This document shows positions 1-64,000 of a stretch of DNA of 64,000 nucleotides, in pieces. Both the position numbers and the translations under genes were made by a program. The DNA comes from a virus, in the IMG/VR virus record IMGVR_UViG_3300045825_000261, positions 1-64,000 of that record, one strand, 5' to 3'. Positions within the stretch are counted from its first letter, which is position 1; the number at the start of each line of letters is the position of its first letter. A model generated the notes under the pieces. The model saw only the letters and a list, made by a program, of their open reading frames with translations. It made no database searches and was not told where the DNA came from.

Positions 1-392
1 GCGAAGGCTCTGCGAGACCGCTAGGATGGTTGTGTGCAAATATCACGGCGGATGCGTTCGTTTTTAGCGCGGCTTTTACCACCTCGCGGGGGGTAAACGG
101 ACGCTTGTGAGATTGTTCCAAAAAACATCTCTTCGTAGGAAATCAGTCGGTTTTGTGTGTCCAGAAACATGCAAGCGAACACCTCGCGCTCAAGTAGCGC
201 CATCTTCAACGACAGGTAGGATTTGACCGCTTTCGGGTCGCTCAGCGTCGGGCCCACGACCAGTCTGTTAAAGATGATGCCAAGCGCCTTGTTTACCGTG
301 TCGTTATCCATTTCTTCTTGTGTTTGTTTTGTCACGCTGTATGCGGCGAGCTCTTCGGACTTGATTGCCAGTGTGTTGGTTTTGTTTTTCAT
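1..392 (-). pseudogene. radC: RadC-like JAB-domain protein, frameshifted in a C6 run; continues off the window start
   Basis: [17 protein letters not shown]...[10 protein letters not shown] is RadC-like. Removing one base from G6 at 88-93 restores [24 protein letters not shown]. Confidence 0.85.
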
Positions 393-475
393 TTTTCGCT
401 TTCATTGTGTTGTTTTGATGGTTGAATTATAGAAACAGCTTTATGGCTTCACAACTGACTTATGTGGACTCTCGT

Positions 476-769
476 CTATTCGCCAACTAGCCTCCGCACA
501 GCCACCGTCTCCACGCGAAACTTCTCGTCACCTACAAGAAACGGTCTGCCGTTTAGAATCTCTAACGCCTCGTCTCGACTGGCGATTGCCATTTTTGCGA
601 CTTTCCCTCGCTCCACGTAGTCCGTCGTAACGTGAATTGACACAGCCACGACAGCGATAAGCAAACAGATTGAGGCAATAAGCAAACAGATTGAGGCAAT
701 AAGCTTTGCGACCTTCCTTGTGGTCACTTGGTGGCGAACTCTCCATGTAGCGATGTTATAAATAAGCAT
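476..769 (-). CDS. hypothetical membrane protein with duplicated LIASICL segment
   Basis: ORF with GGAG RBS and one hydrophobic helix. Confidence 0.65.
   Translation of the reverse strand: MLIYNIATWRVRHQVTTRKVAKLIASICLLIASICLLIAVVAVSIHVTTDYVERGKVAKMAIASRDEALEILNGRPFLVGDEKFRVETVAVRRLVGE
657..704. repeat. 21-bp tandem repeat (ATAAGCAAACAGATTGAGGCA x2.3)
   Basis: exact duplication seen in sequence. Confidence 0.9.
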
Positions 770-778
770 GTCCGCTCC

Positions 779-1066
779 TTAGTCTTTAAACACAGGCGTT
801 GCGCCGATTACGTTGAAAATCAGGTGGTGCTTAATCATGCAGACGTTTTCCGACAAACTGCCTGACTTGAACGCTTGGCGAAAGGCGTGGTAGTGTCGGT
901 CGAAGAACGAGAGTGGCGTGTTATTTAGGTGCTCATCTTCGTTAAATAACTTGACCCATTCTTCTTTCGTCTTTCCGTAAGAGACATTTGCGTTTACCAA
1001 GCCATACGCGCTGCAAAGTTCCGCAAACTTGTCGTAGTGTTGGCGCGTTGTTTTCTTTGTTGTCAT
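779..1066 (-). CDS. hypothetical early protein
   Basis: start MTTKK with RBS, downstream of the promoter at 1104-1125. Confidence 0.7.
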   Translation of the reverse strand: MTTKKTTRQHYDKFAELCSAYGLVNANVSYGKTKEEWVKLFNEDEHLNNTPLSFFDRHYHAFRQAFKSGSLSENVCMIKHHLIFNVIGATPVFKD

Positions 1067-1330
1067 GATGTTCTGCCTTCTCTTGTTGTTGTTCGATGGT
1101 TGAATTATGAAAGTAAAAGCGTGGCTAATTATAGTCATTTGTGACTTATCCTGACAATATGCCTAGTTTGATTAACAGATTGGCTTCGCGTTGGTAATTT
1201 GACCTATATCGAGGTATCGCTGACACGCTGCCGGTCGAAGGCCAGTGTGTTTAAAGTGGTCGCTTTTGCCGCCAGTGTGGTAAAACTTAGCAGATCAGAG
1301 AAGATAAGCCCATGGCGAGCTCTTGAGAAA

Positions 1331-1358
1331 AAAGACGGGGCCGAAGCCCCGTTAAAAA
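1331..1358 (-). terminator. rho-independent terminator
   Basis: ACGGGGC-CGAA-GCCCCGT hairpin; the A-run on its left is the U-tail on the minus strand. Confidence 0.75.
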
Positions 1359-1391
1359 CAACACAACTACAACAACATCCTGTATTTTACA

Positions 1392-1724
1392 CTACCAAGC
1401 GTCTCCAGCGACACTTGCTGGCTGGTGTGGCGCTATCGGTGTGGCGACCATCTTTGGCGTAGCTCGCTCAACCGGCACAACTTTCAGTAGCGACATTCCA
1501 ACGCGCTGTCTGCGACCTGACACAGGCGAAATCTCTTCGACATTACACGTCTTGGAATTCACCTTCTTTATTCTCACCGTGTAGCCAATTCCGTCATAAT
1601 CAAAAGTCGCTGTTCTGCCAACTGCCGGCCTTGTGTCGAGTCGCGCAGCCAGTAATGTTTCAATGTGCGCCTTCATTTTGTTCAGCGTTTCAGTTCCAAG
1701 TGAATTCAGTTTTGATAAATCCAT
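1392..1724 (-). CDS. hypothetical protein (SH3-like beta fold possible), C-terminus GDAW
   Basis: ORF with GAGGA RBS. Confidence 0.7.
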   Translation of the reverse strand: MDLSKLNSLGTETLNKMKAHIETLLAARLDTRPAVGRTATFDYDGIGYTVRIKKVNSKTCNVEEISPVSGRRQRVGMSLLKVVPVERATPKMVATPIAPHQPASVAGDAW

Positions 1725-1848
1725 TTTCTCATCCTCTCAAGTGACTTGTTTCAAAAATTGACGCTCTCCAAGTCTTCTCTCGCGACTGCGCTTGAGTCTT
1801 GTCCGAAAGAACGTCTATTTTTGAAGAGGCGTAAGCCTCTTCGTTGCG

Positions 1849-2643
1849 CTATGACAAGCTCAATTCTGCCGTCATCTTCATCAAGATCAGCGAGTCGGGA
1901 TTTGGCACCATCTTGCCCTTTTCCTTCATTGTTACCTTCAGTGCCGGTAACAGCATCATCATTTGGTTCGCTTGTGACGCCGATGTGCCGGTGCTGTACT
2001 TAGTCAACAGGTCGGTTTGCAAATTCCCCTTCATGCCGCTAGTGATTTCGCCATCGCGAATCAATACAGCGAAGGTGCGTTGCAAAACTTCATTCAACTT
2101 GCCACCATTCGCCATGTAGCTGAACAGCATCGTTGCCTTTTGACCAACCTTGTCAGCCAGTTCGTCAATTGTCACGCAGAACGCATCCTGTGACGCTTTC
2201 AGGTCGTCGCCGCTCAGACCAGCATCAGCAACTTCCAGCAGCAAGAACTCGTCAGCCTTTGCACCAAGACGACTCAGCAGCACTTTGGATTCGTGACCGC
2301 GTTGGCGGCGAACACGTTCAGCTTTTGGCTCTTTAGGTTCTTTCGGTTCTTTTGCAACCTTTTCCTTCTTAGCTTTTTTCGCTTTCTTGGGCGCAGCGAC
2401 ATCTTCAGTCTTAGGCTTGTCGCCTTCAGTTATCTCTTCGTGGTTAGCTTCATCATCGGCGTACATCGCTTCAACAGCTTCCGCTTTCTCGATTTCAGCG
2501 GCAACCGCTTCAATTGCGGTCACTTCGCCCTCTTCGCCAGACGCTTCGATGATTTCATCATCAAACATTGAAGCCAAGATCGCTGCTTCGTCATCAGCAG
2601 AGAGGTTTGCAGAAACAGCGGAAGTCATATTAAATTGTGTCAT
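1849..2643 (-). CDS. hypothetical early protein with acidic N-terminus and K/E/P-rich linker
   Basis: strong AAGGAG RBS; two tandem promoters upstream. Confidence 0.8.
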   Translation of the reverse strand: MTQFNMTSAVSANLSADDEAAILASMFDDEIIEASGEEGEVTAIEAVAAEIEKAEAVEAMYADDEANHEEITEGDKPKTEDVAAPKKAKKAKKEKVAKEPKEPKEPKAERVRRQRGHESKVLLSRLGAKADEFLLLEVADAGLSGDDLKASQDAFCVTIDELADKVGQKATMLFSYMANGGKLNEVLQRTFAVLIRDGEITSGMKGNLQTDLLTKYSTGTSASQANQMMMLLPALKVTMKEKGKMVPNPDSLILMKMTAELSLS

Positions 2644-2849
2644 TTTGAATCTCCTTAGTATGTGTAATTGTCGTTTTGTTGTATCGCTTCGTTTTGCGAT
2701 GATTGAATTATGAGTGTTTAATCAAGGACTAAGAAGCAATCTACTTGGCAAACTTCTTATTTCCTTGCTGCTCTTTCTTCTCTCGTTGCGTTGTTGTGAT
2801 GGTTGAATTCTAAAGAGTGGTCTTAGGACTTAAAACCACTCTTCGAGGA

Positions 2850-3176
2850 TTAAATACATTCCGCCAAGTTACTCAGTGGCTCACCGTCATATTTGCCGTA
2901 CAGTTCAAATTGACTGAAACCACTCCAAGACAGGTCTTGCATAAACTTAACAAGGCGCTGTTTGTTGATTGAATTAAAATCTGACGACTCCGCGATCAGG
3001 TAGGGTTTACGAAAGCTTGGCGCTACCTCTTCGGTAGCATAAAAGTCACCGTCGCCAAAATGCTTCATTACGCGACCTTGTTGATTGGGTACGGCAGCTT
3101 CGAGCCTGTAACCGATGATCCGGTCAGAAGTCTTAGTGCGCACAGTCTTTACATGGATAACCGCAATGCTGGTCAT
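2850..3176 (-). CDS. hypothetical protein
   Basis: start MTSIAV with GAAAGG RBS; promoter at 3213-3234. Confidence 0.7.
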   Translation of the reverse strand: MTSIAVIHVKTVRTKTSDRIIGYRLEAAVPNQQGRVMKHFGDGDFYATEEVAPSFRKPYLIAESSDFNSINKQRLVKFMQDLSWSGFSQFELYGKYDGEPLSNLAECI

Positions 3177-3548
3177 TTTGTTACCTTTCATCATGTTGTT
3201 TTCAAGGTGTTCATTCTCGCAACAAGACACAGGACAAAAACTGGCAAATGGTATTGCTCCTATATAGGTTCACCCATTGCAATTTGCTATATAAGAACGT
3301 GCGCGTGAGTAAACCACAAACGCAGGAGAAAGAAGCTTGCAGATATGGCGAAAAGTTGTTCGCCAACAATGTGAGGCGCAAGCCTTATGCGAGCGCTGTC
3401 ATTCGCTGAAAAGAGCCACAGAGAAAATCAGAATTTGAAACTGACGCAAAATCGCCACGCGAAAAGAAAACACACACCAGACTCGCCAAGGCGGTGAGTG
3501 CAGCGTGTGTTATTCGTAGAATAATAGTATCGCCGCGAGTAACCGTTT

Positions 3549-4010
3549 TCACCATGCCCCTACGCCGTCGTCCACAACCCCTTTGATTGACGCGCAGTCA
3601 CTTGCCGGAGCATCAGGTGATGGCGGCGGTGGTGGAGGCGGCGGCGGTGCGTAGAGATTATCCTCTTCGATAAGCTCGTCATTCTCATCGCGATGCGAGT
3701 TTGTCCAGCGCTCGATAAATTGTTCGTATGCGTTTATGGCAGTCTCTTCATTCGGAAACCATAAGTCAGATTGAACAGGGTCCTTTACCCACTTCCCGGA
3801 CGAATTCAGGTTGAAGATGTCGAGCCGGATCACCTTGCGCATTTCTGGAAATACGTCCATGTTTGCAACCGTGCCAACCCAATCGACAACCACACGAACT
3901 TCGCTATTATCATACCGGCGAACGGTTGAGTAGCTCTCACTGGCAATTAGCGCTTCCCACTCTTTAGCGGTAATCTTCGCTCCGCTTCTGTTGATGTAAC
4001 CCGCGCTCAC
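3549..4010 (-). CDS. hypothetical protein with polyproline linker, C-terminus GVGAW
   Basis: GGAGG RBS; nine-proline tract. Confidence 0.75.
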   Translation of the reverse strand: MSAGYINRSGAKITAKEWEALIASESYSTVRRYDNSEVRVVVDWVGTVANMDVFPEMRKVIRLDIFNLNSSGKWVKDPVQSDLWFPNEETAINAYEQFIERWTNSHRDENDELIEEDNLYAPPPPPPPPPSPDAPASDCASIKGVVDDGVGAW

Positions 4011-4177
4011 AATAATTCCTCCGGTAACTCACCTTTGTCTCGCTTTTCCATTTCATCACCTTTTAGCGCCAATGTTAAATCGTGAGCAGATACACGTTGC
4101 CCATCCAGAATTTGCCGCAACCCCGTCTCGACTTCACTCAGTAACGCGGCGGATTCGTCTTTGTCTTGTTTGGTCAC
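4007..4177 (-). CDS. 56-aa hypothetical protein (not in ORF track)
   Basis: GTG start, MTKQDKDESAALLSEVETG...EELL; fills the operon gap with a GTGA overlap. Confidence 0.6.
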   Translation of the reverse strand: MTKQDKDESAALLSEVETGLRQILDGQRVSAHDLTLALKGDEMEKRDKGELPEELL

Positions 4178-4178
4178 T

Positions 4179-4586
4179 TCAAATCTCCTTCAGCATTTTA
4201 GGACTCCAGTACAGATCGAGCTCCACACCATTCTCGACAATCTCGTCAATGCTGATGTAGCCTAACTCACCACCATAGCCGAGATTCGCTAAACCGAACG
4301 CCTGTGATTGCTCGGTGTCTGAAGTCATATCCTTTTCTGTAATATGAAAATCCATGCCGGCTTGGAAGTAATGCAGGTAAACGATCGCCTCGTAACCTCT
4401 TCCGTCTTGCTCGTATGACTTCGGCATTGCCTCGATGCGCTCACGCAGCCCTGTCAAAAGTTCAACGAAGAACATTTTCTCTTCGCCTTTGAGAGACTTC
4501 ACTAGCACCATTCGTTGAAGCGCCGGCATCCAATTCTCAAAGAAACCAGATGGCATGAGTGATTCTTTAGTTTGCTGTAAATTCAT
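4179..4586 (-). CDS. DUF2958-like protein
   Basis: YLHYF...FHITE...AFGLANLG...ELGYISIDEI...ELDLYW pattern. Confidence 0.6.
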   Translation of the reverse strand: MNLQQTKESLMPSGFFENWMPALQRMVLVKSLKGEEKMFFVELLTGLRERIEAMPKSYEQDGRGYEAIVYLHYFQAGMDFHITEKDMTSDTEQSQAFGLANLGYGGELGYISIDEIVENGVELDLYWSPKMLKEI

Positions 4587-4655
4587 TTTGCGGCCTCGTC
4601 GTTTTGTTCAGTGTGTTAATTCTAGCTCTCGGTCGAAGGACTACCTTCGGACAAC

Positions 4656-5315
4656 TTACCAACTCCGCACTCTGAATTGACTAATGCGTGCCTGATATGC
4701 GTTGAAGTCCATCAGTGGGTCGGTAATCACCAACTCGCCATTCTTTCGTTGCATGAAATTTCCCAAGTGCATGTCCAACTGAATACCGCCGTCATCACAC
4801 GTCGCGCAGAAGTTTTCAAGTTGGCGAAGTGCATTCTTTACGCTGCGCGGCAGGTTCTTTGCGCACTTAACAATATCCTCAATCTGCTCTGCTGCACTCA
4901 TTGGCTTTGAGCGGCAACGATACCGTGCCGTTGTCAGCTTGCCTTTACTTGATCGGTGTTGCTGCGCAATCGCACTGGCAAGCTTTCTAGTATCGCTGCC
5001 GATTTCAAGCTTCTGAAGGCGTTCGATTTCAAAAGCGTAAATTGGGAACATTTGACCATTTAGGCTAATTTCGCCAATGTCTTGGTAATTCTCAACCAGA
5101 CGAGGAAAGTGCCGGTGATCAACCGCGCTGACGTTGCAGTTTAACATCCAGTAGTTAAAGCTGTCAGTAGTGACTTTAATTACGGTATTGGCTCTGCCAC
5201 CTTCATACACTGCCGAAAACGCACCTCGCGCTATACATTTTTTACCAACCAGCGCCTCATGCCGTAAAGCTTGCTTTACACGCCAATCATTGAGTTGTAG
5301 AACTTTAAGTGCCAT
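4656..5315 (-). CDS. Ser/Thr protein kinase, T7 gp0.7-like kinase domain
   Basis: ARGAFSAVY Gly-loop, VIK, DMHLGNFM catalytic loop, ITDP. Confidence 0.75.
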   Translation of the reverse strand: MALKVLQLNDWRVKQALRHEALVGKKCIARGAFSAVYEGGRANTVIKVTTDSFNYWMLNCNVSAVDHRHFPRLVENYQDIGEISLNGQMFPIYAFEIERLQKLEIGSDTRKLASAIAQQHRSSKGKLTTARYRCRSKPMSAAEQIEDIVKCAKNLPRSVKNALRQLENFCATCDDGGIQLDMHLGNFMQRKNGELVITDPLMDFNAYQARISQFRVRSW

Positions 5316-5384
5316 TTTATTACCTCTCTTTGTGCATAATTTGCGAACAGTTGCATTATTTCAAAGAGAGGTAGGCATAACAAG

Positions 5385-5567
5385 TCAGTTGTGACTTACT
5401 CCGGTATTGTAATCGTCTAACGGTATAGGCGCAGCGCCCGTATTTGAGTTTTCGGCGTGAATTATGCGACGCAAACGCGCAGCTTCCAACTCCTCCTCAA
5501 TTAACTTGCTGTAGGTAATTGCAATTCTTTTACGGCATTGCGAAAGCTCATACTCATGCGCAGTCAT
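5385..5567 (-). CDS. hypothetical protein
   Basis: GAGGA RBS; operon context. Confidence 0.5.
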   Translation of the reverse strand: MTAHEYELSQCRKRIAITYSKLIEEELEAARLRRIIHAENSNTGAAPIPLDDYNTGVSHN

Positions 5568-5569
5568 TT

Positions 5570-5878
5570 TTAATCCTCACTTTCGTTTGTTACCTTAATA
5601 ATTACCTTCGGTATGTCAACTGTGAATCCGTGTGCGCGACCCAGAAGCCCCGCAAGCGCACCCAATACAAAGAACTGAGCGATGAAGAACAGACCGACGA
5701 ATGGCGGTATAATAACGCCTCTCCAAAGCATCAATGGCAGGTTGATAAGTGGAGCGGTAAAACCGATCCACAAGCTACTCAAATACGACTGCCCCTTAAT
5801 GCGCCCAATGATAAATTGATGCTGTTCCGGAAACAGTGTTCGCTCAACCTTATCTGATTCAATAAATACTTTGCTCAT
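5570..5878 (-). CDS. hypothetical membrane protein
   Basis: GGAG RBS; two hydrophobic segments. Confidence 0.65.
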   Translation of the reverse strand: MSKVFIESDKVERTLFPEQHQFIIGRIKGQSYLSSLWIGFTAPLINLPLMLWRGVIIPPFVGLFFIAQFFVLGALAGLLGRAHGFTVDIPKVIIKVTNESED

Positions 5879-6401
5879 TTGCGTTGCTCCTTTCGTGGTT
5901 TTTCAAAATCTCACTCAATTCCAAATAAAACTGCTGATACCGCTTAACTCTCTCAAAGCCTCTGTCTGTCGCGCCTTTCAGCCTGCGAATGTCGCTGTTG
6001 TGTGTCAGATCAGCCATCTTCACAATGACCGCATCCAGATTCGTCTTAACGCACTCTTTGTACTTCTCGTAAGTCTGGTCTGGCCGCTTTGTCAGCAGCA
6101 CAATTCCCAAGATCACCCGAGTAGAGAATCCCAATTTACGCAGCGCAGCAACGCCGGCCGCCATATTTGAATAGGTATATTCAATCAAACCATGTCCAAG
6201 TGCGATGCATTGAATCTCTTCATCGTCTGAGTTTGTATAATGCATCACCTTCAATGGATGCAGAATATATGGACGACCGCCTTTATCGAATTGTCCGTGA
6301 TGACGGTTCGCGGCAAGCGAAAGCATTGCGGCAAGCTGCTCTCCAGGAACTCGATTAAGCTCTCTCATGCCGCCTCCAGGAACTTGATTAGGCTCTCTCA
6401 T
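5859..6401 (-). CDS. RelA/SpoT-type HD small alarmone hydrolase homolog with degenerate HD motif
   Basis: HHGQFDKGGRPYILHP, LLTK, VKMADLTHN; HDxxED reads HGLIEY. Confidence 0.8.
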   Translation of the reverse strand: MREPNQVPGGGMRELNRVPGEQLAAMLSLAANRHHGQFDKGGRPYILHPLKVMHYTNSDDEEIQCIALGHGLIEYTYSNMAAGVAALRKLGFSTRVILGIVLLTKRPDQTYEKYKECVKTNLDAVIVKMADLTHNSDIRRLKGATDRGFERVKRYQQFYLELSEILKNHERSNANEQSIY

Positions 6402-6407
6402 GCTGCC
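6341..6407. repeat. 33-bp imperfect tandem duplication of the gene start
   Basis: encodes MREPNQVPGGG/MRELNRVPGE. Confidence 0.85.
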
Positions 6408-6991
6408 ACCTTCATGTCGTCATAGCAGTTTTTGAAGTCGGCAGCGCCGCGAGCTTCCTTTGGCAGTTCGTAGAAGCCGCGCTTCAGTCCTCGAAAGAAG
6501 CATTCGGCAGTAACCAGAACGTCATATTCGGCGGCATGTGCCTTACCTTTGTCATATTCGACACCAAGCGCAAACGCGAGCTCCAACAGCTTCGGCATCT
6601 TGCCGTCTGGACATGCCCAACGCGCATTTTCCATAGTACAGAACGAGTGAACGTCGGGAACGTCAACGCCTACGCGCTGCAACTCGCAGCCGATAAATGG
6701 GCCATCAAAACTCATATTGTGCGCAACCAGCAAATTGCCTTTAGTCATACGATCTGAGATTTCTTGAGCCATATCTTCCCAAGTTGGGCAGCCGGCAAGG
6801 TCAGAGTACGCAATGCCGTGAACCGCTTGTGCGCCAGGATCAATCGGCATCTGTGGATCGAATCGCTGAACCCAAGTGTCGATCAGCTTCTCGGAGTCGA
6901 GGTCGTATGTGAGCAAGGCTATTTCGATGATTTTGTGACCCGCCTCTTGTTTGAGCCCCGTCGTCTCTGTATCCAAAACTATGATATTCAT
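6398..6991 (-). CDS. dnaQ: DEDDh 3'-5' exonuclease (DnaQ/epsilon-like)
   Basis: LDTETTG, AHNMSFD, AHAAEYD. Confidence 0.9.
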   Translation of the reverse strand: MNIIVLDTETTGLKQEAGHKIIEIALLTYDLDSEKLIDTWVQRFDPQMPIDPGAQAVHGIAYSDLAGCPTWEDMAQEISDRMTKGNLLVAHNMSFDGPFIGCELQRVGVDVPDVHSFCTMENARWACPDGKMPKLLELAFALGVEYDKGKAHAAEYDVLVTAECFFRGLKRGFYELPKEARGAADFKNCYDDMKVAA

Positions 6992-7183
6992 TTCGTATAG
7001 TCCTCTATTTTTAAAATCGCAGCATTTGATAGACTGCATCTATAACCATCTTCATCATGAATCCAATCGTCATAGTCGGTAAGAAAGTCAAAAAGCCAGC
7101 GAGCGCTACGTCAACCACGATCCGTTAGCATCCAAATTCCACCGATCCACCAGCGGTACAGTGTGAACCTGCGCAGCAGAGGG

Positions 7184-7411
7184 TTAGTTTTCTTCGGCAT
7201 GAAGAGTCTCTTGTTGATACTCGTACCTGTCGGCAAAGCACATTAAGAAATTGCAGACGGAGAACAGCAGCGCCGTCATAAGCAAAATCACCATCGACAA
7301 CTTACCTGCGCCACTGAAGAAGTCGCGAACAAAATGATCTGTCGTGCTCCAGTTAAGTCTCAAAATAAAATACAGGCTCAACAGTGAGCAGAATCCCCAA
7401 AATAACACCAT
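7184..7411 (-). CDS. small membrane protein
   Basis: GAGGAGG RBS; two hydrophobic helices. Confidence 0.6.
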   Translation of the reverse strand: MVLFWGFCSLLSLYFILRLNWSTTDHFVRDFFSGAGKLSMVILLMTALLFSVCNFLMCFADRYEYQQETLHAEEN

Positions 7412-7491
7412 ACGACACCTCCTCTTAAAGACTTATCACTACACACAAAGTCATTACTGACTGAATGCGTAGTATAAATGCTCAAGTCAGG

Positions 7492-7782
7492 CTATGCAGC
7501 TACCATAGCTGACTTATCAGACTTCGCCTTGCGAGGGCGACGAGCCACCAGTGCATCGTTCAAAATCTTGCGCAGAATGTCGGCGTTATCCACGATAAAC
7601 TTAGTCAGATCACCGGCGTAAAGAATGCGATTCCCTTCTTCGTCGTCCGAAAATGACTCGGCGCTAAATACCGTTCCATCGGCAGCCTTCGCCACACGCA
7701 AGCAAATTTCATGCTTTGCGCACAGTGTTGCCGTGTCGTGCAGTTTGCCATCCGATGATTTGTGTAATGTTACTTTTGCCAT
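7492..7782 (-). CDS. hypothetical protein
   Basis: ORF with RBS in operon. Confidence 0.7.
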   Translation of the reverse strand: MAKVTLHKSSDGKLHDTATLCAKHEICLRVAKAADGTVFSAESFSDDEEGNRILYAGDLTKFIVDNADILRKILNDALVARRPRKAKSDKSAMVAA

Positions 7783-7802
7783 GTTTTCTTCCCTTCCGTT
7801 AG

Positions 7803-8195
7803 TTAAGCGTGGGCCGCCTCGTTGAAGCCGCGACGTTCCATCATTGAGTTAAACGCATCCTTGACGCCTTGGTTCGATTGCTTCTCGATACGTTTGCGCA
7901 AAGCCTCTTTCAACTCTTCGTTGTTGACGCCGTAGTTTGCCGCAGCAACAAATGCTGCAATAACAACATCGGCAACTTCTTCAGCGAACTCGTCAGTCGT
8001 ATCGCCACCCATCAGTACGGAGGCAGACAGATCGCCAACGCTCGTTGCCAGCTTACAAACTGTTGCGGTAGGCTCTGCTTGAACCAGATTCTTGAACTTG
8101 TACGCAAGCGTAGTCAGTTCATCCAGTGTTTCGATTGGGTGGATTGTTACATTGTGACCAACATTCAAATTGATCAGTGGCTCTTGTCCTTGCAT
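7803..8195 (-). CDS. degenerate MazG-like NTP pyrophosphatase fold
   Basis: KLATSVGDL...EEVADV; first ExxE pair is lost. Confidence 0.6.
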   Translation of the reverse strand: MQGQEPLINLNVGHNVTIHPIETLDELTTLAYKFKNLVQAEPTATVCKLATSVGDLSASVLMGGDTTDEFAEEVADVVIAAFVAAANYGVNNEELKEALRKRIEKQSNQGVKDAFNSMMERRGFNEAAHA

Positions 8196-8435
8196 ATTTA
8201 CTTCCTCCGTTGGTTGTTACTGTTGAATTGAGCCGATTACTCGGCGCTGCAAAGTGTAAGTCATTACTGACTGTGATAATTATATAAACGAAACGCTGGA
8301 AACGCTAGTGCTTGTGCTGGAAAATGTAAAGACGTTGCCTTAATTGACCAGACAAACCGCAATAAGGACAAACGTTTGTCTCATTCTCGTCAGTCTGGAA
8401 TGACTTACCACAACCACTACACTTAAACAGCAGCG

Positions 8436-9224
8436 TCAAAAGCTTCCCCAACCTTCAGATCGCTCTACAGCGCTGCCATTTCTACAACTTAATGACAAGT
8501 TATCATGAACATTAGAGGCACCGACCGTATTCGTGACCATAGCGGTAGGATTAAAGTAACCAACGAAGCTTGGATAATAGTCGTCGCGATAATTGGTCCC
8601 AATCTCAAGAACAGTTCTGCCGGTAATAATATCCACAAACGAAACGGTCTTTCTATCTTCATGGTCGAGGGACGTATCTCTTGCGACAACTCGACATTCC
8701 GGAAACGTGTTTTTGATCGAATTGTCCGGAATAACCTTCACTACATTGAGCGTAGACCTGTATCCGTCACTTGGGTCTTCGATTGCCGAAAACGTCACGC
8801 CATCAAGTTTGAAATTGACCGCCTGACAGTCTTCGTATTCGTCACCCCAAGCCTTACTTGTCGAAAGAGACACTGTATCAACGCCACTAAGACGAAACTC
8901 TTTGTCAATGAAGGTTTCCGCAAGATCAACATTGTCGCCCAGGCTTAAATTGCGGAAGTTGCCAATCGGTCTTTCGGCACTCCGAACAATATCGACACCC
9001 CAGTGACTCAACATGAATTGGTTAAGTTCTGGATTGTCCACGTCGATCATGAAAGTTTTTTGAGGCTCGGTCATTGATTTTTTATCAACTGCCGTGACTT
9101 TCATGGTGACTAGACTCATGGTTTTTGCGCCAATATTCGTGCCGTAGATTGACTCGAAGCCATACTCATTCAATACAACGATGTCGCCAACTTTTGGGAC
9201 AGGATGCGATTTGACCGTCATCAT
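8436..9224 (-). CDS. two-domain hypothetical protein, C-terminus GWGSF
   Basis: GGAGG RBS; TAATG coupling. Confidence 0.75.
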   Translation of the reverse strand: MMTVKSHPVPKVGDIVVLNEYGFESIYGTNIGAKTMSLVTMKVTAVDKKSMTEPQKTFMIDVDNPELNQFMLSHWGVDIVRSAERPIGNFRNLSLGDNVDLAETFIDKEFRLSGVDTVSLSTSKAWGDEYEDCQAVNFKLDGVTFSAIEDPSDGYRSTLNVVKVIPDNSIKNTFPECRVVARDTSLDHEDRKTVSFVDIITGRTVLEIGTNYRDDYYPSFVGYFNPTAMVTNTVGASNVHDNLSLSCRNGSAVERSEGWGSF

Positions 9225-9709
9225 TACCTCCTTGCCACTTTTCTCAGTTCGTTTTTCAATGCGATTGCAGCCTTGCTACCCTTCAAAGAGGGGTCTGCCA
9301 TAATCACAACCTTTGCTGCAAACTTCATGCCTTCGTAAAACGGATTTCCCTTTACCTTCTTTGGCGCGATCACCGGAACGACAGACGTGTACTTAATGTG
9401 TCGTAACACCCTCTGCAAGCGTCCAGAAGCGCCCTTGCGCGAATCGCCAGCACGATACAGCAAACCCTTGCGCTCAAGCGGAGCAAAGCGCGGAGAGAGC
9501 GTTTGGTACTCGATATGAGGGTGTGCCATCTCAATCTCACTCACCGTACAGCCGTCTTTACCAAAACTCTCGATAATGTCAAGAACCGTTTGCTCCAATT
9601 CTGGCAAGTCAAGCGAGCGATAAGCGGCAATTGACGTTGTTGCGATTGCGCTCACAGTTCGACCCACCCGTTCTTCCGCAAGCGCTCTCCGCCTGTACTG
9701 AATGCCCAA
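9224..9709 (-). CDS. winged-helix DNA-binding protein
   Basis: GCTVSEI...YQTLSPRFAPLERKGLL wHTH pattern. Confidence 0.65.
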   Translation of the reverse strand: MGIQYRRRALAEERVGRTVSAIATTSIAAYRSLDLPELEQTVLDIIESFGKDGCTVSEIEMAHPHIEYQTLSPRFAPLERKGLLYRAGDSRKGASGRLQRVLRHIKYTSVVPVIAPKKVKGNPFYEGMKFAAKVVIMADPSLKGSKAAIALKNELRKVARR

Positions 9710-10080
9710 AATGCGTCTTTTGGGCTATTGAACTCTGTACGCTTAAGCCCGGCAGCAACACCGAATTTGGACTCAGTGGTTGAAACAACATAGTCGCCAG
9801 GACTCCATGAGAAAACGATAATCTTCGCCTCGCTTGGATGATGAAACATTCGCTTCATCAGCCGCCGGCCACTTCCGCACTGACTCTGCGCCTCCGTGAC
9901 AATTTCAATAAACTGTCTATCAACAAGCCCCGACAGAGCCATGAACAAAGCGTCAATGGCTGTCGAGAACTGGTCTTCGGTAACGCGCCCCTGATCTAAG
10001 CTCACAATGAGCCAGTCAAGCGTTTCTGTTGATTTGCGGTCGAGCTCCGACTGCGAATCGTAACCTTCGGCGGCGCTCAT
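9652..10080 (-). CDS. hypothetical protein
   Basis: ORF in operon. Confidence 0.7.
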   Translation of the reverse strand: MSAAEGYDSQSELDRKSTETLDWLIVSLDQGRVTEDQFSTAIDALFMALSGLVDRQFIEIVTEAQSQCGSGRRLMKRMFHHPSEAKIIVFSWSPGDYVVSTTESKFGVAAGLKRTEFNSPKDAFWAFSTGGERLRKNGWVEL

Positions 10081-10082
10081 GA

Positions 10083-10649
10083 TTACTTCTTCAGCTTGGC
10101 GATCAGAACATTCAGTTCATCAGCCTTCACCGCCGGCACATCGAGCTTTTCTTCAAACTCAGGCAGGTATTCGGTCACTTCAGGCCACGTCGCAACCAGA
10201 GCTTTAACAGTCGTCACGCCATTCAGCAGACCGTTGATCTTTTCGCGCAGCGCCTTCTTGTCGTCGTAAATGCTGATAAATTCAGCATCCCTTGCGCGAA
10301 TCTCTTTCCACATACCGTGAGTGGACGGAAGTTCGATGCGACCGTAGTTACCGATGTCGGCTGGAACACGCAAACCTTCCGTTGTTGTAATTTCGCCATA
10401 CTCGGCACGAAAGCCTGAGACTTTTGATTGGTAGCGAATCTCATGAGTGGTACTGAAAAAGTGTGGCGGCAACTGCTTCATCAGCGCCAAATGCTTCGGC
10501 TCAACATGCCAGTGCAGTAGTTTGGTGGCGAGCTCATTGTTCAATTTCGCAAGTGCTGCGAGGCGATCCTTGAATAGTGCCGTGACGACATTCTCGCAAA
10601 TCTCTTCGCGAAGGCGAGTTGTCAGACGTTGTGTTGTTTGTTTGCTCAT
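10083..10649 (-). CDS. Nmad5-like (nucleotide-modification-associated domain 5) protein
   Basis: RLTTRLREEI N-terminus and VTTVKALVATWPEVTEYLP C-terminal motif; AGGAG RBS. Confidence 0.6.
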   Translation of the reverse strand: MSKQTTQRLTTRLREEICENVVTALFKDRLAALAKLNNELATKLLHWHVEPKHLALMKQLPPHFFSTTHEIRYQSKVSGFRAEYGEITTTEGLRVPADIGNYGRIELPSTHGMWKEIRARDAEFISIYDDKKALREKINGLLNGVTTVKALVATWPEVTEYLPEFEEKLDVPAVKADELNVLIAKLKK

Positions 10650-10756
10650 TACTTTTCTCCTTGTTGTAAAACTCTGCGCAACATTGCGCGATGTGTTAAT
10701 GATACGGTACATAGTCAGGAATTGAAAGTCAGTTGTGACTTATTCCGGTGAGACTT

Positions 10757-11383
10757 TTAGTGAATCGGGTACTCGCCAGACGCAATCTGATCCATTGAAC
10801 GCTTCGTCACTCTACCAACAACAAAATCAACCGCCGAAATCCGCTCTTTCATATCAACCATGTGACGAGGCAGGTAGAAATGAGGAACTTCAATTCTTTC
10901 ATCAACAGACAGACCGAGAATGATTGAATTCAGATGCTCGATGTAGGCGTTATTCAGCGCAGCTTTCCCATCTTCAACAACAAGGGGAATTCCAGGCTGG
11001 ACAACCACCAAAGCACAGAAGCGGCGATTTGTGACCTCAATACAGCGATCAATGTACTTTGACAGGCGATCCTGCATGTGGGGCTGCACAGAGTCACCCA
11101 CCGCCTCCGCAAGCGTGTATGCCATCAGATCAAGAGGTGTTCTGTCGGTGATGCACAGACTCTTGGCAGAATGTTTGGCATACGTCTCCTCAAAAACTTC
11201 GATGATTCGCTCCTGCACCGACAGTCTGGTTTCAAAACCGTATGTCAGTGCAGGATCGAGCCCCATTTCTTTAAAGACGGCACTTGCAGAAGTCTCGACA
11301 AACTTCAACCCGCTCTTTTTAGAGAAAGAGCGGGCCAGAGAAGACTTCCCTGTTCTGTGGCTGCCACACAAACCGATTGTCAA
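10757..11383 (-). CDS. P-loop nucleotide kinase (AAA_28/NadR-like)
   Basis: GSHRTGKS, ITDRTPLD. Confidence 0.8.
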   Translation of the reverse strand: MTIGLCGSHRTGKSSLARSFSKKSGLKFVETSASAVFKEMGLDPALTYGFETRLSVQERIIEVFEETYAKHSAKSLCITDRTPLDLMAYTLAEAVGDSVQPHMQDRLSKYIDRCIEVTNRRFCALVVVQPGIPLVVEDGKAALNNAYIEHLNSIILGLSVDERIEVPHFYLPRHMVDMKERISAVDFVVGRVTKRSMDQIASGEYPIH

Positions 11384-11737
11384 CTAAGCCACCTTGTCAG
11401 CACGTTCTTGAGCCGCCTTGTCGGAGTAGCCGCCCTTATAGCGAACACCGAGCTTGGCGATATTTGCGTCAAGAGTTTCTTTACGAGTAATGTCGAAGCC
11501 TTGACGCAGACCTTCCATATAAAACTCAAGATCGCCGAGCTCCTCGATCACGTTTTCGCGATCAAGTGGCTTGTTGTAGATGACGTGCTTTTTGACAGCA
11601 TCCAGCAGTTCACCAGATTCGCCAGAGATACCGACAGCCATGTGAAGCGCGTGAGCCTTTTCTGGCGTCAGCGATGCAATGATTGCATCGCCAGGTTTTA
11701 CCAGTGCCGTTACCATTTCGCTGTGAATAATTGTCAT
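11384..11737 (-). CDS. MazG-like NTP pyrophosphohydrolase
   Basis: GESGELLD...EELGDLEFY. Confidence 0.85.
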   Translation of the reverse strand: MTIIHSEMVTALVKPGDAIIASLTPEKAHALHMAVGISGESGELLDAVKKHVIYNKPLDRENVIEELGDLEFYMEGLRQGFDITRKETLDANIAKLGVRYKGGYSDKAAQERADKVA

Positions 11738-12624
11738 GCTTGTTCTCCTTGAATAAATTCTTGTTCGATAACCTTACGGTTTTGAATCCAACCGTAAAAA
11801 TTACCCATAAGTTCCCGATCGTCATACTCGCCTTCTTCGTCTGACTGAAACTTGAACGGCGTAGCCTGATGTTCGAAAGGTGATGCGTGAATCGGAACAG
11901 AGCCGGCCAGTTTATGACACAGGTCGATGTCCTCTTCGATGGTGGCGGTTGAGCCATCATGCTTTAGGTACGAAACGCGACAGCAGCGTGCCGCAGAAAT
12001 CTTAACCAGCGTTTCATCACAGCGGTCGGCACGTTCTTCATCAGTTACATACGGCAGGTGCCACTCATCTGCACTGAGAAGTTTCGGCACAGACAAATTC
12101 ATCGCTTTACGCATCTGAATTGCAAGCTCATGAATTTCAGGCTGCGCATCAGGATGGTCACGAAGGGCGAAGAAGTTATCCCACTCAGTCGCGGTAACGA
12201 CCACATGAATGTGCTGGAATGGCTCAAGAAGGCGATTGACGACCTGCTTGTGATAACCTGCCTCCATCATCTTTTCAGCAACGTCAGCAGCGCGAGCCGC
12301 AGCCTCAATCCAAGCCTCACGCGCAGAAACATCGGCATTTACCTTCGTTCCGAAAAGCGCAAGATTGCACACCGGAGCGTCAAGCTCTTCGTGCGCTTGC
12401 ATCCCTGGAATGTTGGCACCCCAATGAATTGGCATCGCTGGCTCATTGCGAACCATCTCCAGCATCTTCTTCACAGGAATAGCGCGTGAGCTTGAAGCAT
12501 TGCGGCTAAAGACTCGGTGCGTCATAAACTCAGCATGAATGAAACGCGGATAGCACAGTTGCAGAGTCGTAATCCGGTGGCCGGCATCACTGACACTATC
12601 GGCGATAATCTTCGCAGTAATCAT
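11734..12624 (-). CDS. thyX: flavin-dependent thymidylate synthase
   Basis: EFMTHRVFSRNASSSRAIP, HASPFEH. Confidence 0.9.
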   Translation of the reverse strand: MITAKIIADSVSDAGHRITTLQLCYPRFIHAEFMTHRVFSRNASSSRAIPVKKMLEMVRNEPAMPIHWGANIPGMQAHEELDAPVCNLALFGTKVNADVSAREAWIEAAARAADVAEKMMEAGYHKQVVNRLLEPFQHIHVVVTATEWDNFFALRDHPDAQPEIHELAIQMRKAMNLSVPKLLSADEWHLPYVTDEERADRCDETLVKISAARCCRVSYLKHDGSTATIEEDIDLCHKLAGSVPIHASPFEHQATPFKFQSDEEGEYDDRELMGNFYGWIQNRKVIEQEFIQGEQA

Positions 12625-12755
12625 TATTTACCTTCCTTCTTGGTCTGATTATTGTGACCGCGCACGTTGCTCCAGTGTTTTGGCTTAGTTTGCTTCGCGC
12701 CACCGAACCGTTGGTTGTGTGTGGCTTTTGTGTGATTCATTGCATCTTGTGACAT
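12624..12755 (-). CDS. small basic hypothetical protein
   Basis: AAGGAG RBS before MSQDAM; TAATG coupling to thyX. Confidence 0.5.
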   Translation of the reverse strand: MSQDAMNHTKATHNQRFGGAKQTKPKHWSNVRGHNNQTKKEGK

Positions 12756-12768
12756 TGTTTTCTCCTTG

Positions 12769-12975
12769 TTAAATCCACTGTTTGTCAGCTTTGATTTTGT
12801 TCTGGTCGTGAGGCTTGTAAAAACCGTCACCCATAAGCAAAACATTCTTTGTGGCACACAACTGCTTTTTCATTTGCGCACCGCATTTTGAACATTCGAC
12901 AGGCGTGTCCGAAGAGCGTACTAATTTATCGGACACTGTTTCGCCGCAATTACACGCATAGTCAAAAATTGGCAT
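12769..12975 (-). CDS. FmdB-family zinc-ribbon protein
   Basis: MPIFDYACNCG...CSKCG...GDGFY. Confidence 0.85.
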   Translation of the reverse strand: MPIFDYACNCGETVSDKLVRSSDTPVECSKCGAQMKKQLCATKNVLLMGDGFYKPHDQNKIKADKQWI

Positions 12976-13075
12976 AACTACACCTTCTTAAATCGTTTGT
13001 AAGTGATCGCCCCGCAACATGCGCAGAAAGCCGACCACACCAGAAACCACATAACCTCCAGAGTGATCAGCATGA

Positions 13076-13489
13076 TTATTTGTTTAACTTAGGCAGAGGG
13101 AATGGAACTTTTGTTACCGGCTGACAGTGACCGTCATCACCAGCGAACGGCTTGCTCTTAAATTCTTCGTCAGACATGCAGCCCAAAGAAGCAGAGACGG
13201 TGGAACACTTCACCTTGACCAGTTGATTCTTTGCTGGCGAAACGAATGTCTCGGTGGCCCAACCATCACCTTGAGGACAGCTCGGCTCTTGAGTGCTGTC
13301 GCCGGCAACCGTGATGCTGAAGGCTTGTAGAACCGCATTACCCTGACGGTACATTTGAGCGTTGTATTCAGCGTTGCCGCGAGCAGACGCACGAGCATCC
13401 TCAAGCGTTGCGAACGAAACGCCCTTATTGCCACACGCAGTCAATACGAATGCGGACATGATCGCTGCCAAAAGTGCTGTTTTCTTCAT
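13076..13489 (-). CDS. Cys-rich lipoprotein
   Basis: signal peptide with LTAC lipobox; four further Cys. Confidence 0.8.
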   Translation of the reverse strand: MKKTALLAAIMSAFVLTACGNKGVSFATLEDARASARGNAEYNAQMYRQGNAVLQAFSITVAGDSTQEPSCPQGDGWATETFVSPAKNQLVKVKCSTVSASLGCMSDEEFKSKPFAGDDGHCQPVTKVPFPLPKLNK

Positions 13490-13609
13490 TAGTTTTCTCC
13501 TTTAAGTAATCGGGAAAGCGCCGATCACGCTGCTTTATCAATGTCTCTCAACGAGAAACACATGATACTTTCACAAGTCAGGGGTATCAATCACCCATGA
13601 CTTATTTTC

Positions 13610-13771
13610 CTACTTAACCGATTCGACTGCCAAAAACAGCGCCGGATTAACTCTGAGCCGCTCAACTCTTTCAGCGGACAGGTTGCTTTGAAAATGCACC
13701 AAAGCAACACAAACTCGGTCACTGTATATGCCAACAATATTTGTCTTCGTGTTAATTACCGCTAAATTCAT
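13610..13771 (-). CDS. 53-aa hypothetical protein (not in ORF track)
   Basis: AAGGTGAG RBS, MNLAVINTKT...VESVK. Confidence 0.5.
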   Translation of the reverse strand: MNLAVINTKTNIVGIYSDRVCVALVHFQSNLSAERVERLRVNPALFLAVESVK

Positions 13772-13819
13772 ATTCTCACCTTAATTCTGGAACGTAAACA
13801 TATTATAGTCAGTTATGAC

Positions 13820-14029
13820 TTATCTTAGCATTAAAATTGAACGAATACGGTTCAATCTTTCGACATGAAGAAGCGACTGGCTTTTGTGCGTCGCTGGACC
13901 GTTGCGCTGCGCCGCACTCGCTTGCAACGCACTCTGCTCGTGTAACTCAACACGAGCAGGGGCCGTCCATAAGTTTACGGGGCCAAAATAAATGTCAGGC
14001 CATAAAATCACGATGTGCTCAAAGCTCAC
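13820..14029 (-). CDS. hypothetical protein
   Basis: short ORF overlapping the nrdJ end. Confidence 0.35.
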   Translation of the reverse strand: MSFEHIVILWPDIYFGPVNLWTAPARVELHEQSALQASAAQRNGPATHKSQSLLHVERLNRIRSILMLR

Positions 14030-15956
14030 ACACGCCAGCGGTACACGCTAAGGTTTGGGAGCTTACTGTTGTGTCTTCCTTTTCAAAAAGACACAACTCA
14101 GTCCAGTCGATATGTGGCAGCGGGTGATCCTTAACCCATTGCTCATATTCGGCTTCTGTAATTTCTTGAAATGGAGCTTGACTGTAAGAGTGATTTGAGT
14201 GAGGTAAAAAAGATACGCCACTAACTTCGTCAAAGTGCTCCCAAACCCAAGCGCCAACGCTGGGCCATTCGTTATCCTTCACGCTAATAGTTACCGACGG
14301 CTTGTGCATACACCATTCACGCTGATACAGAAGCCATAATTCAAGGTGCTCAATTGCGGTCAAACTATCGCGAGTCAAGCAGCCTTCTGGCGACTTAATG
14401 GCGAAGCTGAACACTGCGCCGGTAGCTGGCTTCATTACGTCATCTTCAACAGGAACGCCCTTATGTTGCATAAATTGATACAGTGGGTCTTTTTTGTCGG
14501 AGCGAACGGTGCGAATGTAATACTTGGAGTGGCGTGTGTGAATGCCTGAAGCTGAATTAACTAAGCTTGAAACTGTTCCGGAAGGCTTAACGCAAGTGAT
14601 CGAAGCTGACGGCTTGACGCCAATTTTTTCAGCCCACTCCTTATTTACCTCAATGGAGTAATCGCGAAGGTCATTCAGAATTTCTGTTAAAACATCATGC
14701 CCGCGTGACCCAGACATGAGTTCATTATCCATAATGCCGGTCAACGACACGCCCAAAAGTGCCTCATCTTGCGTGTTTTTAATCCACTGCTCGCTCAGAA
14801 ACTTGAAATCGGTCATGCTGGACTGGAATGTGCCCATGATGGTGGCGACTCGAACTTTTTCCTTTAGAGTTTCAAAAGTATCTTCGGCACGCACAACCAC
14901 CTCGGTCAAATTGCAGAACTGCTTGTCCTTGAGCAAAATTTCCGAACAAGGATTACAGCCGTAGTTTGCGTTCGGATCGCGACCGAATTTTTCCGCCTGC
15001 TTCTGTGCGGCAACACGGTTAAAGACGCCGCGTTCTCCAGACTTCGACTTAACAAGAGACAGCCACTCTTCCATGAAGATTTCAACTTCAGGTTTTTCGG
15101 TGTAGGCGATACTGTTATTTGCCAGAGCGCGTTCTGGGTGATCCACCCACCATTGACCTGATTTCGCATCTCGAAGGCGCTGGTCTGACAAGTTAGACAA
15201 ACTAATTAAGGCACTGCGACGAACGCCGCCAACAACAACAATTTCGCCAATTACGCACATTAAGTCGTGAACTTCCAGAGAATTTAATTTACGACCAGAT
15301 GCTTTTTTAAATTGCTCCACAGAGTATTCAAACAGGCGTCTAAGAGGAGCAGGGCCAGAAGCACGACCGCCAAACGTCTTAAGACGAGCTCCCGCCGGTC
15401 TGACGCGACTGTAGTCAATTGTCGGAATGTCGCCTTCGTACAACGCCGAAATGAGTCGCTTAAAAGCCTTTGCCCAACCAAGCTTAGAGTCCTCTACGAC
15501 AATTACGTCCTCAACCTTCTTAAGAGCTCCAGGAACTACTGGCAGTTGGGAAATTTCTTGACGTTCGCATGAGAACCCAACACCTGTACCGCACATCAAA
15601 ATGTATAAAGCCTCGGAGAAGCTGCGCTTGGTGTTTACAGCCAAATACGAACAGTTGAAACCTGCGACATTTTCGCGATTAAGAGCCTCACCGGCCGTCA
15701 TAAGCGTTCTCATTGAAGGCATAGTGCGACAGCTAAGAATGGACTGCTTCATTTCTCCCTGAATAAAATCGCTGAATTTGCCACCAAACCTGTTATCGAA
15801 AAAGTTGCAATATCTGCTAACTGTCTCCTCCCACGTTTCACGCCGATTGCTTGCTTCGGTCCAGCGAGCGTAGCGACTAACGTGAATATATTGCTCATAG
15901 GGCGTTGGCAAATATGAATTTTCCACAGAATTGATGAGTTTTAACTTTGATGACAT
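14019..15956 (-). CDS. nrdJ: class II (adenosylcobalamin-dependent) ribonucleotide reductase
   Basis: FNCS, GCNPCSEI, FCNL, TCVKPSGT, C-terminal CTAGVC; no beta subunit nearby. Confidence 0.92.
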   Translation of the reverse strand: MSSKLKLINSVENSYLPTPYEQYIHVSRYARWTEASNRRETWEETVSRYCNFFDNRFGGKFSDFIQGEMKQSILSCRTMPSMRTLMTAGEALNRENVAGFNCSYLAVNTKRSFSEALYILMCGTGVGFSCERQEISQLPVVPGALKKVEDVIVVEDSKLGWAKAFKRLISALYEGDIPTIDYSRVRPAGARLKTFGGRASGPAPLRRLFEYSVEQFKKASGRKLNSLEVHDLMCVIGEIVVVGGVRRSALISLSNLSDQRLRDAKSGQWWVDHPERALANNSIAYTEKPEVEIFMEEWLSLVKSKSGERGVFNRVAAQKQAEKFGRDPNANYGCNPCSEILLKDKQFCNLTEVVVRAEDTFETLKEKVRVATIMGTFQSSMTDFKFLSEQWIKNTQDEALLGVSLTGIMDNELMSGSRGHDVLTEILNDLRDYSIEVNKEWAEKIGVKPSASITCVKPSGTVSSLVNSASGIHTRHSKYYIRTVRSDKKDPLYQFMQHKGVPVEDDVMKPATGAVFSFAIKSPEGCLTRDSLTAIEHLELWLLYQREWCMHKPSVTISVKDNEWPSVGAWVWEHFDEVSGVSFLPHSNHSYSQAPFQEITEAEYEQWVKDHPLPHIDWTELCLFEKEDTTVSSQTLACTAGVCEL

Positions 15957-16033
15957 TATTGAATTTCTCCTGTTAATTAAACTTCTAAAACGCTATTTTA
16001 CGTCACTACTGACTTACTTATCCAGCTAAAAAA

Positions 16034-16321
16034 TCACCAGTGATCCTTAAATTTCTTATCGCTTGGCGAAATAATGCTCTCAACCAGTTGAGGCGATTTG
16101 ATATTCTTGACCGCTCTCAACTCAACGTCTTCATTGTTCGCCAGCGCGTTTCTCAAACCCTCGTCAATCGAAACGCCAGACTCCGACATCAAAACTTCAA
16201 GCGTGATCAACAGTCTGCGAGAATCTCTTGAAAAATTAACAATCATGCCGTCAAGGGGGTTTGTTTGACTAACAATTTTTTTCTCTACCTTGAAATCTAA
16301 AATTCTTGCCAACATTACCAA
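16034..16321 (-). CDS. hypothetical protein, C-terminus KDHW
   Basis: ORF coupled to the upstream gene. Confidence 0.6.
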   Translation of the reverse strand: MVMLARILDFKVEKKIVSQTNPLDGMIVNFSRDSRRLLITLEVLMSESGVSIDEGLRNALANNEDVELRAVKNIKSPQLVESIISPSDKKFKDHW

Positions 16322-16644
16322 GCCTCCTCTATAGATTTTGGACGATCATTACTGATAACAGCCGTCTTGACCGCATCACTATTTATTGAGGCGTTTGCGA
16401 AACTCCCAATCACTTTATCGAACATTCCTGACATCATGAGAGTGCCGGTAGAGTAGTTGGGCGTACTGATTGTTCCGGCTGTAATTGAAGATGCTGATAG
16501 GCTCGCTCCGCAGAGCGTAGTAACGGCCGTTGCACGTGCAGAGGCGACGGCGGTATACGCGGCGTCAGCGGCACTCGGAAGTGGCATCAACAGAGAAGGA
16601 CGGTGGTCCATATTATAAATTTCACTCACTTGTGGTTTATTCAA
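16315..16644 (-). CDS. low-complexity hypothetical protein, C-terminus EEAW
   Basis: ORF in operon. Confidence 0.55.
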   Translation of the reverse strand: MNKPQVSEIYNMDHRPSLLMPLPSAADAAYTAVASARATAVTTLCGASLSASSITAGTISTPNYSTGTLMMSGMFDKVIGSFANASINSDAVKTAVISNDRPKSIEEAW

Positions 16645-17214
16645 TTAAGCCGCCTTCAACCCGCGCAGCATTGCAGTTGCGGCCTTAAATTGCTCCGTCT
16701 TCAATCCGGCCTCGATTGCAGCAACGGCGTCGGCCAGGTGCTCATTGCAATTTTGCGCAACCATAATCCCCTTCGATTTACGCATCATCCAATTTGCATC
16801 TGGATACTTCGTCATACCCCACTCAATCATTTCAATCTTAGAGGCATTCTTCTCACCGATAGCCGCCAACTTAACCTCTGACGGCGTAACCTGAATCAAC
16901 GGTATCGGACATGCGGCGAGAACACCTATACATACGCCGCATGACAACATTGCTCTCGCAGACTGTGAGCCAACAGGCACCTCGGCAATAGCAAACGAAG
17001 CACCATTGCAAGCGGCTACCATTCCGTCATAGCTCATTTTTGCGCGTCTAAGGTCGTCCGAGTTCTTTCTGACAACTTTACCACCCTCAGCGCCAGTCTC
17101 AACAAGGCGCAGATCATCAATGCGCAACTCCATCGTTTCGAGATTAAGCGTAGCTATAGCAATGCCAAAGTTTCGCAAGGATGGATCAAGGCCTACTATT
17201 TTTATCGTTTTCAT
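16645..17214 (-). CDS. ruvC: RuvC-like Holliday junction resolvase
   Basis: VGLDPSLRNFG, AIAE, PSEVK, EHLADAVA. Confidence 0.85.
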   Translation of the reverse strand: MKTIKIVGLDPSLRNFGIAIATLNLETMELRIDDLRLVETGAEGGKVVRKNSDDLRRAKMSYDGMVAACNGASFAIAEVPVGSQSARAMLSCGVCIGVLAACPIPLIQVTPSEVKLAAIGEKNASKIEMIEWGMTKYPDANWMMRKSKGIMVAQNCNEHLADAVAAIEAGLKTEQFKAATAMLRGLKAA

Positions 17215-17756
17215 ATATGACTCCACGTTTTTCCAATTTTGATTTTTCTCACCGTTTCGGCGCTCACTTCAAACATATTTGCAATCTTCAAGCAAGACAG
17301 TTTACCTTCACTTATCAGGGTTTTAATTCCACCAACAGCTTCTTCCGTTAGCTTTGCCATTCCGTTTCTTGAACCACTTGCGCCAACTTTCTTACCGTGC
17401 CTGTAGCGATCATCGGCATTGTCCTGGGCAGTTCCGTAGCGCAGGTTGGTGAGATAGTTGTTCGCGGTGTCGCCATCACCATGACAACCCATTCTGTCAC
17501 TATCCCCAATAAACGCTCGAAGAACTAGACGGTGAACTTTTTTAACTTTGGTAGATTTTCCAGCAACACTATCGCAAAGCGACACGACTCTGTAGCCATA
17601 GCTGTCACTTGTCTGTTTCAGAATGCGCTCCGGCACAAGTTGACGCTTGCCCTTTCCACCGACAACGTATCGCTCCAAACTCTTCACGTTTCCAAAATTC
17701 GACACTTGATAAACGCCTTCGTAATCTGGTATATCTTTCCAAATTTCCTCACTCAT
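17211..17756 (-). mobile_element. free-standing NUMOD4-HNH homing endonuclease
   Basis: EIWKDIPDYEGVYQVSNFGNVKS; VHRLV...CHGDGDTANNYLTNL; C-terminal HTH. Confidence 0.92.
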
Positions 17757-17766
17757 GACTTACCTC

Positions 17767-18432
17767 CTAAAAGCTTCCAAAGCCCAAGTCAGCATAACGC
17801 TCAAACTTCTCAGCGTTAGCCTTCAACTCTGCATCCTTTGCAGCTTCCGCCTTTGCCTCGCGCAATTCATGCGTCAAGCCCCTAGCTACGGCGTTCTTTA
17901 TATATTCTTTAAAGCCGGTAAACACCACATCGGCTTGCGCCTCACCCATTTCCATTTCCGCATAGCTGGTAACGTGGTCAGCCCTGAACACAAAGATCAA
18001 ACTGCCCTTCTTACCAGCATAAGCGGATACCGGAATGAAGTTCTCACCGCCGATATGCGGGTGCTTCGAGTACGTTCCGTCCTTTTTCTTTACCGTTAAG
18101 GACATTGGTTCGCCCAACATAAACGACGTAGGCTCTGCAACCTTGAGCATTTCCGTCAGTTGTGCCGCGAGAACGGTTAAACTCCCGCCGCCATCAGTTT
18201 CATCAAGCGACCATTCCAATGTCTTATCACTCATATCGTCCTCTTTCATTGTTATTTCAGCGAATTCATCAACCCATATCGCCTTTATTTCCTTACCTCT
18301 TATTGATGACATATGCTCGGACGTTATCTTACTAAGCGGCACTGGCGCTGCCGCACCCCATGTTTCAGGATGCGATGAATGAAATCCAGGCGTATTGAAA
18401 AGCGCATCGAGCATTGACCTTCCACCAGCCAT
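17767..18432 (-). CDS. hypothetical protein (internal start at 18234 plausible), C-terminus GFGSF
   Basis: TGATG coupling; internal AGAGGA RBS before MSDKTL. Confidence 0.7.
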   Translation of the reverse strand: MAGGRSMLDALFNTPGFHSSHPETWGAAAPVPLSKITSEHMSSIRGKEIKAIWVDEFAEITMKEDDMSDKTLEWSLDETDGGGSLTVLAAQLTEMLKVAEPTSFMLGEPMSLTVKKKDGTYSKHPHIGGENFIPVSAYAGKKGSLIFVFRADHVTSYAEMEMGEAQADVVFTGFKEYIKNAVARGLTHELREAKAEAAKDAELKANAEKFERYADLGFGSF

Positions 18433-20369
18433 CAGAACCCCCGCTCAGTAGAGCCAGTTACAGTCGCCAGCCCTTCTTTTTTAGTAACTGTAATCACTTC
18501 GTCAATCCACTCACCCAAAGCGTTGTGCGAGATAACCATAACAGTGCCGCGCTCGCGAGCCTTACGCTCAAGAACAGTCATCAGGCGCTCAAGACCAGCA
18601 TCATCCAAAGCATCGTCAATTTCATCAGCAAGGAAAAGGTTGATCGGCTTTGTTGCGCGACTTGCAACCATGTCTTGCAGTGCCATTGCGGTAGCAAGAC
18701 GAACCTTGCGCTTCTCACCGCCAGACAGACCAGCAAAGCTCTCAGCGCCTTTGTCGTTCACAACTTCGATATTGAACTTCTCCTTCAGGTCGCCTTTCGC
18801 TGTCTTACTGAGCGTGTTCCACTCCGCATGAATGTTGCCGTCAGTCAGTGCGCCAAGATAATCGCGGGTACGCTCGTTCAGGTATGGCGTCACCGTGTCG
18901 AGAATGTGAGCACGAACACCGGCGGGGCCGAAAACCTTCACGGCAGCTTCAAGCAATGCCACTTCCGCCTCAATCTCAAGTGTAAGCGCCTCAATTTTTA
19001 CAATATCACTGGCGCACTCTTTGATTGATGTAGTAACTGCCTCAACAGACTTCGTCCAGGGGTTAGGTTCGCCCAACTTCGCCTTCGCAACAATGCCAAT
19101 TGATTCGATTTCTTTCTGCTTACTCTCTATCGCGGAGCGAGTCATGCGTGAAGTAGTCATGCGACCGTTTAAATCGCGCTGTAGCGAAACGGCGGCGCTA
19201 AAGTCGGTCATTGATGCTTGAAAATATTCCGATGTGTTAAAAGCGATTTTGTAAGCTTCAGAAGCATCTTTATACTTGGACAGAATGTCGCGCAGTTCTG
19301 GTTTGAATTTGTCGATCGAAGCCTGTTGTGCGATACGCGCAGCAGCCATGTCTTCCTCATGGTATGCCTTGCCACATTCACCACACGGAGTTCCGACCCG
19401 CTCATCAATCTTGAGCAGCGCAGACTCCATTGATGTGAGCTTCGCTTTGGCGTTTATACCAAGCGTCTTCAGGCGAGTGACCTCATTCTGAGAAGCGGCA
19501 ACGGACGCATTTAGTGCGCGTAGCTCCACCTCTTCAGATTTCTGCAACTTGAGCTTTTCATCCAGCGCGTCAATTTCAGCCTGTATTTTTGAAACGTCCT
19601 CGATTGACGCCTCAAGTTCAGCAATCTTCTCTTTGATCGGCAGAGTTTTGGCAAGCTCAGTCTTTGCACGAAGCTTGCGGCCGGCTTCAAACTCAGCACT
19701 TCCACCCTCAGCCTCGATCAGCTTAACGGCGTAAGAGGCGTGTTTGGTGGAAAGGTCAGCAAGGGAAGATCGAATCGAAGTCAAGCTGGCTGCGCGTAAC
19801 ATGCTGCGCTGGCGAGCAATCGCATAAGCTTTCGACAGAACCTCAACACCTGCCGCCTCTTCGATCAGGAGCTTCAACTGCTTGTCGGTCATTCCTGGCA
19901 GATCGGGCATTTTCTCTTGACCGCAGTAAACGGACGCCATGAACACATCGAGGCTGCAACCCATTACCTGATTGATTACCTCCTGCGTTTCCTTGTCGGT
20001 GCCTTTCGACATATCGGTCAAGCCAATGGCGGTTTGCTGCTCAACAAATACCTGATTCTTGTGAGTTGAATCCTTGCGATAGCGAGTGACGAAATAGCGA
20101 ACAGCGCCATCTTCAATCTCGACCTTGACGCAGCAGTTCTTCTTGGCGACCTTATTCACAACGGCATCGGTCGTTACACCGCGAGCAGTAACGCCATAGA
20201 TCGCCCAGCACAGCGCATCAACGATGGACGACTTACCTGCGCCGTTAGACTTTGCAGAAGGATCGTCAGAATTCACGCCCTGAATCAGCAGCAGACCGCG
20301 ACTGTCCAATTCAATCTCGGCACGCCCAATTGTGAGAAAGTTCTCAATGGTCAGTTTTTTGATTTCCAT
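18432..20369 (-). CDS. sbcC: SbcC/Rad50-like ATPase
   Basis: NGAGKSS, CGEC zinc hook, LSGGE, LADE. Confidence 0.92.
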   Translation of the reverse strand: MEIKKLTIENFLTIGRAEIELDSRGLLLIQGVNSDDPSAKSNGAGKSSIVDALCWAIYGVTARGVTTDAVVNKVAKKNCCVKVEIEDGAVRYFVTRYRKDSTHKNQVFVEQQTAIGLTDMSKGTDKETQEVINQVMGCSLDVFMASVYCGQEKMPDLPGMTDKQLKLLIEEAAGVEVLSKAYAIARQRSMLRAASLTSIRSSLADLSTKHASYAVKLIEAEGGSAEFEAGRKLRAKTELAKTLPIKEKIAELEASIEDVSKIQAEIDALDEKLKLQKSEEVELRALNASVAASQNEVTRLKTLGINAKAKLTSMESALLKIDERVGTPCGECGKAYHEEDMAAARIAQQASIDKFKPELRDILSKYKDASEAYKIAFNTSEYFQASMTDFSAAVSLQRDLNGRMTTSRMTRSAIESKQKEIESIGIVAKAKLGEPNPWTKSVEAVTTSIKECASDIVKIEALTLEIEAEVALLEAAVKVFGPAGVRAHILDTVTPYLNERTRDYLGALTDGNIHAEWNTLSKTAKGDLKEKFNIEVVNDKGAESFAGLSGGEKRKVRLATAMALQDMVASRATKPINLFLADEIDDALDDAGLERLMTVLERKARERGTVMVISHNALGEWIDEVITVTKKEGLATVTGSTERGF

Positions 20370-21418
20370 TACGCCCCCTTTGCTTCGTTCAGAATTTCAC
20401 CGCACAATGCAGCAACCGCTTCTGGGCTTGCGTAACTCTGCGCTTTAACAAAATCATGCACACTCACCTCCAAAGATGCGCCGGCCGACACCGTAGCGCC
20501 ACCTTCTCGTGCTGATGTGGAGACAAATCGTTCAGCGATCACCACAACACCCTTCGCGCCGTTATCAAGCAAGAATTGACGAGACTCTTCCACGTCGCTT
20601 TGCTTGGACGTATTGAGCTTCACGCGAACAAAGTTTCCATCAACAATCAGCGGTATTTCTTCTGGATCGGTTGAAGGATCAATCTCGACAAACTCAGGTG
20701 CGTGACTCTTGTGCCACTTCACACCCTCGTCAGACACAATCAGAAAACCCGCCTTTGAGCCAATGTCAGACCATGTGTGATGCGTGAGGGCTCCAATAGA
20801 ATAGACACCGTTGCCGAAGTCCTTGAAGTTGTGATAATGACCAGAGAACACACGTCTGAATCCAAGTGATGCAAGATACGCTGCGTCCAGACCGTGATCG
20901 GGCACACCGAGAATCACACCGTCGATCGGAGCGTGAAGGATCAAGTCGCACTCAGACACAACAGAAGGGTCTATCGCATCAAGCTTCAACTTGAGCTCGG
21001 CAACATTCTTCTGCCAAGGTATCAATATAAAATCTTCGCTCGAAAGCGTCTCCGCCTCATTGATAACATAACAACCGACATCCTCAAGCGAAGTGATTGC
21101 GCTCGAAATGCGATCAGCCTCTTTGCCTTCAAGATCGTGATTACCTGCATTTATGACGATTTTGAAGCCATCTTTGATAAGGTCACGGTAGCAGTCCTTT
21201 GTTGGATTCAGCACCGACGGGGGCAGACTGCCACGAACATGAAACAGATCACCGCCATGAATGATCGTGTCACCTCCAGCCTTTCGTACTTCGGCAGCGC
21301 AACGCCTTGTCTCGTCCAGAAGAATCTGCAATCGTGAGTTCACGCCATTTGGCAGAGTTTCTGAAAAGGCAGACCAGCTATGGTGATGACTATCTGAGAT
21401 AATTCCGTAAGGGCGCAT
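20369..21418 (-). CDS. sbcD: SbcD/Mre11-like nuclease
   Basis: SDSH, GDLFH, GNHD, GHYH. Confidence 0.9.
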   Translation of the reverse strand: MRPYGIISDSHHHSWSAFSETLPNGVNSRLQILLDETRRCAAEVRKAGGDTIIHGGDLFHVRGSLPPSVLNPTKDCYRDLIKDGFKIVINAGNHDLEGKEADRISSAITSLEDVGCYVINEAETLSSEDFILIPWQKNVAELKLKLDAIDPSVVSECDLILHAPIDGVILGVPDHGLDAAYLASLGFRRVFSGHYHNFKDFGNGVYSIGALTHHTWSDIGSKAGFLIVSDEGVKWHKSHAPEFVEIDPSTDPEEIPLIVDGNFVRVKLNTSKQSDVEESRQFLLDNGAKGVVVIAERFVSTSAREGGATVSAGASLEVSVHDFVKAQSYASPEAVAALCGEILNEAKGA

Positions 21419-21419
21419 A

Positions 21420-21710
21420 TTAAACCTCACACTCGTCTGGAATTTCAAAATATTCACCTTCGGTATAAGGCACTGACGCAACGTAATACCCGATGCTGTT
21501 TACATAACGGTATCCGGAAACAACACAGGTGCAGCCGTCATCACCATCAACCAAAGTCCACACGAGTCGTTCATCGAACTTACCCATCACAAACCTATAC
21601 TCTTCGCCGTAAGTTTCAAACATGAAACCGTCACTTGAGGCGTTTTCATCAAAGTGATTCTTTACCGGCTTGAACTTCTCAAGAAAATGCTCCCAACTTA
21701 TTATGCTCAT
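21420..21710 (-). CDS. hypothetical protein
   Basis: GGAGG RBS before MSIISW. Confidence 0.7.
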   Translation of the reverse strand: MSIISWEHFLEKFKPVKNHFDENASSDGFMFETYGEEYRFVMGKFDERLVWTLVDGDDGCTCVVSGYRYVNSIGYYVASVPYTEGEYFEIPDECEV

Positions 21711-21738
21711 ATAACCTCCATCAGTCATAAGTGACTTA

Positions 21739-21948
21739 TCAACCAAACTTATAAAAAATATGCTGCCCTATTACTGCAACCTTCTTCATTCCACGATCTT
21801 TAGTGACAACCGTACAGACTCGATCAGCATCGTGACCGGCACGATTCCAAGTAACCTGCGCAACGGCGTGCTGCCCCGCAAGCGGTTGTTTGCGACTTTC
21901 GTGATAGATGTTGAGGCTCAGACAAACGAGCGCTGCTGCGAGAACCAT
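21739..21948 (-). pseudogene. SleB/Hydrolase_2 cell-wall hydrolase with large in-frame internal deletion
   Basis: CLSLNIYHESR..AGQHAVAQVTWNR..VC joined directly to IGQHIFY; only 69 aa. Confidence 0.7.
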
Positions 21949-22018
21949 AGCGTCCCTTTCAATTTGTTACTGCGATGTAAGTATGATAATCGAGTAAGTC
22001 AGGAGTGACTATCTTATT

Positions 22019-22381
22019 TTAACGAATTTTTACCGTCTTTTCGATGTACTCAATGGTCGAGAATGGATTGACTCTGAACTTTGCCAATGGCAAACCTCGC
22101 TGACGAGTCTGCTCATGACGAGCAAATGAGTACGGACTACTGAAGAAATCATCAATTAGGGCAATCCAAAATTTCTTTGAACTTCCCTTTCCTGTGACCA
22201 CGCCGGCGGCAATTGCGCCGGCTGTCTTTGCCTTTTCGAGTACCGCAACGTCTAGCAGCCATGCGTTTGTCTTTCTACACACATCACGACTGCGCCTGTG
22301 AGCGAGATACACACCACTGCCGGCATCTAGGTAATACATGCCGGCGAATTCGCCATTAACCGTATGCGGTACTCGAATCAT
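22019..22381 (-). CDS. hypothetical protein
   Basis: TAATG coupling. Confidence 0.7.
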   Translation of the reverse strand: MIRVPHTVNGEFAGMYYLDAGSGVYLAHRRSRDVCRKTNAWLLDVAVLEKAKTAGAIAAGVVTGKGSSKKFWIALIDDFFSSPYSFARHEQTRQRGLPLAKFRVNPFSTIEYIEKTVKIR

Positions 22382-22758
22382 TAAATTCTCCGTAGTGAAA
22401 TTACCGTTGTTTTCTTTTCAACGTTTACAATGTGAGGCCCGTGAATTCGTAACAACACTTTAAAAAGTCTCTCGGCACTCTGCACACCTGAACCTTCCGC
22501 TATCTGGCTATGATTGCCTTCGGAGTGAAGCAGTAGCATTTCCCCAAGCTTACCGACATCAATAGCCTCAACGACAGCTTTGCCAAATACCGACTTTTCC
22601 TTCTCATTCATAAGCAGGACTTCCTCACCGACCTTCAGCCTCGATGCGTAAAATCCGCCAATTCTAAATGTGTTGAATTGCTCTTCAACGCCCAATACAG
22701 GCGGTATAAACCCAATAACTCTTATTTCCATGACGCCCTCTATCAGTGAGTGAGACAC
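22381..22758 (-). CDS. hypothetical protein, ASCH/PUA-like
   Basis: NTFRIG...LKVGEEV...GKAVV pattern. Confidence 0.55.
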   Translation of the reverse strand: MSHSLIEGVMEIRVIGFIPPVLGVEEQFNTFRIGGFYASRLKVGEEVLLMNEKEKSVFGKAVVEAIDVGKLGEMLLLHSEGNHSQIAEGSGVQSAERLFKVLLRIHGPHIVNVEKKTTVISLRRI

Positions 22759-22780
22759 CCAATGATAGAGGGGTGGTGGC

Positions 22781-23788
22781 TTATTTTGGCAACAATGCCG
22801 TCAATTCAGCTTGCAACCCTTCCTTTTCAACCTTTTCAGCAAGCGCTTTTTTGTAATAACTTTTACCGTCAGTCCAAGTTACACGCGCACCGCCTGATGG
22901 TATCAATTTCTTATCCACCAGATAGTCGATCAGGCTCGTGGTGGTATCGAAGCTTGCTGCGCCCAATTCGTCAAACGACATACGCAGCGAAGTCTCACTA
23001 AATGGCTTCGTCAATTTAGACTTCACGCACTGAATCGAAACCATCTGCCCAACAAACTCTTTCTCACCGCCACGCTCTTCCATGATCTTCTTGCGTCCTA
23101 GAGCCAGACGAGCGGTAGCGTAGAACTCCATCGCCTTACCGCCTGGGGTTGTGCGAGGATCGCCATACACAACCCCAGGCTTCAGGCGCATCTGATTCAG
23201 GTACAAAAATGTCGCATTACTTTCTTCGCAGAAGTGAGCCATAGACTTCAGCGTAGTCGATGTAACGCGAGCCAAAGCTGTCGTGTCGTTCATTGAAAGT
23301 TCGTCCAATTCCTTATCGGCGACCGACTTTGGTAAAGCTGCGGCAATCGAGTCGAATACGAACAAGATTGGCGCGTCTTTTGAAATTGCGCCAGATGCAC
23401 GAATCAGACGCGCTGCCTTACCTGCAATCATATTGCCCTCCTCCCAAGTCTTAGGCTTGTGATAAATCCAGTGAGGGCGTTTTGTATTCAGGCCAAACCC
23501 TTCCGCCAAATGAACGTCGAAAGATCGCTCCCAATCAATGAAGCCGGCGACGCCACCCATTCGTTGAGCCTCAACCATCCACTTCGTTGCTAAAGCAGTC
23601 TTGCCCGTTGAGGACTCGCCGAACATTTCAACCATGCGACCGAATGGCAAACCGCCATCATAGCGACCAGACATGATTTTGTTCAGCGGTGGAAAGCCCG
23701 TGTCAATAAACTGCGATACCGCTTGGTTGCCTGCGTTGTCGCCCAACTCTTTAAGCAGCGCTGCTGCCAAGTCATCTGATGCGCTCAT
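22781..23788 (-). CDS. recA: RecA/UvsX-like recombinase
   Basis: GESSTGKT, FDSIAA, LNQMR, TPGGKAMEFYA. Confidence 0.93.
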   Translation of the reverse strand: MSASDDLAAALLKELGDNAGNQAVSQFIDTGFPPLNKIMSGRYDGGLPFGRMVEMFGESSTGKTALATKWMVEAQRMGGVAGFIDWERSFDVHLAEGFGLNTKRPHWIYHKPKTWEEGNMIAGKAARLIRASGAISKDAPILFVFDSIAAALPKSVADKELDELSMNDTTALARVTSTTLKSMAHFCEESNATFLYLNQMRLKPGVVYGDPRTTPGGKAMEFYATARLALGRKKIMEERGGEKEFVGQMVSIQCVKSKLTKPFSETSLRMSFDELGAASFDTTTSLIDYLVDKKLIPSGGARVTWTDGKSYYKKALAEKVEKEGLQAELTALLPK

Positions 23789-24021
23789 TAGAAATGCTCC
23801 TCTTTAGTTTTTTCAGGTTCGACAACTTCATCTTCTTCCATCATCAGCTCAAGACTTTTCGCCACGTCTGCCGTCTTCCAGTAAATTGCAGCGAATGCAA
23901 AAACAAGCGCAGACCCATAGCGGCCAGCCATCGCGAAAGCCAAAGTCATAAAGAAGAAAAAATTCTCCATAATATTCAACACAATGCCAATCAACGCTAC
24001 TTTCATAAAATGAAAATTCAT
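23788..24021 (-). CDS. small membrane protein
   Basis: hydrophobic ORF between the exonuclease and recA. Confidence 0.55.
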   Translation of the reverse strand: MNFHFMKVALIGIVLNIMENFFFFMTLAFAMAGRYGSALVFAFAAIYWKTADVAKSLELMMEEDEVVEPEKTKEEHF

Positions 24022-24022
24022 A

Positions 24023-25024
24023 CTATTTCCCTTCAAACGGACTGCAAAAATGATCCAAGTTTCTCGTGATGCTGGCAAAGTTCAACTCTTGGCACAGTCC
24101 TTCAAACTCGATTTTATTCAATGGTTCGGAAACGATCGTCACGTCCTTCGGGTCAGGCTTTACAACCTTCAACAACTGCATCATCCTCAGATTGCGGTTG
24201 AAAATGATTCGCCCCTGTCCGGGCCACTCGCTCATGTACTTCTTGATCGCCTTGTCGTCAAAGTCATCGCCGGTATAGTTGATAGCCCACTGCTCTTTCG
24301 TCTGATCGCACCGCCCCTTCCACAGATTAACGTGGGGCTTCTTGGTGGGGATGAATGAACCGTCGTCACACTGAGCCCAGAACGCACGAACAGAACCGAA
24401 CTCAGCTATGAACTCTGGCGCACCTTTTTCACCGATACCACCAACGCCAGAAATGCAGTCTGACGAATCGCCTTGCAAACACTTAGCTTCAAGAAAGCCA
24501 TAAGGCGTTTTGCATCCGGTGTAGTCTGTGAAATTCTTCATCGTCACAATCTTGGCGTCGTCGCGCAAATCTCGCCACGTAACGCCTGGACGAACAAGCT
24601 GAAGCCAATCGCCGTCACCGGTAATTAGCACAACCTCGTTACCTTCTTTTGCCATAAGCTGCGAAACAAGCAGTCCAGCAAGATCATCAGCCTCGTGCGT
24701 TGATGCCGTCATTTGACGAATTCCGAGATACTTCAATGCTTTTGTGATGTATGGACGCTGCTCGGCGTAAGCTTCGCGAACCTCCTTCTTTTTTGGATCA
24801 TTGTCACGATTGCTCTTGTATTCAGGACACAGGTCAAACCGCCACTGAGCTTTACCGTCCCAAAGAACAATAATTTGATAGCCTATGTAAGTCGTGCGCA
24901 GTTCGCGCATGGTCTTAATGAAGCCAAAAATCGCTTGCGTTTGAAGACTGCCTGACGTGAGCTTTGTCGCGTGGTGAGCGGCATACCCAACAGAGTTGCC
25001 GTCAATTATCAAAGTACGACTCAT
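24023..25024 (-). CDS. 5'-3' exonuclease / flap endonuclease (PolI N-terminal-like)
   Basis: IIDG, WDG, YKSNR, EADD, GDGD, GDSSD..GVGGIGEK. Confidence 0.92.
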   Translation of the reverse strand: MSRTLIIDGNSVGYAAHHATKLTSGSLQTQAIFGFIKTMRELRTTYIGYQIIVLWDGKAQWRFDLCPEYKSNRDNDPKKKEVREAYAEQRPYITKALKYLGIRQMTASTHEADDLAGLLVSQLMAKEGNEVVLITGDGDWLQLVRPGVTWRDLRDDAKIVTMKNFTDYTGCKTPYGFLEAKCLQGDSSDCISGVGGIGEKGAPEFIAEFGSVRAFWAQCDDGSFIPTKKPHVNLWKGRCDQTKEQWAINYTGDDFDDKAIKKYMSEWPGQGRIIFNRNLRMMQLLKVVKPDPKDVTIVSEPLNKIEFEGLCQELNFASITRNLDHFCSPFEGK

Positions 25025-25040
25025 ATTTTCTCCTTCAGAT

Positions 25041-25070
25041 GAAAACTGCCCAGATTAAGAGGCAGTTTTC
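25041..25070. terminator. hairpin/terminator after the SSB gene
   Basis: GAAAACTGCC...GGCAGTTTTC inverted repeat. Confidence 0.6.
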
Positions 25071-25088
25071 GTTCACAGCTACAGACGA

Positions 25089-25940
25089 TTAGCCTTCAGT
25101 GCCGGTGCTGTCTTCAAACTCGCCAAGCAGATCATCAAGCTCGTCATCAAGAGCCGGTGATGCTTTTGCGGCCTTGATGTTGCGCTCAGATGCTCGCAAG
25201 CCTTCTTCCCGCTGATCATCAAGCGAACTCGCAGATGTTTTTGGACGATCTTCAGCAGATGCCGGTAACAAGCCTGCAACATTGTTGATGGCGTTCAGAG
25301 CACGTTTCTGGTTTTCCTCGTTCTCTTGCAGAACGTATTCGTCCAGATTGTTCAACTTGCCCATTACGTCATCAGGCATAGTCGAACGCTTGGCGCTGAT
25401 CTGAACCGTGTACTTGGTGGTCAAACCTTTGCCATCGCGGTTGATTGTGATGATCTGAGGTTTTTCCTCGTCAAACACGCCAGACGCCCACTCTTCAACG
25501 ATTTCAACAATCTGACCGAAGACAGATTTGCCAACTTCGAGAATTTGAGGGGTTTTTGCTTCTGTCGTATCCAGAGCCAGTACGTTCAACAAATACTTCT
25601 GCTTACGCGCACCGCAAGCCGCTTCATCCAACTGCTTCAAAGTTTCCTCGTCACCAGCATCGGTCATACGAACGGCCTTGCCGATACCTTCGCAAACGGG
25701 ACATGGGCGACCGTAAGTTGCGTCCATGCAAGGGTAGACCGCCTGAATGACACCAGCAGAGTCCTTGATGAAGTGTTGCCCAAACTCGTGAAAGTAGACG
25801 TGCTCTTCGCCTTTGCGCCAGCCTTGCAGCAGAACGTAGCGATTAGCGCCTGGATTTGGTTTGAGAGTTTTTGCCTTTTGTTTCAAGGCGGCCTTTTTCT
25901 GTTTCATAAGACCCATGAGTTTGCTTGTATCCATTGCCAT
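25089..25940 (-). CDS. gp32-like single-stranded DNA-binding protein
   Basis: H..C..CPVC zinc motif, YLLNV, acidic tail; replication context. Confidence 0.7.
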   Translation of the reverse strand: MAMDTSKLMGLMKQKKAALKQKAKTLKPNPGANRYVLLQGWRKGEEHVYFHEFGQHFIKDSAGVIQAVYPCMDATYGRPCPVCEGIGKAVRMTDAGDEETLKQLDEAACGARKQKYLLNVLALDTTEAKTPQILEVGKSVFGQIVEIVEEWASGVFDEEKPQIITINRDGKGLTTKYTVQISAKRSTMPDDVMGKLNNLDEYVLQENEENQKRALNAINNVAGLLPASAEDRPKTSASSLDDQREEGLRASERNIKAAKASPALDDELDDLLGEFEDSTGTEG

Positions 25941-26092
25941 GATGTTTGCTCCTTGTTGAGATTGAATTTAAAAGTTAATGCCTTTAGATTTTCAGTACGC
26001 GACAACCAACCATTCGGAGGATCACCGCGTACCGTTTACCGTTTCAGCAACTATATTATAGCTCACTACTGACTTACGTTACTTGGGAAATG

Positions 26093-26875
26093 TTACGCGG
26101 CTTCCCGTTTTGCCGACGACAGTGCGCGACTACGAAAATCGTCACGTTCACTTTGTTTTTCGAGAACGCGAGCGGCGCCCTTGTATTCATCACGCCGATC
26201 TGCACCCAACTGAATAATCATGTCGCGGCGATCCTTCAGGGCTTCGACGTTTTGCTTATTTATCGAGGCGATCGTGCCGGCTTCAATGACGGTATTCTTT
26301 GCCTTGAACCAGCGAGAGTCGAGCTTGACGGCGTTTTCAACCATCTTCTCAGTAACTTTCTCGCCTGAAGCCACCAACTCCTTACGGTGGTGGTCGTACA
26401 GCGTTGCCTCTACAACCTCGAAGCGAGCCTTCAAGCGATCGTGCTGCGCCTCTGCACGGGCGGCTAATGTGCCGTAATAGGCACGCAGACCGCTTTGTTC
26501 GTACATACACGAATCCAGAGTTTCTTCAGTGACGCGAATGTCCTTGATGAACTTGGAAGAATCGACGTAATGTTGAAGACCGCTTGACGCTGTTTTTGGA
26601 ACATCTTCATCAAGCTCGTCCGAAGCAGCAGTCTCTTCAACAACTTCCGCAACAGACTCTTTCACCTTAACCGGCGCTTCTTCGTCCACTAACTGCTCAG
26701 AAACACTCTCAACAGGCACTTCTTCGACCTTAACAGGCTCTTCGACCTCGACTACGGTCGCAGCAGGCGCTTTCGCAACAGCCTGGCTTTCGACAATCTT
26801 CGCGCTCTCCTCTTCGAGCTCCGCCATCAGCGATTCGATTTCGTCATCCGATACGTCAATTTCTTTTACTGCCAT
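26093..26875 (-). CDS. acidic coiled-coil protein, possible UvsY-like recombination mediator
   Basis: C-terminal KVTEKMVENAV helical region; sits between dnaE and SSB. Confidence 0.5.
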   Translation of the reverse strand: MAVKEIDVSDDEIESLMAELEEESAKIVESQAVAKAPAATVVEVEEPVKVEEVPVESVSEQLVDEEAPVKVKESVAEVVEETAASDELDEDVPKTASSGLQHYVDSSKFIKDIRVTEETLDSCMYEQSGLRAYYGTLAARAEAQHDRLKARFEVVEATLYDHHRKELVASGEKVTEKMVENAVKLDSRWFKAKNTVIEAGTIASINKQNVEALKDRRDMIIQLGADRRDEYKGAARVLEKQSERDDFRSRALSSAKREAA

Positions 26876-26956
26876 TTCGCTCTCCTTACGTTATTGTTGC
26901 GACAAAATAATGATACATATTCAAGTCAGGAGCATAAATCATTCCTGACTTATCTC

Positions 26957-29900
26957 CTACTCTAGCATTTCTGCGACACGTTTGAATACGGAATCCAACA
27001 CCTCTGACTTCGATGGATCAAAAACCAATTGTTGCGCATTCAGGCCACAAACTATCGAGGCATCGAGCTTCGGATCATAGATCACCTTACCGGCGAGCTC
27101 CGCAGTGCCACCTTTCATTCCTGGCATAAAGAATTTGATCGCAGCAGAGCCCAGAGCCACAATGATCGCAGGCTTCACAATCTCAAGCTCATGCTCAAGG
27201 TAGTGTCTGCACCCATTTAGCTGCTCACTGGTCAAGAACTTGTCAGACTTTTTGGCCTTGACTAAGGTCGTGTAATAACCGTCACCAGCAGATAAACCAG
27301 CATTCTTGATCGCTGCTTTAACAAACGCGGCAGAATCGCCTTCAAGCAGCTTATCAGCCCTCTCTTCTTGCCACGAAGGACAATCCGAAACCACCATAAA
27401 CTTCACCGTGGACTTCAAGCGAATGGTTGGGTGAGGCTGACTTGCAAGAGAGCATCCATCGCATTTTTTGTACTCCTGAACGAGAGAGATTATCTTGGCA
27501 CGCAAAAACTTGTCCGATACATCGGTTGTTCTGTCTGACTTAACGGAGTCGATAATCAGTCCAGGCATAAGCTCGGTTTGATCCTTGCGGCGCTCAAAGT
27601 GTCGCGCAGACTTTGATCCAGCTTCAATCGCAGCATAAGCACCGACAAGACCAAGGTTCGCCACAACGGTAGCGTTTACTTTAGAGCCCTGCTCAAGCGC
27701 CGCCAACTCAAACTCTCTTGCAGTATCGAAGCGACCCTTGACCGGAGACTCCAAGTCCATACCCCATACCTCTTCAACCGTGCCGTCACGCTTTTTCTTC
27801 TGACGAATAACAACCCAATCACGATTGCGCTCACGAAGCTCCGCAATTCGCAGCGCGGTATTTTCAGAGATACCCTTCACCGCCGAGAATGGTGCGAGAA
27901 TGTGCTTATCGTCAGGAATGGTGAACTTGTCGCGAGACAGGTTAATGTCTGGCGGAAGAACCTCAATGCCGCAACTACGTGCGTCCGTAACCAATCCTGG
28001 CAACTTGTCCTCTTTCACGATACTCATACACGCAGCAAAGTATTCAGCTGGATAGCGACAGCGAACCCACATTGTCCATACCGAGATAATGGAGTATTCG
28101 ACAGAGTGCGACTTATTGAAACCATAACCAGCAAACGCCTCAATCTTATCAAACAGATTACCCGCCTGCTCTTCTTCCATTCCGGACTTGATCAGACAGC
28201 CGTCAATCCACTTCTGACGCATTTCAGCCATCTTTTCACGGTCCTTCTTACCCATCGCTTTTCTCAAGTGATCAGCTTCAGCCCCAGTAAAGCCGGCAAG
28301 ATCGACTGACAATTGCATGACCTGCTCCTGATACACAATAACGCTGTATGTGCTACCGAGCGCCGCTTCCATATTGGGATGATCATAATATGGCGACTTG
28401 TAGCCTTGCTTAATCGCAACAAAGTCATCCATCAGACCTGAGTCCATTGGGCCAGGGCGGTACAGTGCGGTTGCGGCAGATATGTCTTCAAAGGTCAGGT
28501 CGCCACCTTCGGCAAGTGACTTCAGTAACTTACGCATGCCTGGGCTTTCAAATTGAAACACGCCTGTCGTGTCGCCACGCGCAAACGCATCCATTACATC
28601 TTTCTCTTCGAGTGGAATCTTGAGGTAGTCAACTATAATGCCGTGACGCTCCTTGATGTACTGCTTGGCTATCTCAAGAACATCGAGCGTTGAAAGCCCA
28701 AGAATATCCATCTTGATCAGCCCCCAATCTTCAACAACTCGCTTGTCCCAATTTACGACCGCCGATTCTGCGCGAGTCTCAACGACCGCACGTTCAACGA
28801 GAGGCTCACCAGCAACAACGATACCTGCGGCGTGCTGACCAAACGAACGCATAACACCCTCAAGGCGCAGCGCGTGACCCCAAATCTCAGGATTAGTGTC
28901 TCTGAACTTCTCAAGCTCCGGAACAGCGGCAGCGGCCTCGGTCAACGTAAAAGTCTGACCGTGATCTTTTGGAACAAGCTTCGTTGCCATTAGGTCGATG
29001 CCGCTCATGCCATATACTCGACCAGTGTCGCGTAAAGCAGAGGCAGAAGCGAGCGTTGAGTAGTTCGACACACCGGCAACGTGATCAGCGCCGTACTTTT
29101 CAATCAGGTACTCAACGACCAAATGTCGCTTGCTGGACATGAAGTCAAGATCGGCATCAGGTAAGTCAAGACGCTCAGGATTAATGAAGCGCTCAAACAG
29201 CAGATCAAATCGAATTGGATCAACGTCAGTGATGCCAAGTAAGTACGCGACCAGCGAACCACCGACAGAACCGCGTCCTGGGCCAACGATGATCGAATTC
29301 TCTTTCGACCACATTACCAAGTCCTCAACCAGCAAAAAGTAGCCAGAGAAGCCCATCTTCTTCAAAACACTCAATTCGTATTCGAGGCGAGCCTTGTACC
29401 TTGGCATCAGTTCTGCGGGCGGCAGATAACCGAGAACCGGATGCGTGAAGCGGCGCTTCCAGCCTGCCAGACACTTTTTGCCAAGTGTCATGAACTCATT
29501 GTCTGACATTTTTGGAAGACAAGGCGCTTTCTTCTCAAATTTGTAATTGCACATATTGGCAAGAACTTCGATATTGCGAACACCATCACCCCAAGCCTTC
29601 GATGCGTTTAGATCGTTCCATTCGACCTGACGCTTATGTGCAAGCTTAACCCGCTCAAGAATCTTTGTCGGCGCGTCGAGACAGAAGTCCTTCACGTACT
29701 GCTTTGGACGATACGTTACGGAAAGCTGAGTGTTGCTGGTAATGGCGTTCAATACCTGTAACGTGTCGGCATCGTCATTTTCGCGATACATTGCGGGGTA
29801 TGTGACCAATGTCGGTGCGCCGACATACTCAGCCGCCTTGATCGCTTTCTCGTTAAGCGTATCGAACAGCGGGGTATTGATTGGGCAAAGCTCCGCAAAA

Positions 29901-30409
29901 ACCTTATCGCTGCCAAACTTATGCAGCAACTTTGTCAGAATCAGAACGTGATCAGGGTGGTGAAACAGATTAAACATGTCGCCGGTAGAGATTGCAACGC
30001 CCTTCATATCCAGCACATCATTCAATCCAACTCGCGAATGGTAATAGAAGTGATCGGCGCGACCGCCAATAGACAACAACTTCATCAGAGAGTTGATGCC
30101 TGTCTCGTCAATCACGTAAGCCTTTAGAACATACGAATGATTGTCATTCGGCGCAATGCCAGATGCCTTTGAAGGCAAACGGTACAGTGGGTCATCATAG
30201 ACGCGAATTCTGCAACCGATGATGGGCTTAATGCCGGCCTTCTTTGCCTTGTTGCTGAAATCAACCAGCGCGTGAATGGACATCATGTCCACCAGCGCAA
30301 CGGATTCGTAGCCTAACTCTTTGGCGCGATCGACCAAGTGATCAATTTGAAGCAGCGACTCGCCAATAGAGAAATCGCTTCTTACCGCTAGTGCATTGTT
30401 TAAATTCAT
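26957..30409 (-). CDS. dnaE: DNA polymerase III alpha-like protein with C-terminal family-4 UDG-like domain
   Basis: PHP domain, GPGRGSVGGS, PDADLDF, KMDILGL, YGFNKSH; C-terminal CDGC...ELEIVKPAIIVALG. Confidence 0.95.
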   Translation of the reverse strand: MNLNNALAVRSDFSIGESLLQIDHLVDRAKELGYESVALVDMMSIHALVDFSNKAKKAGIKPIIGCRIRVYDDPLYRLPSKASGIAPNDNHSYVLKAYVIDETGINSLMKLLSIGGRADHFYYHSRVGLNDVLDMKGVAISTGDMFNLFHHPDHVLILTKLLHKFGSDKVFAELCPINTPLFDTLNEKAIKAAEYVGAPTLVTYPAMYRENDDADTLQVLNAITSNTQLSVTYRPKQYVKDFCLDAPTKILERVKLAHKRQVEWNDLNASKAWGDGVRNIEVLANMCNYKFEKKAPCLPKMSDNEFMTLGKKCLAGWKRRFTHPVLGYLPPAELMPRYKARLEYELSVLKKMGFSGYFLLVEDLVMWSKENSIIVGPGRGSVGGSLVAYLLGITDVDPIRFDLLFERFINPERLDLPDADLDFMSSKRHLVVEYLIEKYGADHVAGVSNYSTLASASALRDTGRVYGMSGIDLMATKLVPKDHGQTFTLTEAAAAVPELEKFRDTNPEIWGHALRLEGVMRSFGQHAAGIVVAGEPLVERAVVETRAESAVVNWDKRVVEDWGLIKMDILGLSTLDVLEIAKQYIKERHGIIVDYLKIPLEEKDVMDAFARGDTTGVFQFESPGMRKLLKSLAEGGDLTFEDISAATALYRPGPMDSGLMDDFVAIKQGYKSPYYDHPNMEAALGSTYSVIVYQEQVMQLSVDLAGFTGAEADHLRKAMGKKDREKMAEMRQKWIDGCLIKSGMEEEQAGNLFDKIEAFAGYGFNKSHSVEYSIISVWTMWVRCRYPAEYFAACMSIVKEDKLPGLVTDARSCGIEVLPPDINLSRDKFTIPDDKHILAPFSAVKGISENTALRIAELRERNRDWVVIRQKKKRDGTVEEVWGMDLESPVKGRFDTAREFELAALEQGSKVNATVVANLGLVGAYAAIEAGSKSARHFERRKDQTELMPGLIIDSVKSDRTTDVSDKFLRAKIISLVQEYKKCDGCSLASQPHPTIRLKSTVKFMVVSDCPSWQEERADKLLEGDSAAFVKAAIKNAGLSAGDGYYTTLVKAKKSDKFLTSEQLNGCRHYLEHELEIVKPAIIVALGSAAIKFFMPGMKGGTAELAGKVIYDPKLDASIVCGLNAQQLVFDPSKSEVLDSVFKRVAEMLE

Positions 30410-30442
30410 ATCTTCCTCTTATTCGCGATTGCAGAATTCATA

Positions 30443-31081
30443 TTACGACCTCAATTCAGGAGCAGCAACGATACGACCAGCGATTTCCTGCGCTATGCAA
30501 AAATCAAGCAGAATCGGTAAAGTGATAGATACATGAGAAGCTGCGGCGCTGTCGCCCATTTCGGTTTTGGTTAAAAATAACTCTTTCAATTCGCGTTTAT
30601 CAAAGCCTCCGTCAATCAGACCGTCAATCGCTACAGACATAAAACGTGGCCGTGAATTCGCTAGAGCGTTGCGCCCCTCCTGAATACCTTCTTTTATCTT
30701 TTCAATCAGACCTTGATTACACAGATTGCGAGCCTGCTCTCGCGGCTTAATCTTCATCTTCGCAAGAATCAATTCATGCTCGACCGGAATCGAAAACTTC
30801 ACAACCTCAACGCCAGTCACGCGCTCTACCGGCTGAGTAATCTTCGCCTCAACTTTTGAGGCGAGCTCCTCAGCCGTCATACGACGAGCCATTTTTCGCT
30901 TTGCGTCGTCATGCCGCTTCAGCAAGTCAGTCACATTAACAAGCCCTCTTATTGACTCAAGCGTCTTCAGAGACTCGTCAGAGCACGCCTCAAAATGAGA
31001 GCATGTCTTGCAAATGTCAGAATCGTGCGAAAACACACTTGCTGCGCCATAACATCCCGGAACACCTTTGGCTTCACTCAC
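30443..31081 (-). CDS. hypothetical protein with N-terminal Cys cluster
   Basis: GCYG...CKTC..C. Confidence 0.7.
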   Translation of the reverse strand: MSEAKGVPGCYGAASVFSHDSDICKTCSHFEACSDESLKTLESIRGLVNVTDLLKRHDDAKRKMARRMTAEELASKVEAKITQPVERVTGVEVVKFSIPVEHELILAKMKIKPREQARNLCNQGLIEKIKEGIQEGRNALANSRPRFMSVAIDGLIDGGFDKRELKELFLTKTEMGDSAAASHVSITLPILLDFCIAQEIAGRIVAAPELRS

Positions 31082-31737
31082 TTGATTCCCCTTATCGCAG
31101 ATTTTTTTAACTCAAACCTTGCCTTACTTACCGACGCTTCGCTGACTCCAAGCAAAACAAGAAAATTACAAATAAAACTCATATCAATTGTCTGTCTTGC
31201 TCTTTTTTGCTGTCCGGCTTGTCGAGTCAACCCAACATGAGCAACGCAAGCCTCAAATTCGCGCTCAAGCTCTTTGGGCGGGTCAATTAGCCAACGCGCA
31301 ATCAATGAAGCGAGAGGCGATAGGTTAGAAAGCATCCTACTCAACGACTGAGAAGTGGAAAGCTCACTCTCTGGCGTTTGACGAGAGCATGTTAAAATAT
31401 CAAAGTCATCAATATCTGTGCCTGTTGCGCTACTATACCGATGTGCCATTTCTTCAACAGACCTGACTCCATTATCGACTCGTTCCTCCTTTACCTTCTC
31501 GGCGATTTTGTTGATCTGGTTGTAGGCTGCGCGAGTGTAGTAACTTGAAAACTTATACCCACACTCTTCAGAAAACCCATCAAACGCCTTTACAAAAACA
31601 ACGCTTAACTCCTGCACAAGATCGTCATAGTCTACCGGCGCACCCATCGCAACAAGTCGCCCATAACCTTTTCTCGCCGCGTAATGCACGAGCCCCACAT
31701 GAGTGGTGTAGTATTTGTTTAACTCATTGCGGTCCAT
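31078..31737 (-). CDS. sigma-70-family RNA polymerase sigma factor-like protein
   Basis: region 2: GLVHYAARK..DDLVQE..VKAFDGF..KFSSY. Confidence 0.75.
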   Translation of the reverse strand: MDRNELNKYYTTHVGLVHYAARKGYGRLVAMGAPVDYDDLVQELSVVFVKAFDGFSEECGYKFSSYYTRAAYNQINKIAEKVKEERVDNGVRSVEEMAHRYSSATGTDIDDFDILTCSRQTPESELSTSQSLSRMLSNLSPLASLIARWLIDPPKELEREFEACVAHVGLTRQAGQQKRARQTIDMSFICNFLVLLGVSEASVSKARFELKKSAIRGIK

Positions 31738-31741
31738 GAGA

Positions 31742-32929
31742 TTAACCAAATATTCTCTGAGCGAGGCCATCAATTACTTCGCGATCCACGCGAGATAGCT
31801 TATTGATAAACGATAGCGTCAGACCTTGACGGAACGAGCCACGCTTAACACCGATCTTGGCCGCGTAAATCAAGGTGCGTGGCGAAATAACGTCACTGAC
31901 CTTTGCGCCGTCATACGCATCACGAACAAGCCCTGCGAACTCAACCATCTTGTCAGCGTCCTCTTTAACCAGACCAACGTGATTTTGAAGAATTTGCGAC
32001 TCAGCCTTCTTGTTCATGTACTGCTTGTTCACAACCATGCCGAAGCGGTCGTAGTTGGCGCTGTTACCGATAACCGTACCTTGATACAGACCAGTTTCGT
32101 CACCGGAGCCATTTGTGTTACCTGTAGCAACGAAGCGAAAGTTCGGGTGAGGCTTGATAATGCGCATCGTTACAGGTGCTTCCTTGATGACCAGCGGCTT
32201 ACCTTCGAGCACGGCTTGATAGACCGAACTTACAGAAGGCAGCATGAAGTCATATTCATCAGCGCAGTACGTCCAGCCGTTGATCATCGCAAGAGGCAAT
32301 TGACCGTATTCAAATACAGTGTGACCATCTTTCACCGTCCACTGACCGACAATGTGGCTCTCTTCAGTGTTCACGGTATGCTGAACGCGAACGTATGGGC
32401 GACCAGTGCGTGCCGCTACCTGCTCATGCAGTTCTGATTTACCAGCGCCCTTGTGACCCCAGACGTAGCAAGGAATATTCAGTTCTTGCGCCAAGATCAC
32501 GTTTTTCAATTCGTCAATATCGAAGACGTAATTGTCAGATATGTCCGGTACAAAATCCTGACACGAGCTATTGACCAGAACGCCGATGGGTATCGCTTCG
32601 CCTTTTGCAGACATTGCAGACTTAACCTTGCCAAGACCAAAAACTTCGTGAAATGCCTTTTTAATGATCGAGTCTTTGGGCGCGACAGTTGCGGAGGTCG
32701 CCATTTCAAATTTCAAACCAGAGGCTTCAGCCGGTGCTGCCGCTGCGGCACGCTTTTCTGCACGCTTTTCTGCAAGCTTTGTCTGAGCAAATTCAGACAT
32801 GAGCGGAGCTTCTGGGAATTTAGCCACGTACTGCTCGGTGGTCATTTCGGGGTGATCCTTCTTCAAGTGCAGTTGAACTGAGTGAATTTGAGCTCCGCAA
32901 ATTGCGCAAGTGATTTTGTCTGTTGACAT
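31742..32929 (-). CDS. CobS/MoxR-like AAA+ ATPase with N-terminal zinc finger
   Basis: CAIC..HLKKDH, GHKGAGKS, ADEYD, ATGNT, DRF. Confidence 0.9.
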   Translation of the reverse strand: MSTDKITCAICGAQIHSVQLHLKKDHPEMTTEQYVAKFPEAPLMSEFAQTKLAEKRAEKRAAAAAPAEASGLKFEMATSATVAPKDSIIKKAFHEVFGLGKVKSAMSAKGEAIPIGVLVNSSCQDFVPDISDNYVFDIDELKNVILAQELNIPCYVWGHKGAGKSELHEQVAARTGRPYVRVQHTVNTEESHIVGQWTVKDGHTVFEYGQLPLAMINGWTYCADEYDFMLPSVSSVYQAVLEGKPLVIKEAPVTMRIIKPHPNFRFVATGNTNGSGDETGLYQGTVIGNSANYDRFGMVVNKQYMNKKAESQILQNHVGLVKEDADKMVEFAGLVRDAYDGAKVSDVISPRTLIYAAKIGVKRGSFRQGLTLSFINKLSRVDREVIDGLAQRIFG

Positions 32930-33041
32930 ATAAGTCTCCTAAAATTTGATTCAGTGCAGCAACATTGCTGCGACAGAAGAATAATAATCATTTCTGTCAG
33001 GATAGACAAGTCACTTGTGACTTATCCTGACGGTTATCCAA

Positions 33042-34988
33042 TTAAGCTACCAGCAAGTGACGCAATTCCTTGATAACCTGATTTGGCAACTCGGTCACGT
33101 CATTTATAACCAAGTTCTTTGGGTAGAACTTGCGAACTGACTCATCCATGATGCCAATACCGACAACCTTCACTCCTGACTTAGTTACCTCGGCAACAAC
33201 CTTAGTCAAGTGCGTCCGCATTGCGCAACTATCGCCGTAAGCACTTGGTGAGCCGTCCGACAGTACGATCATCACCTTGCCTGTTTCGCGCCTTACCTTG
33301 AGACGATGAGCGGCGACCTCGACACATTCGCCGTCCACGTTGTTTCGTAAAATGCTTGAGTTAGGCAACCAACCAAAGCGGTCACGAACTGGTGCGGTTA
33401 GGCGCTCATCGAAAGACTTCAGTATCGGCATATACAATGGCTCGCTTCGCGAAAAATTGCGCCCAAGCTTTTTAACCTCCGCCTCAATAGCGTATCTGTC
33501 TTCAGAGCTACCGCCGGTCGTGAAGCAGATCACCTCATGCTTGATGCCAATACGTTCGAGAACCTGCGACAGCGCATAGGCCGCCTGTGTCGCCAGATGA
33601 ATTTTCGCACCAGCCATCGAACCAGACGCATCAATAACCAAAGACACCGCCACGTCCTTGCTGTTCGCTTCGTGCTTTTTGCGAAACACACGATCGTCGC
33701 CACAAGCTAAACGAGAAAGGTTAGCGGCGTGCATACGGCCGGAACGACGACCGTTTTCCCACTGAGACAAAGAACGGGCAGCTATGGCGCGTTCAAGGTC
33801 TTTTTGCAGTGGCCCAACCATGTGATCAACCTTATCTGCCAAGCTAACAAACATTTCAGGGCGGTAGTCTCTACCAACCTTCAGAGGCTCAACAACATCG
33901 TCGTCCTTTGTAAAAACAAGGTAATCAGACTCTTTAGCCATACCAAGAGCGGAGTCAGAGATTACGACCGACATTGCCTCGTCAAAGCCGTTTGCAGAAT
34001 CTTTATCAACCGCAGCCATGATTGCCGACGTGTCGCCAAGCTCAACTTCTTTATCGGAAGAGTCGCTTTCAGTCTCGTCTTCGGCGTCACCTTCAGAACC
34101 GCCTTCTTCAGAATCATCTTCGCCTTCTTCAGAATCATCTTCGCCACTCTCTGACTTTTCTGATTTTTCACCTTCATCAGACTCGCCTTCGTCTTTACTT
34201 TCCTCGTCAGACTCGCCTTCCTTTTCTTCAGATTTGGCTTTAGACTCTGGTGCTTTACCTTTACTCTTGGTCGATTTTTTAGACTTCGATTCGCCTTCAC
34301 CTTCGTCACCAGCGCCATCTTCATTCTTGTCTTCCGACTTTTTATCACTCTTATCGCCACTGCGAAGGCGCTTTTCAATTTCTTGCGCAAGCGCAAAACA
34401 CTCTTCGGTAGACGAGGCGCGTTCTATTTGCGATTCCAAATCTTTGATTTTTTCATAAATCGGCTTTACGCTTTCCATCTTGTCACGCATGAACTCTTTG
34501 AAGAGCCACTGACCAGACATTGCGCGAAGCAGCGGAACAAGCAGTACGCCGACTAGCTTATTCATATCGCCCTCTTCCATCGCCTCTTTCATTTTCGGTA
34601 CGGTGAACTTGTCCAAAAAGAACTTACCAGTGACAGACAGGTTACTTGCGCATCCGGCGAACTTCTTACCCATGCACTTTTCAACACGAGGGTCTTCAAG
34701 AGCATTCAGCATTTTTCCACAACCTGCCTTGTTTGCCTTTTGCATGACTGAAAAATCGCTAAACATAATGTGAGCAACTTCGTGATCCAAGAAGCCTTGA
34801 ATCGCATAACACAATTCGTCAGTTGCGTTATCTGGTAAATATGGAAGGTTGACCAGAATTGGTCGACCCATATGATCACCTCTAACGTAAGCGGTAACTC
34901 CTCGCTGAGTTACCTTAATGCCCTTGCCGGACAGCATTTGTGTGATTTTCACTACCGCATCGCGGAGGACTAATACTCTATCGCTCAT
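33042..34988 (-). CDS. CobT-like protein: HExxH domain, acidic linker, vWA domain
   Basis: HEVAH, DASGS MIDAS motif, VLSDG. Confidence 0.9.
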   Translation of the reverse strand: MSDRVLVLRDAVVKITQMLSGKGIKVTQRGVTAYVRGDHMGRPILVNLPYLPDNATDELCYAIQGFLDHEVAHIMFSDFSVMQKANKAGCGKMLNALEDPRVEKCMGKKFAGCASNLSVTGKFFLDKFTVPKMKEAMEEGDMNKLVGVLLVPLLRAMSGQWLFKEFMRDKMESVKPIYEKIKDLESQIERASSTEECFALAQEIEKRLRSGDKSDKKSEDKNEDGAGDEGEGESKSKKSTKSKGKAPESKAKSEEKEGESDEESKDEGESDEGEKSEKSESGEDDSEEGEDDSEEGGSEGDAEDETESDSSDKEVELGDTSAIMAAVDKDSANGFDEAMSVVISDSALGMAKESDYLVFTKDDDVVEPLKVGRDYRPEMFVSLADKVDHMVGPLQKDLERAIAARSLSQWENGRRSGRMHAANLSRLACGDDRVFRKKHEANSKDVAVSLVIDASGSMAGAKIHLATQAAYALSQVLERIGIKHEVICFTTGGSSEDRYAIEAEVKKLGRNFSRSEPLYMPILKSFDERLTAPVRDRFGWLPNSSILRNNVDGECVEVAAHRLKVRRETGKVMIVLSDGSPSAYGDSCAMRTHLTKVVAEVTKSGVKVVGIGIMDESVRKFYPKNLVINDVTELPNQVIKELRHLLVA

Positions 34989-35121
34989 TCTCTTCCCCTT
35001 TAAGTCACTATTGACTGAACAATTACATGATACTCAGACAGGTCAGGAAGAGCAAACAACTTTTTAATTGCCCAAGGTGAGAGTATCGAGACTTTGCAAC
35101 ATTCTCACCCTGGAAACGAGG

Positions 35122-35307
35122 TTACTGGATTACCGCCGCCCTGCCACATGCGGTATTAACAATGGAAAAAACTTCGCCATTTTCATCTTTAACTATATGA
35201 ATCAAGGCTGAACCAATATCTATACTTGAAATTGTTTCGGTTGTCTCAACTATACGGCAATAATTTTCCAAACTAATCTCATCAACTGCGAGCTTTTCGT
35301 AACTCAT
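35122..35307 (-). CDS. small hypothetical protein divergent from the repressor
   Basis: AAGGAG RBS. Confidence 0.6.
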   Translation of the reverse strand: MSYEKLAVDEISLENYCRIVETTETISSIDIGSALIHIVKDENGEVFSIVNTACGRAAVIQ

Positions 35308-35623
35308 AACATCTCCTTATATAAATATACACAAACATCAAAACGAATCAATCTTACACTAAACTTACATATAATCACAGTAATTATAGTCATTTTTTAC
35401 TTACTTTTTTCAATATTTTTAAACAAACCATACACAAACAAGAAAAGGCTCACAACTCATAAGAAACTACCTATACATAAATAAGAAAAGTACGATTGGG
35501 AAAATTAATATATTATTTTTTAAAAAACTACTTCACCACTAGGTTATTTTTTCTATAATACGCTTAAGTAAGCAATATGTTGCTAACCCACAAAATTACG
35601 ACTAATTAAGTCAATAGGAGAAA
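35308..35623. promoter_or_regulatory. AT-rich divergent control region
   Basis: AT-rich; TATAAT at 35554; degenerate palindrome at 35388. Confidence 0.6.
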
Positions 35624-36070
35624 ATGATGGTTGAAAAAACTGTTAATACGAAGCACTCTAATAACATTACAAAGAAAACAAGATCGGTAGCAGAGTATAT
35701 CTCTTGGCAAATTGCGCTTTGCGGAAAGCCGCAGTTGGACATAGCGGTAGAAGCCGGTTTCGAGAAACCGAACATCGTAACGATGATCAAGCAGGGCAAG
35801 ACAAAACTACCACTGGGCAAAATAGGCAAGTTCGCAAAGGCCATCGAGGTTGATCCAATGCACTTGCTCAAACTTTGCATGTCGGAATACTGGCCCGACA
35901 CATGGAATGAAATAGAAAGCATCTCAAAACAACCCGTACTTACCAACAACGAAATTAGCATTATTATGGAGATTCGCGAGTGTGGGGCGGGCAATCCCAA
36001 GATCAGCACAGATGAAGACAGAGAGCGTTTGGCTGTATTCGTAAGTACACTCAAAACAGACAATCAATAA
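35624..36070 (+). CDS. XRE/HTH transcriptional regulator (candidate repressor)
   Basis: QLDIAVEAGFEKPNIVTMIKQGKTKLP HTH; one of only two credible plus-strand genes. Confidence 0.8.
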   Translation: MMVEKTVNTKHSNNITKKTRSVAEYISWQIALCGKPQLDIAVEAGFEKPNIVTMIKQGKTKLPLGKIGKFAKAIEVDPMHLLKLCMSEYWPDTWNEIESISKQPVLTNNEISIIMEIRECGAGNPKISTDEDRERLAVFVSTLKTDNQ

Positions 36071-36120
36071 TTCAATGGCGGAAAAATGATAGGGCGCTCA
36101 CTGTAGCGCTCTATTTTGGC

Positions 36121-36150
36121 TTGCAAAAGTAAGTCATAACTGACTATAAT
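36121..36150 (+). promoter_or_regulatory. xis promoter with the palindrome in its spacer
   Basis: TTGCAA-18-TATAAT containing TAAGTCATAACTGAC. Confidence 0.7.
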
Positions 36151-36180
36151 TTCGCCTGTTGAAACTTTGCAAGCGTTGCT

Positions 36181-36471
36181 ATGAAAACATTTGACGTTGC
36201 CGCATGTGCGGACTTCCTTAAAATTCACCGAACCACAGTCCTAAAGCTTGTGGCGTCTGGCGACCTTCCAGGCGCAAAGATAGGCCGCGCCTGGGTCTTT
36301 CTTGAAACAGACTTAATCGACTATATACGCAACGCCATTCGCTCACAGAGTCACGTCACAACTAAGCCACAAGTGACTGAAGCTATGCGAGCAGAGCCAA
36401 TAGGTCGTAAGCGAAAGGTTGCGCCAGACCTCTCTGCATACACGTCACCACATCTTTCGCGCCAAATCTGA
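36181..36471 (+). CDS. xis: excisionase (HTH_17/MerR-like)
   Basis: FDVAACADFLKIHRTTV..GDLPGAKIGRAW; adjacent to the integrase. Confidence 0.85.
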   Translation: MKTFDVAACADFLKIHRTTVLKLVASGDLPGAKIGRAWVFLETDLIDYIRNAIRSQSHVTTKPQVTEAMRAEPIGRKRKVAPDLSAYTSPHLSRQI

Positions 36472-37620
36472 CGCCCTAAGATTTGCATAGCGACCCAACA
36501 TTTGAGTGCTGCTGTGTCCGGTGATCTTCATAATCTCAAAGTCCGACATTTCCGTTCTCTCGAAAAGTCTACTGGTCGCCTCGTGGCGCATGTCGTGAAA
36601 GTTTAAATCAACACAGCCGGCCGCCTCAAAGATTCTGGTGAACTGGTGCGACAGTGCCGATGTAACTTTCTCATATCGCTCCTTTGGCAAAAGCATAGCG
36701 ATCTTCTTCTCAGCGAGCCATGGGAATAGATACCCACCGTCAAACGTAAACAACTCCATTCCTCTTCGCTTTGCAAGAACGTGCTCCGTATAGGTAATCA
36801 GGCTCGCGATGGCAACAGACGACAGCGGCACCTGTCTGCTTTTGCCATTTTTGGTTTTTTTAAGAAAGATTGTCGCATTCTCAATGTCCACCATGTCCAT
36901 TTCAATTGAATAGATTTCACTGAGCCGCATTGCTGATTCAACAGCAAGATCAAACACGCACTCGATAGCCGCTTGGTAATCAAGCTTAAACGCCCTTTCT
37001 CGGCCCTCTGGCTTAACCTTGTTCATCACCGCCCTAATTCGCTCTTCCTCACCAGACTCAAGGCGTCTGATGCGCCCTGCGCTGTGCTTAACCTCCAACG
37101 TGTCATCTTTAGCAATGACGGCCGCATCTGCTGGCGTATAGGCGGAATACCCCTTCGGCAACAGTCTGAGAGGGTTTGGAGCAAGCTCCGCAACACCCTG
37201 CGTTATTGCCCAGTCAAAACACCGAGCAAGCGCACCGACATTATGTCTGATTGTGGATGGGGACAAATTAGCCACGCGCTTCATCGAGCTTATCCATGAC
37301 TCGATCCACTTGTAGTTGACGAGTCTTATACTTACACCGCCAACCTTATTAAGCAAACCACTCAGGTAATCAGTATCGCAGGACGTGACGTGACGCTCGC
37401 GCATATATTCACGAATAAGATCGCCAATTGAAGAATACTTCTTCACATCGTCAAGAAGCTCTGGTGGCACGATACCGGCATCGAGCAACGACTCGACATG
37501 TTTGCCGTAAGCGATCGCAGCCTCTTCCGTATCGAATGTCCAATACCACGGCTTTTCTCTTACTGCTTTTCTTTTCACGGTCAACTCAAAGCGACCGCCT
37601 CTTGGCTTAATTGACGCCAT
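36445..37620 (-). CDS. int: tyrosine integrase
   Basis: SAMRLSE, KTKNG, HDMRH, TGH, RYA catalytic set. Confidence 0.95.
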   Translation of the reverse strand: MASIKPRGGRFELTVKRKAVREKPWYWTFDTEEAAIAYGKHVESLLDAGIVPPELLDDVKKYSSIGDLIREYMRERHVTSCDTDYLSGLLNKVGGVSIRLVNYKWIESWISSMKRVANLSPSTIRHNVGALARCFDWAITQGVAELAPNPLRLLPKGYSAYTPADAAVIAKDDTLEVKHSAGRIRRLESGEEERIRAVMNKVKPEGRERAFKLDYQAAIECVFDLAVESAMRLSEIYSIEMDMVDIENATIFLKKTKNGKSRQVPLSSVAIASLITYTEHVLAKRRGMELFTFDGGYLFPWLAEKKIAMLLPKERYEKVTSALSHQFTRIFEAAGCVDLNFHDMRHEATSRLFERTEMSDFEIMKITGHSSTQMLGRYANLRASDLARKMW

Positions 37621-37687
37621 AACGACTCCCGTTCGCCCACATGGGCTGATTATTGTAACTCACGTCCTTGCACAAAAGTATGGTTAG

Positions 37688-37901
37688 TCGGTAGGTTCTG
37701 CCTACCGAGCAGCCGACTTGATGCGACTTTTGGCGACTTTAGACGATAATGGGCAAATAAAAAGCCGCCCGAAGGTGGCTTAACTTGTTGATTTTGTGGT
37801 GCATTTTGTTTTTTACTTCAGATGGTGAGTGGATTTGCAATCCGTCCGGTTATCTTTAGAATCAGTAACTTACAAGCTTCGCCTACTAACTTGCCTACCG
37901 A
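37688..37901. other. attP site targeting the tRNA-Cys anticodon loop
   Basis: core CGGATTGCAAATCC (minus strand, 37831-37844); IHF-like sites at 37781-37793 and 37860-37872; CCTACCGA arm repeats; CGACTT repeats at a 10-bp period. Confidence 0.8.
37759..37782 (-). terminator. terminator hairpin inside attP
   Basis: AAGCCGCC-CGAA-GGTGGCTT with A-run. Confidence 0.65.
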
Positions 37902-37905
37902 TATT

Positions 37906-37979
37906 TGGAGGTGCGTCCCAGAGTCGAACTGGGCTAACGTGATTTGCAATCACGGGCATAACCGATTTGCTAACGCACC
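37906..37979 (-). tRNA. tRNA-Cys (GCA)
   Basis: GGTGCGT acceptor stem, anticodon arm CGTGA-TTGCAAA-TCACG, GTTCGAC T-loop, U73 and encoded CCA. Confidence 0.95.
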
Positions 37980-38004
37980 ACAAACCAACGGACAGCATAG
38001 TACC

Positions 38005-38418
38005 TTATACAGTGATCTTCGTCCACTGCTCTTCCCAAGAGCTCGCCTCAACATCTTCGTCTATCCAGATCAAGCGATCACAGGCAACATCAAGCTCGCA
38101 CCACAATAATCCAAAAACCTGACTAATCATCCACTCAAGATCAAACAACTGCTGTGGCTTACCGCCAATCTCGATCCAGAACACGTACTTGCAGGCTATA
38201 TGTACAGGTTGAGATTTTAAAATATGCACCGCATACTCCGATAGCTCACCATTAACAACCATAGACCTCGCATCACTCCACGTCAGAGAGATAACGCTAT
38301 CGGGGTACATAGATGTGTCCAATCCAAATAAAACTGCGGCAGGACAAGGGCGAGGCAACTTCTCAAAGCCGCGACGCAACTGTCCTGCCGTCATTCTTGC
38401 GTAATTGTGTCCAGTCAT
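38005..38418 (-). CDS. hypothetical protein
   Basis: GGAGG RBS before MTGHN. Confidence 0.65.
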   Translation of the reverse strand: MTGHNYARMTAGQLRRGFEKLPRPCPAAVLFGLDTSMYPDSVISLTWSDARSMVVNGELSEYAVHILKSQPVHIACKYVFWIEIGGKPQQLFDLEWMISQVFGLLWCELDVACDRLIWIDEDVEASSWEEQWTKITV

Positions 38419-38443
38419 ACTTCCTCCTGGACACAAGTATAGC

Positions 38444-39097
38444 CTAGTCGCGTCTTACGGGAACATGAATGGCGCTTGCCATGACTAGAGTCAAGACCTG
38501 ATCCATAACAATATAAGCATTCATTTCATCAAAGCTTGGAATGTAAAGATCATACTTGTCTTGAGTGCTTTTGGCGTTAATTGACCAGCCGGCCTCAACT
38601 GACAGCATTACATTAAAGCGTGCCGAATAAGTCAATAGTGCTTTATCGTTTACCGATGGGTCGGTTAAGCTAATCTCGGACAAGAAGCGACGCAGAAATC
38701 TGTCACCAATGACTTCTGGTGGGCAGTCAATAAATAGAGAGATGAACTTAATTCCATTTTGTTTTGCGAACTCCTTAATCTGCTTTTTACCTTCAGGCTC
38801 AACGACAACGACAACGCTTTTACCAAGCGCAAAAATTCTCTCAGTTTCGGCAACAGAGACGCCGTAGTGGTTTCCGCTAAACTGCACACTCTCCACAAAC
38901 TCACCTCTTGCAGCGCTTGCGGCAAATGTAACAGCGTCAACGAAATAGTAATCGACGCCATCAACTTCATCTGGGCGAGGCGTGCGCGTGGTTGTGGAAA
39001 TTACACTCTCGAAGCCAAGCAGCCCAATCATCATTTCCTCAAGCGTTGATTTGCCGGCACAGGATGGGCCAGTAAGCGTAACAATCATTCTACTCAT
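38444..39097 (-). CDS. gmk: guanylate-kinase-like nucleotide kinase
   Basis: GPSCAGKS, STTTRTPRPDEVDGVDYYF, NHYG. Confidence 0.88.
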   Translation of the reverse strand: MSRMIVTLTGPSCAGKSTLEEMMIGLLGFESVISTTTRTPRPDEVDGVDYYFVDAVTFAASAARGEFVESVQFSGNHYGVSVAETERIFALGKSVVVVVEPEGKKQIKEFAKQNGIKFISLFIDCPPEVIGDRFLRRFLSEISLTDPSVNDKALLTYSARFNVMLSVEAGWSINAKSTQDKYDLYIPSFDEMNAYIVMDQVLTLVMASAIHVPVRRD

Positions 39098-39120
39098 TTC
39101 ATTTCTCCTATCGTTAAAAT

Positions 39121-39146
39121 AATAAGGGAGCCGAAGCTCCCTTATT
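39121..39146. terminator. rho-independent terminator
   Basis: AATAAGGGAGC-CGAA-GCTCCCTTATT. Confidence 0.85.
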
Positions 39147-39167
39147 TGTCGCGTTAATTAAAAACCA

Positions 39168-39878
39168 TTAAGCGGCTACAGCACCATCATTCATCACCAA
39201 GCGCCACTTAGCACCCAAGAACTGCAACACAACTGCGTCATTGCCGTTGAAGGTGATTGTGGTCAAAACGCCAGGCATATGAAGACCGCGCATTGTTACA
39301 GTGCCAGCGCCAAACATCGCCAGAGACTTCTTCTGAGACTCGTCACCATCAGGCAAGTACACATCAAACGCGCCAGCAGCATTGAACTGAGTGTGCTCGG
39401 TATCCATAGAGATGTAGGACAGGGCAGAGCCCAAGTTCGTGGACTGAGTAATAGTGTTTGTACCGCCGGAAGTCTTAGCGCTTGCAACGGTGAAGCCAGT
39501 TGTCGCGCCGTAAGAAGGCGTGCAGGTCAAAGTCGTTGTGCCGTTCGTAGAGAACAGACCAGCGGCAACGCCTGGATATGCAGCTTGAGAAGCCAACAGA
39601 CCGTTAAACTGAGCAACCAAGGAGGTCAGAGACGCAGCCAAAGAAGCGCCAGGAACAAACTGAACGGCAGTTGGGTTAGCGGCTACAGCCGTCAGGGCTA
39701 CAGCGCCAAAGGTGATCGAATCGCCAGCGGCCCAGTTGGTGCTCAACAACACACTTGATGCAGACGAAATCACACCGCCTGCTGTAATTACTTCCGGTAC
39801 GCCGGATTTTCCAGCTTGAATTGCTGGCATTGGTGCTTGAAAGTGTTCAACGGGCACGTACTTGGGTGAATGAGACAT
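39168..39878 (-). CDS. probable virion decoration/fibre protein
   Basis: A/G/T/S-rich; strong AAGGAG RBS; own terminator. Confidence 0.55.
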   Translation of the reverse strand: MSHSPKYVPVEHFQAPMPAIQAGKSGVPEVITAGGVISSASSVLLSTNWAAGDSITFGAVALTAVAANPTAVQFVPGASLAASLTSLVAQFNGLLASQAAYPGVAAGLFSTNGTTTLTCTPSYGATTGFTVASAKTSGGTNTITQSTNLGSALSYISMDTEHTQFNAAGAFDVYLPDGDESQKKSLAMFGAGTVTMRGLHMPGVLTTITFNGNDAVVLQFLGAKWRLVMNDGAVAA

Positions 39879-39954
39879 CGTATTACTCCTTAAATTAAGT
39901 TTGGTAAGTCACGAGTGACTTTATCACAGAAAGAAAAAATGTTCAAGACTTCAC

Positions 39955-40146
39955 CTATATTGAGCCACCTGTCGGCTGATTGACCAATTTACGTGTAATC
40001 ATTTCCAAAAACCGCGTCATAACAAAGATCGAAACCTCCTGACCTCGATTGTCCAAAACTCGAACAACCCCACCCACTCCAGTGGCGATAATTTGCTCCG
40101 TCCAGGGGAATGTTGCCTTAATCGCTTCAAACTCTTTTTGATCCAC
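39955..40146 (-). CDS. hypothetical protein
   Basis: GGGAG RBS. Confidence 0.6.
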   Translation of the reverse strand: MDQKEFEAIKATFPWTEQIIATGVGGVVRVLDNRGQEVSIFVMTRFLEMITRKLVNQPTGGSI

Positions 40147-40148
40147 AA

Positions 40149-41525
40149 CTACTCTCCCTTAATTGCGTTTTCAAATTGCTTGCGAACCTGAGCAAGATCA
40201 TCGGCAACCGATTTGTCAGTGCGATAACTTTGCTCTGCCATGCGAGGCAAAAACAACGAGTGAAAGTCATTGCTTTCAGACGGGTCAACCAACTCATTCG
40301 CACGAACGACGATAATCTTGCCGATGAACTCTTCCGGATTCGCATCAACGCGGTCACGCAAAGCCTCATTCTTTACCGTAGTGCTTACCAGCAAAAGCCC
40401 ATCACTTGAGCGACAAGCAAATGCACCGGCACGACCTTCGTTCTTTGAGCCAACCTTGCCGGATTCGATGCCAATAATTTCCAGATCGACATCTACTTCA
40501 AGCTTGAACTTGATTTGCTCCTTGCTCGTTGTGTCCTTCCAGATCGCGTCAGGATGCTTTAAAATCACGCCCTCTTTACCTTGAGCAAGCAACTTGCGAT
40601 AATGCGCTGTGGCTGCGCTAATAGACTTCACAACGATCGTTGGAATCAGCATTACCGATCGCTCAACAGCACTAGACCCCTTAAGCTTCAAGATCACACC
40701 AGCGAGGCGAGAACGGTACGGAGTGGCGTACTTGCCCTTCGGCATCACTGATGAAAGCGGTATTGCATCCCAGATCAAATATACCGGACGCTCATTTGGG
40801 GCAAAATCGCCGCCGCTTTGAATGCTATTCATGACGCCATTGCCGTCAGCGCGATCGCAAAGAACGCCATCACGAAACACGACAATTTCACCGTGATGCT
40901 GAAATCCTTCATTCGTGCATAAGCGAATGTCGGCAACCAGCGAATCAAACTTCTCGACCGGCAATTCATTACCCTGACGTGTGGTAATTCGCACAAGACC
41001 ACCAACTTCGTGATCAATGTTGGAAAACATACCGTCAGCCTTTTCTTGAACGAACACACCTTTATCCCAGGGCCACAGCGACAGGTTGGTGTCTTTCGGC
41101 AACGCACAGCGCATATATGGAAACTCTGGAATCAACCCCTTCACCGCCTTGTTACAGGTTGACTCTGAAAAGTCGGCACGCAGATTTTTACGAATGATGC
41201 GGCGAAACAGCTCAGCGGAGTCCTCTGTCAGCATGTCAAGCTCGGCGGCCACAACGTCACGCGCATCGTTGCCGGTGAGCTTACGCGAAATCAGATCGTC
41301 GAGAATCTGCCAAGTTACATCATCGAACCGCTTAAAGCCTTCGTGCGCTTTTCCGATCGGGAGCTTATTGATACCGAATGTCTTAAATGGATTGTACGTG
41401 TACTCAAGCACACGAACGAACTCGGGACTCGCTGCGGCATTCGCTGTCACAAGGGCAACCTTGTCGTTCTTCCCTGGCGTGGCGGCGATATTTTCAATCG
41501 CGGCAAAAATAGCATCAGATAACAT
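40149..41525 (-). CDS. lig: ATP-dependent DNA ligase
   Basis: EKADG, HGEIV, EGVILK, KFKLE, FLPR. Confidence 0.93.
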   Translation of the reverse strand: MLSDAIFAAIENIAATPGKNDKVALVTANAAASPEFVRVLEYTYNPFKTFGINKLPIGKAHEGFKRFDDVTWQILDDLISRKLTGNDARDVVAAELDMLTEDSAELFRRIIRKNLRADFSESTCNKAVKGLIPEFPYMRCALPKDTNLSLWPWDKGVFVQEKADGMFSNIDHEVGGLVRITTRQGNELPVEKFDSLVADIRLCTNEGFQHHGEIVVFRDGVLCDRADGNGVMNSIQSGGDFAPNERPVYLIWDAIPLSSVMPKGKYATPYRSRLAGVILKLKGSSAVERSVMLIPTIVVKSISAATAHYRKLLAQGKEGVILKHPDAIWKDTTSKEQIKFKLEVDVDLEIIGIESGKVGSKNEGRAGAFACRSSDGLLLVSTTVKNEALRDRVDANPEEFIGKIIVVRANELVDPSESNDFHSLFLPRMAEQSYRTDKSVADDLAQVRKQFENAIKGE

Positions 41526-41527
41526 AA

Positions 41528-41845
41528 TTAAGCCTCTTCACTTTTAAAAGTGCCATCAATAATCGTTTCAGCCTGATCAAGAAACGATTCAACAAAGACG
41601 TTAAGAAGTTTTTGAGCAACCTTTGCCGTCTGCTCATCACTGAGGTCATGAGCAATCTTGGAGCGATTGAGAAGATGAGCGTTCAAGTGAACGGCAAGGT
41701 CGGTGATAACGGCGCTCGATACCGCAAGGTCAGCATCATCAATTGACGAAAGCGCGTGTACTACGGCATTCCTACAGTCATCAAAGTGCTTGTCAAATTC
41801 GGCACGTTTTTCGGCAAGTTGCTCTTCGGTAATTTTTGCATTCAT
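41528..41845 (-). CDS. hypothetical protein
   Basis: AGGAG RBS. Confidence 0.7.
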   Translation of the reverse strand: MNAKITEEQLAEKRAEFDKHFDDCRNAVVHALSSIDDADLAVSSAVITDLAVHLNAHLLNRSKIAHDLSDEQTAKVAQKLLNVFVESFLDQAETIIDGTFKSEEA

Positions 41846-41865
41846 GTTTTTTTCTCCTAAGTAAA

Positions 41866-42504
41866 TTAAGCTGCTGCGGTTGCGGCAAGTCTTGCTCTTG
41901 CCATTTCAATCAAACTCATACCGCTCTTTTGAGGTGATAAGACTGTCATTTTCTCAATCGACATTGTTGACTTTGGTTTTGGTTCTTCGGGTTTGATGAG
42001 AACCTTTTTAAGCTCCGCTGGCGCAGTCTCTTTCATTGCAATATTTATTGCGTCTGCGTAGTCGCCACCAATATTAAGTGCGGAATCTTGCGTTTCGACT
42101 TCAACTTTTGGCACAGTTCTCGCAACCGGCATGTTGAATGAAGACTTTTTATTACTAAGCGAAGCAATCTTTTCATGCAATTCCAATTGTCTCGTCTCGT
42201 ACTTGGCGTTAATTCTTGCTCTGCTGACGTAATAGAGTGCGTGGCCGGCCGCGACTTCCTCCCGACGCATTCTCGCCGCCTTGCAGGTGTTGTGATTGAT
42301 TGCATCGCCGCAAGATGAATTCATTTCAGAAATCTCGCCACGCTTACTTTCACTGAGCCGCTTCATACAAACGCAATACGCGGCGGTGCGACCAACAATC
42401 GTACAGTCGTCAAAGTAAAACGCATTCGTTCCAGACTCACTCTTGTCGAGTGAGTACGGATTGCCGCTTTCATCTGTTCTGTAAATCTCTTCCATTTCAG
42501 CCAT
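41866..42504 (-). CDS. hypothetical Cys-containing protein
   Basis: GAGGA RBS. Confidence 0.7.
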   Translation of the reverse strand: MAEMEEIYRTDESGNPYSLDKSESGTNAFYFDDCTIVGRTAAYCVCMKRLSESKRGEISEMNSSCGDAINHNTCKAARMRREEVAAGHALYYVSRARINAKYETRQLELHEKIASLSNKKSSFNMPVARTVPKVEVETQDSALNIGGDYADAINIAMKETAPAELKKVLIKPEEPKPKSTMSIEKMTVLSPQKSGMSLIEMARARLAATAAA

Positions 42505-42517
42505 TTATTCCTCCTAT

Positions 42518-42976
42518 TTACCAGCTTGCCCAATCACCGCCCCGCTCCAGTTCTGGAGCGGGCTCTTCACAAACAATGCCATCATCAACGCTGTCGCTAT
42601 CAACAATAAGCTCAACCCCCAAAGCAATACAAATTCGATTGGCGACAAGCCGCCCATAATGTTCAAAACAAACAGATTCAAGCGTAACAGACGGAACCTC
42701 GTGACCCTCGTTAAATAATCCGTAGCTAGAAAAAGTCTCGTTGTATCCTCGACCCTCTTTTTCATTCAGTATATTTAACCGAGCTAGTCCGAGATTTCGC
42801 TCGTCTGTAAACATTTCCAACTTCACCTGACAACTGTGACTGTGACACTTGTCTAATTTCCCCCACCTCTTAATCAGAACACCTCGCCCCGCACTCTGAT
42901 TCCAAAGCTGAATCGCCTCATAGAACTTAGTGCCCCACTCGTGAATCTGAATGTGACCACCCTTATGGATGTTCAT
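42518..42976 (-). CDS. WGR-like domain protein, C-terminus DWASW
   Basis: TKFYE...KRWGK...EKEGRGY. Confidence 0.6.
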   Translation of the reverse strand: MNIHKGGHIQIHEWGTKFYEAIQLWNQSAGRGVLIKRWGKLDKCHSHSCQVKLEMFTDERNLGLARLNILNEKEGRGYNETFSSYGLFNEGHEVPSVTLESVCFEHYGRLVANRICIALGVELIVDSDSVDDGIVCEEPAPELERGGDWASW

Positions 42977-43070
42977 GTCTCACCTCTCTATCTTGCACTG
43001 CTCACAAGAAACATTATATAAACCGCAAGCTGGATATTATAGTCATTTGTGACTTACTCCAGCTAATAAG

Positions 43071-44165
43071 TTACGACATTTTTGACGCCATCATCTTCAA
43101 CTTAGTCATTGTCATGGCATTGACGCTCATTGCCTTCCAGTACGCATCGCGAACAGCGGGCGCGGCTACCTCATTCGGATCTTTGCCGACCGGCAGTACG
43201 GCAACGCGAGTGTTAAAGCCGTAACCTTTCAACTTTAGCGCCGCTTCTGCCGCCGCCTCAAGTGCTTTCGGTTCAGCATCCCACATAAACGTAACCGTCT
43301 TCAGACCTCGCTCTTTCAATTGCATTAGCTTGGCTACCTGACTGCTATCGTCGCCAAACGACAGGCTCTTACCAAACGAACCAACAGGCACAATGTCCCT
43401 AAGCTCCATCTGTCCATCGAGCGCGATCTTGGTGGCCATAACGTCGAACACGCCCTCGCCAATTACGACATGTTCAGCGCCCAAAGCGTTCTGACCGTTG
43501 TAAATGACGCTGCCGGTTGAGGCAAAGCCTGGTGGAAATAGATACTTCTTTTCAGCGTCACCCGTAATGTCGCGTCCTTGAAACGACACAAGTTCACCTT
43601 CCAGATCAAATATGGGAATAATGATTCTGTTGGCGTACGATTGATGACGATCTTTCCCATCTTCGTCCCTGTAGTTAAACCAGCCCTTCTTTGAAAACCT
43701 CAACCCAAAGTATCGAGCCACACTGGAGTCGATGTTTCGATTTATCAGGTACTTCAAGTTTCGCCCATCGCGAGGCAGCGCAAACGAGTCAGGCAAAACT
43801 AACTCAGTATTGAGATTGGTAGCTACCGCAATTCGCTTAGGCGGACGCCATCCCTGCTCTTTCGCCGCCTGCTTAATATGTTCGATAACCTCTCTGGTGC
43901 TCATGTGTCCAAAGAATGACTTGATGAATGTGAACTTGTTAAATTTCTTTTCACAATCGCCAGAGAAACAGTTCCCAAAGCCAGTCTCAAGACCAATATA
44001 GACCTTCCAGTTTGAATTGCCGCAGCATGGGCATTCCTTTACGTTTGCTTGTGGCCCTCTTGAGCCACGCTCGCGCTTGTAAGTAATTCCCTCTCGATCA
44101 AGCCATGACTCTATGTCCAGCATGTCGAGAATTTCGCCAAGCTCGTCACTCAGCATATTCTGCAC
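43071..44165 (-). CDS. DNA primase (Zn finger + TOPRIM)
   Basis: CPCC...C..C, IGEGVFD, WDAE, KDPNE. Confidence 0.9.
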   Translation of the reverse strand: MQNMLSDELGEILDMLDIESWLDREGITYKRERGSRGPQANVKECPCCGNSNWKVYIGLETGFGNCFSGDCEKKFNKFTFIKSFFGHMSTREVIEHIKQAAKEQGWRPPKRIAVATNLNTELVLPDSFALPRDGRNLKYLINRNIDSSVARYFGLRFSKKGWFNYRDEDGKDRHQSYANRIIIPIFDLEGELVSFQGRDITGDAEKKYLFPPGFASTGSVIYNGQNALGAEHVVIGEGVFDVMATKIALDGQMELRDIVPVGSFGKSLSFGDDSSQVAKLMQLKERGLKTVTFMWDAEPKALEAAAEAALKLKGYGFNTRVAVLPVGKDPNEVAAPAVRDAYWKAMSVNAMTMTKLKMMASKMS

Positions 44166-44352
44166 TCACTAACGTCCAAAAGTCCGTGATAACACATACG
44201 ATAGCGCTGGCGGAAAGACCGTGACGAACGAGCATGGCAACTATGTTGCGAAGACGCTTCTCTGTCGTCGCACACCAGAAGCCAACACCCTTCACTTTTA
44301 CGATTGCGTCCTCAATCTCTTTTTCAAACTTGCTCACTTCAACCTCACTCAA
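44146..44352 (-). CDS. hypothetical protein
   Basis: short ORF downstream of the promoter at 44367-44388. Confidence 0.5.
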   Translation of the reverse strand: MSEVEVSKFEKEIEDAIVKVKGVGFWCATTEKRLRNIVAMLVRHGLSASAIVCVITDFWTLVSAEYAE

Positions 44353-44412
44353 TTTTGACTTACATTATTTTCTCACAATTGATCAGGAGTGACTTACCTC
44401 CTGACCGGACAT

Positions 44413-45825
44413 TTACTCAACCCCAATGACGCTCTCTACGAACTTCATTCGAGCCAAATCCTGCTTGATAATAATGACGAACCCGCTCTCTTGATTTCGA
44501 GACGCGGCAAAGTACAGACGAGCCTCGCCCTTCTTCGCCTCTTCTTCCGTCTTGTTGATCGAGATAACCAAATCGGCAGTTCTGATCTTGTTAAAGTCTT
44601 CAGCAACGTGTTCGGCTTTCGCTACCGTAGCCTTAAAGCCTTCTCGATTCGTCTGAGTTGCGGTAAGAACGGCGCAGTCAAACTCAAACGCTATCGCACG
44701 AAGTCCAAGACCGATCGACTTGGAGTTCTCAATAACGCTGTCAGTGCGATTGTCGGGACACATAATATCGGCGTAATCGACAACAACCATGTCATAGCGA
44801 GTACCCTTTGACTTGTGTGCCTCAAGCAGCTTTCGCAACATTGCCGGACTCAACATGCCAGACGGGTACTCTGCAAGGTCAAGTTTGCCGGCGCGAGCCT
44901 CTAGCGCCGACAGCTTCGACTCAATGGTCTTCATGCTGATGGTCAAGTCCTTCATCAGCGTGTTTGTAATACACGCATCTAGCCGCTCTTCAATAATCCG
45001 AGCAGCAACCTCACACGTCACATACAGTACATTTTTTCCAGCGAGTGATGCTGCTTGAGCGAAGTTAATCAAGGCAGTGGTCTTACCCGCTTTCGCACCG
45101 CCCATAATGATCGTAAGTTCCTTGCGCCCCCAGCCCTTGTGATAAAGCAACTCGTCCATGCGGTGAATGCCGGTCGTGATGCCCATAGGCGGCATCTTTC
45201 CGGCTATTCTGTCTGCACGTTCTTCTGTTCTTGCCTCGGTATCCCAATAACTGCGAATGCCGCCGTCCTCATTCAACCCAATCTCAAGAGCGGCCTTGAA
45301 CGAACTCTCGATTTTGGAGAAGTTTTTCTTCTCCAGAAGCGATACCGATGCAAGAATCGCCTGCGCAGTGGCCTGATGTCTTGCGAATTCAGCAAGCTTA
45401 TCCGCAACATAGTTGCCGTCTGTCAGATCATCCTGCTTCATTTGCTTCCAGGCGGCGGACACGACAGACAGAATGTCCTTACGAATCACGCCGCTACGAA
45501 TAGCCTCAGTGATCAACTCCTTCATCGAGGCTGTCGCGGGAACGGCGTTATACTTTTTGAAGTGCTTTATCGCCATACTGACGAGAGCGGCTTCGCCCAC
45601 ATTCTCGAAGTGATCAGGGTTAAGCAGATGTATCGTTTTTCGAACAAAGCCATCGTCTCTCAACGTAAGAGCGGCTATTCTCGACTGAAACGCATCGCTA
45701 AACTCAAACTTCTCGGCCTTTACCTCTTCTTGCTCCGACTCATCTTCGGTCGGTGAGCCGCCCATATACGAGGCGGCAATCATATCTGCGACAGAACCCT
45801 CTGTCGCACTGGTGGTTTCGACCAT
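44413..45825 (-). CDS. dnaB: DnaB-like replicative helicase
   Basis: GGAKAGKT, VVDYAD, TATQTNR. Confidence 0.9.
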   Translation of the reverse strand: MVETTSATEGSVADMIAASYMGGSPTEDESEQEEVKAEKFEFSDAFQSRIAALTLRDDGFVRKTIHLLNPDHFENVGEAALVSMAIKHFKKYNAVPATASMKELITEAIRSGVIRKDILSVVSAAWKQMKQDDLTDGNYVADKLAEFARHQATAQAILASVSLLEKKNFSKIESSFKAALEIGLNEDGGIRSYWDTEARTEERADRIAGKMPPMGITTGIHRMDELLYHKGWGRKELTIIMGGAKAGKTTALINFAQAASLAGKNVLYVTCEVAARIIEERLDACITNTLMKDLTISMKTIESKLSALEARAGKLDLAEYPSGMLSPAMLRKLLEAHKSKGTRYDMVVVDYADIMCPDNRTDSVIENSKSIGLGLRAIAFEFDCAVLTATQTNREGFKATVAKAEHVAEDFNKIRTADLVISINKTEEEAKKGEARLYFAASRNQESGFVIIIKQDLARMKFVESVIGVE

Positions 45826-45826
45826 A

Positions 45827-46213
45827 CTAACCCCCTACAGACTGTGTGCGTTCTGCAAATTGAGGCTCAAATTCAGAAATATCATGCTTGAAAATTACAC
45901 GAGTTCTGCCGTCGCTCAAGACGGATACGGTGTATTTATCAGAATGCTTAATTGTCCCAGTGAACCTTTCACCGGAGCTAACCTTCTCAAACGCTACAGT
46001 AGCGTTAGACGCCTCTAAAGCCTTCAGAAACGCCTCGTGACCCTTTGGCACTATCTTCGTCTTAGACGAAGACTTTGGTGCGCGAATAGTGCCTGAAATT
46101 CTAGACTGCATGACGCCATCAACCATCTTAGACGGAACAGAATCAGCCTCTCTCATATTTAGTGCAAACGCTCGCTGTTCCTCGCGAACCTGTTGATCGA
46201 ACGGTTTATTCAT
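45827..46213 (-). CDS. Hfq/Sm-like RNA-binding protein
   Basis: AFLKAL..V...SGERFTGTIKHSDKYTV...VIFKHDIS parallels Hfq Sm1/Sm2 (YKHAIS). Confidence 0.75.
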   Translation of the reverse strand: MNKPFDQQVREEQRAFALNMREADSVPSKMVDGVMQSRISGTIRAPKSSSKTKIVPKGHEAFLKALEASNATVAFEKVSSGERFTGTIKHSDKYTVSVLSDGRTRVIFKHDISEFEPQFAERTQSVGG

Positions 46214-46274
46214 AACTCCCCCTTATAAAAATGCAGAATCGCGCTGCACCGCTATTATAGTCACTACTGACTTA

Positions 46275-47009
46275 TTATTCTGGGAATCTCAATTCTTTCA
46301 TCGCTTCATCTACCAGATCGTCCCCAAACTGTATTCTTGCCGTTTCGATTCTCAGGGCGTTATGCTCATACATCGAAGCGCATAAAGTGAAACGCTTATG
46401 TTGCCGATTGCGAATCTGTGCAACGATAAAGTTCTCATAAGCTTTTTGGTGCGCATCTCCGTGCCACCTATAACACTTGTACCAAGTGTCCTTTGAAAGT
46501 TGTAAGCGAGTTGCACACTCCTCTTCCCACCGCATCATTACCGCAACGATCATCTCCTCGTTATCCCCCATCTGACCTGGGCGTGGCGGATACAGCGATT
46601 GCCTTCTAAAACATTCCTCTGTGTACCAGAGCATACACTCCGTCAAAAAGAAGTCATACCGAATGCCGAGACTATCAACCAACTGACGCAACCGCCAAAT
46701 CGAAAGCTTTTCCCGCGCATTGAGGAAATCATCTCCCTTGATTGGCTTAACAAAATCCGCTCTGTCTGAATCAACCGCTATTCTGGTGAATTCCCGATAC
46801 GCCATCTTGTAGCATTCCATAAAATAATTTGTCGCATACAGTGGGTGCATCCGACGATAGTCAAACCACTTTTTGTTCATCAGTTCGACCTCAAGCTTTA
46901 AAAGTTTTGCCGGTATGTGCTGAATCGTTAGAATCTCACAATCCCGAAAAGAAAAATCAGAACCAAAGAAGGAACCGCACCACTTGGGAATAACTTGGGG
47001 CATCCACAC
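46275..47009 (-). CDS. hypothetical replication-associated protein
   Basis: long ORF heading the helicase/primase operon. Confidence 0.65.
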   Translation of the reverse strand: MWMPQVIPKWCGSFFGSDFSFRDCEILTIQHIPAKLLKLEVELMNKKWFDYRRMHPLYATNYFMECYKMAYREFTRIAVDSDRADFVKPIKGDDFLNAREKLSIWRLRQLVDSLGIRYDFFLTECMLWYTEECFRRQSLYPPRPGQMGDNEEMIVAVMMRWEEECATRLQLSKDTWYKCYRWHGDAHQKAYENFIVAQIRNRQHKRFTLCASMYEHNALRIETARIQFGDDLVDEAMKELRFPE

Positions 47010-47152
47010 CGCTCCTATAAGTATTTACAATATATTTAAAACCAATTATTACCATTTATTCTTTACCGCTCGTCAGAGGACGACCCAAGTTGGGAAAGCG
47101 TATCGGTTCAGCTTTTCAACTCAAGTCGCATTGTTACATCTGAACTCTGGAA

Positions 47153-47914
47153 CTACAGTAGCGGCTGCTCGTAAGCCTGAACTATCTCCTGAACCAAACC
47201 GCTGCGAACAATATCGTCTCTTGTGAACTGAATACATTTTACTGATGGTATGTAGGACAGTTTCGCAATCGCGTCGGCAAGACCAGATTCCCCGCGAATG
47301 TCTTTTTGAGTAATGTCGCCATTCACCACAACCTTTGTATCTTGACCAATGCGGGTAAGAAACATTTTCATTTGAGTTGGGGTTGTATTTTGGGCTTCAT
47401 CAAGAATTACAAAGGCGTTCTTAAATGTTCTGCCACGCATATATGCAAGTGGGGCCGCCTCAATACGGCCGGCTTTAATTAGATACTCTACAAATGTCTT
47501 CCCAAGCCGCTCATTGAGAACGTCCTTGAACGGTTGAAGGTACGGATCAAATTTATCTTCAATCTCCCCAGGCAGGAATCCCAAGTTTTCACCAGCCTCA
47601 ACAGCGGGTCTGGTGATAATGATCTTTTCAATCTCGCCACTCTCAAGCATCTGTGCCGCTGTCGCTGCGCATAACCACGTTTTACCGCTTCCAGCAGGTC
47701 CAGTTGCAAAGGTTAGCGTAGAAGACTTCATGGCGTTGATATAGCGCCGTTGCGCATCGCTCTTAGCGGTTATTGGAGAGGTGTCTCGTTGTCGTGCTGG
47801 TGCTGGTGCTGCGTGTTCTCGCAGTTCAATTTCAACGACTTGCGCGTCATGTGGGCGTTGGTTTTTAGAGCGATGGTGCGATTGGCGCTTACTAGACATA
47901 CTTGCGTTCCTCAT
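47153..47914 (-). CDS. phoH: PhoH-like ATPase
   Basis: GPAGSGKT, LGFLPG, YMRGRT, DEAQN, GDITQKD. Confidence 0.95.
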   Translation of the reverse strand: MRNASMSSKRQSHHRSKNQRPHDAQVVEIELREHAAPAPARQRDTSPITAKSDAQRRYINAMKSSTLTFATGPAGSGKTWLCAATAAQMLESGEIEKIIITRPAVEAGENLGFLPGEIEDKFDPYLQPFKDVLNERLGKTFVEYLIKAGRIEAAPLAYMRGRTFKNAFVILDEAQNTTPTQMKMFLTRIGQDTKVVVNGDITQKDIRGESGLADAIAKLSYIPSVKCIQFTRDDIVRSGLVQEIVQAYEQPLL

Positions 47915-47977
47915 AAGTGATTAAGTGACGACTAAGAATAGCTCAGTCGTGACTTAATCACAATATAAGAAAGGTGA

Positions 47978-48307
47978 TTATCCCCAGAATTCAGCGGAAA
48001 CCACACATGTTGCAGTTGCAATTACACTAATTGAAGCAATGTCCTCAACGCAGAAAAATGGCTGAACGGTGGCGGGAACAGACACCGACCCAATACCTGT
48101 AGTTACATCAATTGTTCCAGTTGTGGCTACTCCATTTGGGTTGTAGTAAAACAGTGCACCAGCAGACAGCCTCACAAAGCGAGCTCCGACAGGTTTAGCA
48201 AATGACTTTGCGACGTTTGCAACAAGCGCCACGGAGTTAATATAATCTGGAACGTTCTCTGTGTAGCAAAGAGAGTTGGCGTCCGCTGTGTAAATAAGTT
48301 TTTTCAT
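47978..48307 (-). CDS. small beta-rich, probably structural protein
   Basis: AGGA RBS; promoter at 48335-48362. Confidence 0.65.
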   Translation of the reverse strand: MKKLIYTADANSLCYTENVPDYINSVALVANVAKSFAKPVGARFVRLSAGALFYYNPNGVATTGTIDVTTGIGSVSVPATVQPFFCVEDIASISVIATATCVVSAEFWG

Positions 48308-48363
48308 AATATTTCCTATAAAAGTTAATAGCCAAGTATATCAGTTATGACTTATCTGTCCAG

Positions 48364-49665
48364 TTAAGACTCGTCTTTGTTTCGGTGATACCACTTCCCG
48401 CCTGAGATTGCAAAATCAGTAACGGTTACATAGTCAAAGTTGGTGGATCGCTTTTTCGTATCGACGTTAATTAGCGCGAACCCATTGTTCCAACGTTCGC
48501 CTTCACAATACGAAGCCGATCTTCTGTGCCCAGAGCCCAACTGATGCCACTCATATGGGCCGTAGATTGGGTTAAAGGCACTCCAAACCTGATGCTTGTG
48601 ATGATGCCCATTTACGCCAGCGAGCCCCATGTTTCGAGCATGTGGAAAGTGGTGACAAACAACTGTTTCCCAATAAATCTTGTAATTGTTTGCCAACTCT
48701 TTCTCTTGCTCGCGTTTTGTCCACGCTGCAAGGTCTGCTTTTGCAATATAGTTTATATCGAAGTCGTTAAGCCCAAGCAGCTTGCTCGCCGTAAACCCAT
48801 GCAGATCGGCAAGAACCGACCTGAGTGCCGGCGTTGCATCGGCAAGCTGACGAATCATTCTAGCCTCATGATTACCCTCAATGAGGTCAAATTGCGAGTC
48901 GGGGCAAGCCTCTCGAAGCGGTGCAAAGATTTTTTCATGCACAAACTTAATGCGACCCACTACATCCCATTCGCGAGGATCGACTAGATATTTGCCAAAC
49001 TCAGCAAGGTCAAACACATCGCCAACGAAACATATGACATCAGGCTGTACTCGCCTTGCGGTATCTATTAGAACGCGAAGATAGAATGGGTCAATTTCAA
49101 TGTCGTGAAGGTCGGAGCAGGTAAGAATTGTCTTGAAGCGATTGCTGTTCTCACGAATATATTTATCGGCGTAGTCCTGACGCTCGATACTCACCTGACG
49201 ATAATGATCGACGCTGGCGTGTTTCGCGATATTTCTTTCATGCGCGTGCTGTTGACGAGAAAGTTTTACACCGGCTTGTCGCTTGAACTCTTCAAAAGTT
49301 CCAAAATATCTATTCCACGTAGCTTCTGAAATTTTTGAATGGTTACGGAAATAGTTGCGAGTAACAATTTGCTCAACGTCAATTTCAGAAATCCTGCGAA
49401 GCTCGTCAAGGCAATCATCAGCAGTCCACTCGTCGTGAAATCTTGAAGAGTCTTCCGACATTGGAGCTTCGGAATGACATGCTCTCAATATGATTTTTGG
49501 CATTCGAGGATCGCTCTTAGACAGCCCTCGAATAACAGCCGCCTTATTTCTTACTGTCTTGATTGAAATGCCCAAGAATGCAGCAACGTCGGCGAGTGTG
49601 TGATACTTTTCCAAATCGTTGTAGATGGATAAGAAGTCGTCGCCTGATTTGATTTTATCAGCCAT
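48364..49665 (-). CDS. calcineurin-like metallophosphoesterase with N-terminal HTH
   Basis: SDLH, GDVFD, GNHE, GHHH; TLADVAAFLGISIKTVRNK. Confidence 0.85.
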   Translation of the reverse strand: MADKIKSGDDFLSIYNDLEKYHTLADVAAFLGISIKTVRNKAAVIRGLSKSDPRMPKIILRACHSEAPMSEDSSRFHDEWTADDCLDELRRISEIDVEQIVTRNYFRNHSKISEATWNRYFGTFEEFKRQAGVKLSRQQHAHERNIAKHASVDHYRQVSIERQDYADKYIRENSNRFKTILTCSDLHDIEIDPFYLRVLIDTARRVQPDVICFVGDVFDLAEFGKYLVDPREWDVVGRIKFVHEKIFAPLREACPDSQFDLIEGNHEARMIRQLADATPALRSVLADLHGFTASKLLGLNDFDINYIAKADLAAWTKREQEKELANNYKIYWETVVCHHFPHARNMGLAGVNGHHHKHQVWSAFNPIYGPYEWHQLGSGHRRSASYCEGERWNNGFALINVDTKKRSTNFDYVTVTDFAISGGKWYHRNKDES

Positions 49666-49686
49666 AAGTGTCTCGTGTGAAAGTGA

Positions 49687-49710
49687 AACGGCAGACCTAA
49701 GTCTGCCGCC
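49687..49710 (-). terminator. terminator after the lysis cassette
   Basis: CGGCAGAC-CTAA-GTCTGCCG with a U-tail on the minus strand. Confidence 0.7.
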
Positions 49711-49725
49711 TGTTAATCAGCAGGA

Positions 49726-50337
49726 TTACTGCCGTTTACTTAACGCCGCCCCTAATTGACCAATAGACGCAGAAAGCGCCTCACGATTGTCGCCAGAGCC
49801 CTTGCTTGAACCATAGTAATAACCCACCACCTGTTGAGCGTTTGCCGCCATGTAGCCAACCATAGTTCCGAGAAATGAGAACACCGCAGCCACCATACCA
49901 ACATCCTTTACTGTGATTCCTCCCGACAGTAGTAAATACGCTCCCCACATCGCCATTCCGATAGATATGGCAAATGTCGCCAAAATCACCGCGCCGAGCC
50001 TAAAAACGCTTTGGTTAGTTGCAAACTTATCACGAGCCTGTTGGGTGTCTGCGGCATAGGTCTGCGTCTCAGCGAGAGCTAGACGACTCATCTCCTCAAT
50101 GTGATTAAAGCCCAACGTTTGCATCTTTAACTTAAACTCACTATCCTTAACCTGCATATCCACAAGCTGCTCTGGGGTAGCAGCAGACACGGCAGATGAA
50201 ATTGCCTCACGTGTCGGCTTAACCTCAACGCCAATCGCCTCACTTACCGTATTTGCAGCCATGCTTATTAGCGCCGGTACGTTGCCTGATGCGGCTGCAC
50301 CGATCCAGGGCAATACTTTTGTCAAAAAATCTTCCAT
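49726..50337 (-). CDS. lysis-associated membrane protein
   Basis: two TM helices and a YYYGSS motif; follows the endolysin. Confidence 0.65.
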   Translation of the reverse strand: MEDFLTKVLPWIGAAASGNVPALISMAANTVSEAIGVEVKPTREAISSAVSAATPEQLVDMQVKDSEFKLKMQTLGFNHIEEMSRLALAETQTYAADTQQARDKFATNQSVFRLGAVILATFAISIGMAMWGAYLLLSGGITVKDVGMVAAVFSFLGTMVGYMAANAQQVVGYYYGSSKGSGDNREALSASIGQLGAALSKRQ

Positions 50338-50358
50338 AGTTTCCTCACTCGTGACTTA

Positions 50359-50778
50359 TCATGCTGTTGGGATTTTGCCGGCCTGTAAATCTACCAACTT
50401 CAACCCGCCAGTATATTGGCAGTGAGCCAATTCTTTGAACGCCTTCCAGTTGCCGGCCCATTCCAGACCGAGCGACGTGGCGATACGGCCGCACTTTTGA
50501 AATATCACCGTGTCATTCCACTGAGCCTTGCCATTTACGATGGGGCAAAAGTCGAAAGCAACTCGAAAATTGTGAAACGATTGCCCCGCCTTTGCGTTCG
50601 TAACGACCTTCCCAGGAACACTTCTCCCCTGAGCGTACAAAGCGCTCTGTGATGCCGCATCGCGATAGGTGCTCGTGATCAAGATATCTATACCGGCATC
50701 AGCGCAAAGCTTCACAAACTGCTCTGCAAGCGCTTTTACATGCGGGGTCAGATCATTTAAATCTCTACTGTTGATCAC
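50359..50778 (-). CDS. endolysin, M15 L-Ala-D-Glu peptidase
   Basis: YRD...LYAQGR..VTNAKAGQSFHN..AFD...ELAH. Confidence 0.92.
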   Translation of the reverse strand: MINSRDLNDLTPHVKALAEQFVKLCADAGIDILITSTYRDAASQSALYAQGRSVPGKVVTNAKAGQSFHNFRVAFDFCPIVNGKAQWNDTVIFQKCGRIATSLGLEWAGNWKAFKELAHCQYTGGLKLVDLQAGKIPTA

Positions 50779-50792
50779 TTTTAAACCTCACG

Positions 50793-51155
50793 CTAAACAT
50801 TATCGCCAGCGCGATAGTTTCGGTCAGCCCCAGAAGTGCGGACAGCTAAGCCAGACGACAGTTTGTCTTCAAATCTCGTTTCAATAATCTTGATAAACTC
50901 AACCCCCATGTGTCCAGCTAGACCAGTGCAGATTGCGGTAAGTGGAGCCGGCACATTAAACTGAAGACAGCCAAGCCAGCACATAAGCCCCGCAAAGCCA
51001 GACATGCCAAGGTGCATTATGACACTCCCAAACGAATGCTCATGTCCACGCTGAACTCTATGAAAATAACTCACAAGACCCCCCCAAAGCGCTGTTATCG
51101 CAGCAAGCCAAACATGAGTCCATTCCAAATTTCCAATAAGTGTCTTTTCAGGCAT
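50793..51155 (-). CDS. holin (LydA-like, 3 TM)
   Basis: WGGLVSY, SGFAG, GLAGHMG. Confidence 0.8.
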   Translation of the reverse strand: MPEKTLIGNLEWTHVWLAAITALWGGLVSYFHRVQRGHEHSFGSVIMHLGMSGFAGLMCWLGCLQFNVPAPLTAICTGLAGHMGVEFIKIIETRFEDKLSSGLAVRTSGADRNYRAGDNV

Positions 51156-51178
51156 ATTGTTTCCCTAACTTTGTTAAT

Positions 51179-51208
51179 TGCGGGTTAGCCAACTAGCCAA
51201 CCCGTTTA
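51179..51208 (-). terminator. hairpin between the tail genes and the holin
   Basis: CGGGTTAGC...GCCAACCCG. Confidence 0.45.
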
Positions 51209-51212
51209 AAAT

Positions 51213-51866
51213 TTAACCCTCGAAATAATCAACATCCATTGTCAACTGCCACGTACCGCCAGCATCCATAGCGACAGGACAACGAACGCCAATGCACTCG
51301 CCTGGACCGAGCTCATATGGCTGATCGTTCGGCGCAGTGTACTCGATTACCTTTTCGTAAAACGCGCCAGCCGCCCCGCAATGAGATAGAGTCATGCAGT
51401 CAAACGGGTACGCTTCCCAAATAATGCCGGTGGTGGTCAATGCTGTGGTTGTAGCCACGTTAATTGCTCCGCCGCTTGCCGCATCAAGCTGACTTGAGAT
51501 AGACGACATAACTTTCTTGGGGGCTGTGGCAATCGCCGTGCCGCCAGACGCGGCAGCGCCAGTGCCGCGATAAAGTTCAAGGCGACGACCCGCTGTGACG
51601 GGAACTGTAAATGCGGCTATCGTCGTCCACAGCAAGCGAATGCGCTGAAAGTGAAGCATTGATGTGACGTTTGCTGCGGGATTATTTCGCAAAACAACAA
51701 ACGCCGAGCCCGCTGCCTGAGCGGCGGCAAGCGTTCCTGTAGTTAGCGCAAGTTCGTACTGGCGATCATAACCAAGTGCGCGACCTGTCACAATCAAGCC
51801 GCCGGAACCAGAGTCGATAGTGATTGCTGCGCCTGATGCGGGGTCTCGAATAGCTGCGTCTAACAT
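51213..51866 (-). CDS. hypothetical structural protein
   Basis: AGGAG RBS; tail region. Confidence 0.65.
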   Translation of the reverse strand: MLDAAIRDPASGAAITIDSGSGGLIVTGRALGYDRQYELALTTGTLAAAQAAGSAFVVLRNNPAANVTSMLHFQRIRLLWTTIAAFTVPVTAGRRLELYRGTGAAASGGTAIATAPKKVMSSISSQLDAASGGAINVATTTALTTTGIIWEAYPFDCMTLSHCGAAGAFYEKVIEYTAPNDQPYELGPGECIGVRCPVAMDAGGTWQLTMDVDYFEG

Positions 51867-51878
51867 AATGCTCTCCTA

Positions 51879-53273
51879 TTAGTAGTGGTAGGACACATTA
51901 AATGTGCCCGTAAGTTGTTCGATACTTGTTGCGTAAATGGTGAAGCCAACTCCGGCGGTTACGGGAGAACAGGTTAAGCTCGCAAAAACACTCGCATATC
52001 GGTGATCGCTTGCTGTTCTGTCTACTGTCGGGCTTATTAAAAACCGCGCATCAACATTGCTCGTTGCGGTGATTGCGACCAATCCTGTTATGGATACCTG
52101 AGCTTCGTTAGAGCCTGGAAACGAGCCGAAGTTAATAACCGCCGTTCCGACGTTTCCAGACGATGCCGCTTGCGCGGCGGCAATTGCAGTAGTCGCACTC
52201 GCGGCGGCAGATGTGGCCGATCCTGTAGCCGATGCAGCGCTCGCTGCTGAGCTTGTTTCGCTCGCTGCGGAGGCCGCTGCTGACCCCGCTGAGGCGGTCG
52301 CGCTTGACGATGAAGCTGTCGCCTGCGCCGTCGCTATTCCAGCCTGAGTTATCGCCGCTGCTGCTGCTGCTGCTGACGCTGTTGCGGATGACTCCGACGC
52401 CGTTGCTTGCGTTGTTGCTTCAGTCGCTTTGGATGTTGCTATTGTTGCGAAATTAGAAGAGGCTGCCGCTGATGCTGCTGAAGCGGTTGCGGATGCCGCA
52501 GAAGCAACAGCTTGCGCTGTTGCTTCGGTAGCCTGCGCCGTTGCGGTTGTTGCTGAAGTTGCTGCCTCTGTCGCTTTGGACGTTGCTATTCCAGCTTGAG
52601 ACGTTGCTGTCGTTGCGCTCGCTGCTGCTCCTGTGGCTGACGCTGTAGCCGCTGTCGCTTGATTTGTCGCTGCTGTAGCCTGGGTCGCCGCAGAGAGCAG
52701 ACTTGCCGCTGCACCTGCCGCAGACGATGCAGCGTTGGTCTCCGAGGTTGCCGCGCCGTTCTTAGAACCTGTTGCGCTTGCGGCGCTTGCCGCTGAAGCT
52801 GTCGCGGAGACCGCTGCGTCCGTAGCCGAGCCACTAGCCGCCCCCGCACTACCGGCTGCCGCAACCTTACTTGTATTCGTCGCAACAACATCAGCCGCAG
52901 TAGAAGTTGCTGAAAGCGCGGCACTGGCTGCTGATGTGTTTGCCGCCACTGACGAAGCAAGTGCGGCTGTGGCTGATGCTGCCGCTTCTGCCGCTGTAGT
53001 TGCCGAGCCTGCTGCCGCTGCTACAGCGGCAGAAGCGGCGCTAGTTGCCGCTGCCGTGGCTGACGCTGCTGCGGATGTGGCTGACGCTGCTGCGGATGTG
53101 GCACTACCTTGTGCGGTTGCGATTAGTGAATCATATGCGGTTGGATCGAATAATCCGATTGGCCCTTGAATACCTTGAATACCCTGCGGCCCTTGTGACG
53201 ACTCTGCAATAACCTCGACAACGGCACTCTCGACGAGAATGTTTCCGTCAACCGATACAGTTATGATGTCCAT
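51879..53273 (-). CDS. Ala/Thr/Ser-rich fibre protein with short collagen-like GxY segment
   Basis: GPQGIQGIQGP; SATAAA heptad repeats. Confidence 0.8.
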   Translation of the reverse strand: MDIITVSVDGNILVESAVVEVIAESSQGPQGIQGIQGPIGLFDPTAYDSLIATAQGSATSAAASATSAAASATAAATSAASAAVAAAAGSATTAAEAAASATAALASSVAANTSAASAALSATSTAADVVATNTSKVAAAGSAGAASGSATDAAVSATASAASAASATGSKNGAATSETNAASSAAGAAASLLSAATQATAATNQATAATASATGAAASATTATSQAGIATSKATEAATSATTATAQATEATAQAVASAASATASAASAAASSNFATIATSKATEATTQATASESSATASAAAAAAAITQAGIATAQATASSSSATASAGSAAASAASETSSAASAASATGSATSAAASATTAIAAAQAASSGNVGTAVINFGSFPGSNEAQVSITGLVAITATSNVDARFLISPTVDRTASDHRYASVFASLTCSPVTAGVGFTIYATSIEQLTGTFNVSYHY

Positions 53274-53626
53274 TATTGAGTAACGCCCTGAGACAAAGTA
53301 ATCTTCCCTTGAAGCAGCCGTTGCCCAGTGCCATCTGGAGCAATCATCAGAAAGTCGTAAAACGCAGAGGTGAAGCTCATTGCAGCGGTTGCCGTTGACG
53401 AGATAATGATGTCGATCGTGCCATTTATGCCGCCAAGAACAATTCCGCCATTCGCTGTAGTTAAGTCAGCAATGACTGATGCGCCAGCGCCAATAGCAGA
53501 GCGAATCTGCATTCTTGCCGTATATCCGGTTAGGTTGATTGGTTTTTTCATGCGATCGCGCCACACCAAGCGCTGCTTGAATGTGGCATTTTGCTCAACA
53601 ATAAAGTTAGAAACGGCTGCGACCAT
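53273..53626 (-). CDS. fibre attachment/baseplate-upper-like protein
   Basis: PINLTGYTARMQIR...YD...RLLQG. Confidence 0.7.
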   Translation of the reverse strand: MVAAVSNFIVEQNATFKQRLVWRDRMKKPINLTGYTARMQIRSAIGAGASVIADLTTANGGIVLGGINGTIDIIISSTATAAMSFTSAFYDFLMIAPDGTGQRLLQGKITLSQGVTQ

Positions 53627-53650
53627 GATTGCCCTCGTAAATAATGACCG

Positions 53651-53679
53651 ATTGTATGGCGAGAATCTTAAAAAAGCAA
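53651..53679 (-). promoter_or_regulatory. sigma70-like promoter with adjacent palindrome
   Basis: TTGCTT-17-TACAAT; TAAGTCACGACTGAC abuts the -35. Confidence 0.6.
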
Positions 53680-53695
53680 GTCAGTCGTGACTTAT

Positions 53696-54976
53696 TTATG
53701 AGCCAGTGGTTTCTTTGATAAGTTTATACAGTCTGTTCATCCAAGCGTAGTCGCCGGAGTACCTTCCCCACTCTATTGCCATATAGAATGTAGGCGCAAT
53801 CGTTTCCGTCCAAGAAACGCCCTTTGTGTGAGAGCTTCTGTTGGCGGGGTTTTCTATTCCGGAGTTTGCGTGATAGTCAGAAACGCAAAATTCATGTAAT
53901 GGCAATAACGACTCGGTAAGCATACTTGGCCTGCCGGCTCTCGCGTTATTCATGTAGAACGTATGAAGCCCAACCATTGCTGCGGTATCGTTCGCTGCGG
54001 CTGTGGTTGGGAATGTGGCAACCGCTCCGGCCGGTGGGCCGTTGACAAGCATTGCGTAGGTGTTGAATATCTCCGCCATTTCCCAACCGACGGGGTTCGT
54101 AGAGAATGCACCAACAAGCAGGTTTGACATAAACGCTGTTCCGATCGCACCAGCGCCATCGCCATTCACTGTGGCGACACAGGATGTCATGTTGTACCCC
54201 CAGGACACTATGGCGTATCGAATAATTTTACCACCGGCGATAATCGGCGTAGCTACTGGCGCAACTGCCCCTGCGCCAGTAATTTGAAAACTTACGCTTG
54301 CGGTTGTGTATCCGGAACCCTCCGCAGTCTGGTATATTCCAGCAAGCGTGCCCGTTATAGTTTGGCGCTGTCTCGCGTAGATGTCATCAAGAAGTCTGCG
54401 ATACCACTTTAAAGCAATCGCATCCCCATCAACCCAATATTTGAAGATGCACGCTGCCGCAATTGTAGCGTAAGCGTACACCGCTCTATACGAATACCCC
54501 ACAGTACCATCAACATTAAAGTCTGACGGAGGATACCAATACGCGCCATCTGCAAGAATATTCACGTCAAGCCACGCCATCCAGTTGTCGAGAATTGTTT
54601 TGGCTTGTGCCGATCTGGTATAAAAGTAATGTTTGGCAACAGAGAGAAGTGCTCGATACATGTATCCAAACCAGTTATCTTGCGCCGGAAAGTACCACTT
54701 GTTGTCGGTTCTTGAAACATAAACGCCAGCAACATAGCCTGGAGTCTCAAGTGCCTCAAGCGAAACTCTTCCGTACATTGGCATAAATGGCCCAATAAGC
54801 TTCGCTGGAAACTGTGCCTTATACGCAAGCTGTGAGTCGGTCATCATGTTCAGCATTGAGGCGGAAATAGCTCTACCGTTTGGTGCCGTTAAGCCACTGG
54901 CATGCCACCCACTTATCCACGAATACCCCGGAGCCATCGGGCCACGCCATGTTCCGTATGCAATTGACCCACCCAT
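53696..54976 (-). CDS. (alpha/alpha)-barrel glycosidase-like tail protein, C-terminal half
   Basis: aromatic-rich helical repeats; AGAGG RBS. Confidence 0.6.
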   Translation of the reverse strand: MGGSIAYGTWRGPMAPGYSWISGWHASGLTAPNGRAISASMLNMMTDSQLAYKAQFPAKLIGPFMPMYGRVSLEALETPGYVAGVYVSRTDNKWYFPAQDNWFGYMYRALLSVAKHYFYTRSAQAKTILDNWMAWLDVNILADGAYWYPPSDFNVDGTVGYSYRAVYAYATIAAACIFKYWVDGDAIALKWYRRLLDDIYARQRQTITGTLAGIYQTAEGSGYTTASVSFQITGAGAVAPVATPIIAGGKIIRYAIVSWGYNMTSCVATVNGDGAGAIGTAFMSNLLVGAFSTNPVGWEMAEIFNTYAMLVNGPPAGAVATFPTTAAANDTAAMVGLHTFYMNNARAGRPSMLTESLLPLHEFCVSDYHANSGIENPANRSSHTKGVSWTETIAPTFYMAIEWGRYSGDYAWMNRLYKLIKETTGS

Positions 54977-55006
54977 AATTAACCTCTAAAGTTGATGATG
55001 CTGCAA

Positions 55007-58000
55007 CTACAATGTTCTTGCGATCATTTCAGCTAATGAAGCCTGAGTTGGTTGCAAGTTTATATTTGATATTTTTTTACTATCAACACTTGAGTGTCCA
55101 AACTCAACAGTCTGCGATATTGCTGCGAAGGATGTATCTGGGTTACTTGTGCCGCTGGACCCATTACAGACGATTTCGACCCCGGCAGCACCACACGATC
55201 CGCAAACCTTGTACTTAGTTCCGGTAGCGATTTGCATCGCTACGGTTGCGGAAAACAATACTCCAGCAATGCTTTTGTGCATGTTAATCGTGTTATTTTC
55301 TCGCGTTATGCCGAGCCAGTTAGCCGTATCGACTTTTGACAGCGCAAGGCACTCAATCGCTCCGGTTGTCGTTTTTGGAGTCCACTCAAGAGAAATTGTG
55401 CACGCGATTGTCCCAATTGTGCCGACAGACGTAACGCTAACCATGTCGCCATCTCTAAACTTCGGAACTGCTCCTGTCGCAATGTAACTTGTTACATTTG
55501 GACCGTCCTCCGCTTGAACAAAGTTGACAAGCCCAGAAACCGTGTAAATAACGGTTCCGGCGGACGTAACGTCAAATGTGAAGCTTGACGAGTACGTTGC
55601 AGCGCCGGTCGCAGATAGCGTCGCGGTTCCAGCGGCAACGGCAACAGTCCCAAATCCACTTAACCAAACGGTGTATGTTCCAACGGCGAGCGTCAAGCTC
55701 TCTTGCGTCATTGGGGCAGATGAATATAGGAAGTGATTTGTTCTGGGTGGCTCAACCAAAAGCTCTGGCAACGTTTGCACGGGGACGTAAGCCCCATTCG
55801 TCCACCCAAGAACGGCCGCTCCAGCCGCGAACACCGTGTTTGCAACAACCTCATACCCCGCTGAGTTAAGATGCAGCCAGTCATACCTTAACGAGCTAGG
55901 TGGAACGCCGTTTGCGAAGTCTATAACGTCTTGAGGGACAGATGAGTTATATGCGTTAATCAGTGGGGTCGTTACGTCAACAAATCTTGCTCCGTAAGTT
56001 GCGGATAGTTGTAGGTTGGTGCTTTGAATCTGTGAATAACCAACGCCGCCAATATACTCCGAAGTTGATGGGGTTATATACAGCATCGTATCGCCATTTA
56101 TTATTGACAGCACCAAGTAATTCGTATGCCCAACTGCGGCGACCATCGCTGCAATGTCTGCCAATATAGTCGTCTGGTCGTAGTAGTTGTTTCTACCCGC
56201 CCAAATAATTACGTGCTTATTGAACAGCGTTATGTCAGAAATTAGTCTATTAAGAATTTGAGTAGAGGTTTCACCGTCCACTCCTCGAATGTCGGGAGAC
56301 GGCCAATTGTGCGCTCTGGCAATTTGCTCTCCATACGGAATAAGAGGCGATACGCCATTACCATGCGTTAAGCTGTCACCATAACATGCGAGTTTTGTTC
56401 CGGATAAATGATTCACATCCCATCTATAATCCCCAACAAATATAGATGGGTTTGTGTCTGCCAAATTTGTTACATCCTCGTACATGCACTCGCTAATGAG
56501 AATATCAACGGCTTGAGAGTTTCTATTGTATGAATTTTTGCTTATAGATATTTCAAAATTCATTAAATTTGAAGAGTATTTTTGAGTAACGAAATATTCT
56601 TTCTCAACTGCGCCAATCACTACCTCCGCACCATACAAATACGGTGCACATGAAATCATTACTGATTGTGGGAGTCCTGTATTTGACTTTGCTAAAAACG
56701 ATATTGTTCCAGAACTGCCGAACGAAAATGTTGTAGGGTATATAACCTGACAAAAGTCCGACGCGAGCGTTCCCGCACCCGCGTTCATTTGCACTCGATA
56801 GGCCGGCCTTCCATTACTCATCGTTCCTGATTGTGTGACGATTGGTGGAGTGCCTGTTCCAGACTGCCACTTCTGCCATGCTGGCAGTGTCATATCTTGG
56901 GTTGAGATATGGTTCTCCGTCAACCTTCCGCCCTCAAATCTAGGCCAATTTTGCTTAACGCTTTTCAGCGCTCCACTGTAGTCAACCACGGTCGCGTCAG
57001 ACGCCCTAATCAGAGATACAGGAGCGTTTCCCGCGCTAGGTAGTAGCGATGATGATAGTGGAAGCGTAGTCATCGCCGCGCCCTGAGATACGGTTACTAA
57101 CTTAGAAATGGTTGGTGCAGGAAAATAGTCCGCATTACCTGGCTGACTTGCTACAATCTCACACACGCCAGCAGACAGCCCAACGACAAAGTTTCCAGAA
57201 ATGTAGCAGACGGATGGCGTTGTTGTGTTGTATTGAACCGCAAGCCCAGATGACGCAGACGCTCCAACTATGGATGCAGAGCCAACACCAATAACGGATG
57301 GTGTAACAAGCATTGAATTTATTTCTTGTCTACTTGCACCAGCTTGAGTTTTGGTCCACTGATACGTCCATCTTGGAATGCCAAGATACCTATTTGGATC
57401 GGCGATTGTTCCATCGTTGACCGTCTGATCAACTCTAACGCTCCCAAACCACACCTCATATGGCGTGCCAAGAGCATTGGTCTGAAACTCAAACTGAAAC
57501 CCGTTCAGTGTCGTTAAAACGTTAGAGGCCATTGTTTTTATAGAGTCGTATCTAACGCGGTTGATTATGAATTTTCCAGTCGTCATTGTGTTTGATGGCT
57601 CTACCTTAAACTCAACGGCGGGGTGAGCAAATGTAGTCTGCGAGAAACTAGGGGCCACACCAACCCATTTAATTGACAACGACTGCCACCCTATAACAAC
57701 GCTCTTCGTGCACGCGAATGTTGTTCCTGCGCTATCTTTTGCGGAAAATACAACTGATCCAGCAACGGATGAATAAAAGTCAAAATTGTAATTCGTGCTT
57801 CCGAGACTGGTTCCTGACGCGGCATTAAATACAAACCCGGCATACCCGGTTCCAGACCCATTAAAATTAAACGAAAACTCGTTTACCATTCTTGAGTTCG
57901 CCACGTCCTCTATCTCAAGAAACGATACGACGCCTCCAGGATTAACGTATGAAGAAACGTACCTGTGATCTATATGGTCAGCGTCATATACAACGTTCGA

Positions 58001-59098
58001 CACGTCCCAAAACAAGGATGGTGGATACACTCTGGTAACGAACGCGATTCTTGCAGATGGAAGCAGCGGCACTAAGACTTGAACGTTGCCGGATGGGTCA
58101 TTTACGGGACTAACATTTGTCTTAAGAACCATTTTTCTACCACTACCGTCGCCATAAAACGATGTTGAGAAAAAGTTAAATGGCGTTGTCGGAGTAACAT
58201 CTACTCTTGCCCAAAGCCCCCATCCCGCGTACTTGTAAGGTGGGCCACCCGCGCTCACGGTAGCGGTTACTCTTAAAGCGTTTCCGTAAGAGCCGTCTGG
58301 TCTAGGTAAAATATCAAAGCCCATGAGCGTACTTGCGTCGCTAAAGTTAAATAGGCCAAGCGGCCCCTTTTCAGCGTTAGGGGGAACGCTGAATGTCAAT
58401 TCCATCGCGGATGACGCTTCTGCGGCGAGCATTGCGTTTCCAATTCTATTCGCAAGCGAACTGTATTTTGCGTCAGAGGTTGTTCTCCAAGCGTGGTACA
58501 GAGCAAGCATCAGATAATTGTCACCGTCATTCGCTGTTGATTGTGTCGTGGGTTGGTGAACCATCGGCCACCCATCCACAGCGCCCCACCGCTTTGATAG
58601 CGTTCCGTTTCTGTATGAGTAAAATAACTGCAACACCGTGCCTATCGCTACTGTCGAAAGTATAGGAACAAGCGTTGACATTGCGCCTGCTGAAAAGCTA
58701 TTCTCAATCGGTTTTGTTGTATCGACATAATTTGTGCTATCGCCTGACGATATTACTGCCATAAAATCTGGGCTTTTCATAACAGCGGCATTTACGCCGG
58801 TTGCAAAAGCCCCACGCACCCATGTCACATCACCACCAAACCAGCTTTGTGGAATAATTACTCGCTTACCTGTAGCGCCACCTGAAACAACAACAAACTC
58901 GGCGGGTAGGGAATTGAAGTTTAGAGCAGAAATTGACCCGCTCATGTTTGACTGCATCGGCTCACCGCCAACAAAGTCAGACTGCGCGTGAGACAACCCG
59001 TTTGACATTCGCGGATATGGCGCAACGTAGTGAGTGTGCAGGTCAGAGTTGAAACCTCTTGCGATTGCTGCTCCAGACAATGTGCTTAATGATGGCAT
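55007..59098 (-). CDS. large tail/receptor-binding protein: GH8-like N-half, CBM-like domains, SGNH esterase, ConA-like end
   Basis: ANDGDNYLMLALYHAW; GDSLT..G.DG..GRNN..DWLH SGNH blocks. Confidence 0.75.
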   Translation of the reverse strand: MPSLSTLSGAAIARGFNSDLHTHYVAPYPRMSNGLSHAQSDFVGGEPMQSNMSGSISALNFNSLPAEFVVVSGGATGKRVIIPQSWFGGDVTWVRGAFATGVNAAVMKSPDFMAVISSGDSTNYVDTTKPIENSFSAGAMSTLVPILSTVAIGTVLQLFYSYRNGTLSKRWGAVDGWPMVHQPTTQSTANDGDNYLMLALYHAWRTTSDAKYSSLANRIGNAMLAAEASSAMELTFSVPPNAEKGPLGLFNFSDASTLMGFDILPRPDGSYGNALRVTATVSAGGPPYKYAGWGLWARVDVTPTTPFNFFSTSFYGDGSGRKMVLKTNVSPVNDPSGNVQVLVPLLPSARIAFVTRVYPPSLFWDVSNVVYDADHIDHRYVSSYVNPGGVVSFLEIEDVANSRMVNEFSFNFNGSGTGYAGFVFNAASGTSLGSTNYNFDFYSSVAGSVVFSAKDSAGTTFACTKSVVIGWQSLSIKWVGVAPSFSQTTFAHPAVEFKVEPSNTMTTGKFIINRVRYDSIKTMASNVLTTLNGFQFEFQTNALGTPYEVWFGSVRVDQTVNDGTIADPNRYLGIPRWTYQWTKTQAGASRQEINSMLVTPSVIGVGSASIVGASASSGLAVQYNTTTPSVCYISGNFVVGLSAGVCEIVASQPGNADYFPAPTISKLVTVSQGAAMTTLPLSSSLLPSAGNAPVSLIRASDATVVDYSGALKSVKQNWPRFEGGRLTENHISTQDMTLPAWQKWQSGTGTPPIVTQSGTMSNGRPAYRVQMNAGAGTLASDFCQVIYPTTFSFGSSGTISFLAKSNTGLPQSVMISCAPYLYGAEVVIGAVEKEYFVTQKYSSNLMNFEISISKNSYNRNSQAVDILISECMYEDVTNLADTNPSIFVGDYRWDVNHLSGTKLACYGDSLTHGNGVSPLIPYGEQIARAHNWPSPDIRGVDGETSTQILNRLISDITLFNKHVIIWAGRNNYYDQTTILADIAAMVAAVGHTNYLVLSIINGDTMLYITPSTSEYIGGVGYSQIQSTNLQLSATYGARFVDVTTPLINAYNSSVPQDVIDFANGVPPSSLRYDWLHLNSAGYEVVANTVFAAGAAVLGWTNGAYVPVQTLPELLVEPPRTNHFLYSSAPMTQESLTLAVGTYTVWLSGFGTVAVAAGTATLSATGAATYSSSFTFDVTSAGTVIYTVSGLVNFVQAEDGPNVTSYIATGAVPKFRDGDMVSVTSVGTIGTIACTISLEWTPKTTTGAIECLALSKVDTANWLGITRENNTINMHKSIAGVLFSATVAMQIATGTKYKVCGSCGAAGVEIVCNGSSGTSNPDTSFAAISQTVEFGHSSVDSKKISNINLQPTQASLAEMIARTL

Positions 59099-59100
59099 GG

Positions 59101-60396
59101 CTATGCGTAAATTGATTGGTTTGCGAAAAACTCGAACTGAGCGTTTCCGGTCTTTATTACGGTGTACGAATAAACATCTGTTGCGTTGGAGCTTCCGGAT
59201 ACGGGAGCGATTCCGCCTGACCATTTTGGAGTAACTACCACCCCATCAACTTTATAGATGGTCGGGTAGAATGTCCCAGTTGTGTTTTTCACAATAAGAG
59301 TCACGGTTACTGACTGCCCTACTGCTAATTCCGCATCCAGCGCCTTTGTAGCACTTGCTCTAATGTTTAAGATGCAGTTTGCGGTTGCGGCGGTTCCGTA
59401 AAACAATATTCCTTGAGTGTCTATATCAAAGTCTATTGTCGCCGGCACAACTGTCGCTATCGTTGCTGCCTCAACCATTGTGTGAATTGATGCCACGCCA
59501 GTAAATGACGGATTTGCAGACGAAGCTTTTTTTAACGCAAGGTCACTTAGGTGATCTTGAACTGTTGCACCCACGAGTCCAGTTATTGCTGCGCTTTGTA
59601 TCGTCGTCGCCGTTAGTGTTGCTGCCGCCGCTGCGCTTGCTGCTGCTGCATTTTTTGAAGCGAGTGCGGCTGCGGCTGATGAGGCGGCGTTTGTCTCGGA
59701 CGTCAATACGCTTGAGGCTGATGATGCTGCCGCCGCTGCGCTTGCTGCTGCTGCCGTGGCTGAGTTTGCGGATGTTGTGATCGCTACCGTCATCGCGGCA
59801 GATGTCGCGCTTGCTGCCGCTGCTGTGGCTGAGTTTGCGGCGCTTGTAGCGGAGCTTGCCGCATTTGCTACCGAAGTGGACATGGACGTTGCTGAGTTTG
59901 CCGCCGTGGTTGCTGAGTTTGCTGCTGCCGTGGCTGAGTTTGCCGCTTCTGTTGCTTTGGCTGTTGCGGAAGTGACTATTGCAGCCCCCGCTCTTTGTGT
60001 TCCAGCTATCGTACCTACGGTAAACTGATTCCCCATGTAGTCCGACAAAGTTGTCGTGTCTGCCGTGGACGACAGATACGATTGCAGTTCTGTCAGCGTT
60101 ATTCCGTATCTGTATATTAAGTTCGCAAGGCTCGCCGCAATATCGGCCTGTAGCGTGCCGGTGAAGTTTCTAACTATCGCATATGGAACGCCAGTCTCGG
60201 CCGATTCAAGATACGGAGTTCTCAGCGTGATGCTTAAATCATTAGTGACAGACAAAACTTCGTAAAACTTCGAGCCGTCACGAGTCAATAAATCACCCAT
60301 CAACACTTGTGTTGACCACAGCGTACCGACGCCAGTTACCGCCGTACTTCCTGTCGTAAGTGTTGCCGTACCAACTCTATACCATTGATTAGCCAT
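59101..60396 (-). CDS. tail fibre protein
   Basis: WYRVGT...VTGVGTLW N-terminal anchor; Ala-rich heptads. Confidence 0.85.
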   Translation of the reverse strand: MANQWYRVGTATLTTGSTAVTGVGTLWSTQVLMGDLLTRDGSKFYEVLSVTNDLSITLRTPYLESAETGVPYAIVRNFTGTLQADIAASLANLIYRYGITLTELQSYLSSTADTTTLSDYMGNQFTVGTIAGTQRAGAAIVTSATAKATEAANSATAAANSATTAANSATSMSTSVANAASSATSAANSATAAAASATSAAMTVAITTSANSATAAAASAAAAASSASSVLTSETNAASSAAAALASKNAAAASAAAAATLTATTIQSAAITGLVGATVQDHLSDLALKKASSANPSFTGVASIHTMVEAATIATVVPATIDFDIDTQGILFYGTAATANCILNIRASATKALDAELAVGQSVTVTLIVKNTTGTFYPTIYKVDGVVVTPKWSGGIAPVSGSSNATDVYSYTVIKTGNAQFEFFANQSIYA

Positions 60397-60461
60397 TGCT
60401 TGCCCTCATAATTCTTACATAGTAACACTCAGAGTTAAATATGTCATTTATGACTTATTTC

Positions 60462-60734
60462 TTACGCTAAAACATTCGCGCTCAACCACTCAGCTTCCGA
60501 ACAAACAAAATTAAGCAGGTTATCGGCATAAACGTATGACCAGTTCGGTAACGGAACATCGACCACCGATTTTGCTGAAGCCATGCTGCGACTGCGTGCC
60601 GCCGATTCAGTTTCATAGGATTCAACGATGATTTGCATGTGGCACGTCGCCATATCCAAATAAAACTCAGCCGGTACATGGAAGGCAACTGAACGACCGT
60701 CTGGCAATGTCTTTGCTAAGTGTAGGATACTCAT
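60462..60734 (-). CDS. small tail-associated protein
   Basis: ATGA-coupled to J. Confidence 0.6.
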   Translation of the reverse strand: MSILHLAKTLPDGRSVAFHVPAEFYLDMATCHMQIIVESYETESAARSRSMASAKSVVDVPLPNWSYVYADNLLNFVCSEAEWLSANVLA

Positions 60735-63700
60735 ATCTGGTTTCCCCCTATACCCGCTTGAGCTGTATTGAATGTCGTTATCTGTGCCAATAAAGCGTTC
60801 AACGAGGCAGTCGCGGTGGTTAGAGCTGGAATATTGATAGCTGGCGTTCCTGTGGTTGCAATGCCTTGAGAGGTTAGAGCCGCCAGCAATGCTGTGTATT
60901 CTGAGCGGATTACCACGCCATTCGGGTTAAAAAATTCAATCCCCGCCATACCCGGCGCACCTGCTCCACCGGGCAGTCCACCTGCAATGTTGTGATAGCC
61001 ACCGCCGCCTCCGCCGGAACCATACCCAATCCCGCCGACCCCGTAATACCCATAACCCACCCCGAAATTATCAGAGCCTATGCCTCCGCTCCCTGCGCTC
61101 GGCCCTCCAAAACTACCTGATGCGCCATTGCCTGCTAATTGATTACCGTTACTGGTTGTGCGTGCCACCCCACCAGTAACACCTGCCGCAGCAGAAACAA
61201 GTCCAGCCACTCCGGTAGCGACTGCGGATGCCCCGACCGTTAGTGTATAAGTAGCGCCGGGTGTCAAACCATTAAAAGTAGCTATAACAACCGCGCCTGC
61301 CGTTCCTCCGGCGCCATAGTAATATCCCGCCCCTATCGCCCATGATGGATTTGGATTGCCCGCCGTGCCATTTCCCCCGCCGCCAACTAGTGTCACTCGC
61401 ATCGAGGTTTTATCTGCTGGTACGGTAAGTGTGTACGTGCCAGGGGTCAGGTAATTTGTTGTTATTCCGACCAACTTAGTTATATCAACCGTACCAGCAG
61501 ATAACGATCCTCCGAAAGTGCCTGTCGCACCGGTAATGTCACCAGAAAATGTTCCCCTTGCTGCGTTTAAATTTCCCGAAAATGATCCGTTGCCTGTAAT
61601 TGCTAGACCGTTTCCATTTATCTGTGCAGCGGTGACGCTGCCATCAATGATCAGATTGCCGTTGATACCTACCGCACTGATGCCGCCAAGCGTACCCACC
61701 TGAAACGCTGGAATCGCACCTGTGCCGTTGGGCTGTGATATTGCAAACTTGTCACACGCAAAGATCACAGCAGAGCCCACGCCAGTTGAGCCCAGTTGCA
61801 TCGCTGCATATGTTCCATTCGCTTGAGCCTTGATCGTATATGTCGCACTCAAGCCTGTTAGCGCACTGGCGTTTGCGCTAGAGGTGGTCGCAACGCCAGA
61901 AATCTGACCGGCGAGATTTGCCTGAACTGTATTTATGCTCGTTACCGCCGAGCTAATCGCGTCCGTTCTCGCCGTTGCTTCGGCGGCTATTGCTGCTGCG
62001 TTGGCTCCAGTCGATGTCGTCAATGTGCTAACTTGTGTTGCTAGAGAGTTTGTTGTTGTGGTTAGCGCGTTTTGAGCTGCCACCACGCCAGCTATGTTCG
62101 CGTCAGTCTGTGTCGCCAGCGCTTGACGAGCAAGAGACTCCGCACCGAGAGCGGTTATTGTGTTTGTTACCGAGTTTTCTGTTGCTATAAGTCGATTAGT
62201 CAGCGTGCCATTTACAGTCTGCCTTAGCGCCTCAGCGCTCAACAGCCCCGTAATCACTGCGGTTGCGGAGCTTGCTTGACTCGCAATGTAGACCGGATCA
62301 GTAATCATTGCCAATGGCGTAGCTAGACTTGAAACCATCTGACCTAAGCCAATTGACGCATTTAGTTGAGTCAGTAGTGACGTAGAGTCTAAGGTGTAAA
62401 CAAGGCTCGTAGACAACCACCCAGAAAACAACCCAGATGCGTTTTTGGTGCGAATGTAGTAGTTAAATGTTCCGGCTGTCATTTGTCCAGTATGCACATA
62501 CGATGTCATTGGCCAGGGCAGTGTTGTGACAATCGTTGCATCAATCTGGTTTCCGGTTGCGCTTCTCCAGACCTCAACATTGTCAGAGCTTACAACGGCA
62601 GCGCCATACATCCACGACAAGTTGATCTGAAACGACCCCTGTGCCGCCGCAAACGTAGCTATAGCTGCCGGTGGGGGCAATTGCCCCGCAGACGAGAAAG
62701 TGGCGTAGGTTGGCTGCGATGCGATTCCAAACATGTTCACGGCAACTATCGTAAACGAGTACACGCCCGCCATAGAGTTTAGCAGGTCAAATGTCGGCGT
62801 GCTTACCGATGTCGTCACTGGGTTTGTTTGGTTTGCGCCAGTTCTGCTCCATGTGACGTTGTAGTAGCTTGCCTGCCCAGTCCATGAGACAAGCAACTGA
62901 AGACCAACTGTGCCTGGAGCAACCTGATATTGCGCCTCGGCTATTGTGACATTGGTGGGCGCAACAACAAGACTGGAGTTTATTGACGAGGTTAAGGGCG
63001 CTGTCAGTATTGTGCCGCCATCTATGCTCGCGTACTTTGCGGGATTGTGTTCAACTGCGGTAATCAAATACTCCGACGCAGACTCGCTCTGACTTACTCC
63101 AATCACTCTAGCGAGAAGCGGAACCAAGTTTGCTTCGGCTATAACCCACATTGCTCCCGGCAACGGGACCTGAGTAAGTGCGGCATTCCAAGTGATACTT
63201 GCGGTAGTTACACCCTGCTGATTTATAATAACGTCTGCAAATGTCCCGTCAGGTAGTCTTATCGACATCGTAGGCACTGGACCGGCAGTCAGAGTAACTG
63301 GTGCATCTAGCGTCGCCGTTGTTGCGGTACAGGCTATCAGGCGACCGCCTAGGCGCCTCCCCGCACGGCTGGGGTCTTGAATCTTCACAACGTCGCCAGG
63401 AATACACAGCGACGAGTCTATGCCGACTCTGAATGTGATAAATGATGACTCAAACTCCTCAGTGTGAAGAATCCACAAACCCGCTCTATGTGCCTGACCT
63501 CGTGATGTACATCCGAACGCCGTAACGTCTAACTTGCGAACACCAAGTTGCGCAATTAAGGCGGGGTTATCAACGTACTCAATTACCTGCTTGTAATACT
63601 GGGTTGGGTCATTCCACGTCACCTGAACAACACTATGACGATCTTTGCGAGATGCGCCGGAGTAATTGAATATCCCGTCAACCACGTTGGCCGGAGTAAA

Positions 63701-64000
63701 TATCATGCTTGGAGCGGTTGGCGCGTCTTGTGTAAAGTTCACCATTCCGCGCCAATACGCCATTCCTCTAAATGCTGACGAAATGTCGGAGATTATCTTG
63801 TACGCATCCGCCTGTGTTTGAATTGCAGTATTGATGGTGAAGCGCGGCTCAAGACTTCCAAATCCGTCACTTACCATCCCGTCGCAATACATTCCTATCT
63901 GATACAGTGCAGAAACATTCACGTTGGCTGGAGTAATGTACTGACCGAGACCGTATCTGGTCTCGGTCAGTAGGTCGTACATGATCCAAGCGGGGTTACT
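60731..64000 (-). CDS. tail tip/host-specificity protein J (5'-truncated by the window)
   Basis: SNPAWIMYDLL, GCTSRGQAHRAGLW, FN3-like domains, Gly-rich C-terminus. Confidence 0.93.
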   Translation of the reverse strand, partial: SNPAWIMYDLLTETRYGLGQYITPANVNVSALYQIGMYCDGMVSDGFGSLEPRFTINTAIQTQADAYKIISDISSAFRGMAYWRGMVNFTQDAPTAPSMIFTPANVVDGIFNYSGASRKDRHSVVQVTWNDPTQYYKQVIEYVDNPALIAQLGVRKLDVTAFGCTSRGQAHRAGLWILHTEEFESSFITFRVGIDSSLCIPGDVVKIQDPSRAGRRLGGRLIACTATTATLDAPVTLTAGPVPTMSIRLPDGTFADVIINQQGVTTASITWNAALTQVPLPGAMWVIAEANLVPLLARVIGVSQSESASEYLITAVEHNPAKYASIDGGTILTAPLTSSINSSLVVAPTNVTIAEAQYQVAPGTVGLQLLVSWTGQASYYNVTWSRTGANQTNPVTTSVSTPTFDLLNSMAGVYSFTIVAVNMFGIASQPTYATFSSAGQLPPPAAIATFAAAQGSFQINLSWMYGAAVVSSDNVEVWRSATGNQIDATIVTTLPWPMTSYVHTGQMTAGTFNYYIRTKNASGLFSGWLSTSLVYTLDSTSLLTQLNASIGLGQMVSSLATPLAMITDPVYIASQASSATAVITGLLSAEALRQTVNGTLTNRLIATENSVTNTITALGAESLARQALATQTDANIAGVVAAQNALTTTTNSLATQVSTLTTSTGANAAAIAAEATARTDAISSAVTSINTVQANLAGQISGVATTSSANASALTGLSATYTIKAQANGTYAAMQLGSTGVGSAVIFACDKFAISQPNGTGAIPAFQVGTLGGISAVGINGNLIIDGSVTAAQINGNGLAITGNGSFSGNLNAARGTFSGDITGATGTFGGSLSAGTVDITKLVGITTNYLTPGTYTLTVPADKTSMRVTLVGGGGNGTAGNPNPSWAIGAGYYYGAGGTAGAVVIATFNGLTPGATYTLTVGASAVATGVAGLVSAAAGVTGGVARTTSNGNQLAGNGASGSFGGPSAGSGGIGSDNFGVGYGYYGVGGIGYGSGGGGGGYHNIAGGLPGGAGAPGMAGIEFFNPNGVVIRSEYTALLAALTSQGIATTGTPAINIPALTTATASLNALLAQITTFNTAQAGIGGNQI

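What the first reader, a model, noticed from the sequence alone, without database searches (positions are those of the whole stretch)
1392..42976. Shared aromatic C-terminal tag on unrelated small proteins
Seen: non-homologous ORFs end in SVAGDAW (1392), DDGVGAW (3549), RVRSW (4656), ERSEGWGSF (8436), KFKDHW (16034), SIEEAW (16315), RYADLGFGSF (17767) and ERGGDWASW (42518). The consensus is roughly (R)..[WFV]-[GA]-[SA]-[WF]-COOH, usually after a flexible Pro-rich or low-complexity linker. Trp is a rare residue, so this many terminal W/GSF endings among roughly 80 genes looks enriched. Established: C-terminal docking tails exist (SSB DDDIPF, HbYX, ssrA degron). Inference: a phage-encoded addressing system routes tagged cargo to one hub, such as the CobS/CobT AAA+-vWA pair, the capsid interior, the replisome or a protease. 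I know of no description of such a system.
Basis: partly seen in the sequence, partly recalled or inferred. Interest (0 to 1): 0.8.

Follow-up and report, generated by a model that had tools for sequence, protein, structure and literature searches.

The report
Shared aromatic docking tail, phage proteins
Seven otherwise unrelated non-structural proteins of this uncultured SSU5-like phage end in a short conserved peptide finishing in tryptophan or phenylalanine, which relatives keep even where the rest of the protein has diverged beyond recognition, so it most likely acts as an address label read by a partner that is still unknown.

Summary
All eight quoted endings are at the stated coordinates. 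7 of 101 minus-strand ORFs of the 85-kb record end in Trp, against 1.2 expected.

Seven endings belong to conserved tails; RVRSW (4656) and a ninth, RKMW (integrase), look like chance.

There are two tail classes:
- Type B is [W/Y/F]-G/A-x-[W/F]-COOH, on 8436, 17767 and 42518.
- The W-ended acidic class is D-x-P-x-T..[D/E]-x-W or DDxVGAW, on 1392, 3549, 16034 and 16315.

Type B occurs in all 11 related genomes examined, including SSU5, RHEph10, nickie, BUCTxx99 and JGB6. It ends 42 of 1476 coding-like ORFs against 10 of 5176 shadow ORFs.

It marks the gene after primase (a WGR protein) and the gene after SbcC. In the post-SbcC family (547 clusters), 134 of the top 150 representatives end exactly in this tail, after a poorly conserved linker.

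The tail-less bodies share no detectable similarity.

My reading is a C-terminal docking motif read by one or a few partners. I could not identify the partner:
- CobS/CobT remains a candidate, but Vibrio phage ICP2 has CobS/CobT and no such tails.
- No clamp, Ku or Gam family was found.

I found no published description. This scan has reported the same tail class before on other DNA of this phage group.

The parts
17767..18432 (-). Gene directly after SbcC, with its start overlapping the SbcC stop. 221 aa, type B tail ...RYADLGFGSF. It belongs to a large uncharacterised phage family with a small beta domain, a long helix and then the tail.
   Evidence: Family search: 547 clusters at E <= 1e-3, and 134 of the top 150 end in [WYF][GA].[WF]. 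Conservation island at Y213, F218, G219, S220 and W/F221 (2.8-4.2 bits) after a linker of about 1 bit per column. AF2 mean pLDDT 80.3. No Pfam family in 126 members scanned. No fold match.
42518..42976 (-). Gene directly after primase. 152 aa WGR-like protein with a Pro-rich linker and type B tail ...ERGGDWASW.
   Evidence: The WGR hit is weak in the window protein (17.8 bits against a cut-off of 22). It is above cut-off in the homologues of G002 and G004 and in the positional orthologues of RHEph10 and RHph_X66. The tail is kept in 3 of 3 family members, in P0002 and P0003, and in the gene after primase in 8 of 10 genomes.
8436..9224 (-). 262-aa protein of unknown function with type B tail ...ERSEGWGSF.
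   Evidence: No Pfam hit. One weak PHROG hit. One of 2 family members is tailed.
3549..4010 (-). 153-aa protein with a poly-Pro linker (nine consecutive prolines) and tail ...VVDDGVGAW.
   Evidence: 4 of 4 orthologues end DD.[VI]G[AV]W. P0168 and P0169 end DDGVGAW.
1392..1724 (-). 110-aa protein (phrog_10017) with a Pro-rich linker and tail ...PHQPASVAGDAW.
   Evidence: 4 of 4 orthologues keep H-x-P-x(5-6)-[GD]-[DE]-x-W. PHROG match.
16315..16644 (-). 109-aa protein with tail ...NDRPKSIEEAW. It is the first of a pair of small overlapping genes downstream of RuvC.
   Evidence: Syntenic pairs in G001 (...RDVPQTTEEAW and ...SLGDHW) and G002 (...DIPKTVDKDAW and ...DKPKTRTDQW) show no BLAST similarity in the bodies. 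The tail codons GAGGAGGCTTGG also carry a Shine-Dalgarno-like GAGGAGG in front of the next gene's ATG.
16034..16321 (-). About 93-95-aa protein with tail ...SDKKFKDHW. It is the second gene of the pair.
   Evidence: The likely true start is the ATG two codons inside the listed TTG start.
4656..5315 (-). Kinase-like protein ending RVRSW. Judged not part of the system.
   Evidence: Matches phrog_3809 and a protein-kinase PHROG. The homologue in G001 ends ...NSMIMRI.
36445..37620 (-). Tyrosine integrase ending ...RKMW. Judged a chance W ending.
   Evidence: Pfam Phage_integrase, E = 1.1e-23. No tailed relative among the 11 genomes.
31742..34988 (-). CobS (AAA+ MoxR class, 31742..32929) and CobT (vWA, 33042..34988). 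A candidate reader only; not shown.
   Evidence: Pfam hits. The MIDAS motif D-x-S-G-S is present in 9 of 9 CobT orthologues detected. Counter-evidence: ICP2.

Best explanation
The endings are a C-terminal short linear docking motif. A few residues at the very end of a flexible or helical linker are kept by selection on many unrelated non-structural proteins of this phage group, because one partner, or a few, grips them.

The group-wide form is aromatic-Gly/Ala-x-aromatic-COOH, often preceded by Tyr-x3-4 and Pro or acidic residues. The window's own subclade adds a second, Trp-ended acidic form: D-x-P-x-T..[D/E]-x-W and DDxVGAW.

The two carriers conserved across the group are the WGR protein next to primase and ligase, and the accessory protein coupled to SbcCD. 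Both point to DNA ends, nicks and recombination-dependent replication.

Shown here:
- the tails exist;
- they are enriched;
- they are conserved at the protein level;
- their carriers are unrelated.

Inferred:
- that they dock on a partner;
- that one partner reads them all;
- which partner it is.
For: 1. Enrichment.
- In the record, 7 of 101 ORFs end in W against 1.2 expected.
- Type B ends 30 ORFs in 11 genomes against about 1.2 expected from internal frequency.
- It ends 42 of 1476 coding-like ORFs against 10 of 5176 shadow ORFs (odds ratio 15, P = 3e-19). Two other gene-calling schemes give the same direction.

2. Conservation in orthologues: 4 of 4, 4 of 4 and 3 of 3, plus 4 further database homologues.

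3. Positional orthologues too diverged to cluster by BLAST still carry the tail. This holds for the gene after primase in 8 of 10 genomes. After SbcC the next gene ends exactly in the tail in 5 of 10 genomes, and near or displaced forms occur in 3 more.

4. In the post-SbcC family, 134 of 150 representatives, each under 50% identical to the others, end exactly in the tail. Nine more carry one extra residue. The tail is an island of 2.8-4.2 bits behind a linker of about 1 bit.

5. The carriers' bodies are unrelated and include a WGR domain and a distinct beta domain.

6. All 7 tagged genes lie among the 67 non-structural-side ORFs and none among the 34 late ORFs (P = 0.051).

7. The residue at position -2 and the codons vary while the aromatic and Gly positions hold, so selection acts on the protein.
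Against: - No partner was found and no binding was tested.
- Two tail classes may mean two readers.
- In nickie the motif is followed by one extra residue (FGGWA, WGAFG), and 9 of 150 family members do the same. A free carboxylate on the aromatic residue is therefore not strictly required.
- The regexes were defined after seeing the data.
- Some tagged small genes in arrays may be diverged paralogues, so the number of independent carriers is lower than the number of tagged genes.
- The structural versus non-structural split is only borderline significant.
Confidence: 0.7

Rival explanations
1. The tails are clients' handles for the phage CobS/CobT pair. The vWA domain of CobT would capture the C-terminal peptide, with its carboxylate or an acidic residue on the MIDAS metal, and the MoxR-class ATPase CobS would remodel or release the client. 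This is a specific version of the docking reading and is the first reader's first-named hub.
For: - CobS and CobT are detected in 9 of the 11 genomes each, and at least one of them in 10 of 11. G001 (51% complete) has neither, nickie lacks a detected CobS and JGB6 a detected CobT. The MIDAS motif D-x-S-G-S is kept in 9 of 9 CobT orthologues detected.
- Passages of PMC7159879 state that MIDAS sites bind an extended peptide, and that MoxR-vWA pairs in general capture a substrate peptide and then remodel the substrate.
- Earlier notes of this scan raise the same candidate.
Against: - Vibrio phage ICP2 encodes CobT and CobS, but 0 of its 85 ORFs end in a type B tail.
- CobS/CobT is only one of many core genes with the same phyletic pattern.
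- No binding evidence exists.
Confidence: 0.15
2. The tails are C-terminal degrons. A host or phage protease would recognise them and limit the lifetime of early and middle proteins.
For: - The tails are exposed aromatic C-termini after flexible linkers on non-structural proteins.
- About half of the post-SbcC family reads [L/I/M]-G-F-G-S-W. This resembles the G-I-G-F-G-A loop of E. coli ClpX, which docks on ClpP. The function of that loop is recalled, not from a call.
Against: - The tails do not resemble the known ssrA-type (..LAA) or other ClpX/Lon tags. Those tags are recalled, not tested.
- Conserved enzyme accessories (WGR, post-SbcC) keeping a degron across 547 clusters would be unusual.
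- The ClpX likeness holds for part of one family only.
Confidence: 0.08
3. The tails need no dedicated reader. They would be aromatic 'stickers' that partition proteins into a replication compartment or condensate, or that touch DNA or membrane directly.
For: - Several core proteins have long acidic disordered regions: 1849..2643 and 26093..26875.
- A search listing and abstract (PMC11321042) report that an invariant C-terminal Trp lets McdB associate with carboxysomes.
Against: The invariant Gly at -3 (129 of 134) and the fixed spacing of the two aromatics suggest a shaped pocket rather than generic stickiness.
Confidence: 0.05
4. The tails are a capsid-loading signal that takes the tagged proteins into the head for injection.
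For: C-terminal loading peptides are known for encapsulin cargo and for the HK97 protease. Both are recalled, not from a call.
Against: No head, scaffold, protease-like or portal ORF has the tail. All tagged genes lie in the replication and early region. The conserved carriers are DNA-repair accessories.
Confidence: 0.03
5. The endings arise by chance or from nucleotide-level constraint, such as start-stop overlaps or Shine-Dalgarno sequences inside the 3' ends.
For: Two of the nine W or F endings overlap the next gene's start or Shine-Dalgarno sequence: 3549 (GCATGGTGA) and 16315 (GAGGAGGCTTGGTAATG).
Against: - Shadow ORFs of the same DNA rarely carry the tails (10 of 5176).
- The other tagged genes are followed by gaps of 10 to 253 bases.
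- Conservation holds across 547 clusters.
Confidence: 0.02

Closest known systems
C-terminal tip of bacterial SSB (..D-D-D-I-P-F-COOH) and the acidic Phe-ended tails of phage T7 gp2.5 and gp4 (recalled, not from a call)
   Same: A few residues at the extreme C-terminus behind a flexible linker, a terminal aromatic residue, often acidic residues just before it, and a genome-maintenance context.
   Different: In SSB one carrier is read by many partners; here many carriers share one tail. The sequence differs (aromatic-Gly-x-aromatic). The phage's own gp32-like SSB (25089..25940) ends ...STGTEG without the tail.
Sliding-clamp-binding tails: T4/RB69 gp43, gp33 and gp55 on gp45; the bacterial beta-clamp motif QL[SD]LF (recalled)
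   Same: Many unrelated proteins carry a short terminal hydrophobic or aromatic motif read by one ring-shaped hub.
   Different: None of the tails listed fits QL[SD]LF. The usual clamp clients here (DnaE, FEN, ligase) lack the tail. No gp45-type or beta-type clamp family is found in the record. The one unknown core protein I folded is not a clamp.
Ku-binding motifs of end-joining factors
   Same: Several unrelated DNA-end-processing accessory proteins carry short terminal motifs read by one DNA-end hub. The conserved carriers here (WGR, SbcCD accessory) also concern DNA ends.
   Different: No Ku or Mu Gam family is present in the record at E <= 1. The record is 81% complete.
Substrate-peptide capture by vWA MIDAS sites in MoxR-vWA pairs (PMC7159879, passages read)
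   Same: The phage has a CobS/CobT MoxR-vWA pair with an intact MIDAS motif. An exposed terminal peptide with a carboxylate is a plausible ligand.
   Different: No evidence links the two, and ICP2 has the pair without the tails.
Invariant C-terminal Trp of McdB (PMC11321042; search listing and start of abstract only)
   Same: A terminal Trp on a disordered tail mediates association with a large assembly.
   Different: McdB is one protein family in carboxysome positioning, not a tail shared by unrelated proteins.

Membership tests
SSB-tip-type C-terminal docking tail | Motif at the extreme C-terminus behind a poorly conserved or flexible linker | tested here: met
   Pro 10% against 3.5% in the 30 residues before the tail; linker about 1 bit, tail 2.8-4.2 bits.
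SSB-tip-type C-terminal docking tail | Conserved terminal aromatic residue | tested here: met
   134 of 150 representatives end in W (100) or F (34) within the motif. Nine more carry one extra residue.
SSB-tip-type C-terminal docking tail | Carried by the single-strand-binding protein and read by many partners | tested here: not met
   The gp32-like SSB (Pfam gp32, E = 2.8e-16) ends ...EFEDSTGTEG. The tail sits on at least 7 other proteins.
Sliding-clamp-binding motif | Sequence fits QL[SD]LF / QLxLxL (consensus recalled) | tested here: not met
   By inspection, none of the tails listed fits.
Sliding-clamp-binding motif | Polymerase, flap nuclease and ligase carry it | tested here: not met
   DnaE ends ...VAEMLE, FEN ends ...SPFEGK and ligase ends ...NAIKGE.
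Sliding-clamp-binding motif | A clamp is available as hub | tested here: inconclusive
   No PF02916 or PF00712 match in the record, and 30443..31081 is helical rather than a clamp. The host beta clamp could still serve, and the other unknown core proteins were not folded.
MoxR-vWA client peptide | vWA partner with an intact MIDAS motif in the same genomes | tested here: met
   D-x-S-G-S in 9 of 9 CobT orthologues detected.
MoxR-vWA client peptide | Tails travel with CobS/CobT in unrelated phages | tested here: not met
   ICP2 has CobT and CobS and 0 of 85 ORFs with a type B tail. Only one such phage was tested.
MoxR-vWA client peptide | Physical binding of the tail to the vWA domain | not testable with these tools
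   No multimer prediction or experiment was available.
C-terminal degron (ssrA-like) | Non-polar ..LAA-type ending, and protease-dependent instability | not testable with these tools
   The sequence is unlike ..LAA (that motif is recalled). Stability cannot be tested here.
Capsid-loading peptide | Carriers are virion components or are encoded with head genes | tested here: not met
   0 of 34 late-side ORFs are tagged. Virion content itself is not testable here.

The most novel reading that the evidence does not exclude
The aromatic-Gly-x-aromatic-COOH tail would be the client handle of the phage CobS/CobT motor. The vWA MIDAS site of CobT would grip the terminal peptide of a changing set of DNA-repair accessories and small early proteins, and the MoxR-class ATPase would load, remodel or release them. 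That would give the long-unexplained 'cobalt chelatase' genes of phages and phage-plasmids a function as a tail-addressed protein-remodelling hub.
Probability: 0.15. Interest if true: 0.9.

Novelty: new variant of a known kind. Interest (0 to 1): 0.72.

Why it matters
- **Links unknown proteins.** Shared terminal docking peptides organise replisomes (SSB tip, clamp-binding motifs). A new one, conserved across a large group of phages and phage-plasmids that includes SSU5-like elements of Salmonella, Klebsiella and E. coli, would tie dozens of proteins of unknown function to one partner.
- **Gives an experimental handle.** A peptide of 8 to 12 residues could be used to fish out that partner.
- **Defines a new family.** The work also defines a large uncharacterised family, the SbcCD-coupled accessory protein, with 547 clusters at 50% identity and no Pfam model. 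Its most conserved feature is this tail.

Tried and rejected
**Hub search**
- I folded the unknown core protein next to DnaE (30443..31081; alignment of 16 sequences) to test for a hidden sliding clamp. It is a Cys4 plus helical, winged-helix-like protein, so that idea is rejected for this protein.
- ESM Atlas look-ups of 30443..31081 and 46275..47009 gave only unnamed phage clusters, plus a weak (0.78) gp59-loader-like lead.
- Profile searches of the PDB with two core unknowns gave nothing at E < 0.05 (A4) and no hit at E <= 1 (A5).
- Family searches of the record for Ku, Mu Gam, the T4 clamp and the beta clamp found nothing. The record is 81% complete.
- N-terminal extensions of 29 long members of the post-SbcC family matched no protein of the 11 genomes apart from the window's own, so there is no Rosetta-stone fusion. 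Ten long members had no Pfam domain.

**Fold of the 17767 protein**
- Foldseek found no match at E <= 0.001. The best VIA-align Z was 5.3, within noise. The fold is unassigned.

**Wider context of the post-SbcC family**
- tblastn of three members against 50,697 cultured-phage records gave no match.
- Pattern scans of viral contigs with two distant members found nothing.
- Scans with alignment A2 gave 7 viral loci and 8 metagenome loci, mostly records already held.
- The word-indexed protein search found only 2 further WGR homologues and 2 further homologues of 3549.

**Nucleotide-level explanation**
- Start-stop overlap or a Shine-Dalgarno sequence explains at most 2 of 9 endings.

**ClpX loop likeness**
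- This is noted but judged weak.

**Gene calling**
- My ORF sets are mechanical. Three schemes gave different totals. Some true tailed genes fell among the 'rejected' ORFs, for example four RHEph10 ..FGRF genes, so the control class is contaminated in the conservative direction.
- 42518 was not classed as coding-like by the strict 3'-window test, although its orthologues are conserved.

**Rows dropped**
- For alignment A3 I gave 125 of the 150 listed representatives plus the window protein. I left out 25, mostly with long N-terminal extensions or truncated matches.

**Literature**
- Five searches returned no paper describing such a tail in phages. I saw listings and the starts of abstracts only, except PMC7159879, where I read passages.

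Full report
**What the DNA is.** The window is bases 1-64000 of an 85,174-bp IMG/VR phage record (81% complete). Almost all genes lie on the minus strand.

The record encodes:
- DnaE with a C-terminal UDG-like domain, DnaB, primase, RecA, SbcC and SbcD;
- a RuvC-like resolvase and an HNH endonuclease;
- a gp32-like SSB, a flap nuclease, a DnaQ-like exonuclease, a sigma-like protein and PhoH;
- a class II ribonucleotide reductase, an ATP-dependent ligase, CobS and CobT;
- an integrase.

The primase is 41-50% identical to those of Rhizobium phage RHEph10, Pseudomonas phage nickie, Salmonella phage SSU5 and related phage-plasmids, and Stenotrophomonas phage BUCTxx99. It is 32.5% identical to that of Xanthomonas phage JGB6. 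No near-identical cultured phage exists.

**The observation.**
- In the whole record, 7 of 101 minus-strand ORFs end in Trp. Trp is 1.2% of residues, so 1.2 are expected (P = 2.3e-4).
- A regex for the two tail classes matches 7 ORF ends against 0.305 expected from its internal frequency. The regex is post hoc.
- All 7 lie among the 67 ORFs of the non-structural side and none among the 34 late ORFs (P = 0.051).
- With the last six residues removed, the nine W/F-ended proteins show no similarity to each other (best BLAST E = 1.2, no phmmer hit).
- The 30 residues before the tails are richer in Pro than in other proteins (10% against 3.5%).

**Relatives.** Anchoring on SbcC and primase found five IMG/VR relatives, which I fetched whole.
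- Terminal Trp is enriched in the four large ones: 11 of 181, 9 of 152, 8 of 113 and 5 of 100.
- Orthologues keep the tails. The family of 1392 is 4 of 4 (..H-x-P..G-[DE]-x-W). The family of 3549 is 4 of 4 (DD.[VI]G[AV]W). The family of 42518 is 3 of 3 (..DW[AG]SW).
- Four further database homologues also keep them.
- The pair 16315/16034 has syntenic counterparts in G001 and G002. Their bodies no longer match by BLAST, yet they end ..RDVPQTTEEAW and ..SLGDHW in G001, and ..DIPKTVDKDAW and ..DKPKTRTDQW in G002.
- RVRSW (4656) is not kept in its one homologue. The integrase ending has no tailed relative. I treat both as chance.

**The group-wide tail.** I added SSU5, RHEph10, RHph_X66, nickie, BUCTxx99 and JGB6. 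The form [W/Y/F]-[G/A]-x-[W/F]-COOH appears in all 11 genomes, each lineage with its own flavour:
- ..NP.FGRF in the Rhizobium phages;
- ..PENYGxW in BUCTxx99 and JGB6, including eight consecutive genes in BUCTxx99;
- ..WATW in SSU5;
- ..[WFY]GS[WF] in the window's subclade.

Counts are 30 ORF ends against about 1.2 expected from internal frequency. They are 42 of 1476 coding-like ORFs against 10 of 5176 shadow ORFs (P = 3e-19). Two other gene-calling schemes point the same way.

By contrast, terminal Trp as such is not enriched in SSU5 (4 of 153), RHEph10 (3 of 160) or RHph_X66 (0 of 176). In those genomes the tail ends in Phe or is rare.

**Conserved carriers.**
- *Gene after primase.* It carries the tail in 8 of 10 genomes, one of them (nickie) with an extra final Gly. 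BUCTxx99 and JGB6 do not have it there. This gene is a WGR-domain protein, above the Pfam cut-off in four relatives and at 17.8 bits in the window.
- *Gene after SbcC.* It ends exactly in the tail in 5 of 10 genomes. G001 has FGSF followed by seven residues, and nickie has two ORFs ending [FI]GGWA. In RHph_X66 the second gene downstream carries it. RHEph10 has a tailed ORF about 1.5 kb further on. BUCTxx99 has none.
- *Family-wide search.* A profile of the post-SbcC protein found 547 representatives at E <= 1e-3 in a library clustered at 50% identity.
  - Of the 150 listed, 134 end exactly in the tail and 9 more carry one extra residue. 144 have it within the last eight residues.
  - Gly at -3 is present in 129 of the 134, and the last residue is W in 100 and F in 34.
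  - Along an alignment of 126 members, the tail positions carry 2.8-4.2 bits behind about 35 linker columns of roughly 1 bit.
  - The family has no Pfam model (0 shared families among 126 members).
  - Its AF2 model (pLDDT 80.3) shows a six-stranded beta domain, a long helix and then the tail.
  - No solved fold matches convincingly.

**Reading.** Protein-level conservation of a four-to-ten-residue island, at the end of variable linkers on unrelated bodies, is the signature of a docking motif. The carriers conserved across the group deal with DNA ends and nicks. I therefore favour a reader within the replication and recombination machinery or the CobS/CobT pair, but this is inference.

- CobT keeps its MIDAS motif in 9 of 9 orthologues detected. 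Published passages say such sites capture extended peptides (PMC7159879). However, ICP2 has CobT and CobS without any such tail, and many other core genes share the same phyletic pattern.
- No clamp, Ku or Gam family is in the record.
- The unknown protein beside DnaE is not a clamp.
- The usual clamp clients lack the tail.
- Half of the post-SbcC family reads [L/I/M]-G-F-G-S-W, which recalls the G-I-G-F-G-A loop of E. coli ClpX. This does not extend to the other carriers.

**Novelty.** Five literature searches found no description. Earlier notes of this scan describe the same aromatic-Gly-x-aromatic tail, and the D-x-P-[KQ]-T..W tail, in other genomes of this phage group. Those notes were also left without a partner, so this window is a further member of a pattern the scan has already met. 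New here:
- the family-wide census of the SbcCD-coupled accessory protein;
- the WGR assignment of the primase-linked carrier;
- the negative test of CobS/CobT in ICP2;
- the negative clamp, Ku and Gam searches.

Noticed in passing
window 26957-30409 (-): The phage DnaE (Pol III alpha: PHP, NTPase, finger and HHH domains) carries a C-terminal uracil-DNA-glycosylase-superfamily domain at residues 1001-1099. This is an unusual polymerase-UDG fusion.
   Followed up: no
window 31742-32929 (-): CobS (AAA_5 plus CbbQ_C) has a weak N-terminal Ros/MucR zinc-finger-like match at residues 2-58 (E = 1.3e-4, below the Pfam cut-off).
   Followed up: no
window 30443-31081 (-): A core protein of unknown function (phrog_3616) lies between the sigma-like gene and DnaE. 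It has four nearly invariant Cys at the N-terminus. AF2 (pLDDT 79) predicts a helical body ending in a small hairpin, like a winged helix. It may be a transcription factor partnered with the sigma-like protein at 31078-31773.
   Followed up: partly
window 18432-20369 (-) and relatives: SbcC itself ends in ..RGF or ..HGHF in G000, G002, G004 and locus L073, and in ..STW in G001. It does not in SSU5, G005, nickie, the Rhizobium phages or BUCTxx99. This may be a degenerate tail on SbcC.
   Followed up: no
L026:7273-7716 (-) (G001): The post-SbcC orthologue of G001 reads ..VYADFGSF and then runs on for seven more residues (YVMEFA..). The cause could be a lost stop, a sequencing error or a tolerated extension.
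   Followed up: no
window 16315-16325 (-): The tail codons of 16315..16644 (GAG GAG GCT TGG TAA TG) double as a Shine-Dalgarno-like GAGGAGG and a stop/start overlap for the next gene. The next gene's real start is probably this ATG rather than the TTG listed.
   Followed up: partly
window 10083-10712 and 11734-12624 (-): An Nmad5 (nucleotide-modification-associated) domain protein lies near a ThyX-like protein. Together they hint at a modified base in the phage DNA.
   Followed up: no
window 1849-2643 and 26093-26875 (-): Two core proteins have long acidic, probably disordered N-terminal halves and conserved helical C-terminal halves. The first is flanked by tailed genes (families of 1392 and 3549) in G000, G001 and G002.
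   Followed up: partly
L052:7312-10074 (-) (Stenotrophomonas phage BUCTxx99): Eight consecutive small genes all end in ..YG.W. This is an array of tailed proteins just upstream of the structural module. JGB6 and G005 have shorter arrays at the same place.
   Followed up: partly
window 17211-17756 (-): An HNH endonuclease gene sits between the post-SbcC gene and RuvC in this phage. It is absent from that position in most relatives and is probably a mobile insertion.
   Followed up: no

Follow-up and report, generated by a model that had tools for sequence, protein, structure and literature searches.

A bare tRNA-Cys anticodon-arm core beside a phage tRNA-Cys gene suggests tRNA-dependent lysogeny in a ~100-kb temperate phage

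Organization of the attachment region

The window analyzed here is a 64,000-nucleotide stretch of a viral record (IMG/VR IMGVR_UViG_3300045825_000261, positions 1 to 64,000). Its minus strand carries, in this order, a complete tRNA-Cys(GCA) gene, two direct arm repeats, a bare core, a strict IHF consensus and a terminator-like hairpin. Continuing toward a tyrosine integrase gene (36445–37620), these are followed by three CGACTT motifs at 10-bp phase and an inverted pair of arm repeats. Each element of the attP layout that a first-pass annotation had listed upstream of int was found where it had been placed. Since phage genes lie on both flanks, the site is an attP and not a prophage end.

The core, CGGATTGCAAATCC (37831–37844, minus strand), reproduces 14 nt of the tRNA-Cys anticodon arm exactly, with neither a T arm nor an acceptor strand after it. 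Its 13-mer GGATTGCAAATCC occurs exactly only once in the 64-kb window (37831–37843, minus strand), and besides it only the anticodon arm of the phage's own tRNA comes near in this region, with 2 mismatches. The 14-mer, which is the 13-mer with a leading C, is found at tRNA positions 27–40 of E. coli tRNA-Cys, in agreement with the earlier assignment of the core to this anticodon arm. A classical tRNA-restoring attP carries the 3' part of the tRNA from the crossover to the CCA end, and the attP of the window does not have this part. ARAGORN called no tRNA halves at the core and only the complete gene, an Rfam search of 37600–38050 at E≤10 gave no tRNA-like piece besides that gene, and the 30 nt after the core include no T loop; the 41 nt from the core loop to the IHF site contain neither T arm nor acceptor strand. 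The annotated lack of either tRNA half beside the core was therefore upheld. Identity between the core and tRNA-Cys genes is limited to 13–14 nt, so that, at the sequence level, no functional tRNA would be rebuilt at a junction.

The P' arm holds an inverted pair of the arm-type repeat CCTACCGA (37688–37708), and the P arm holds two direct copies (CCTACTAA and CCTACCGA, 37882–37901, plus strand) at 36 nt from the core. The repeats match CCTACYRA, which occurs five times in the window (3.03 expected); four of these five matches fall inside 37688–37901, flanking the core. The strict IHF consensus (WATCAANNNNTTR / AATCAACAAGTTA, 37781–37793, minus strand) was the single match of a consensus scan over 3.4 kb, where 0.12 were expected and 22 of 200 shuffles had at least one. 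Its ATCAA begins 41 nt past the core loop, a distance that is identical in three relatives (L077, L179 and G417). The second of the two IHF-like sites noted before, read by eye between the P-arm repeats and the core (37860–37872, minus strand), departs from the consensus at one position and occupies the place of a TTGAT motif in the relatives. Repeats distinct from the core on both its sides, together with a bending-protein consensus, would mark these flanks as arms of the lambda type.

Two further elements lie on the P' side. The CGACTT trio (37714, 37724 and 37734, spanning 37714–37739 on the plus strand) is at an exact 10-bp phase, while the hexamer itself occurs at chance frequency in the whole window (36 seen, 38.2 expected); the trio may be where an accessory protein, Xis or Int, acts. 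The hairpin (37754–37787, minus strand) folds at -12.1 kcal/mol and is followed by a U run (z -2.23, 5 of 200 shuffles equally good). A simple terminator scan did not flag it, and relatives have a hairpin and T run at the equivalent position.

The complete tRNA-Cys(GCA) gene (37906–37979, minus strand; ARAGORN; Rfam tRNA, 51.2 bits) is the sole tRNA gene of the whole 85,174-bp record. Its presence near the core and in the same orientation, and its anticodon stem CGTGA/TCACG, which differs from the core, are as first annotated. The core loop follows 65 nt after the CCA end of the gene. In sequence, the gene is identical at 70 of 74 nt to the tRNA of another phage contig (L172), and it is also close to a tRNA-Cys at a prophage junction in Sideroxyarcus (L156). 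A sigma-70 promoter scan of the minus strand upstream of the tRNA gave no match; weaker -10-like hexamers are visible there by eye.

The integrase and its neighbors

The integrase (391 aa, 36445–37620, minus strand) belongs to a tRNA-Cys/tRNA-Val-targeting family (PF00589, E 1.1e-23, matching residues 217–382 only; phrog_1). Residues R232, K257, H342, R345, H369 and Y378, which we take to be its catalytic set, are invariant across 24 relatives. Convergent with int is a gene for a small excisionase-like HTH protein of 96 aa (36181–36471, plus strand; Pfam HTH_17, E 2.8e-12; PHROG excisionase families, E 1e-5 to 1e-4), an int/xis arrangement that is also annotated in Curvibacter phage PCA1, where the excisionase-like gene likewise lies downstream of int. 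Phage lambda offers a familiar parallel: the core of its attP is flanked by arm-type integrase sites and IHF sites and an excisionase gene is nearby, as in the window. Lambda, however, has its attB outside tRNA genes and carries no tRNA of its own.

Directly upstream of the tRNA/attP module lies a conserved 143-aa ORF (orf143, 38005–38436, minus strand; phrog_4693). A homologous C-terminal part (43% identity over 63 aa) ends just upstream of attP in the junction contig L213 described below, and translations read by eye show orf143-like C-terminal parts ending likewise upstream of attP in classical phage contigs. We considered orf143 as a dead recombinase and rejected this, as its best BLASTP match to int has an E value of 1.2 and Pfam assigns it no family.

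No relative of the integrase above 54% identity was found in the genome collection. The closest integrase proteins (P0002–P0012) are 53–65% identical to it, and several of their contigs measure 77–110 kb. A scan of viral contigs with the single integrase protein found no relative; relatives in viral contigs were recovered only by an alignment-based search. A megablast query with 16 kb around the site gave no match in the phage collection.

Classical relatives restore the tRNA

Among the best 80 genomic loci with related integrases, a complete same-strand tRNA-Cys precedes int by 150–220 bp in 63 cases, mostly after host tRNA-Gly genes. The rest comprise 11 loci at tRNA-Val(TAC) and 6 without a called tRNA. 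On the evidence of these loci, the integrase family is one that targets tRNA-Cys.

In the classical attPs of this family (L005, L007, L011, L017, L029, L033, L039 and PCA1), the tRNA-Cys 3' half is present from the anticodon stem onward. It is preceded by two direct arm repeats about 40 nt from the core and a TTGAT motif, and followed by a hairpin and an inverted arm-repeat pair just upstream of int. The window thus shares with its classical relatives the P-arm repeats, the TTGAT motif, the anticodon-arm core, the hairpin, the inverted arm repeats and int, in the same order, with a bare core in place of the anticodon arm. The bare core is positionally equivalent to the core of the classical relatives. 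Their integrases (PCA1, accession OP588919; L005, L007, L011, L017; and prophages) are of the same family at 33–54% identity, some of them reside on the same ~100-kb phage backbone, and the prophage hosts include Burkholderia, Chromobacterium, Stenotrophomonas, Gallionella, Azonexus and other genera.

The difference lies behind the core. Whereas the attP of the window stops after the anticodon arm, the classical one also includes the T arm and the acceptor strand and extends as far as CCA, and a complete tRNA-Cys therefore stands at attL. Five classical records searched over their whole length (four proviruses and L005) contained no tRNA genes.

Bare-core relatives and their junctions

The arrangement of the window is not unique to it. 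A complete tRNA-Cys, followed after 65–76 nt by a bare core without T loop, was also found in L077, L080, L172, L179 and G417. One of these, L077, is a complete genome of 105,979 bp with terminal repeats. Between diverged relatives, the spacings of 65 nt and 41 nt do not vary by a single nucleotide. L179 is the closest backbone relative of the window phage; it has lost its integrase, which indicates that such modules can decay. A scan of viral contigs for the arm motif of the window after a CCA end returned a single chance match inside a coding region (L215).

The first-pass annotation had suggested inspecting the junctions of integrase relatives for split tRNA-Cys genes, and both halves were indeed encountered, the 5' half in G417 and the 3' half in L213. 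G417 is a 39-kb phage contig with terminase, major head and tail proteins that has int alone in common with the window phage. An exact 99-bp repeat starting at the 13-mer is found at its positions 102–200 and 39253–39351. The right-end copy belongs to attP, with a complete phage tRNA-Cys and the P arm ahead of it. Ahead of the left-end copy stand a promoter-like TATAAT and a tRNA-Cys 5' half that differs in sequence and is fused to non-tRNA phage DNA at the 13-mer. This join leaves a truncated tRNA at attL: ARAGORN called no tRNA at the left end, and Rfam scored it at 22 bits, below the cut-off of 29. A DNA search with the left flank matched the tRNA 5' half only and recovered no empty attB.

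In L213, a left part of phage type runs into a tRNA-Cys 3' half, beyond which lie Rhodoferax-like chromosomal genes. The left part consists of a homologue of orf143, a complete tRNA-Cys gene, a P arm showing the window's pair of arm motifs, and the core. It is joined to the 3' half at the bare core, located 68 nt downstream of its tRNA gene. Past the tRNA 3' half there is a phage-like IHF motif at the distance seen in phage P' arms, and this contig is therefore ambiguous and may be a scarred hot spot instead of a clean attR. DNA searches for the native locus of the L213 host gave matches to the tRNA and to a repeated gene fragment only, and here too no empty attB was recovered.

The first-pass annotation had further held that the phage tRNA is immune to the phage's own integrase. 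This does not apply in general, since in L172, L080 and L179 the 12 letters common to bare core and target are present in the phage tRNA as well. Positions 28–30 read CGG in 74 of 75 targeted tRNAs, and C28 is present in none of seven phage copies. A missing C28 as a general rule of self-avoidance was nevertheless rejected: the 5' stem at the attL of G417 keeps a T there, and natural host tRNA-Cys genes with the stem of the window phage exist (L234 and L235).

A model of integration for the window phage

The region 37688–37979 together with int is probably the attP of a ~100-kb temperate phage using tRNA-dependent lysogeny. In the window, a tyrosine integrase gene is adjacent to attP, and the phage tRNA is of the target's isotype, both of which belong to such a system. 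The idea that integration breaks the host tRNA-Cys and that the phage copy replaces it had been raised in the first-pass annotation. The family's specificity, the position of the core and the G417 junction speak for it; a junction of the window phage was not among the contigs, so that for this phage we infer the mechanism. In particular, the window phage would integrate at a host tRNA-Cys, the host would have a single tRNA-Cys gene, and the lysogen would express the phage tRNA and depend on it to survive.

According to this model, the integrase would be bent into place by the arm-type repeats and IHF, and the bare core of 13–14 bp would recombine with the anticodon arm of the host tRNA-Cys gene. 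Because no T arm or acceptor strand follows the core in attP, attL would have the host tRNA 5' half alone, followed by the phage terminator and int. The attR would hold the host 3' half without a 5' half, and the host gene would be inactivated. The complete phage tRNA-Cys, located 65 nt upstream of the core loop, would end up at attR and supply the missing function.

In the read sets, the window phage was seen in free form only. The core is spanned without interruption by contigs from X1 and X2, two wetland runs that belong to different studies, and the contigs of four runs yielded no attL or attR of the window phage and no loose end at 37831–37845. They break only inside the tRNA, where tRNA-Cys genes of other organisms share words with it. 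Contigs drop rare forms, and an unbroken core therefore does not exclude integration.

One may go further and regard tRNA, attP and int as a self-contained, portable cassette that replaces its target and brings with it transcriptional takeover, a wider host range and addiction, a proposal that we consider doubtful and put forward tentatively. The phage tRNA gene has a fixed place at the P arm's outer edge, and the sole terminator-like hairpin is on the P' side of the core, which would become part of attL. Once the phage has integrated, transcription of the host Gly-Cys genes would be halted before int, and the promoter of the phage tRNA would take over host genes downstream of tRNA-Cys, such as tRNA-Leu in the Gly-Cys-Leu operons that are present in relevant hosts. 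It is plausible from this layout that the phage tRNA could drive downstream host tRNAs. The bare core would require 13 bp of a universally conserved anticodon arm and no match in the acceptor stem, which might widen the range of hosts that can be lysogenized. Loss of the prophage other than by precise excision would be lethal, amounting to addiction. The occurrence of the cassette in the unrelated 39-kb phage as well as in ~100-kb phages fits with a movement between phage backbones.

Alternative explanations

An unlikely alternative is that the site is idle, that is, a classical attP that has eroded, with integration absent or rare and the tRNA-Cys serving translation or protecting against host anticodon nucleases. 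Decay is seen among the relatives: L179 keeps the tRNA and the bare core with int reduced to a 60-aa stump, L035 and L106 have a bare core without a phage tRNA, with the phage present in a Massilia assembly as a separate contig of phage size, and the 3' half in L200 is partly decayed. The detection of the window phage in free form alone would also be expected of an idle site. However, the int of the window is of full length with its six conserved catalytic-type residues, an excisionase-like gene is present, and neither the arm repeats nor the IHF consensus nor the exact core is damaged. The exact conservation of the 65-nt and 41-nt spacings among diverged relatives argues against erosion as well, as does the record's only tRNA, which is cognate to the target and directly adjoins attP. 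Finally, G417 represents an integrated junction with this very layout.

It is also quite unlikely that integration is harmless, with a host that has more than one tRNA-Cys gene and a phage tRNA that is a bonus on which the lysogen does not depend. Tandem tRNA-Cys genes do occur in metagenomes, where both matched copies were complete in 20 of 29 loci, a set that comes from a pattern scan built to find two copies. In the 63 genomic loci described above, by contrast, a single tRNA-Cys stands after the tRNA-Gly genes and ahead of the integrase, and the median E. coli genome has one tRNA-Cys place (5425 genomes).

A crossover in the phage tRNA-Cys itself, giving two complete hybrid tRNA-Cys genes and leaving the bare core accessory or vestigial, would make use of the loop TTGCAAA common to the phage tRNA and any host tRNA-Cys and of the 12 shared letters in L172, L080 and L179, but it is highly improbable, given that the bare core, and not the tRNA, is bracketed by arm repeats and IHF sites in the classical order and distances, that the G417 repeat starts at the bare core and its attL 5' half differs from the phage tRNA, and that L213 is joined at the bare core downstream of a complete tRNA. 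These two relatives already place the exchange inside the bare core and leave the phage tRNA intact.

Comparison with known systems

The preferred reading, tRNA-dependent lysogeny, has precedents. Replacement of the broken tRNA by a phage copy is already published under this name, with experimental demonstration in mycobacteriophages (Guerrero-Bustamante and Hatfull, mBio 2024, PMC10865867). The relevant passages of that paper list Fionnbharth (K4), LeBron (L1), Cain (K6) and Gaia (X), and likewise the Gordonia phages BrutonGaster, OneUp and Mollymur. They report that the phage tRNA is required for viable lysogens: plaques are clear without it, and attP-int plasmids need it. Integration vectors derived from phages such as the one described here would similarly need the tRNA gene to work.

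As described in these passages (PMC10865867), the actinobacteriophage systems resemble the window in their tyrosine integrase, arm-type sites flanking the core and a tRNA of the target isotype. Their attB lies in a host tRNA gene, the type of target that we expect for the window phage, and their common core of 8–17 bp is short like that of the window and rebuilds no functional tRNA. Close relatives of these phages have a ~45-bp 3' half and no tRNA, paralleling the classical relatives found here. The systems differ in host (actinobacteria versus probably a betaproteobacterium), in isotype (Lys, Ile2 and Leu versus Cys) and in evidence, as the actinobacteriophage system was shown by experiment and the window is known from sequence alone. 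They also differ in layout. The Fionnbharth tRNA overlaps gene 37 on the opposite strand (PMC10865867), while in the window the tRNA abuts the P arm on the same strand, at a distance of 65 nt to the core loop, which makes a single cassette of tRNA, attP and int.

Two further cases were reported from sequence analysis. Prophage Lj965 of Lactobacillus johnsonii interrupts a tRNA gene centrally and carries a tRNA gene of matching isotype (cited in PMC10865867), and so do Sinorhizobium meliloti prophages like Mesorhizobium phage vB_MloP_Lo5R7ANS, which interrupt tRNA-Leu(UAG) (PMC11476347). Integrases, isotypes and hosts are different from those of the window, and the passages on these prophages in the two papers give no description of a tRNA gene abutting attP.

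Further work on the frequency of tRNA-dependent lysogeny outside the actinobacteriophages was called for in the discussion of PMC10865867. The window and its relatives provide what appears to be a clear case in another phylum, with hosts that are probably betaproteobacteria and with the isotype Cys. For annotation, this means that a lone phage tRNA beside int can mark the integration target, and that an essential tRNA can have its only copy in the cell at the end of a prophage.

Evolution of the bare-core state

The integrase family to which the bare-core phages belong otherwise consists of textbook cases of tRNA restoration. Both states occur on related ~100-kb backbones, with possible intermediates (L213 and L200) and decayed forms (L179 and L035), and these states side by side are material for asking how one turns into the other. 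A quick integrase tree had suggested three separate origins of the bare-core state. This was rejected in a test that took in four variant integrases and left out that of G417: a tree with one clade was likelier by 19.1, with a p-AU of 0.80. The bare-core state may thus have a single origin among the four variant integrases tested.

Organization of the attachment site

Almost all genes are encoded on the minus strand. Read in this direction, a conserved 143-aa ORF (orf143, 38436-38005, minus) is followed by a complete tRNA-Cys(GCA) gene (37979-37906, minus; ARAGORN, Rfam score 51.2 bits), an 8-nt repeat occurring twice in direct orientation (37901-37882), an imperfect IHF-like site, the 14-nt core CGGATTGCAAATCC (37844-37831, minus), a strict IHF consensus (37793-37781, minus), a terminator-like hairpin, three CGACTT hexamers in 10-bp phase, two more copies of the 8-nt repeat, inverted relative to each other (37708-37688), and the gene of a 391-aa tyrosine integrase (37620-36445, minus; PF00589). 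An excisionase-like HTH gene is convergent with the integrase gene. The elements reported in the first-pass annotation (tRNA-Cys, arm repeats, CGACTT series, IHF sites and core) were thus all recovered. Phage genes lie on both flanks (CobS/CobT-like proteins, guanylate kinase, ATP-dependent ligase), and contigs run unbroken across the core in two wetland runs from different studies, so the site is in attP form. The parent IMG/VR record is linear, 85,174 bp long and estimated to be 81% complete; the tRNA-Cys is its sole tRNA.

The exact core 13-mer occurs only once in the 64 kb. Four of the five CCTACYRA matches in the window fall inside 214 bp around the core, with 3.03 matches expected for the whole window. 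The three CGACTT hexamers are exactly in phase, and the overall frequency of the hexamer in the window is not above chance. The 14-mer is found at tRNA positions 27-40 of E. coli tRNA-Cys, as had been stated earlier. The flanks of the core gave no tRNA-like Rfam match at E<=10, and there is no T loop within 30 nt after it.

The C-terminal parts of orf143 homologues stop just before the attP in L213 (a metagenome contig discussed below) and, as judged by eye, likewise in phage contigs with a classical attP, i.e. one carrying the tRNA 3' half that restores the host gene. The ORF belongs to no Pfam family, and BLASTP against the integrase gave nothing significant (best E 1.2); it may be part of the integration module.

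An integrase family that normally restores its target

A protein search with the integrase identified 1478 relatives in a set of 8000 scored candidates; apart from the query itself, the best match is 65% identical. Those with names belong to betaproteobacteria, including Azonexus, Herbaspirillum, Undibacterium, Chromobacterium and Burkholderia. We also used an alignment of 24 relatives to scan a set of genomes, one per species, and kept the best 80 of 153 loci. A complete tRNA-Cys gene lies upstream of the integrase on the same strand in 63 of these 80, usually preceded by one to four host tRNA-Gly genes; another 11 are located at tRNA-Val(TAC). Six have no called tRNA (three are short of upstream sequence, two have only the tRNA-Cys 3' half, and one is the Massilia contig L106, see below).

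In eight free-phage relatives (L005, L007, L011, L017, L029, L033, L039 and Curvibacter phage PCA1), a tRNA-Cys 3' half spanning the anticodon stem to CCA was found upstream of the integrase gene. It is preceded by two direct arm repeats and a TTGAT motif, and followed by a hairpin and an inverted arm-repeat pair. No tRNA gene was detected in four proviruses (83-110 kb) or in L005, a 110,824-bp contig with terminal repeats. As a family, these anticodon-arm integrases normally leave a restored tRNA gene.

A classical prophage of ~57.5 kb with both ends visible (L216, L220) is located at tRNA-Cys in a Sideroxyarcus genome (G011, contig C38, 251057-308660). Its attL and attR have the tRNA 3' half plus ~10 nt past CCA in common, providing a clean reference for the restoring mode in a likely host group. 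The loci targeting tRNA-Val(TAC) form a well-supported sub-branch of the integrase family, with L002 (Pseudomonas phage 8P), L075, L081 and L131 and the genomic loci L133, L138, L144, L151, L153-L155, L158, L160, L162 and L164. In Pseudomonas phage 8P, a classical tRNA-Val 3' half is located upstream of the integrase gene; it is absent from the annotation of the record.

A variant layout with a complete tRNA gene and a bare core

When aligned on the anticodon loop, the window agrees with the classical attPs element by element, with two departures: the 41 nt after its loop are not tRNA sequence, and a complete tRNA-Cys lies immediately outside its P-arm repeats. We could observe the same layout in five other records: L077 (a complete genome of 105,979 bp with terminal repeats), L080 (89,634 bp), L172, L179 and G417. 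The CCA end and the core loop are 65 nt apart in L077, L080 and the window, and 73-76 nt apart in L179, G417 and L172. Between the end of the loop and the ATCAA of the IHF site there are 41 nt in the window, L077, L179 and G417, compared with 52-53 nt, about one helical turn more, in those classical attPs with a strict site (two of eight). The variants are scattered in a quick integrase tree; a tree grouping the four tested variants together was not rejected and even had a higher likelihood, so we make no claim on the number of origins.

The closest backbone relative is L179 (ligase 57% and CobT 51% identical). It retains the tRNA-Cys, P arm, bare core, IHF site and hairpin (2500-3200, minus strand), its integrase gene has shrunk to a 60-aa ORF, and it gave no match to the excisionase-like gene; this att module appears to be decaying. 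The window tRNA-Cys (37906-37979) is identical to that of L172 (8585-8658) at 70 of 74 positions, but the adjoining arm repeats and the integrases (43% identity) are very different, so that the similarity breaks at the tRNA 3' end.

Two further relatives have a bare core and no 3' half: L035, an IMG/VR record with terminal repeats (111,592 bp), and L106, a 112,962-bp contig of Massilia sp. TN1-12. In both, the anticodon-arm core is fused straight to a repeat, another copy of which lies just before the integrase gene; the arrangement is located about 60-430 bp upstream of the integrase match. The integrase match begins only at residue 42 (L106) or 59 (L035), the entire L035 record has no phage tRNA, and the Massilia assembly has the phage on a contig of its own, which is of phage size. 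These may be integration-disabled or episomal relatives, like Daredevil, a published phage without the tRNA.

Putative junctions with the host

G417 (39,351 bp, GC 40.5%) encodes terminase, major head and tail proteins and has only the integrase in common with the window phage (42% identity). Its final 99 bp exactly repeat positions 102-200, the repeat starting at GGATTGCAAATCC. The right-end copy comes after a complete tRNA-Cys of the phage and a P arm of 75 nt; this is the attP. The left-end copy follows a terminator, a TATAAT and the initial 40 nt of a different tRNA-Cys; across these 40 nt, the best matches among 301 Gallionellaceae-family genomes are 93% identical. Next to this copy come non-tRNA phage DNA, the IHF site and the integrase gene. 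ARAGORN calls no tRNA at this end, and Rfam scores 22 bits (cut-off 29). We read it as a putative attL in which a tRNA-Cys gene was interrupted at its anticodon arm and left unrestored, the kind of split gene that the first-pass annotation had proposed to look for. The presumed host flank on the contig is just 74 nt long and matched nothing.

The 6.5-kb metagenome contig L213 contains, in this order, an orf143 homologue, a complete tRNA-Cys gene, a P arm bearing the same pair of arm motifs as the window, the core and a proper tRNA-Cys 3' half. Beyond it lie PilZ, PEP-CTERM, AlgX, PhoU-like, PiT and AhpC genes; the PiT protein shares 85-88% identity with Rhodoferax proteins. The arrangement is consistent with the attR of a lysogen, an end that is uninformative on rebuilding at attL. 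Past the tRNA end there is a phage-type IHF motif at phage distance, as in L238 and L239, other elements at tRNA-Cys hot spots; the site may therefore be scarred by earlier integrations. In the metagenome contigs L203, L207, L210 and L200, a complete tRNA-Cys is followed 60-70 nt later by a second copy of the 3' half, intact or decayed, and L203 has an additional third acceptor-end repeat. These look like scars of repeated integration at a tRNA-Cys hot spot.

The proposal that integration breaks the host tRNA-Cys and that the adjacent phage gene replaces it is thus well supported by comparison with relatives; for the window phage itself, the event would follow from that comparison rather than from a junction of its own. 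As for the proposed single-copy target, the median number of tRNA-Cys places per genome is one in E. coli (5425/5426 genomes).

Proposed self-immunity and effect on downstream tRNAs

The phage tRNA had also been suggested to be immune to its own integrase. In the window and in G417, the tRNA and the core disagree at both outer positions of the 13-mer. The four differences between the window and L172 tRNAs amount to two compensatory pair changes within the anticodon stem, a suggestive hint of self-immunity. However, the phage tRNAs of L172, L080 and L179 hold the same 12 letters as their bare cores, host tRNA-Cys genes with the window-type stem occur naturally, and the 5' stem retained at the G417 attL is unlike the phage core. 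Immunity would therefore not be general.

That the phage tRNA could drive downstream host tRNAs seems reasonable, since Gly-Cys-Leu operons occur (Gallionella, E. coli, and L232 and L233, two genomes from a family sample around the Acidovorax genome G015) and the only terminator-like hairpin of the attP is on the side destined for attL. A promoter scan upstream of the tRNA gave no sigma-70 match; by eye and without statistics, -10-like hexamers are seen 10-25 nt upstream in the window and other variants.

Relation to tRNA-dependent lysogeny

The mechanism is already known and was described by Guerrero-Bustamante and Hatfull 2024 (PMC10865867). Fionnbharth and other actinobacteriophages integrate into tRNA genes via an 8-17 bp core without rebuilding the tRNA, and lysogen survival requires their own tRNA of the same isotype; close relatives have classical cores of ~45 bp and no tRNA. 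In their discussion, the authors cite prophage Lj965 of Lactobacillus johnsonii and ask for surveys beyond actinobacteriophages. In S. meliloti, two prophages disrupt tRNA-Leu(UAG) and bring a copy of their own (PMC11476347); PMC12429752 finds no such case, and no title among papers using the term tRNA-dependent lysogeny indicates tRNA-Cys or betaproteobacterial phages. At the sequence level, the window has the features of this lifestyle. It differs from the published systems in that the tRNA gene adjoins the attP, forming one cassette, and in that both states occur within one integrase family.
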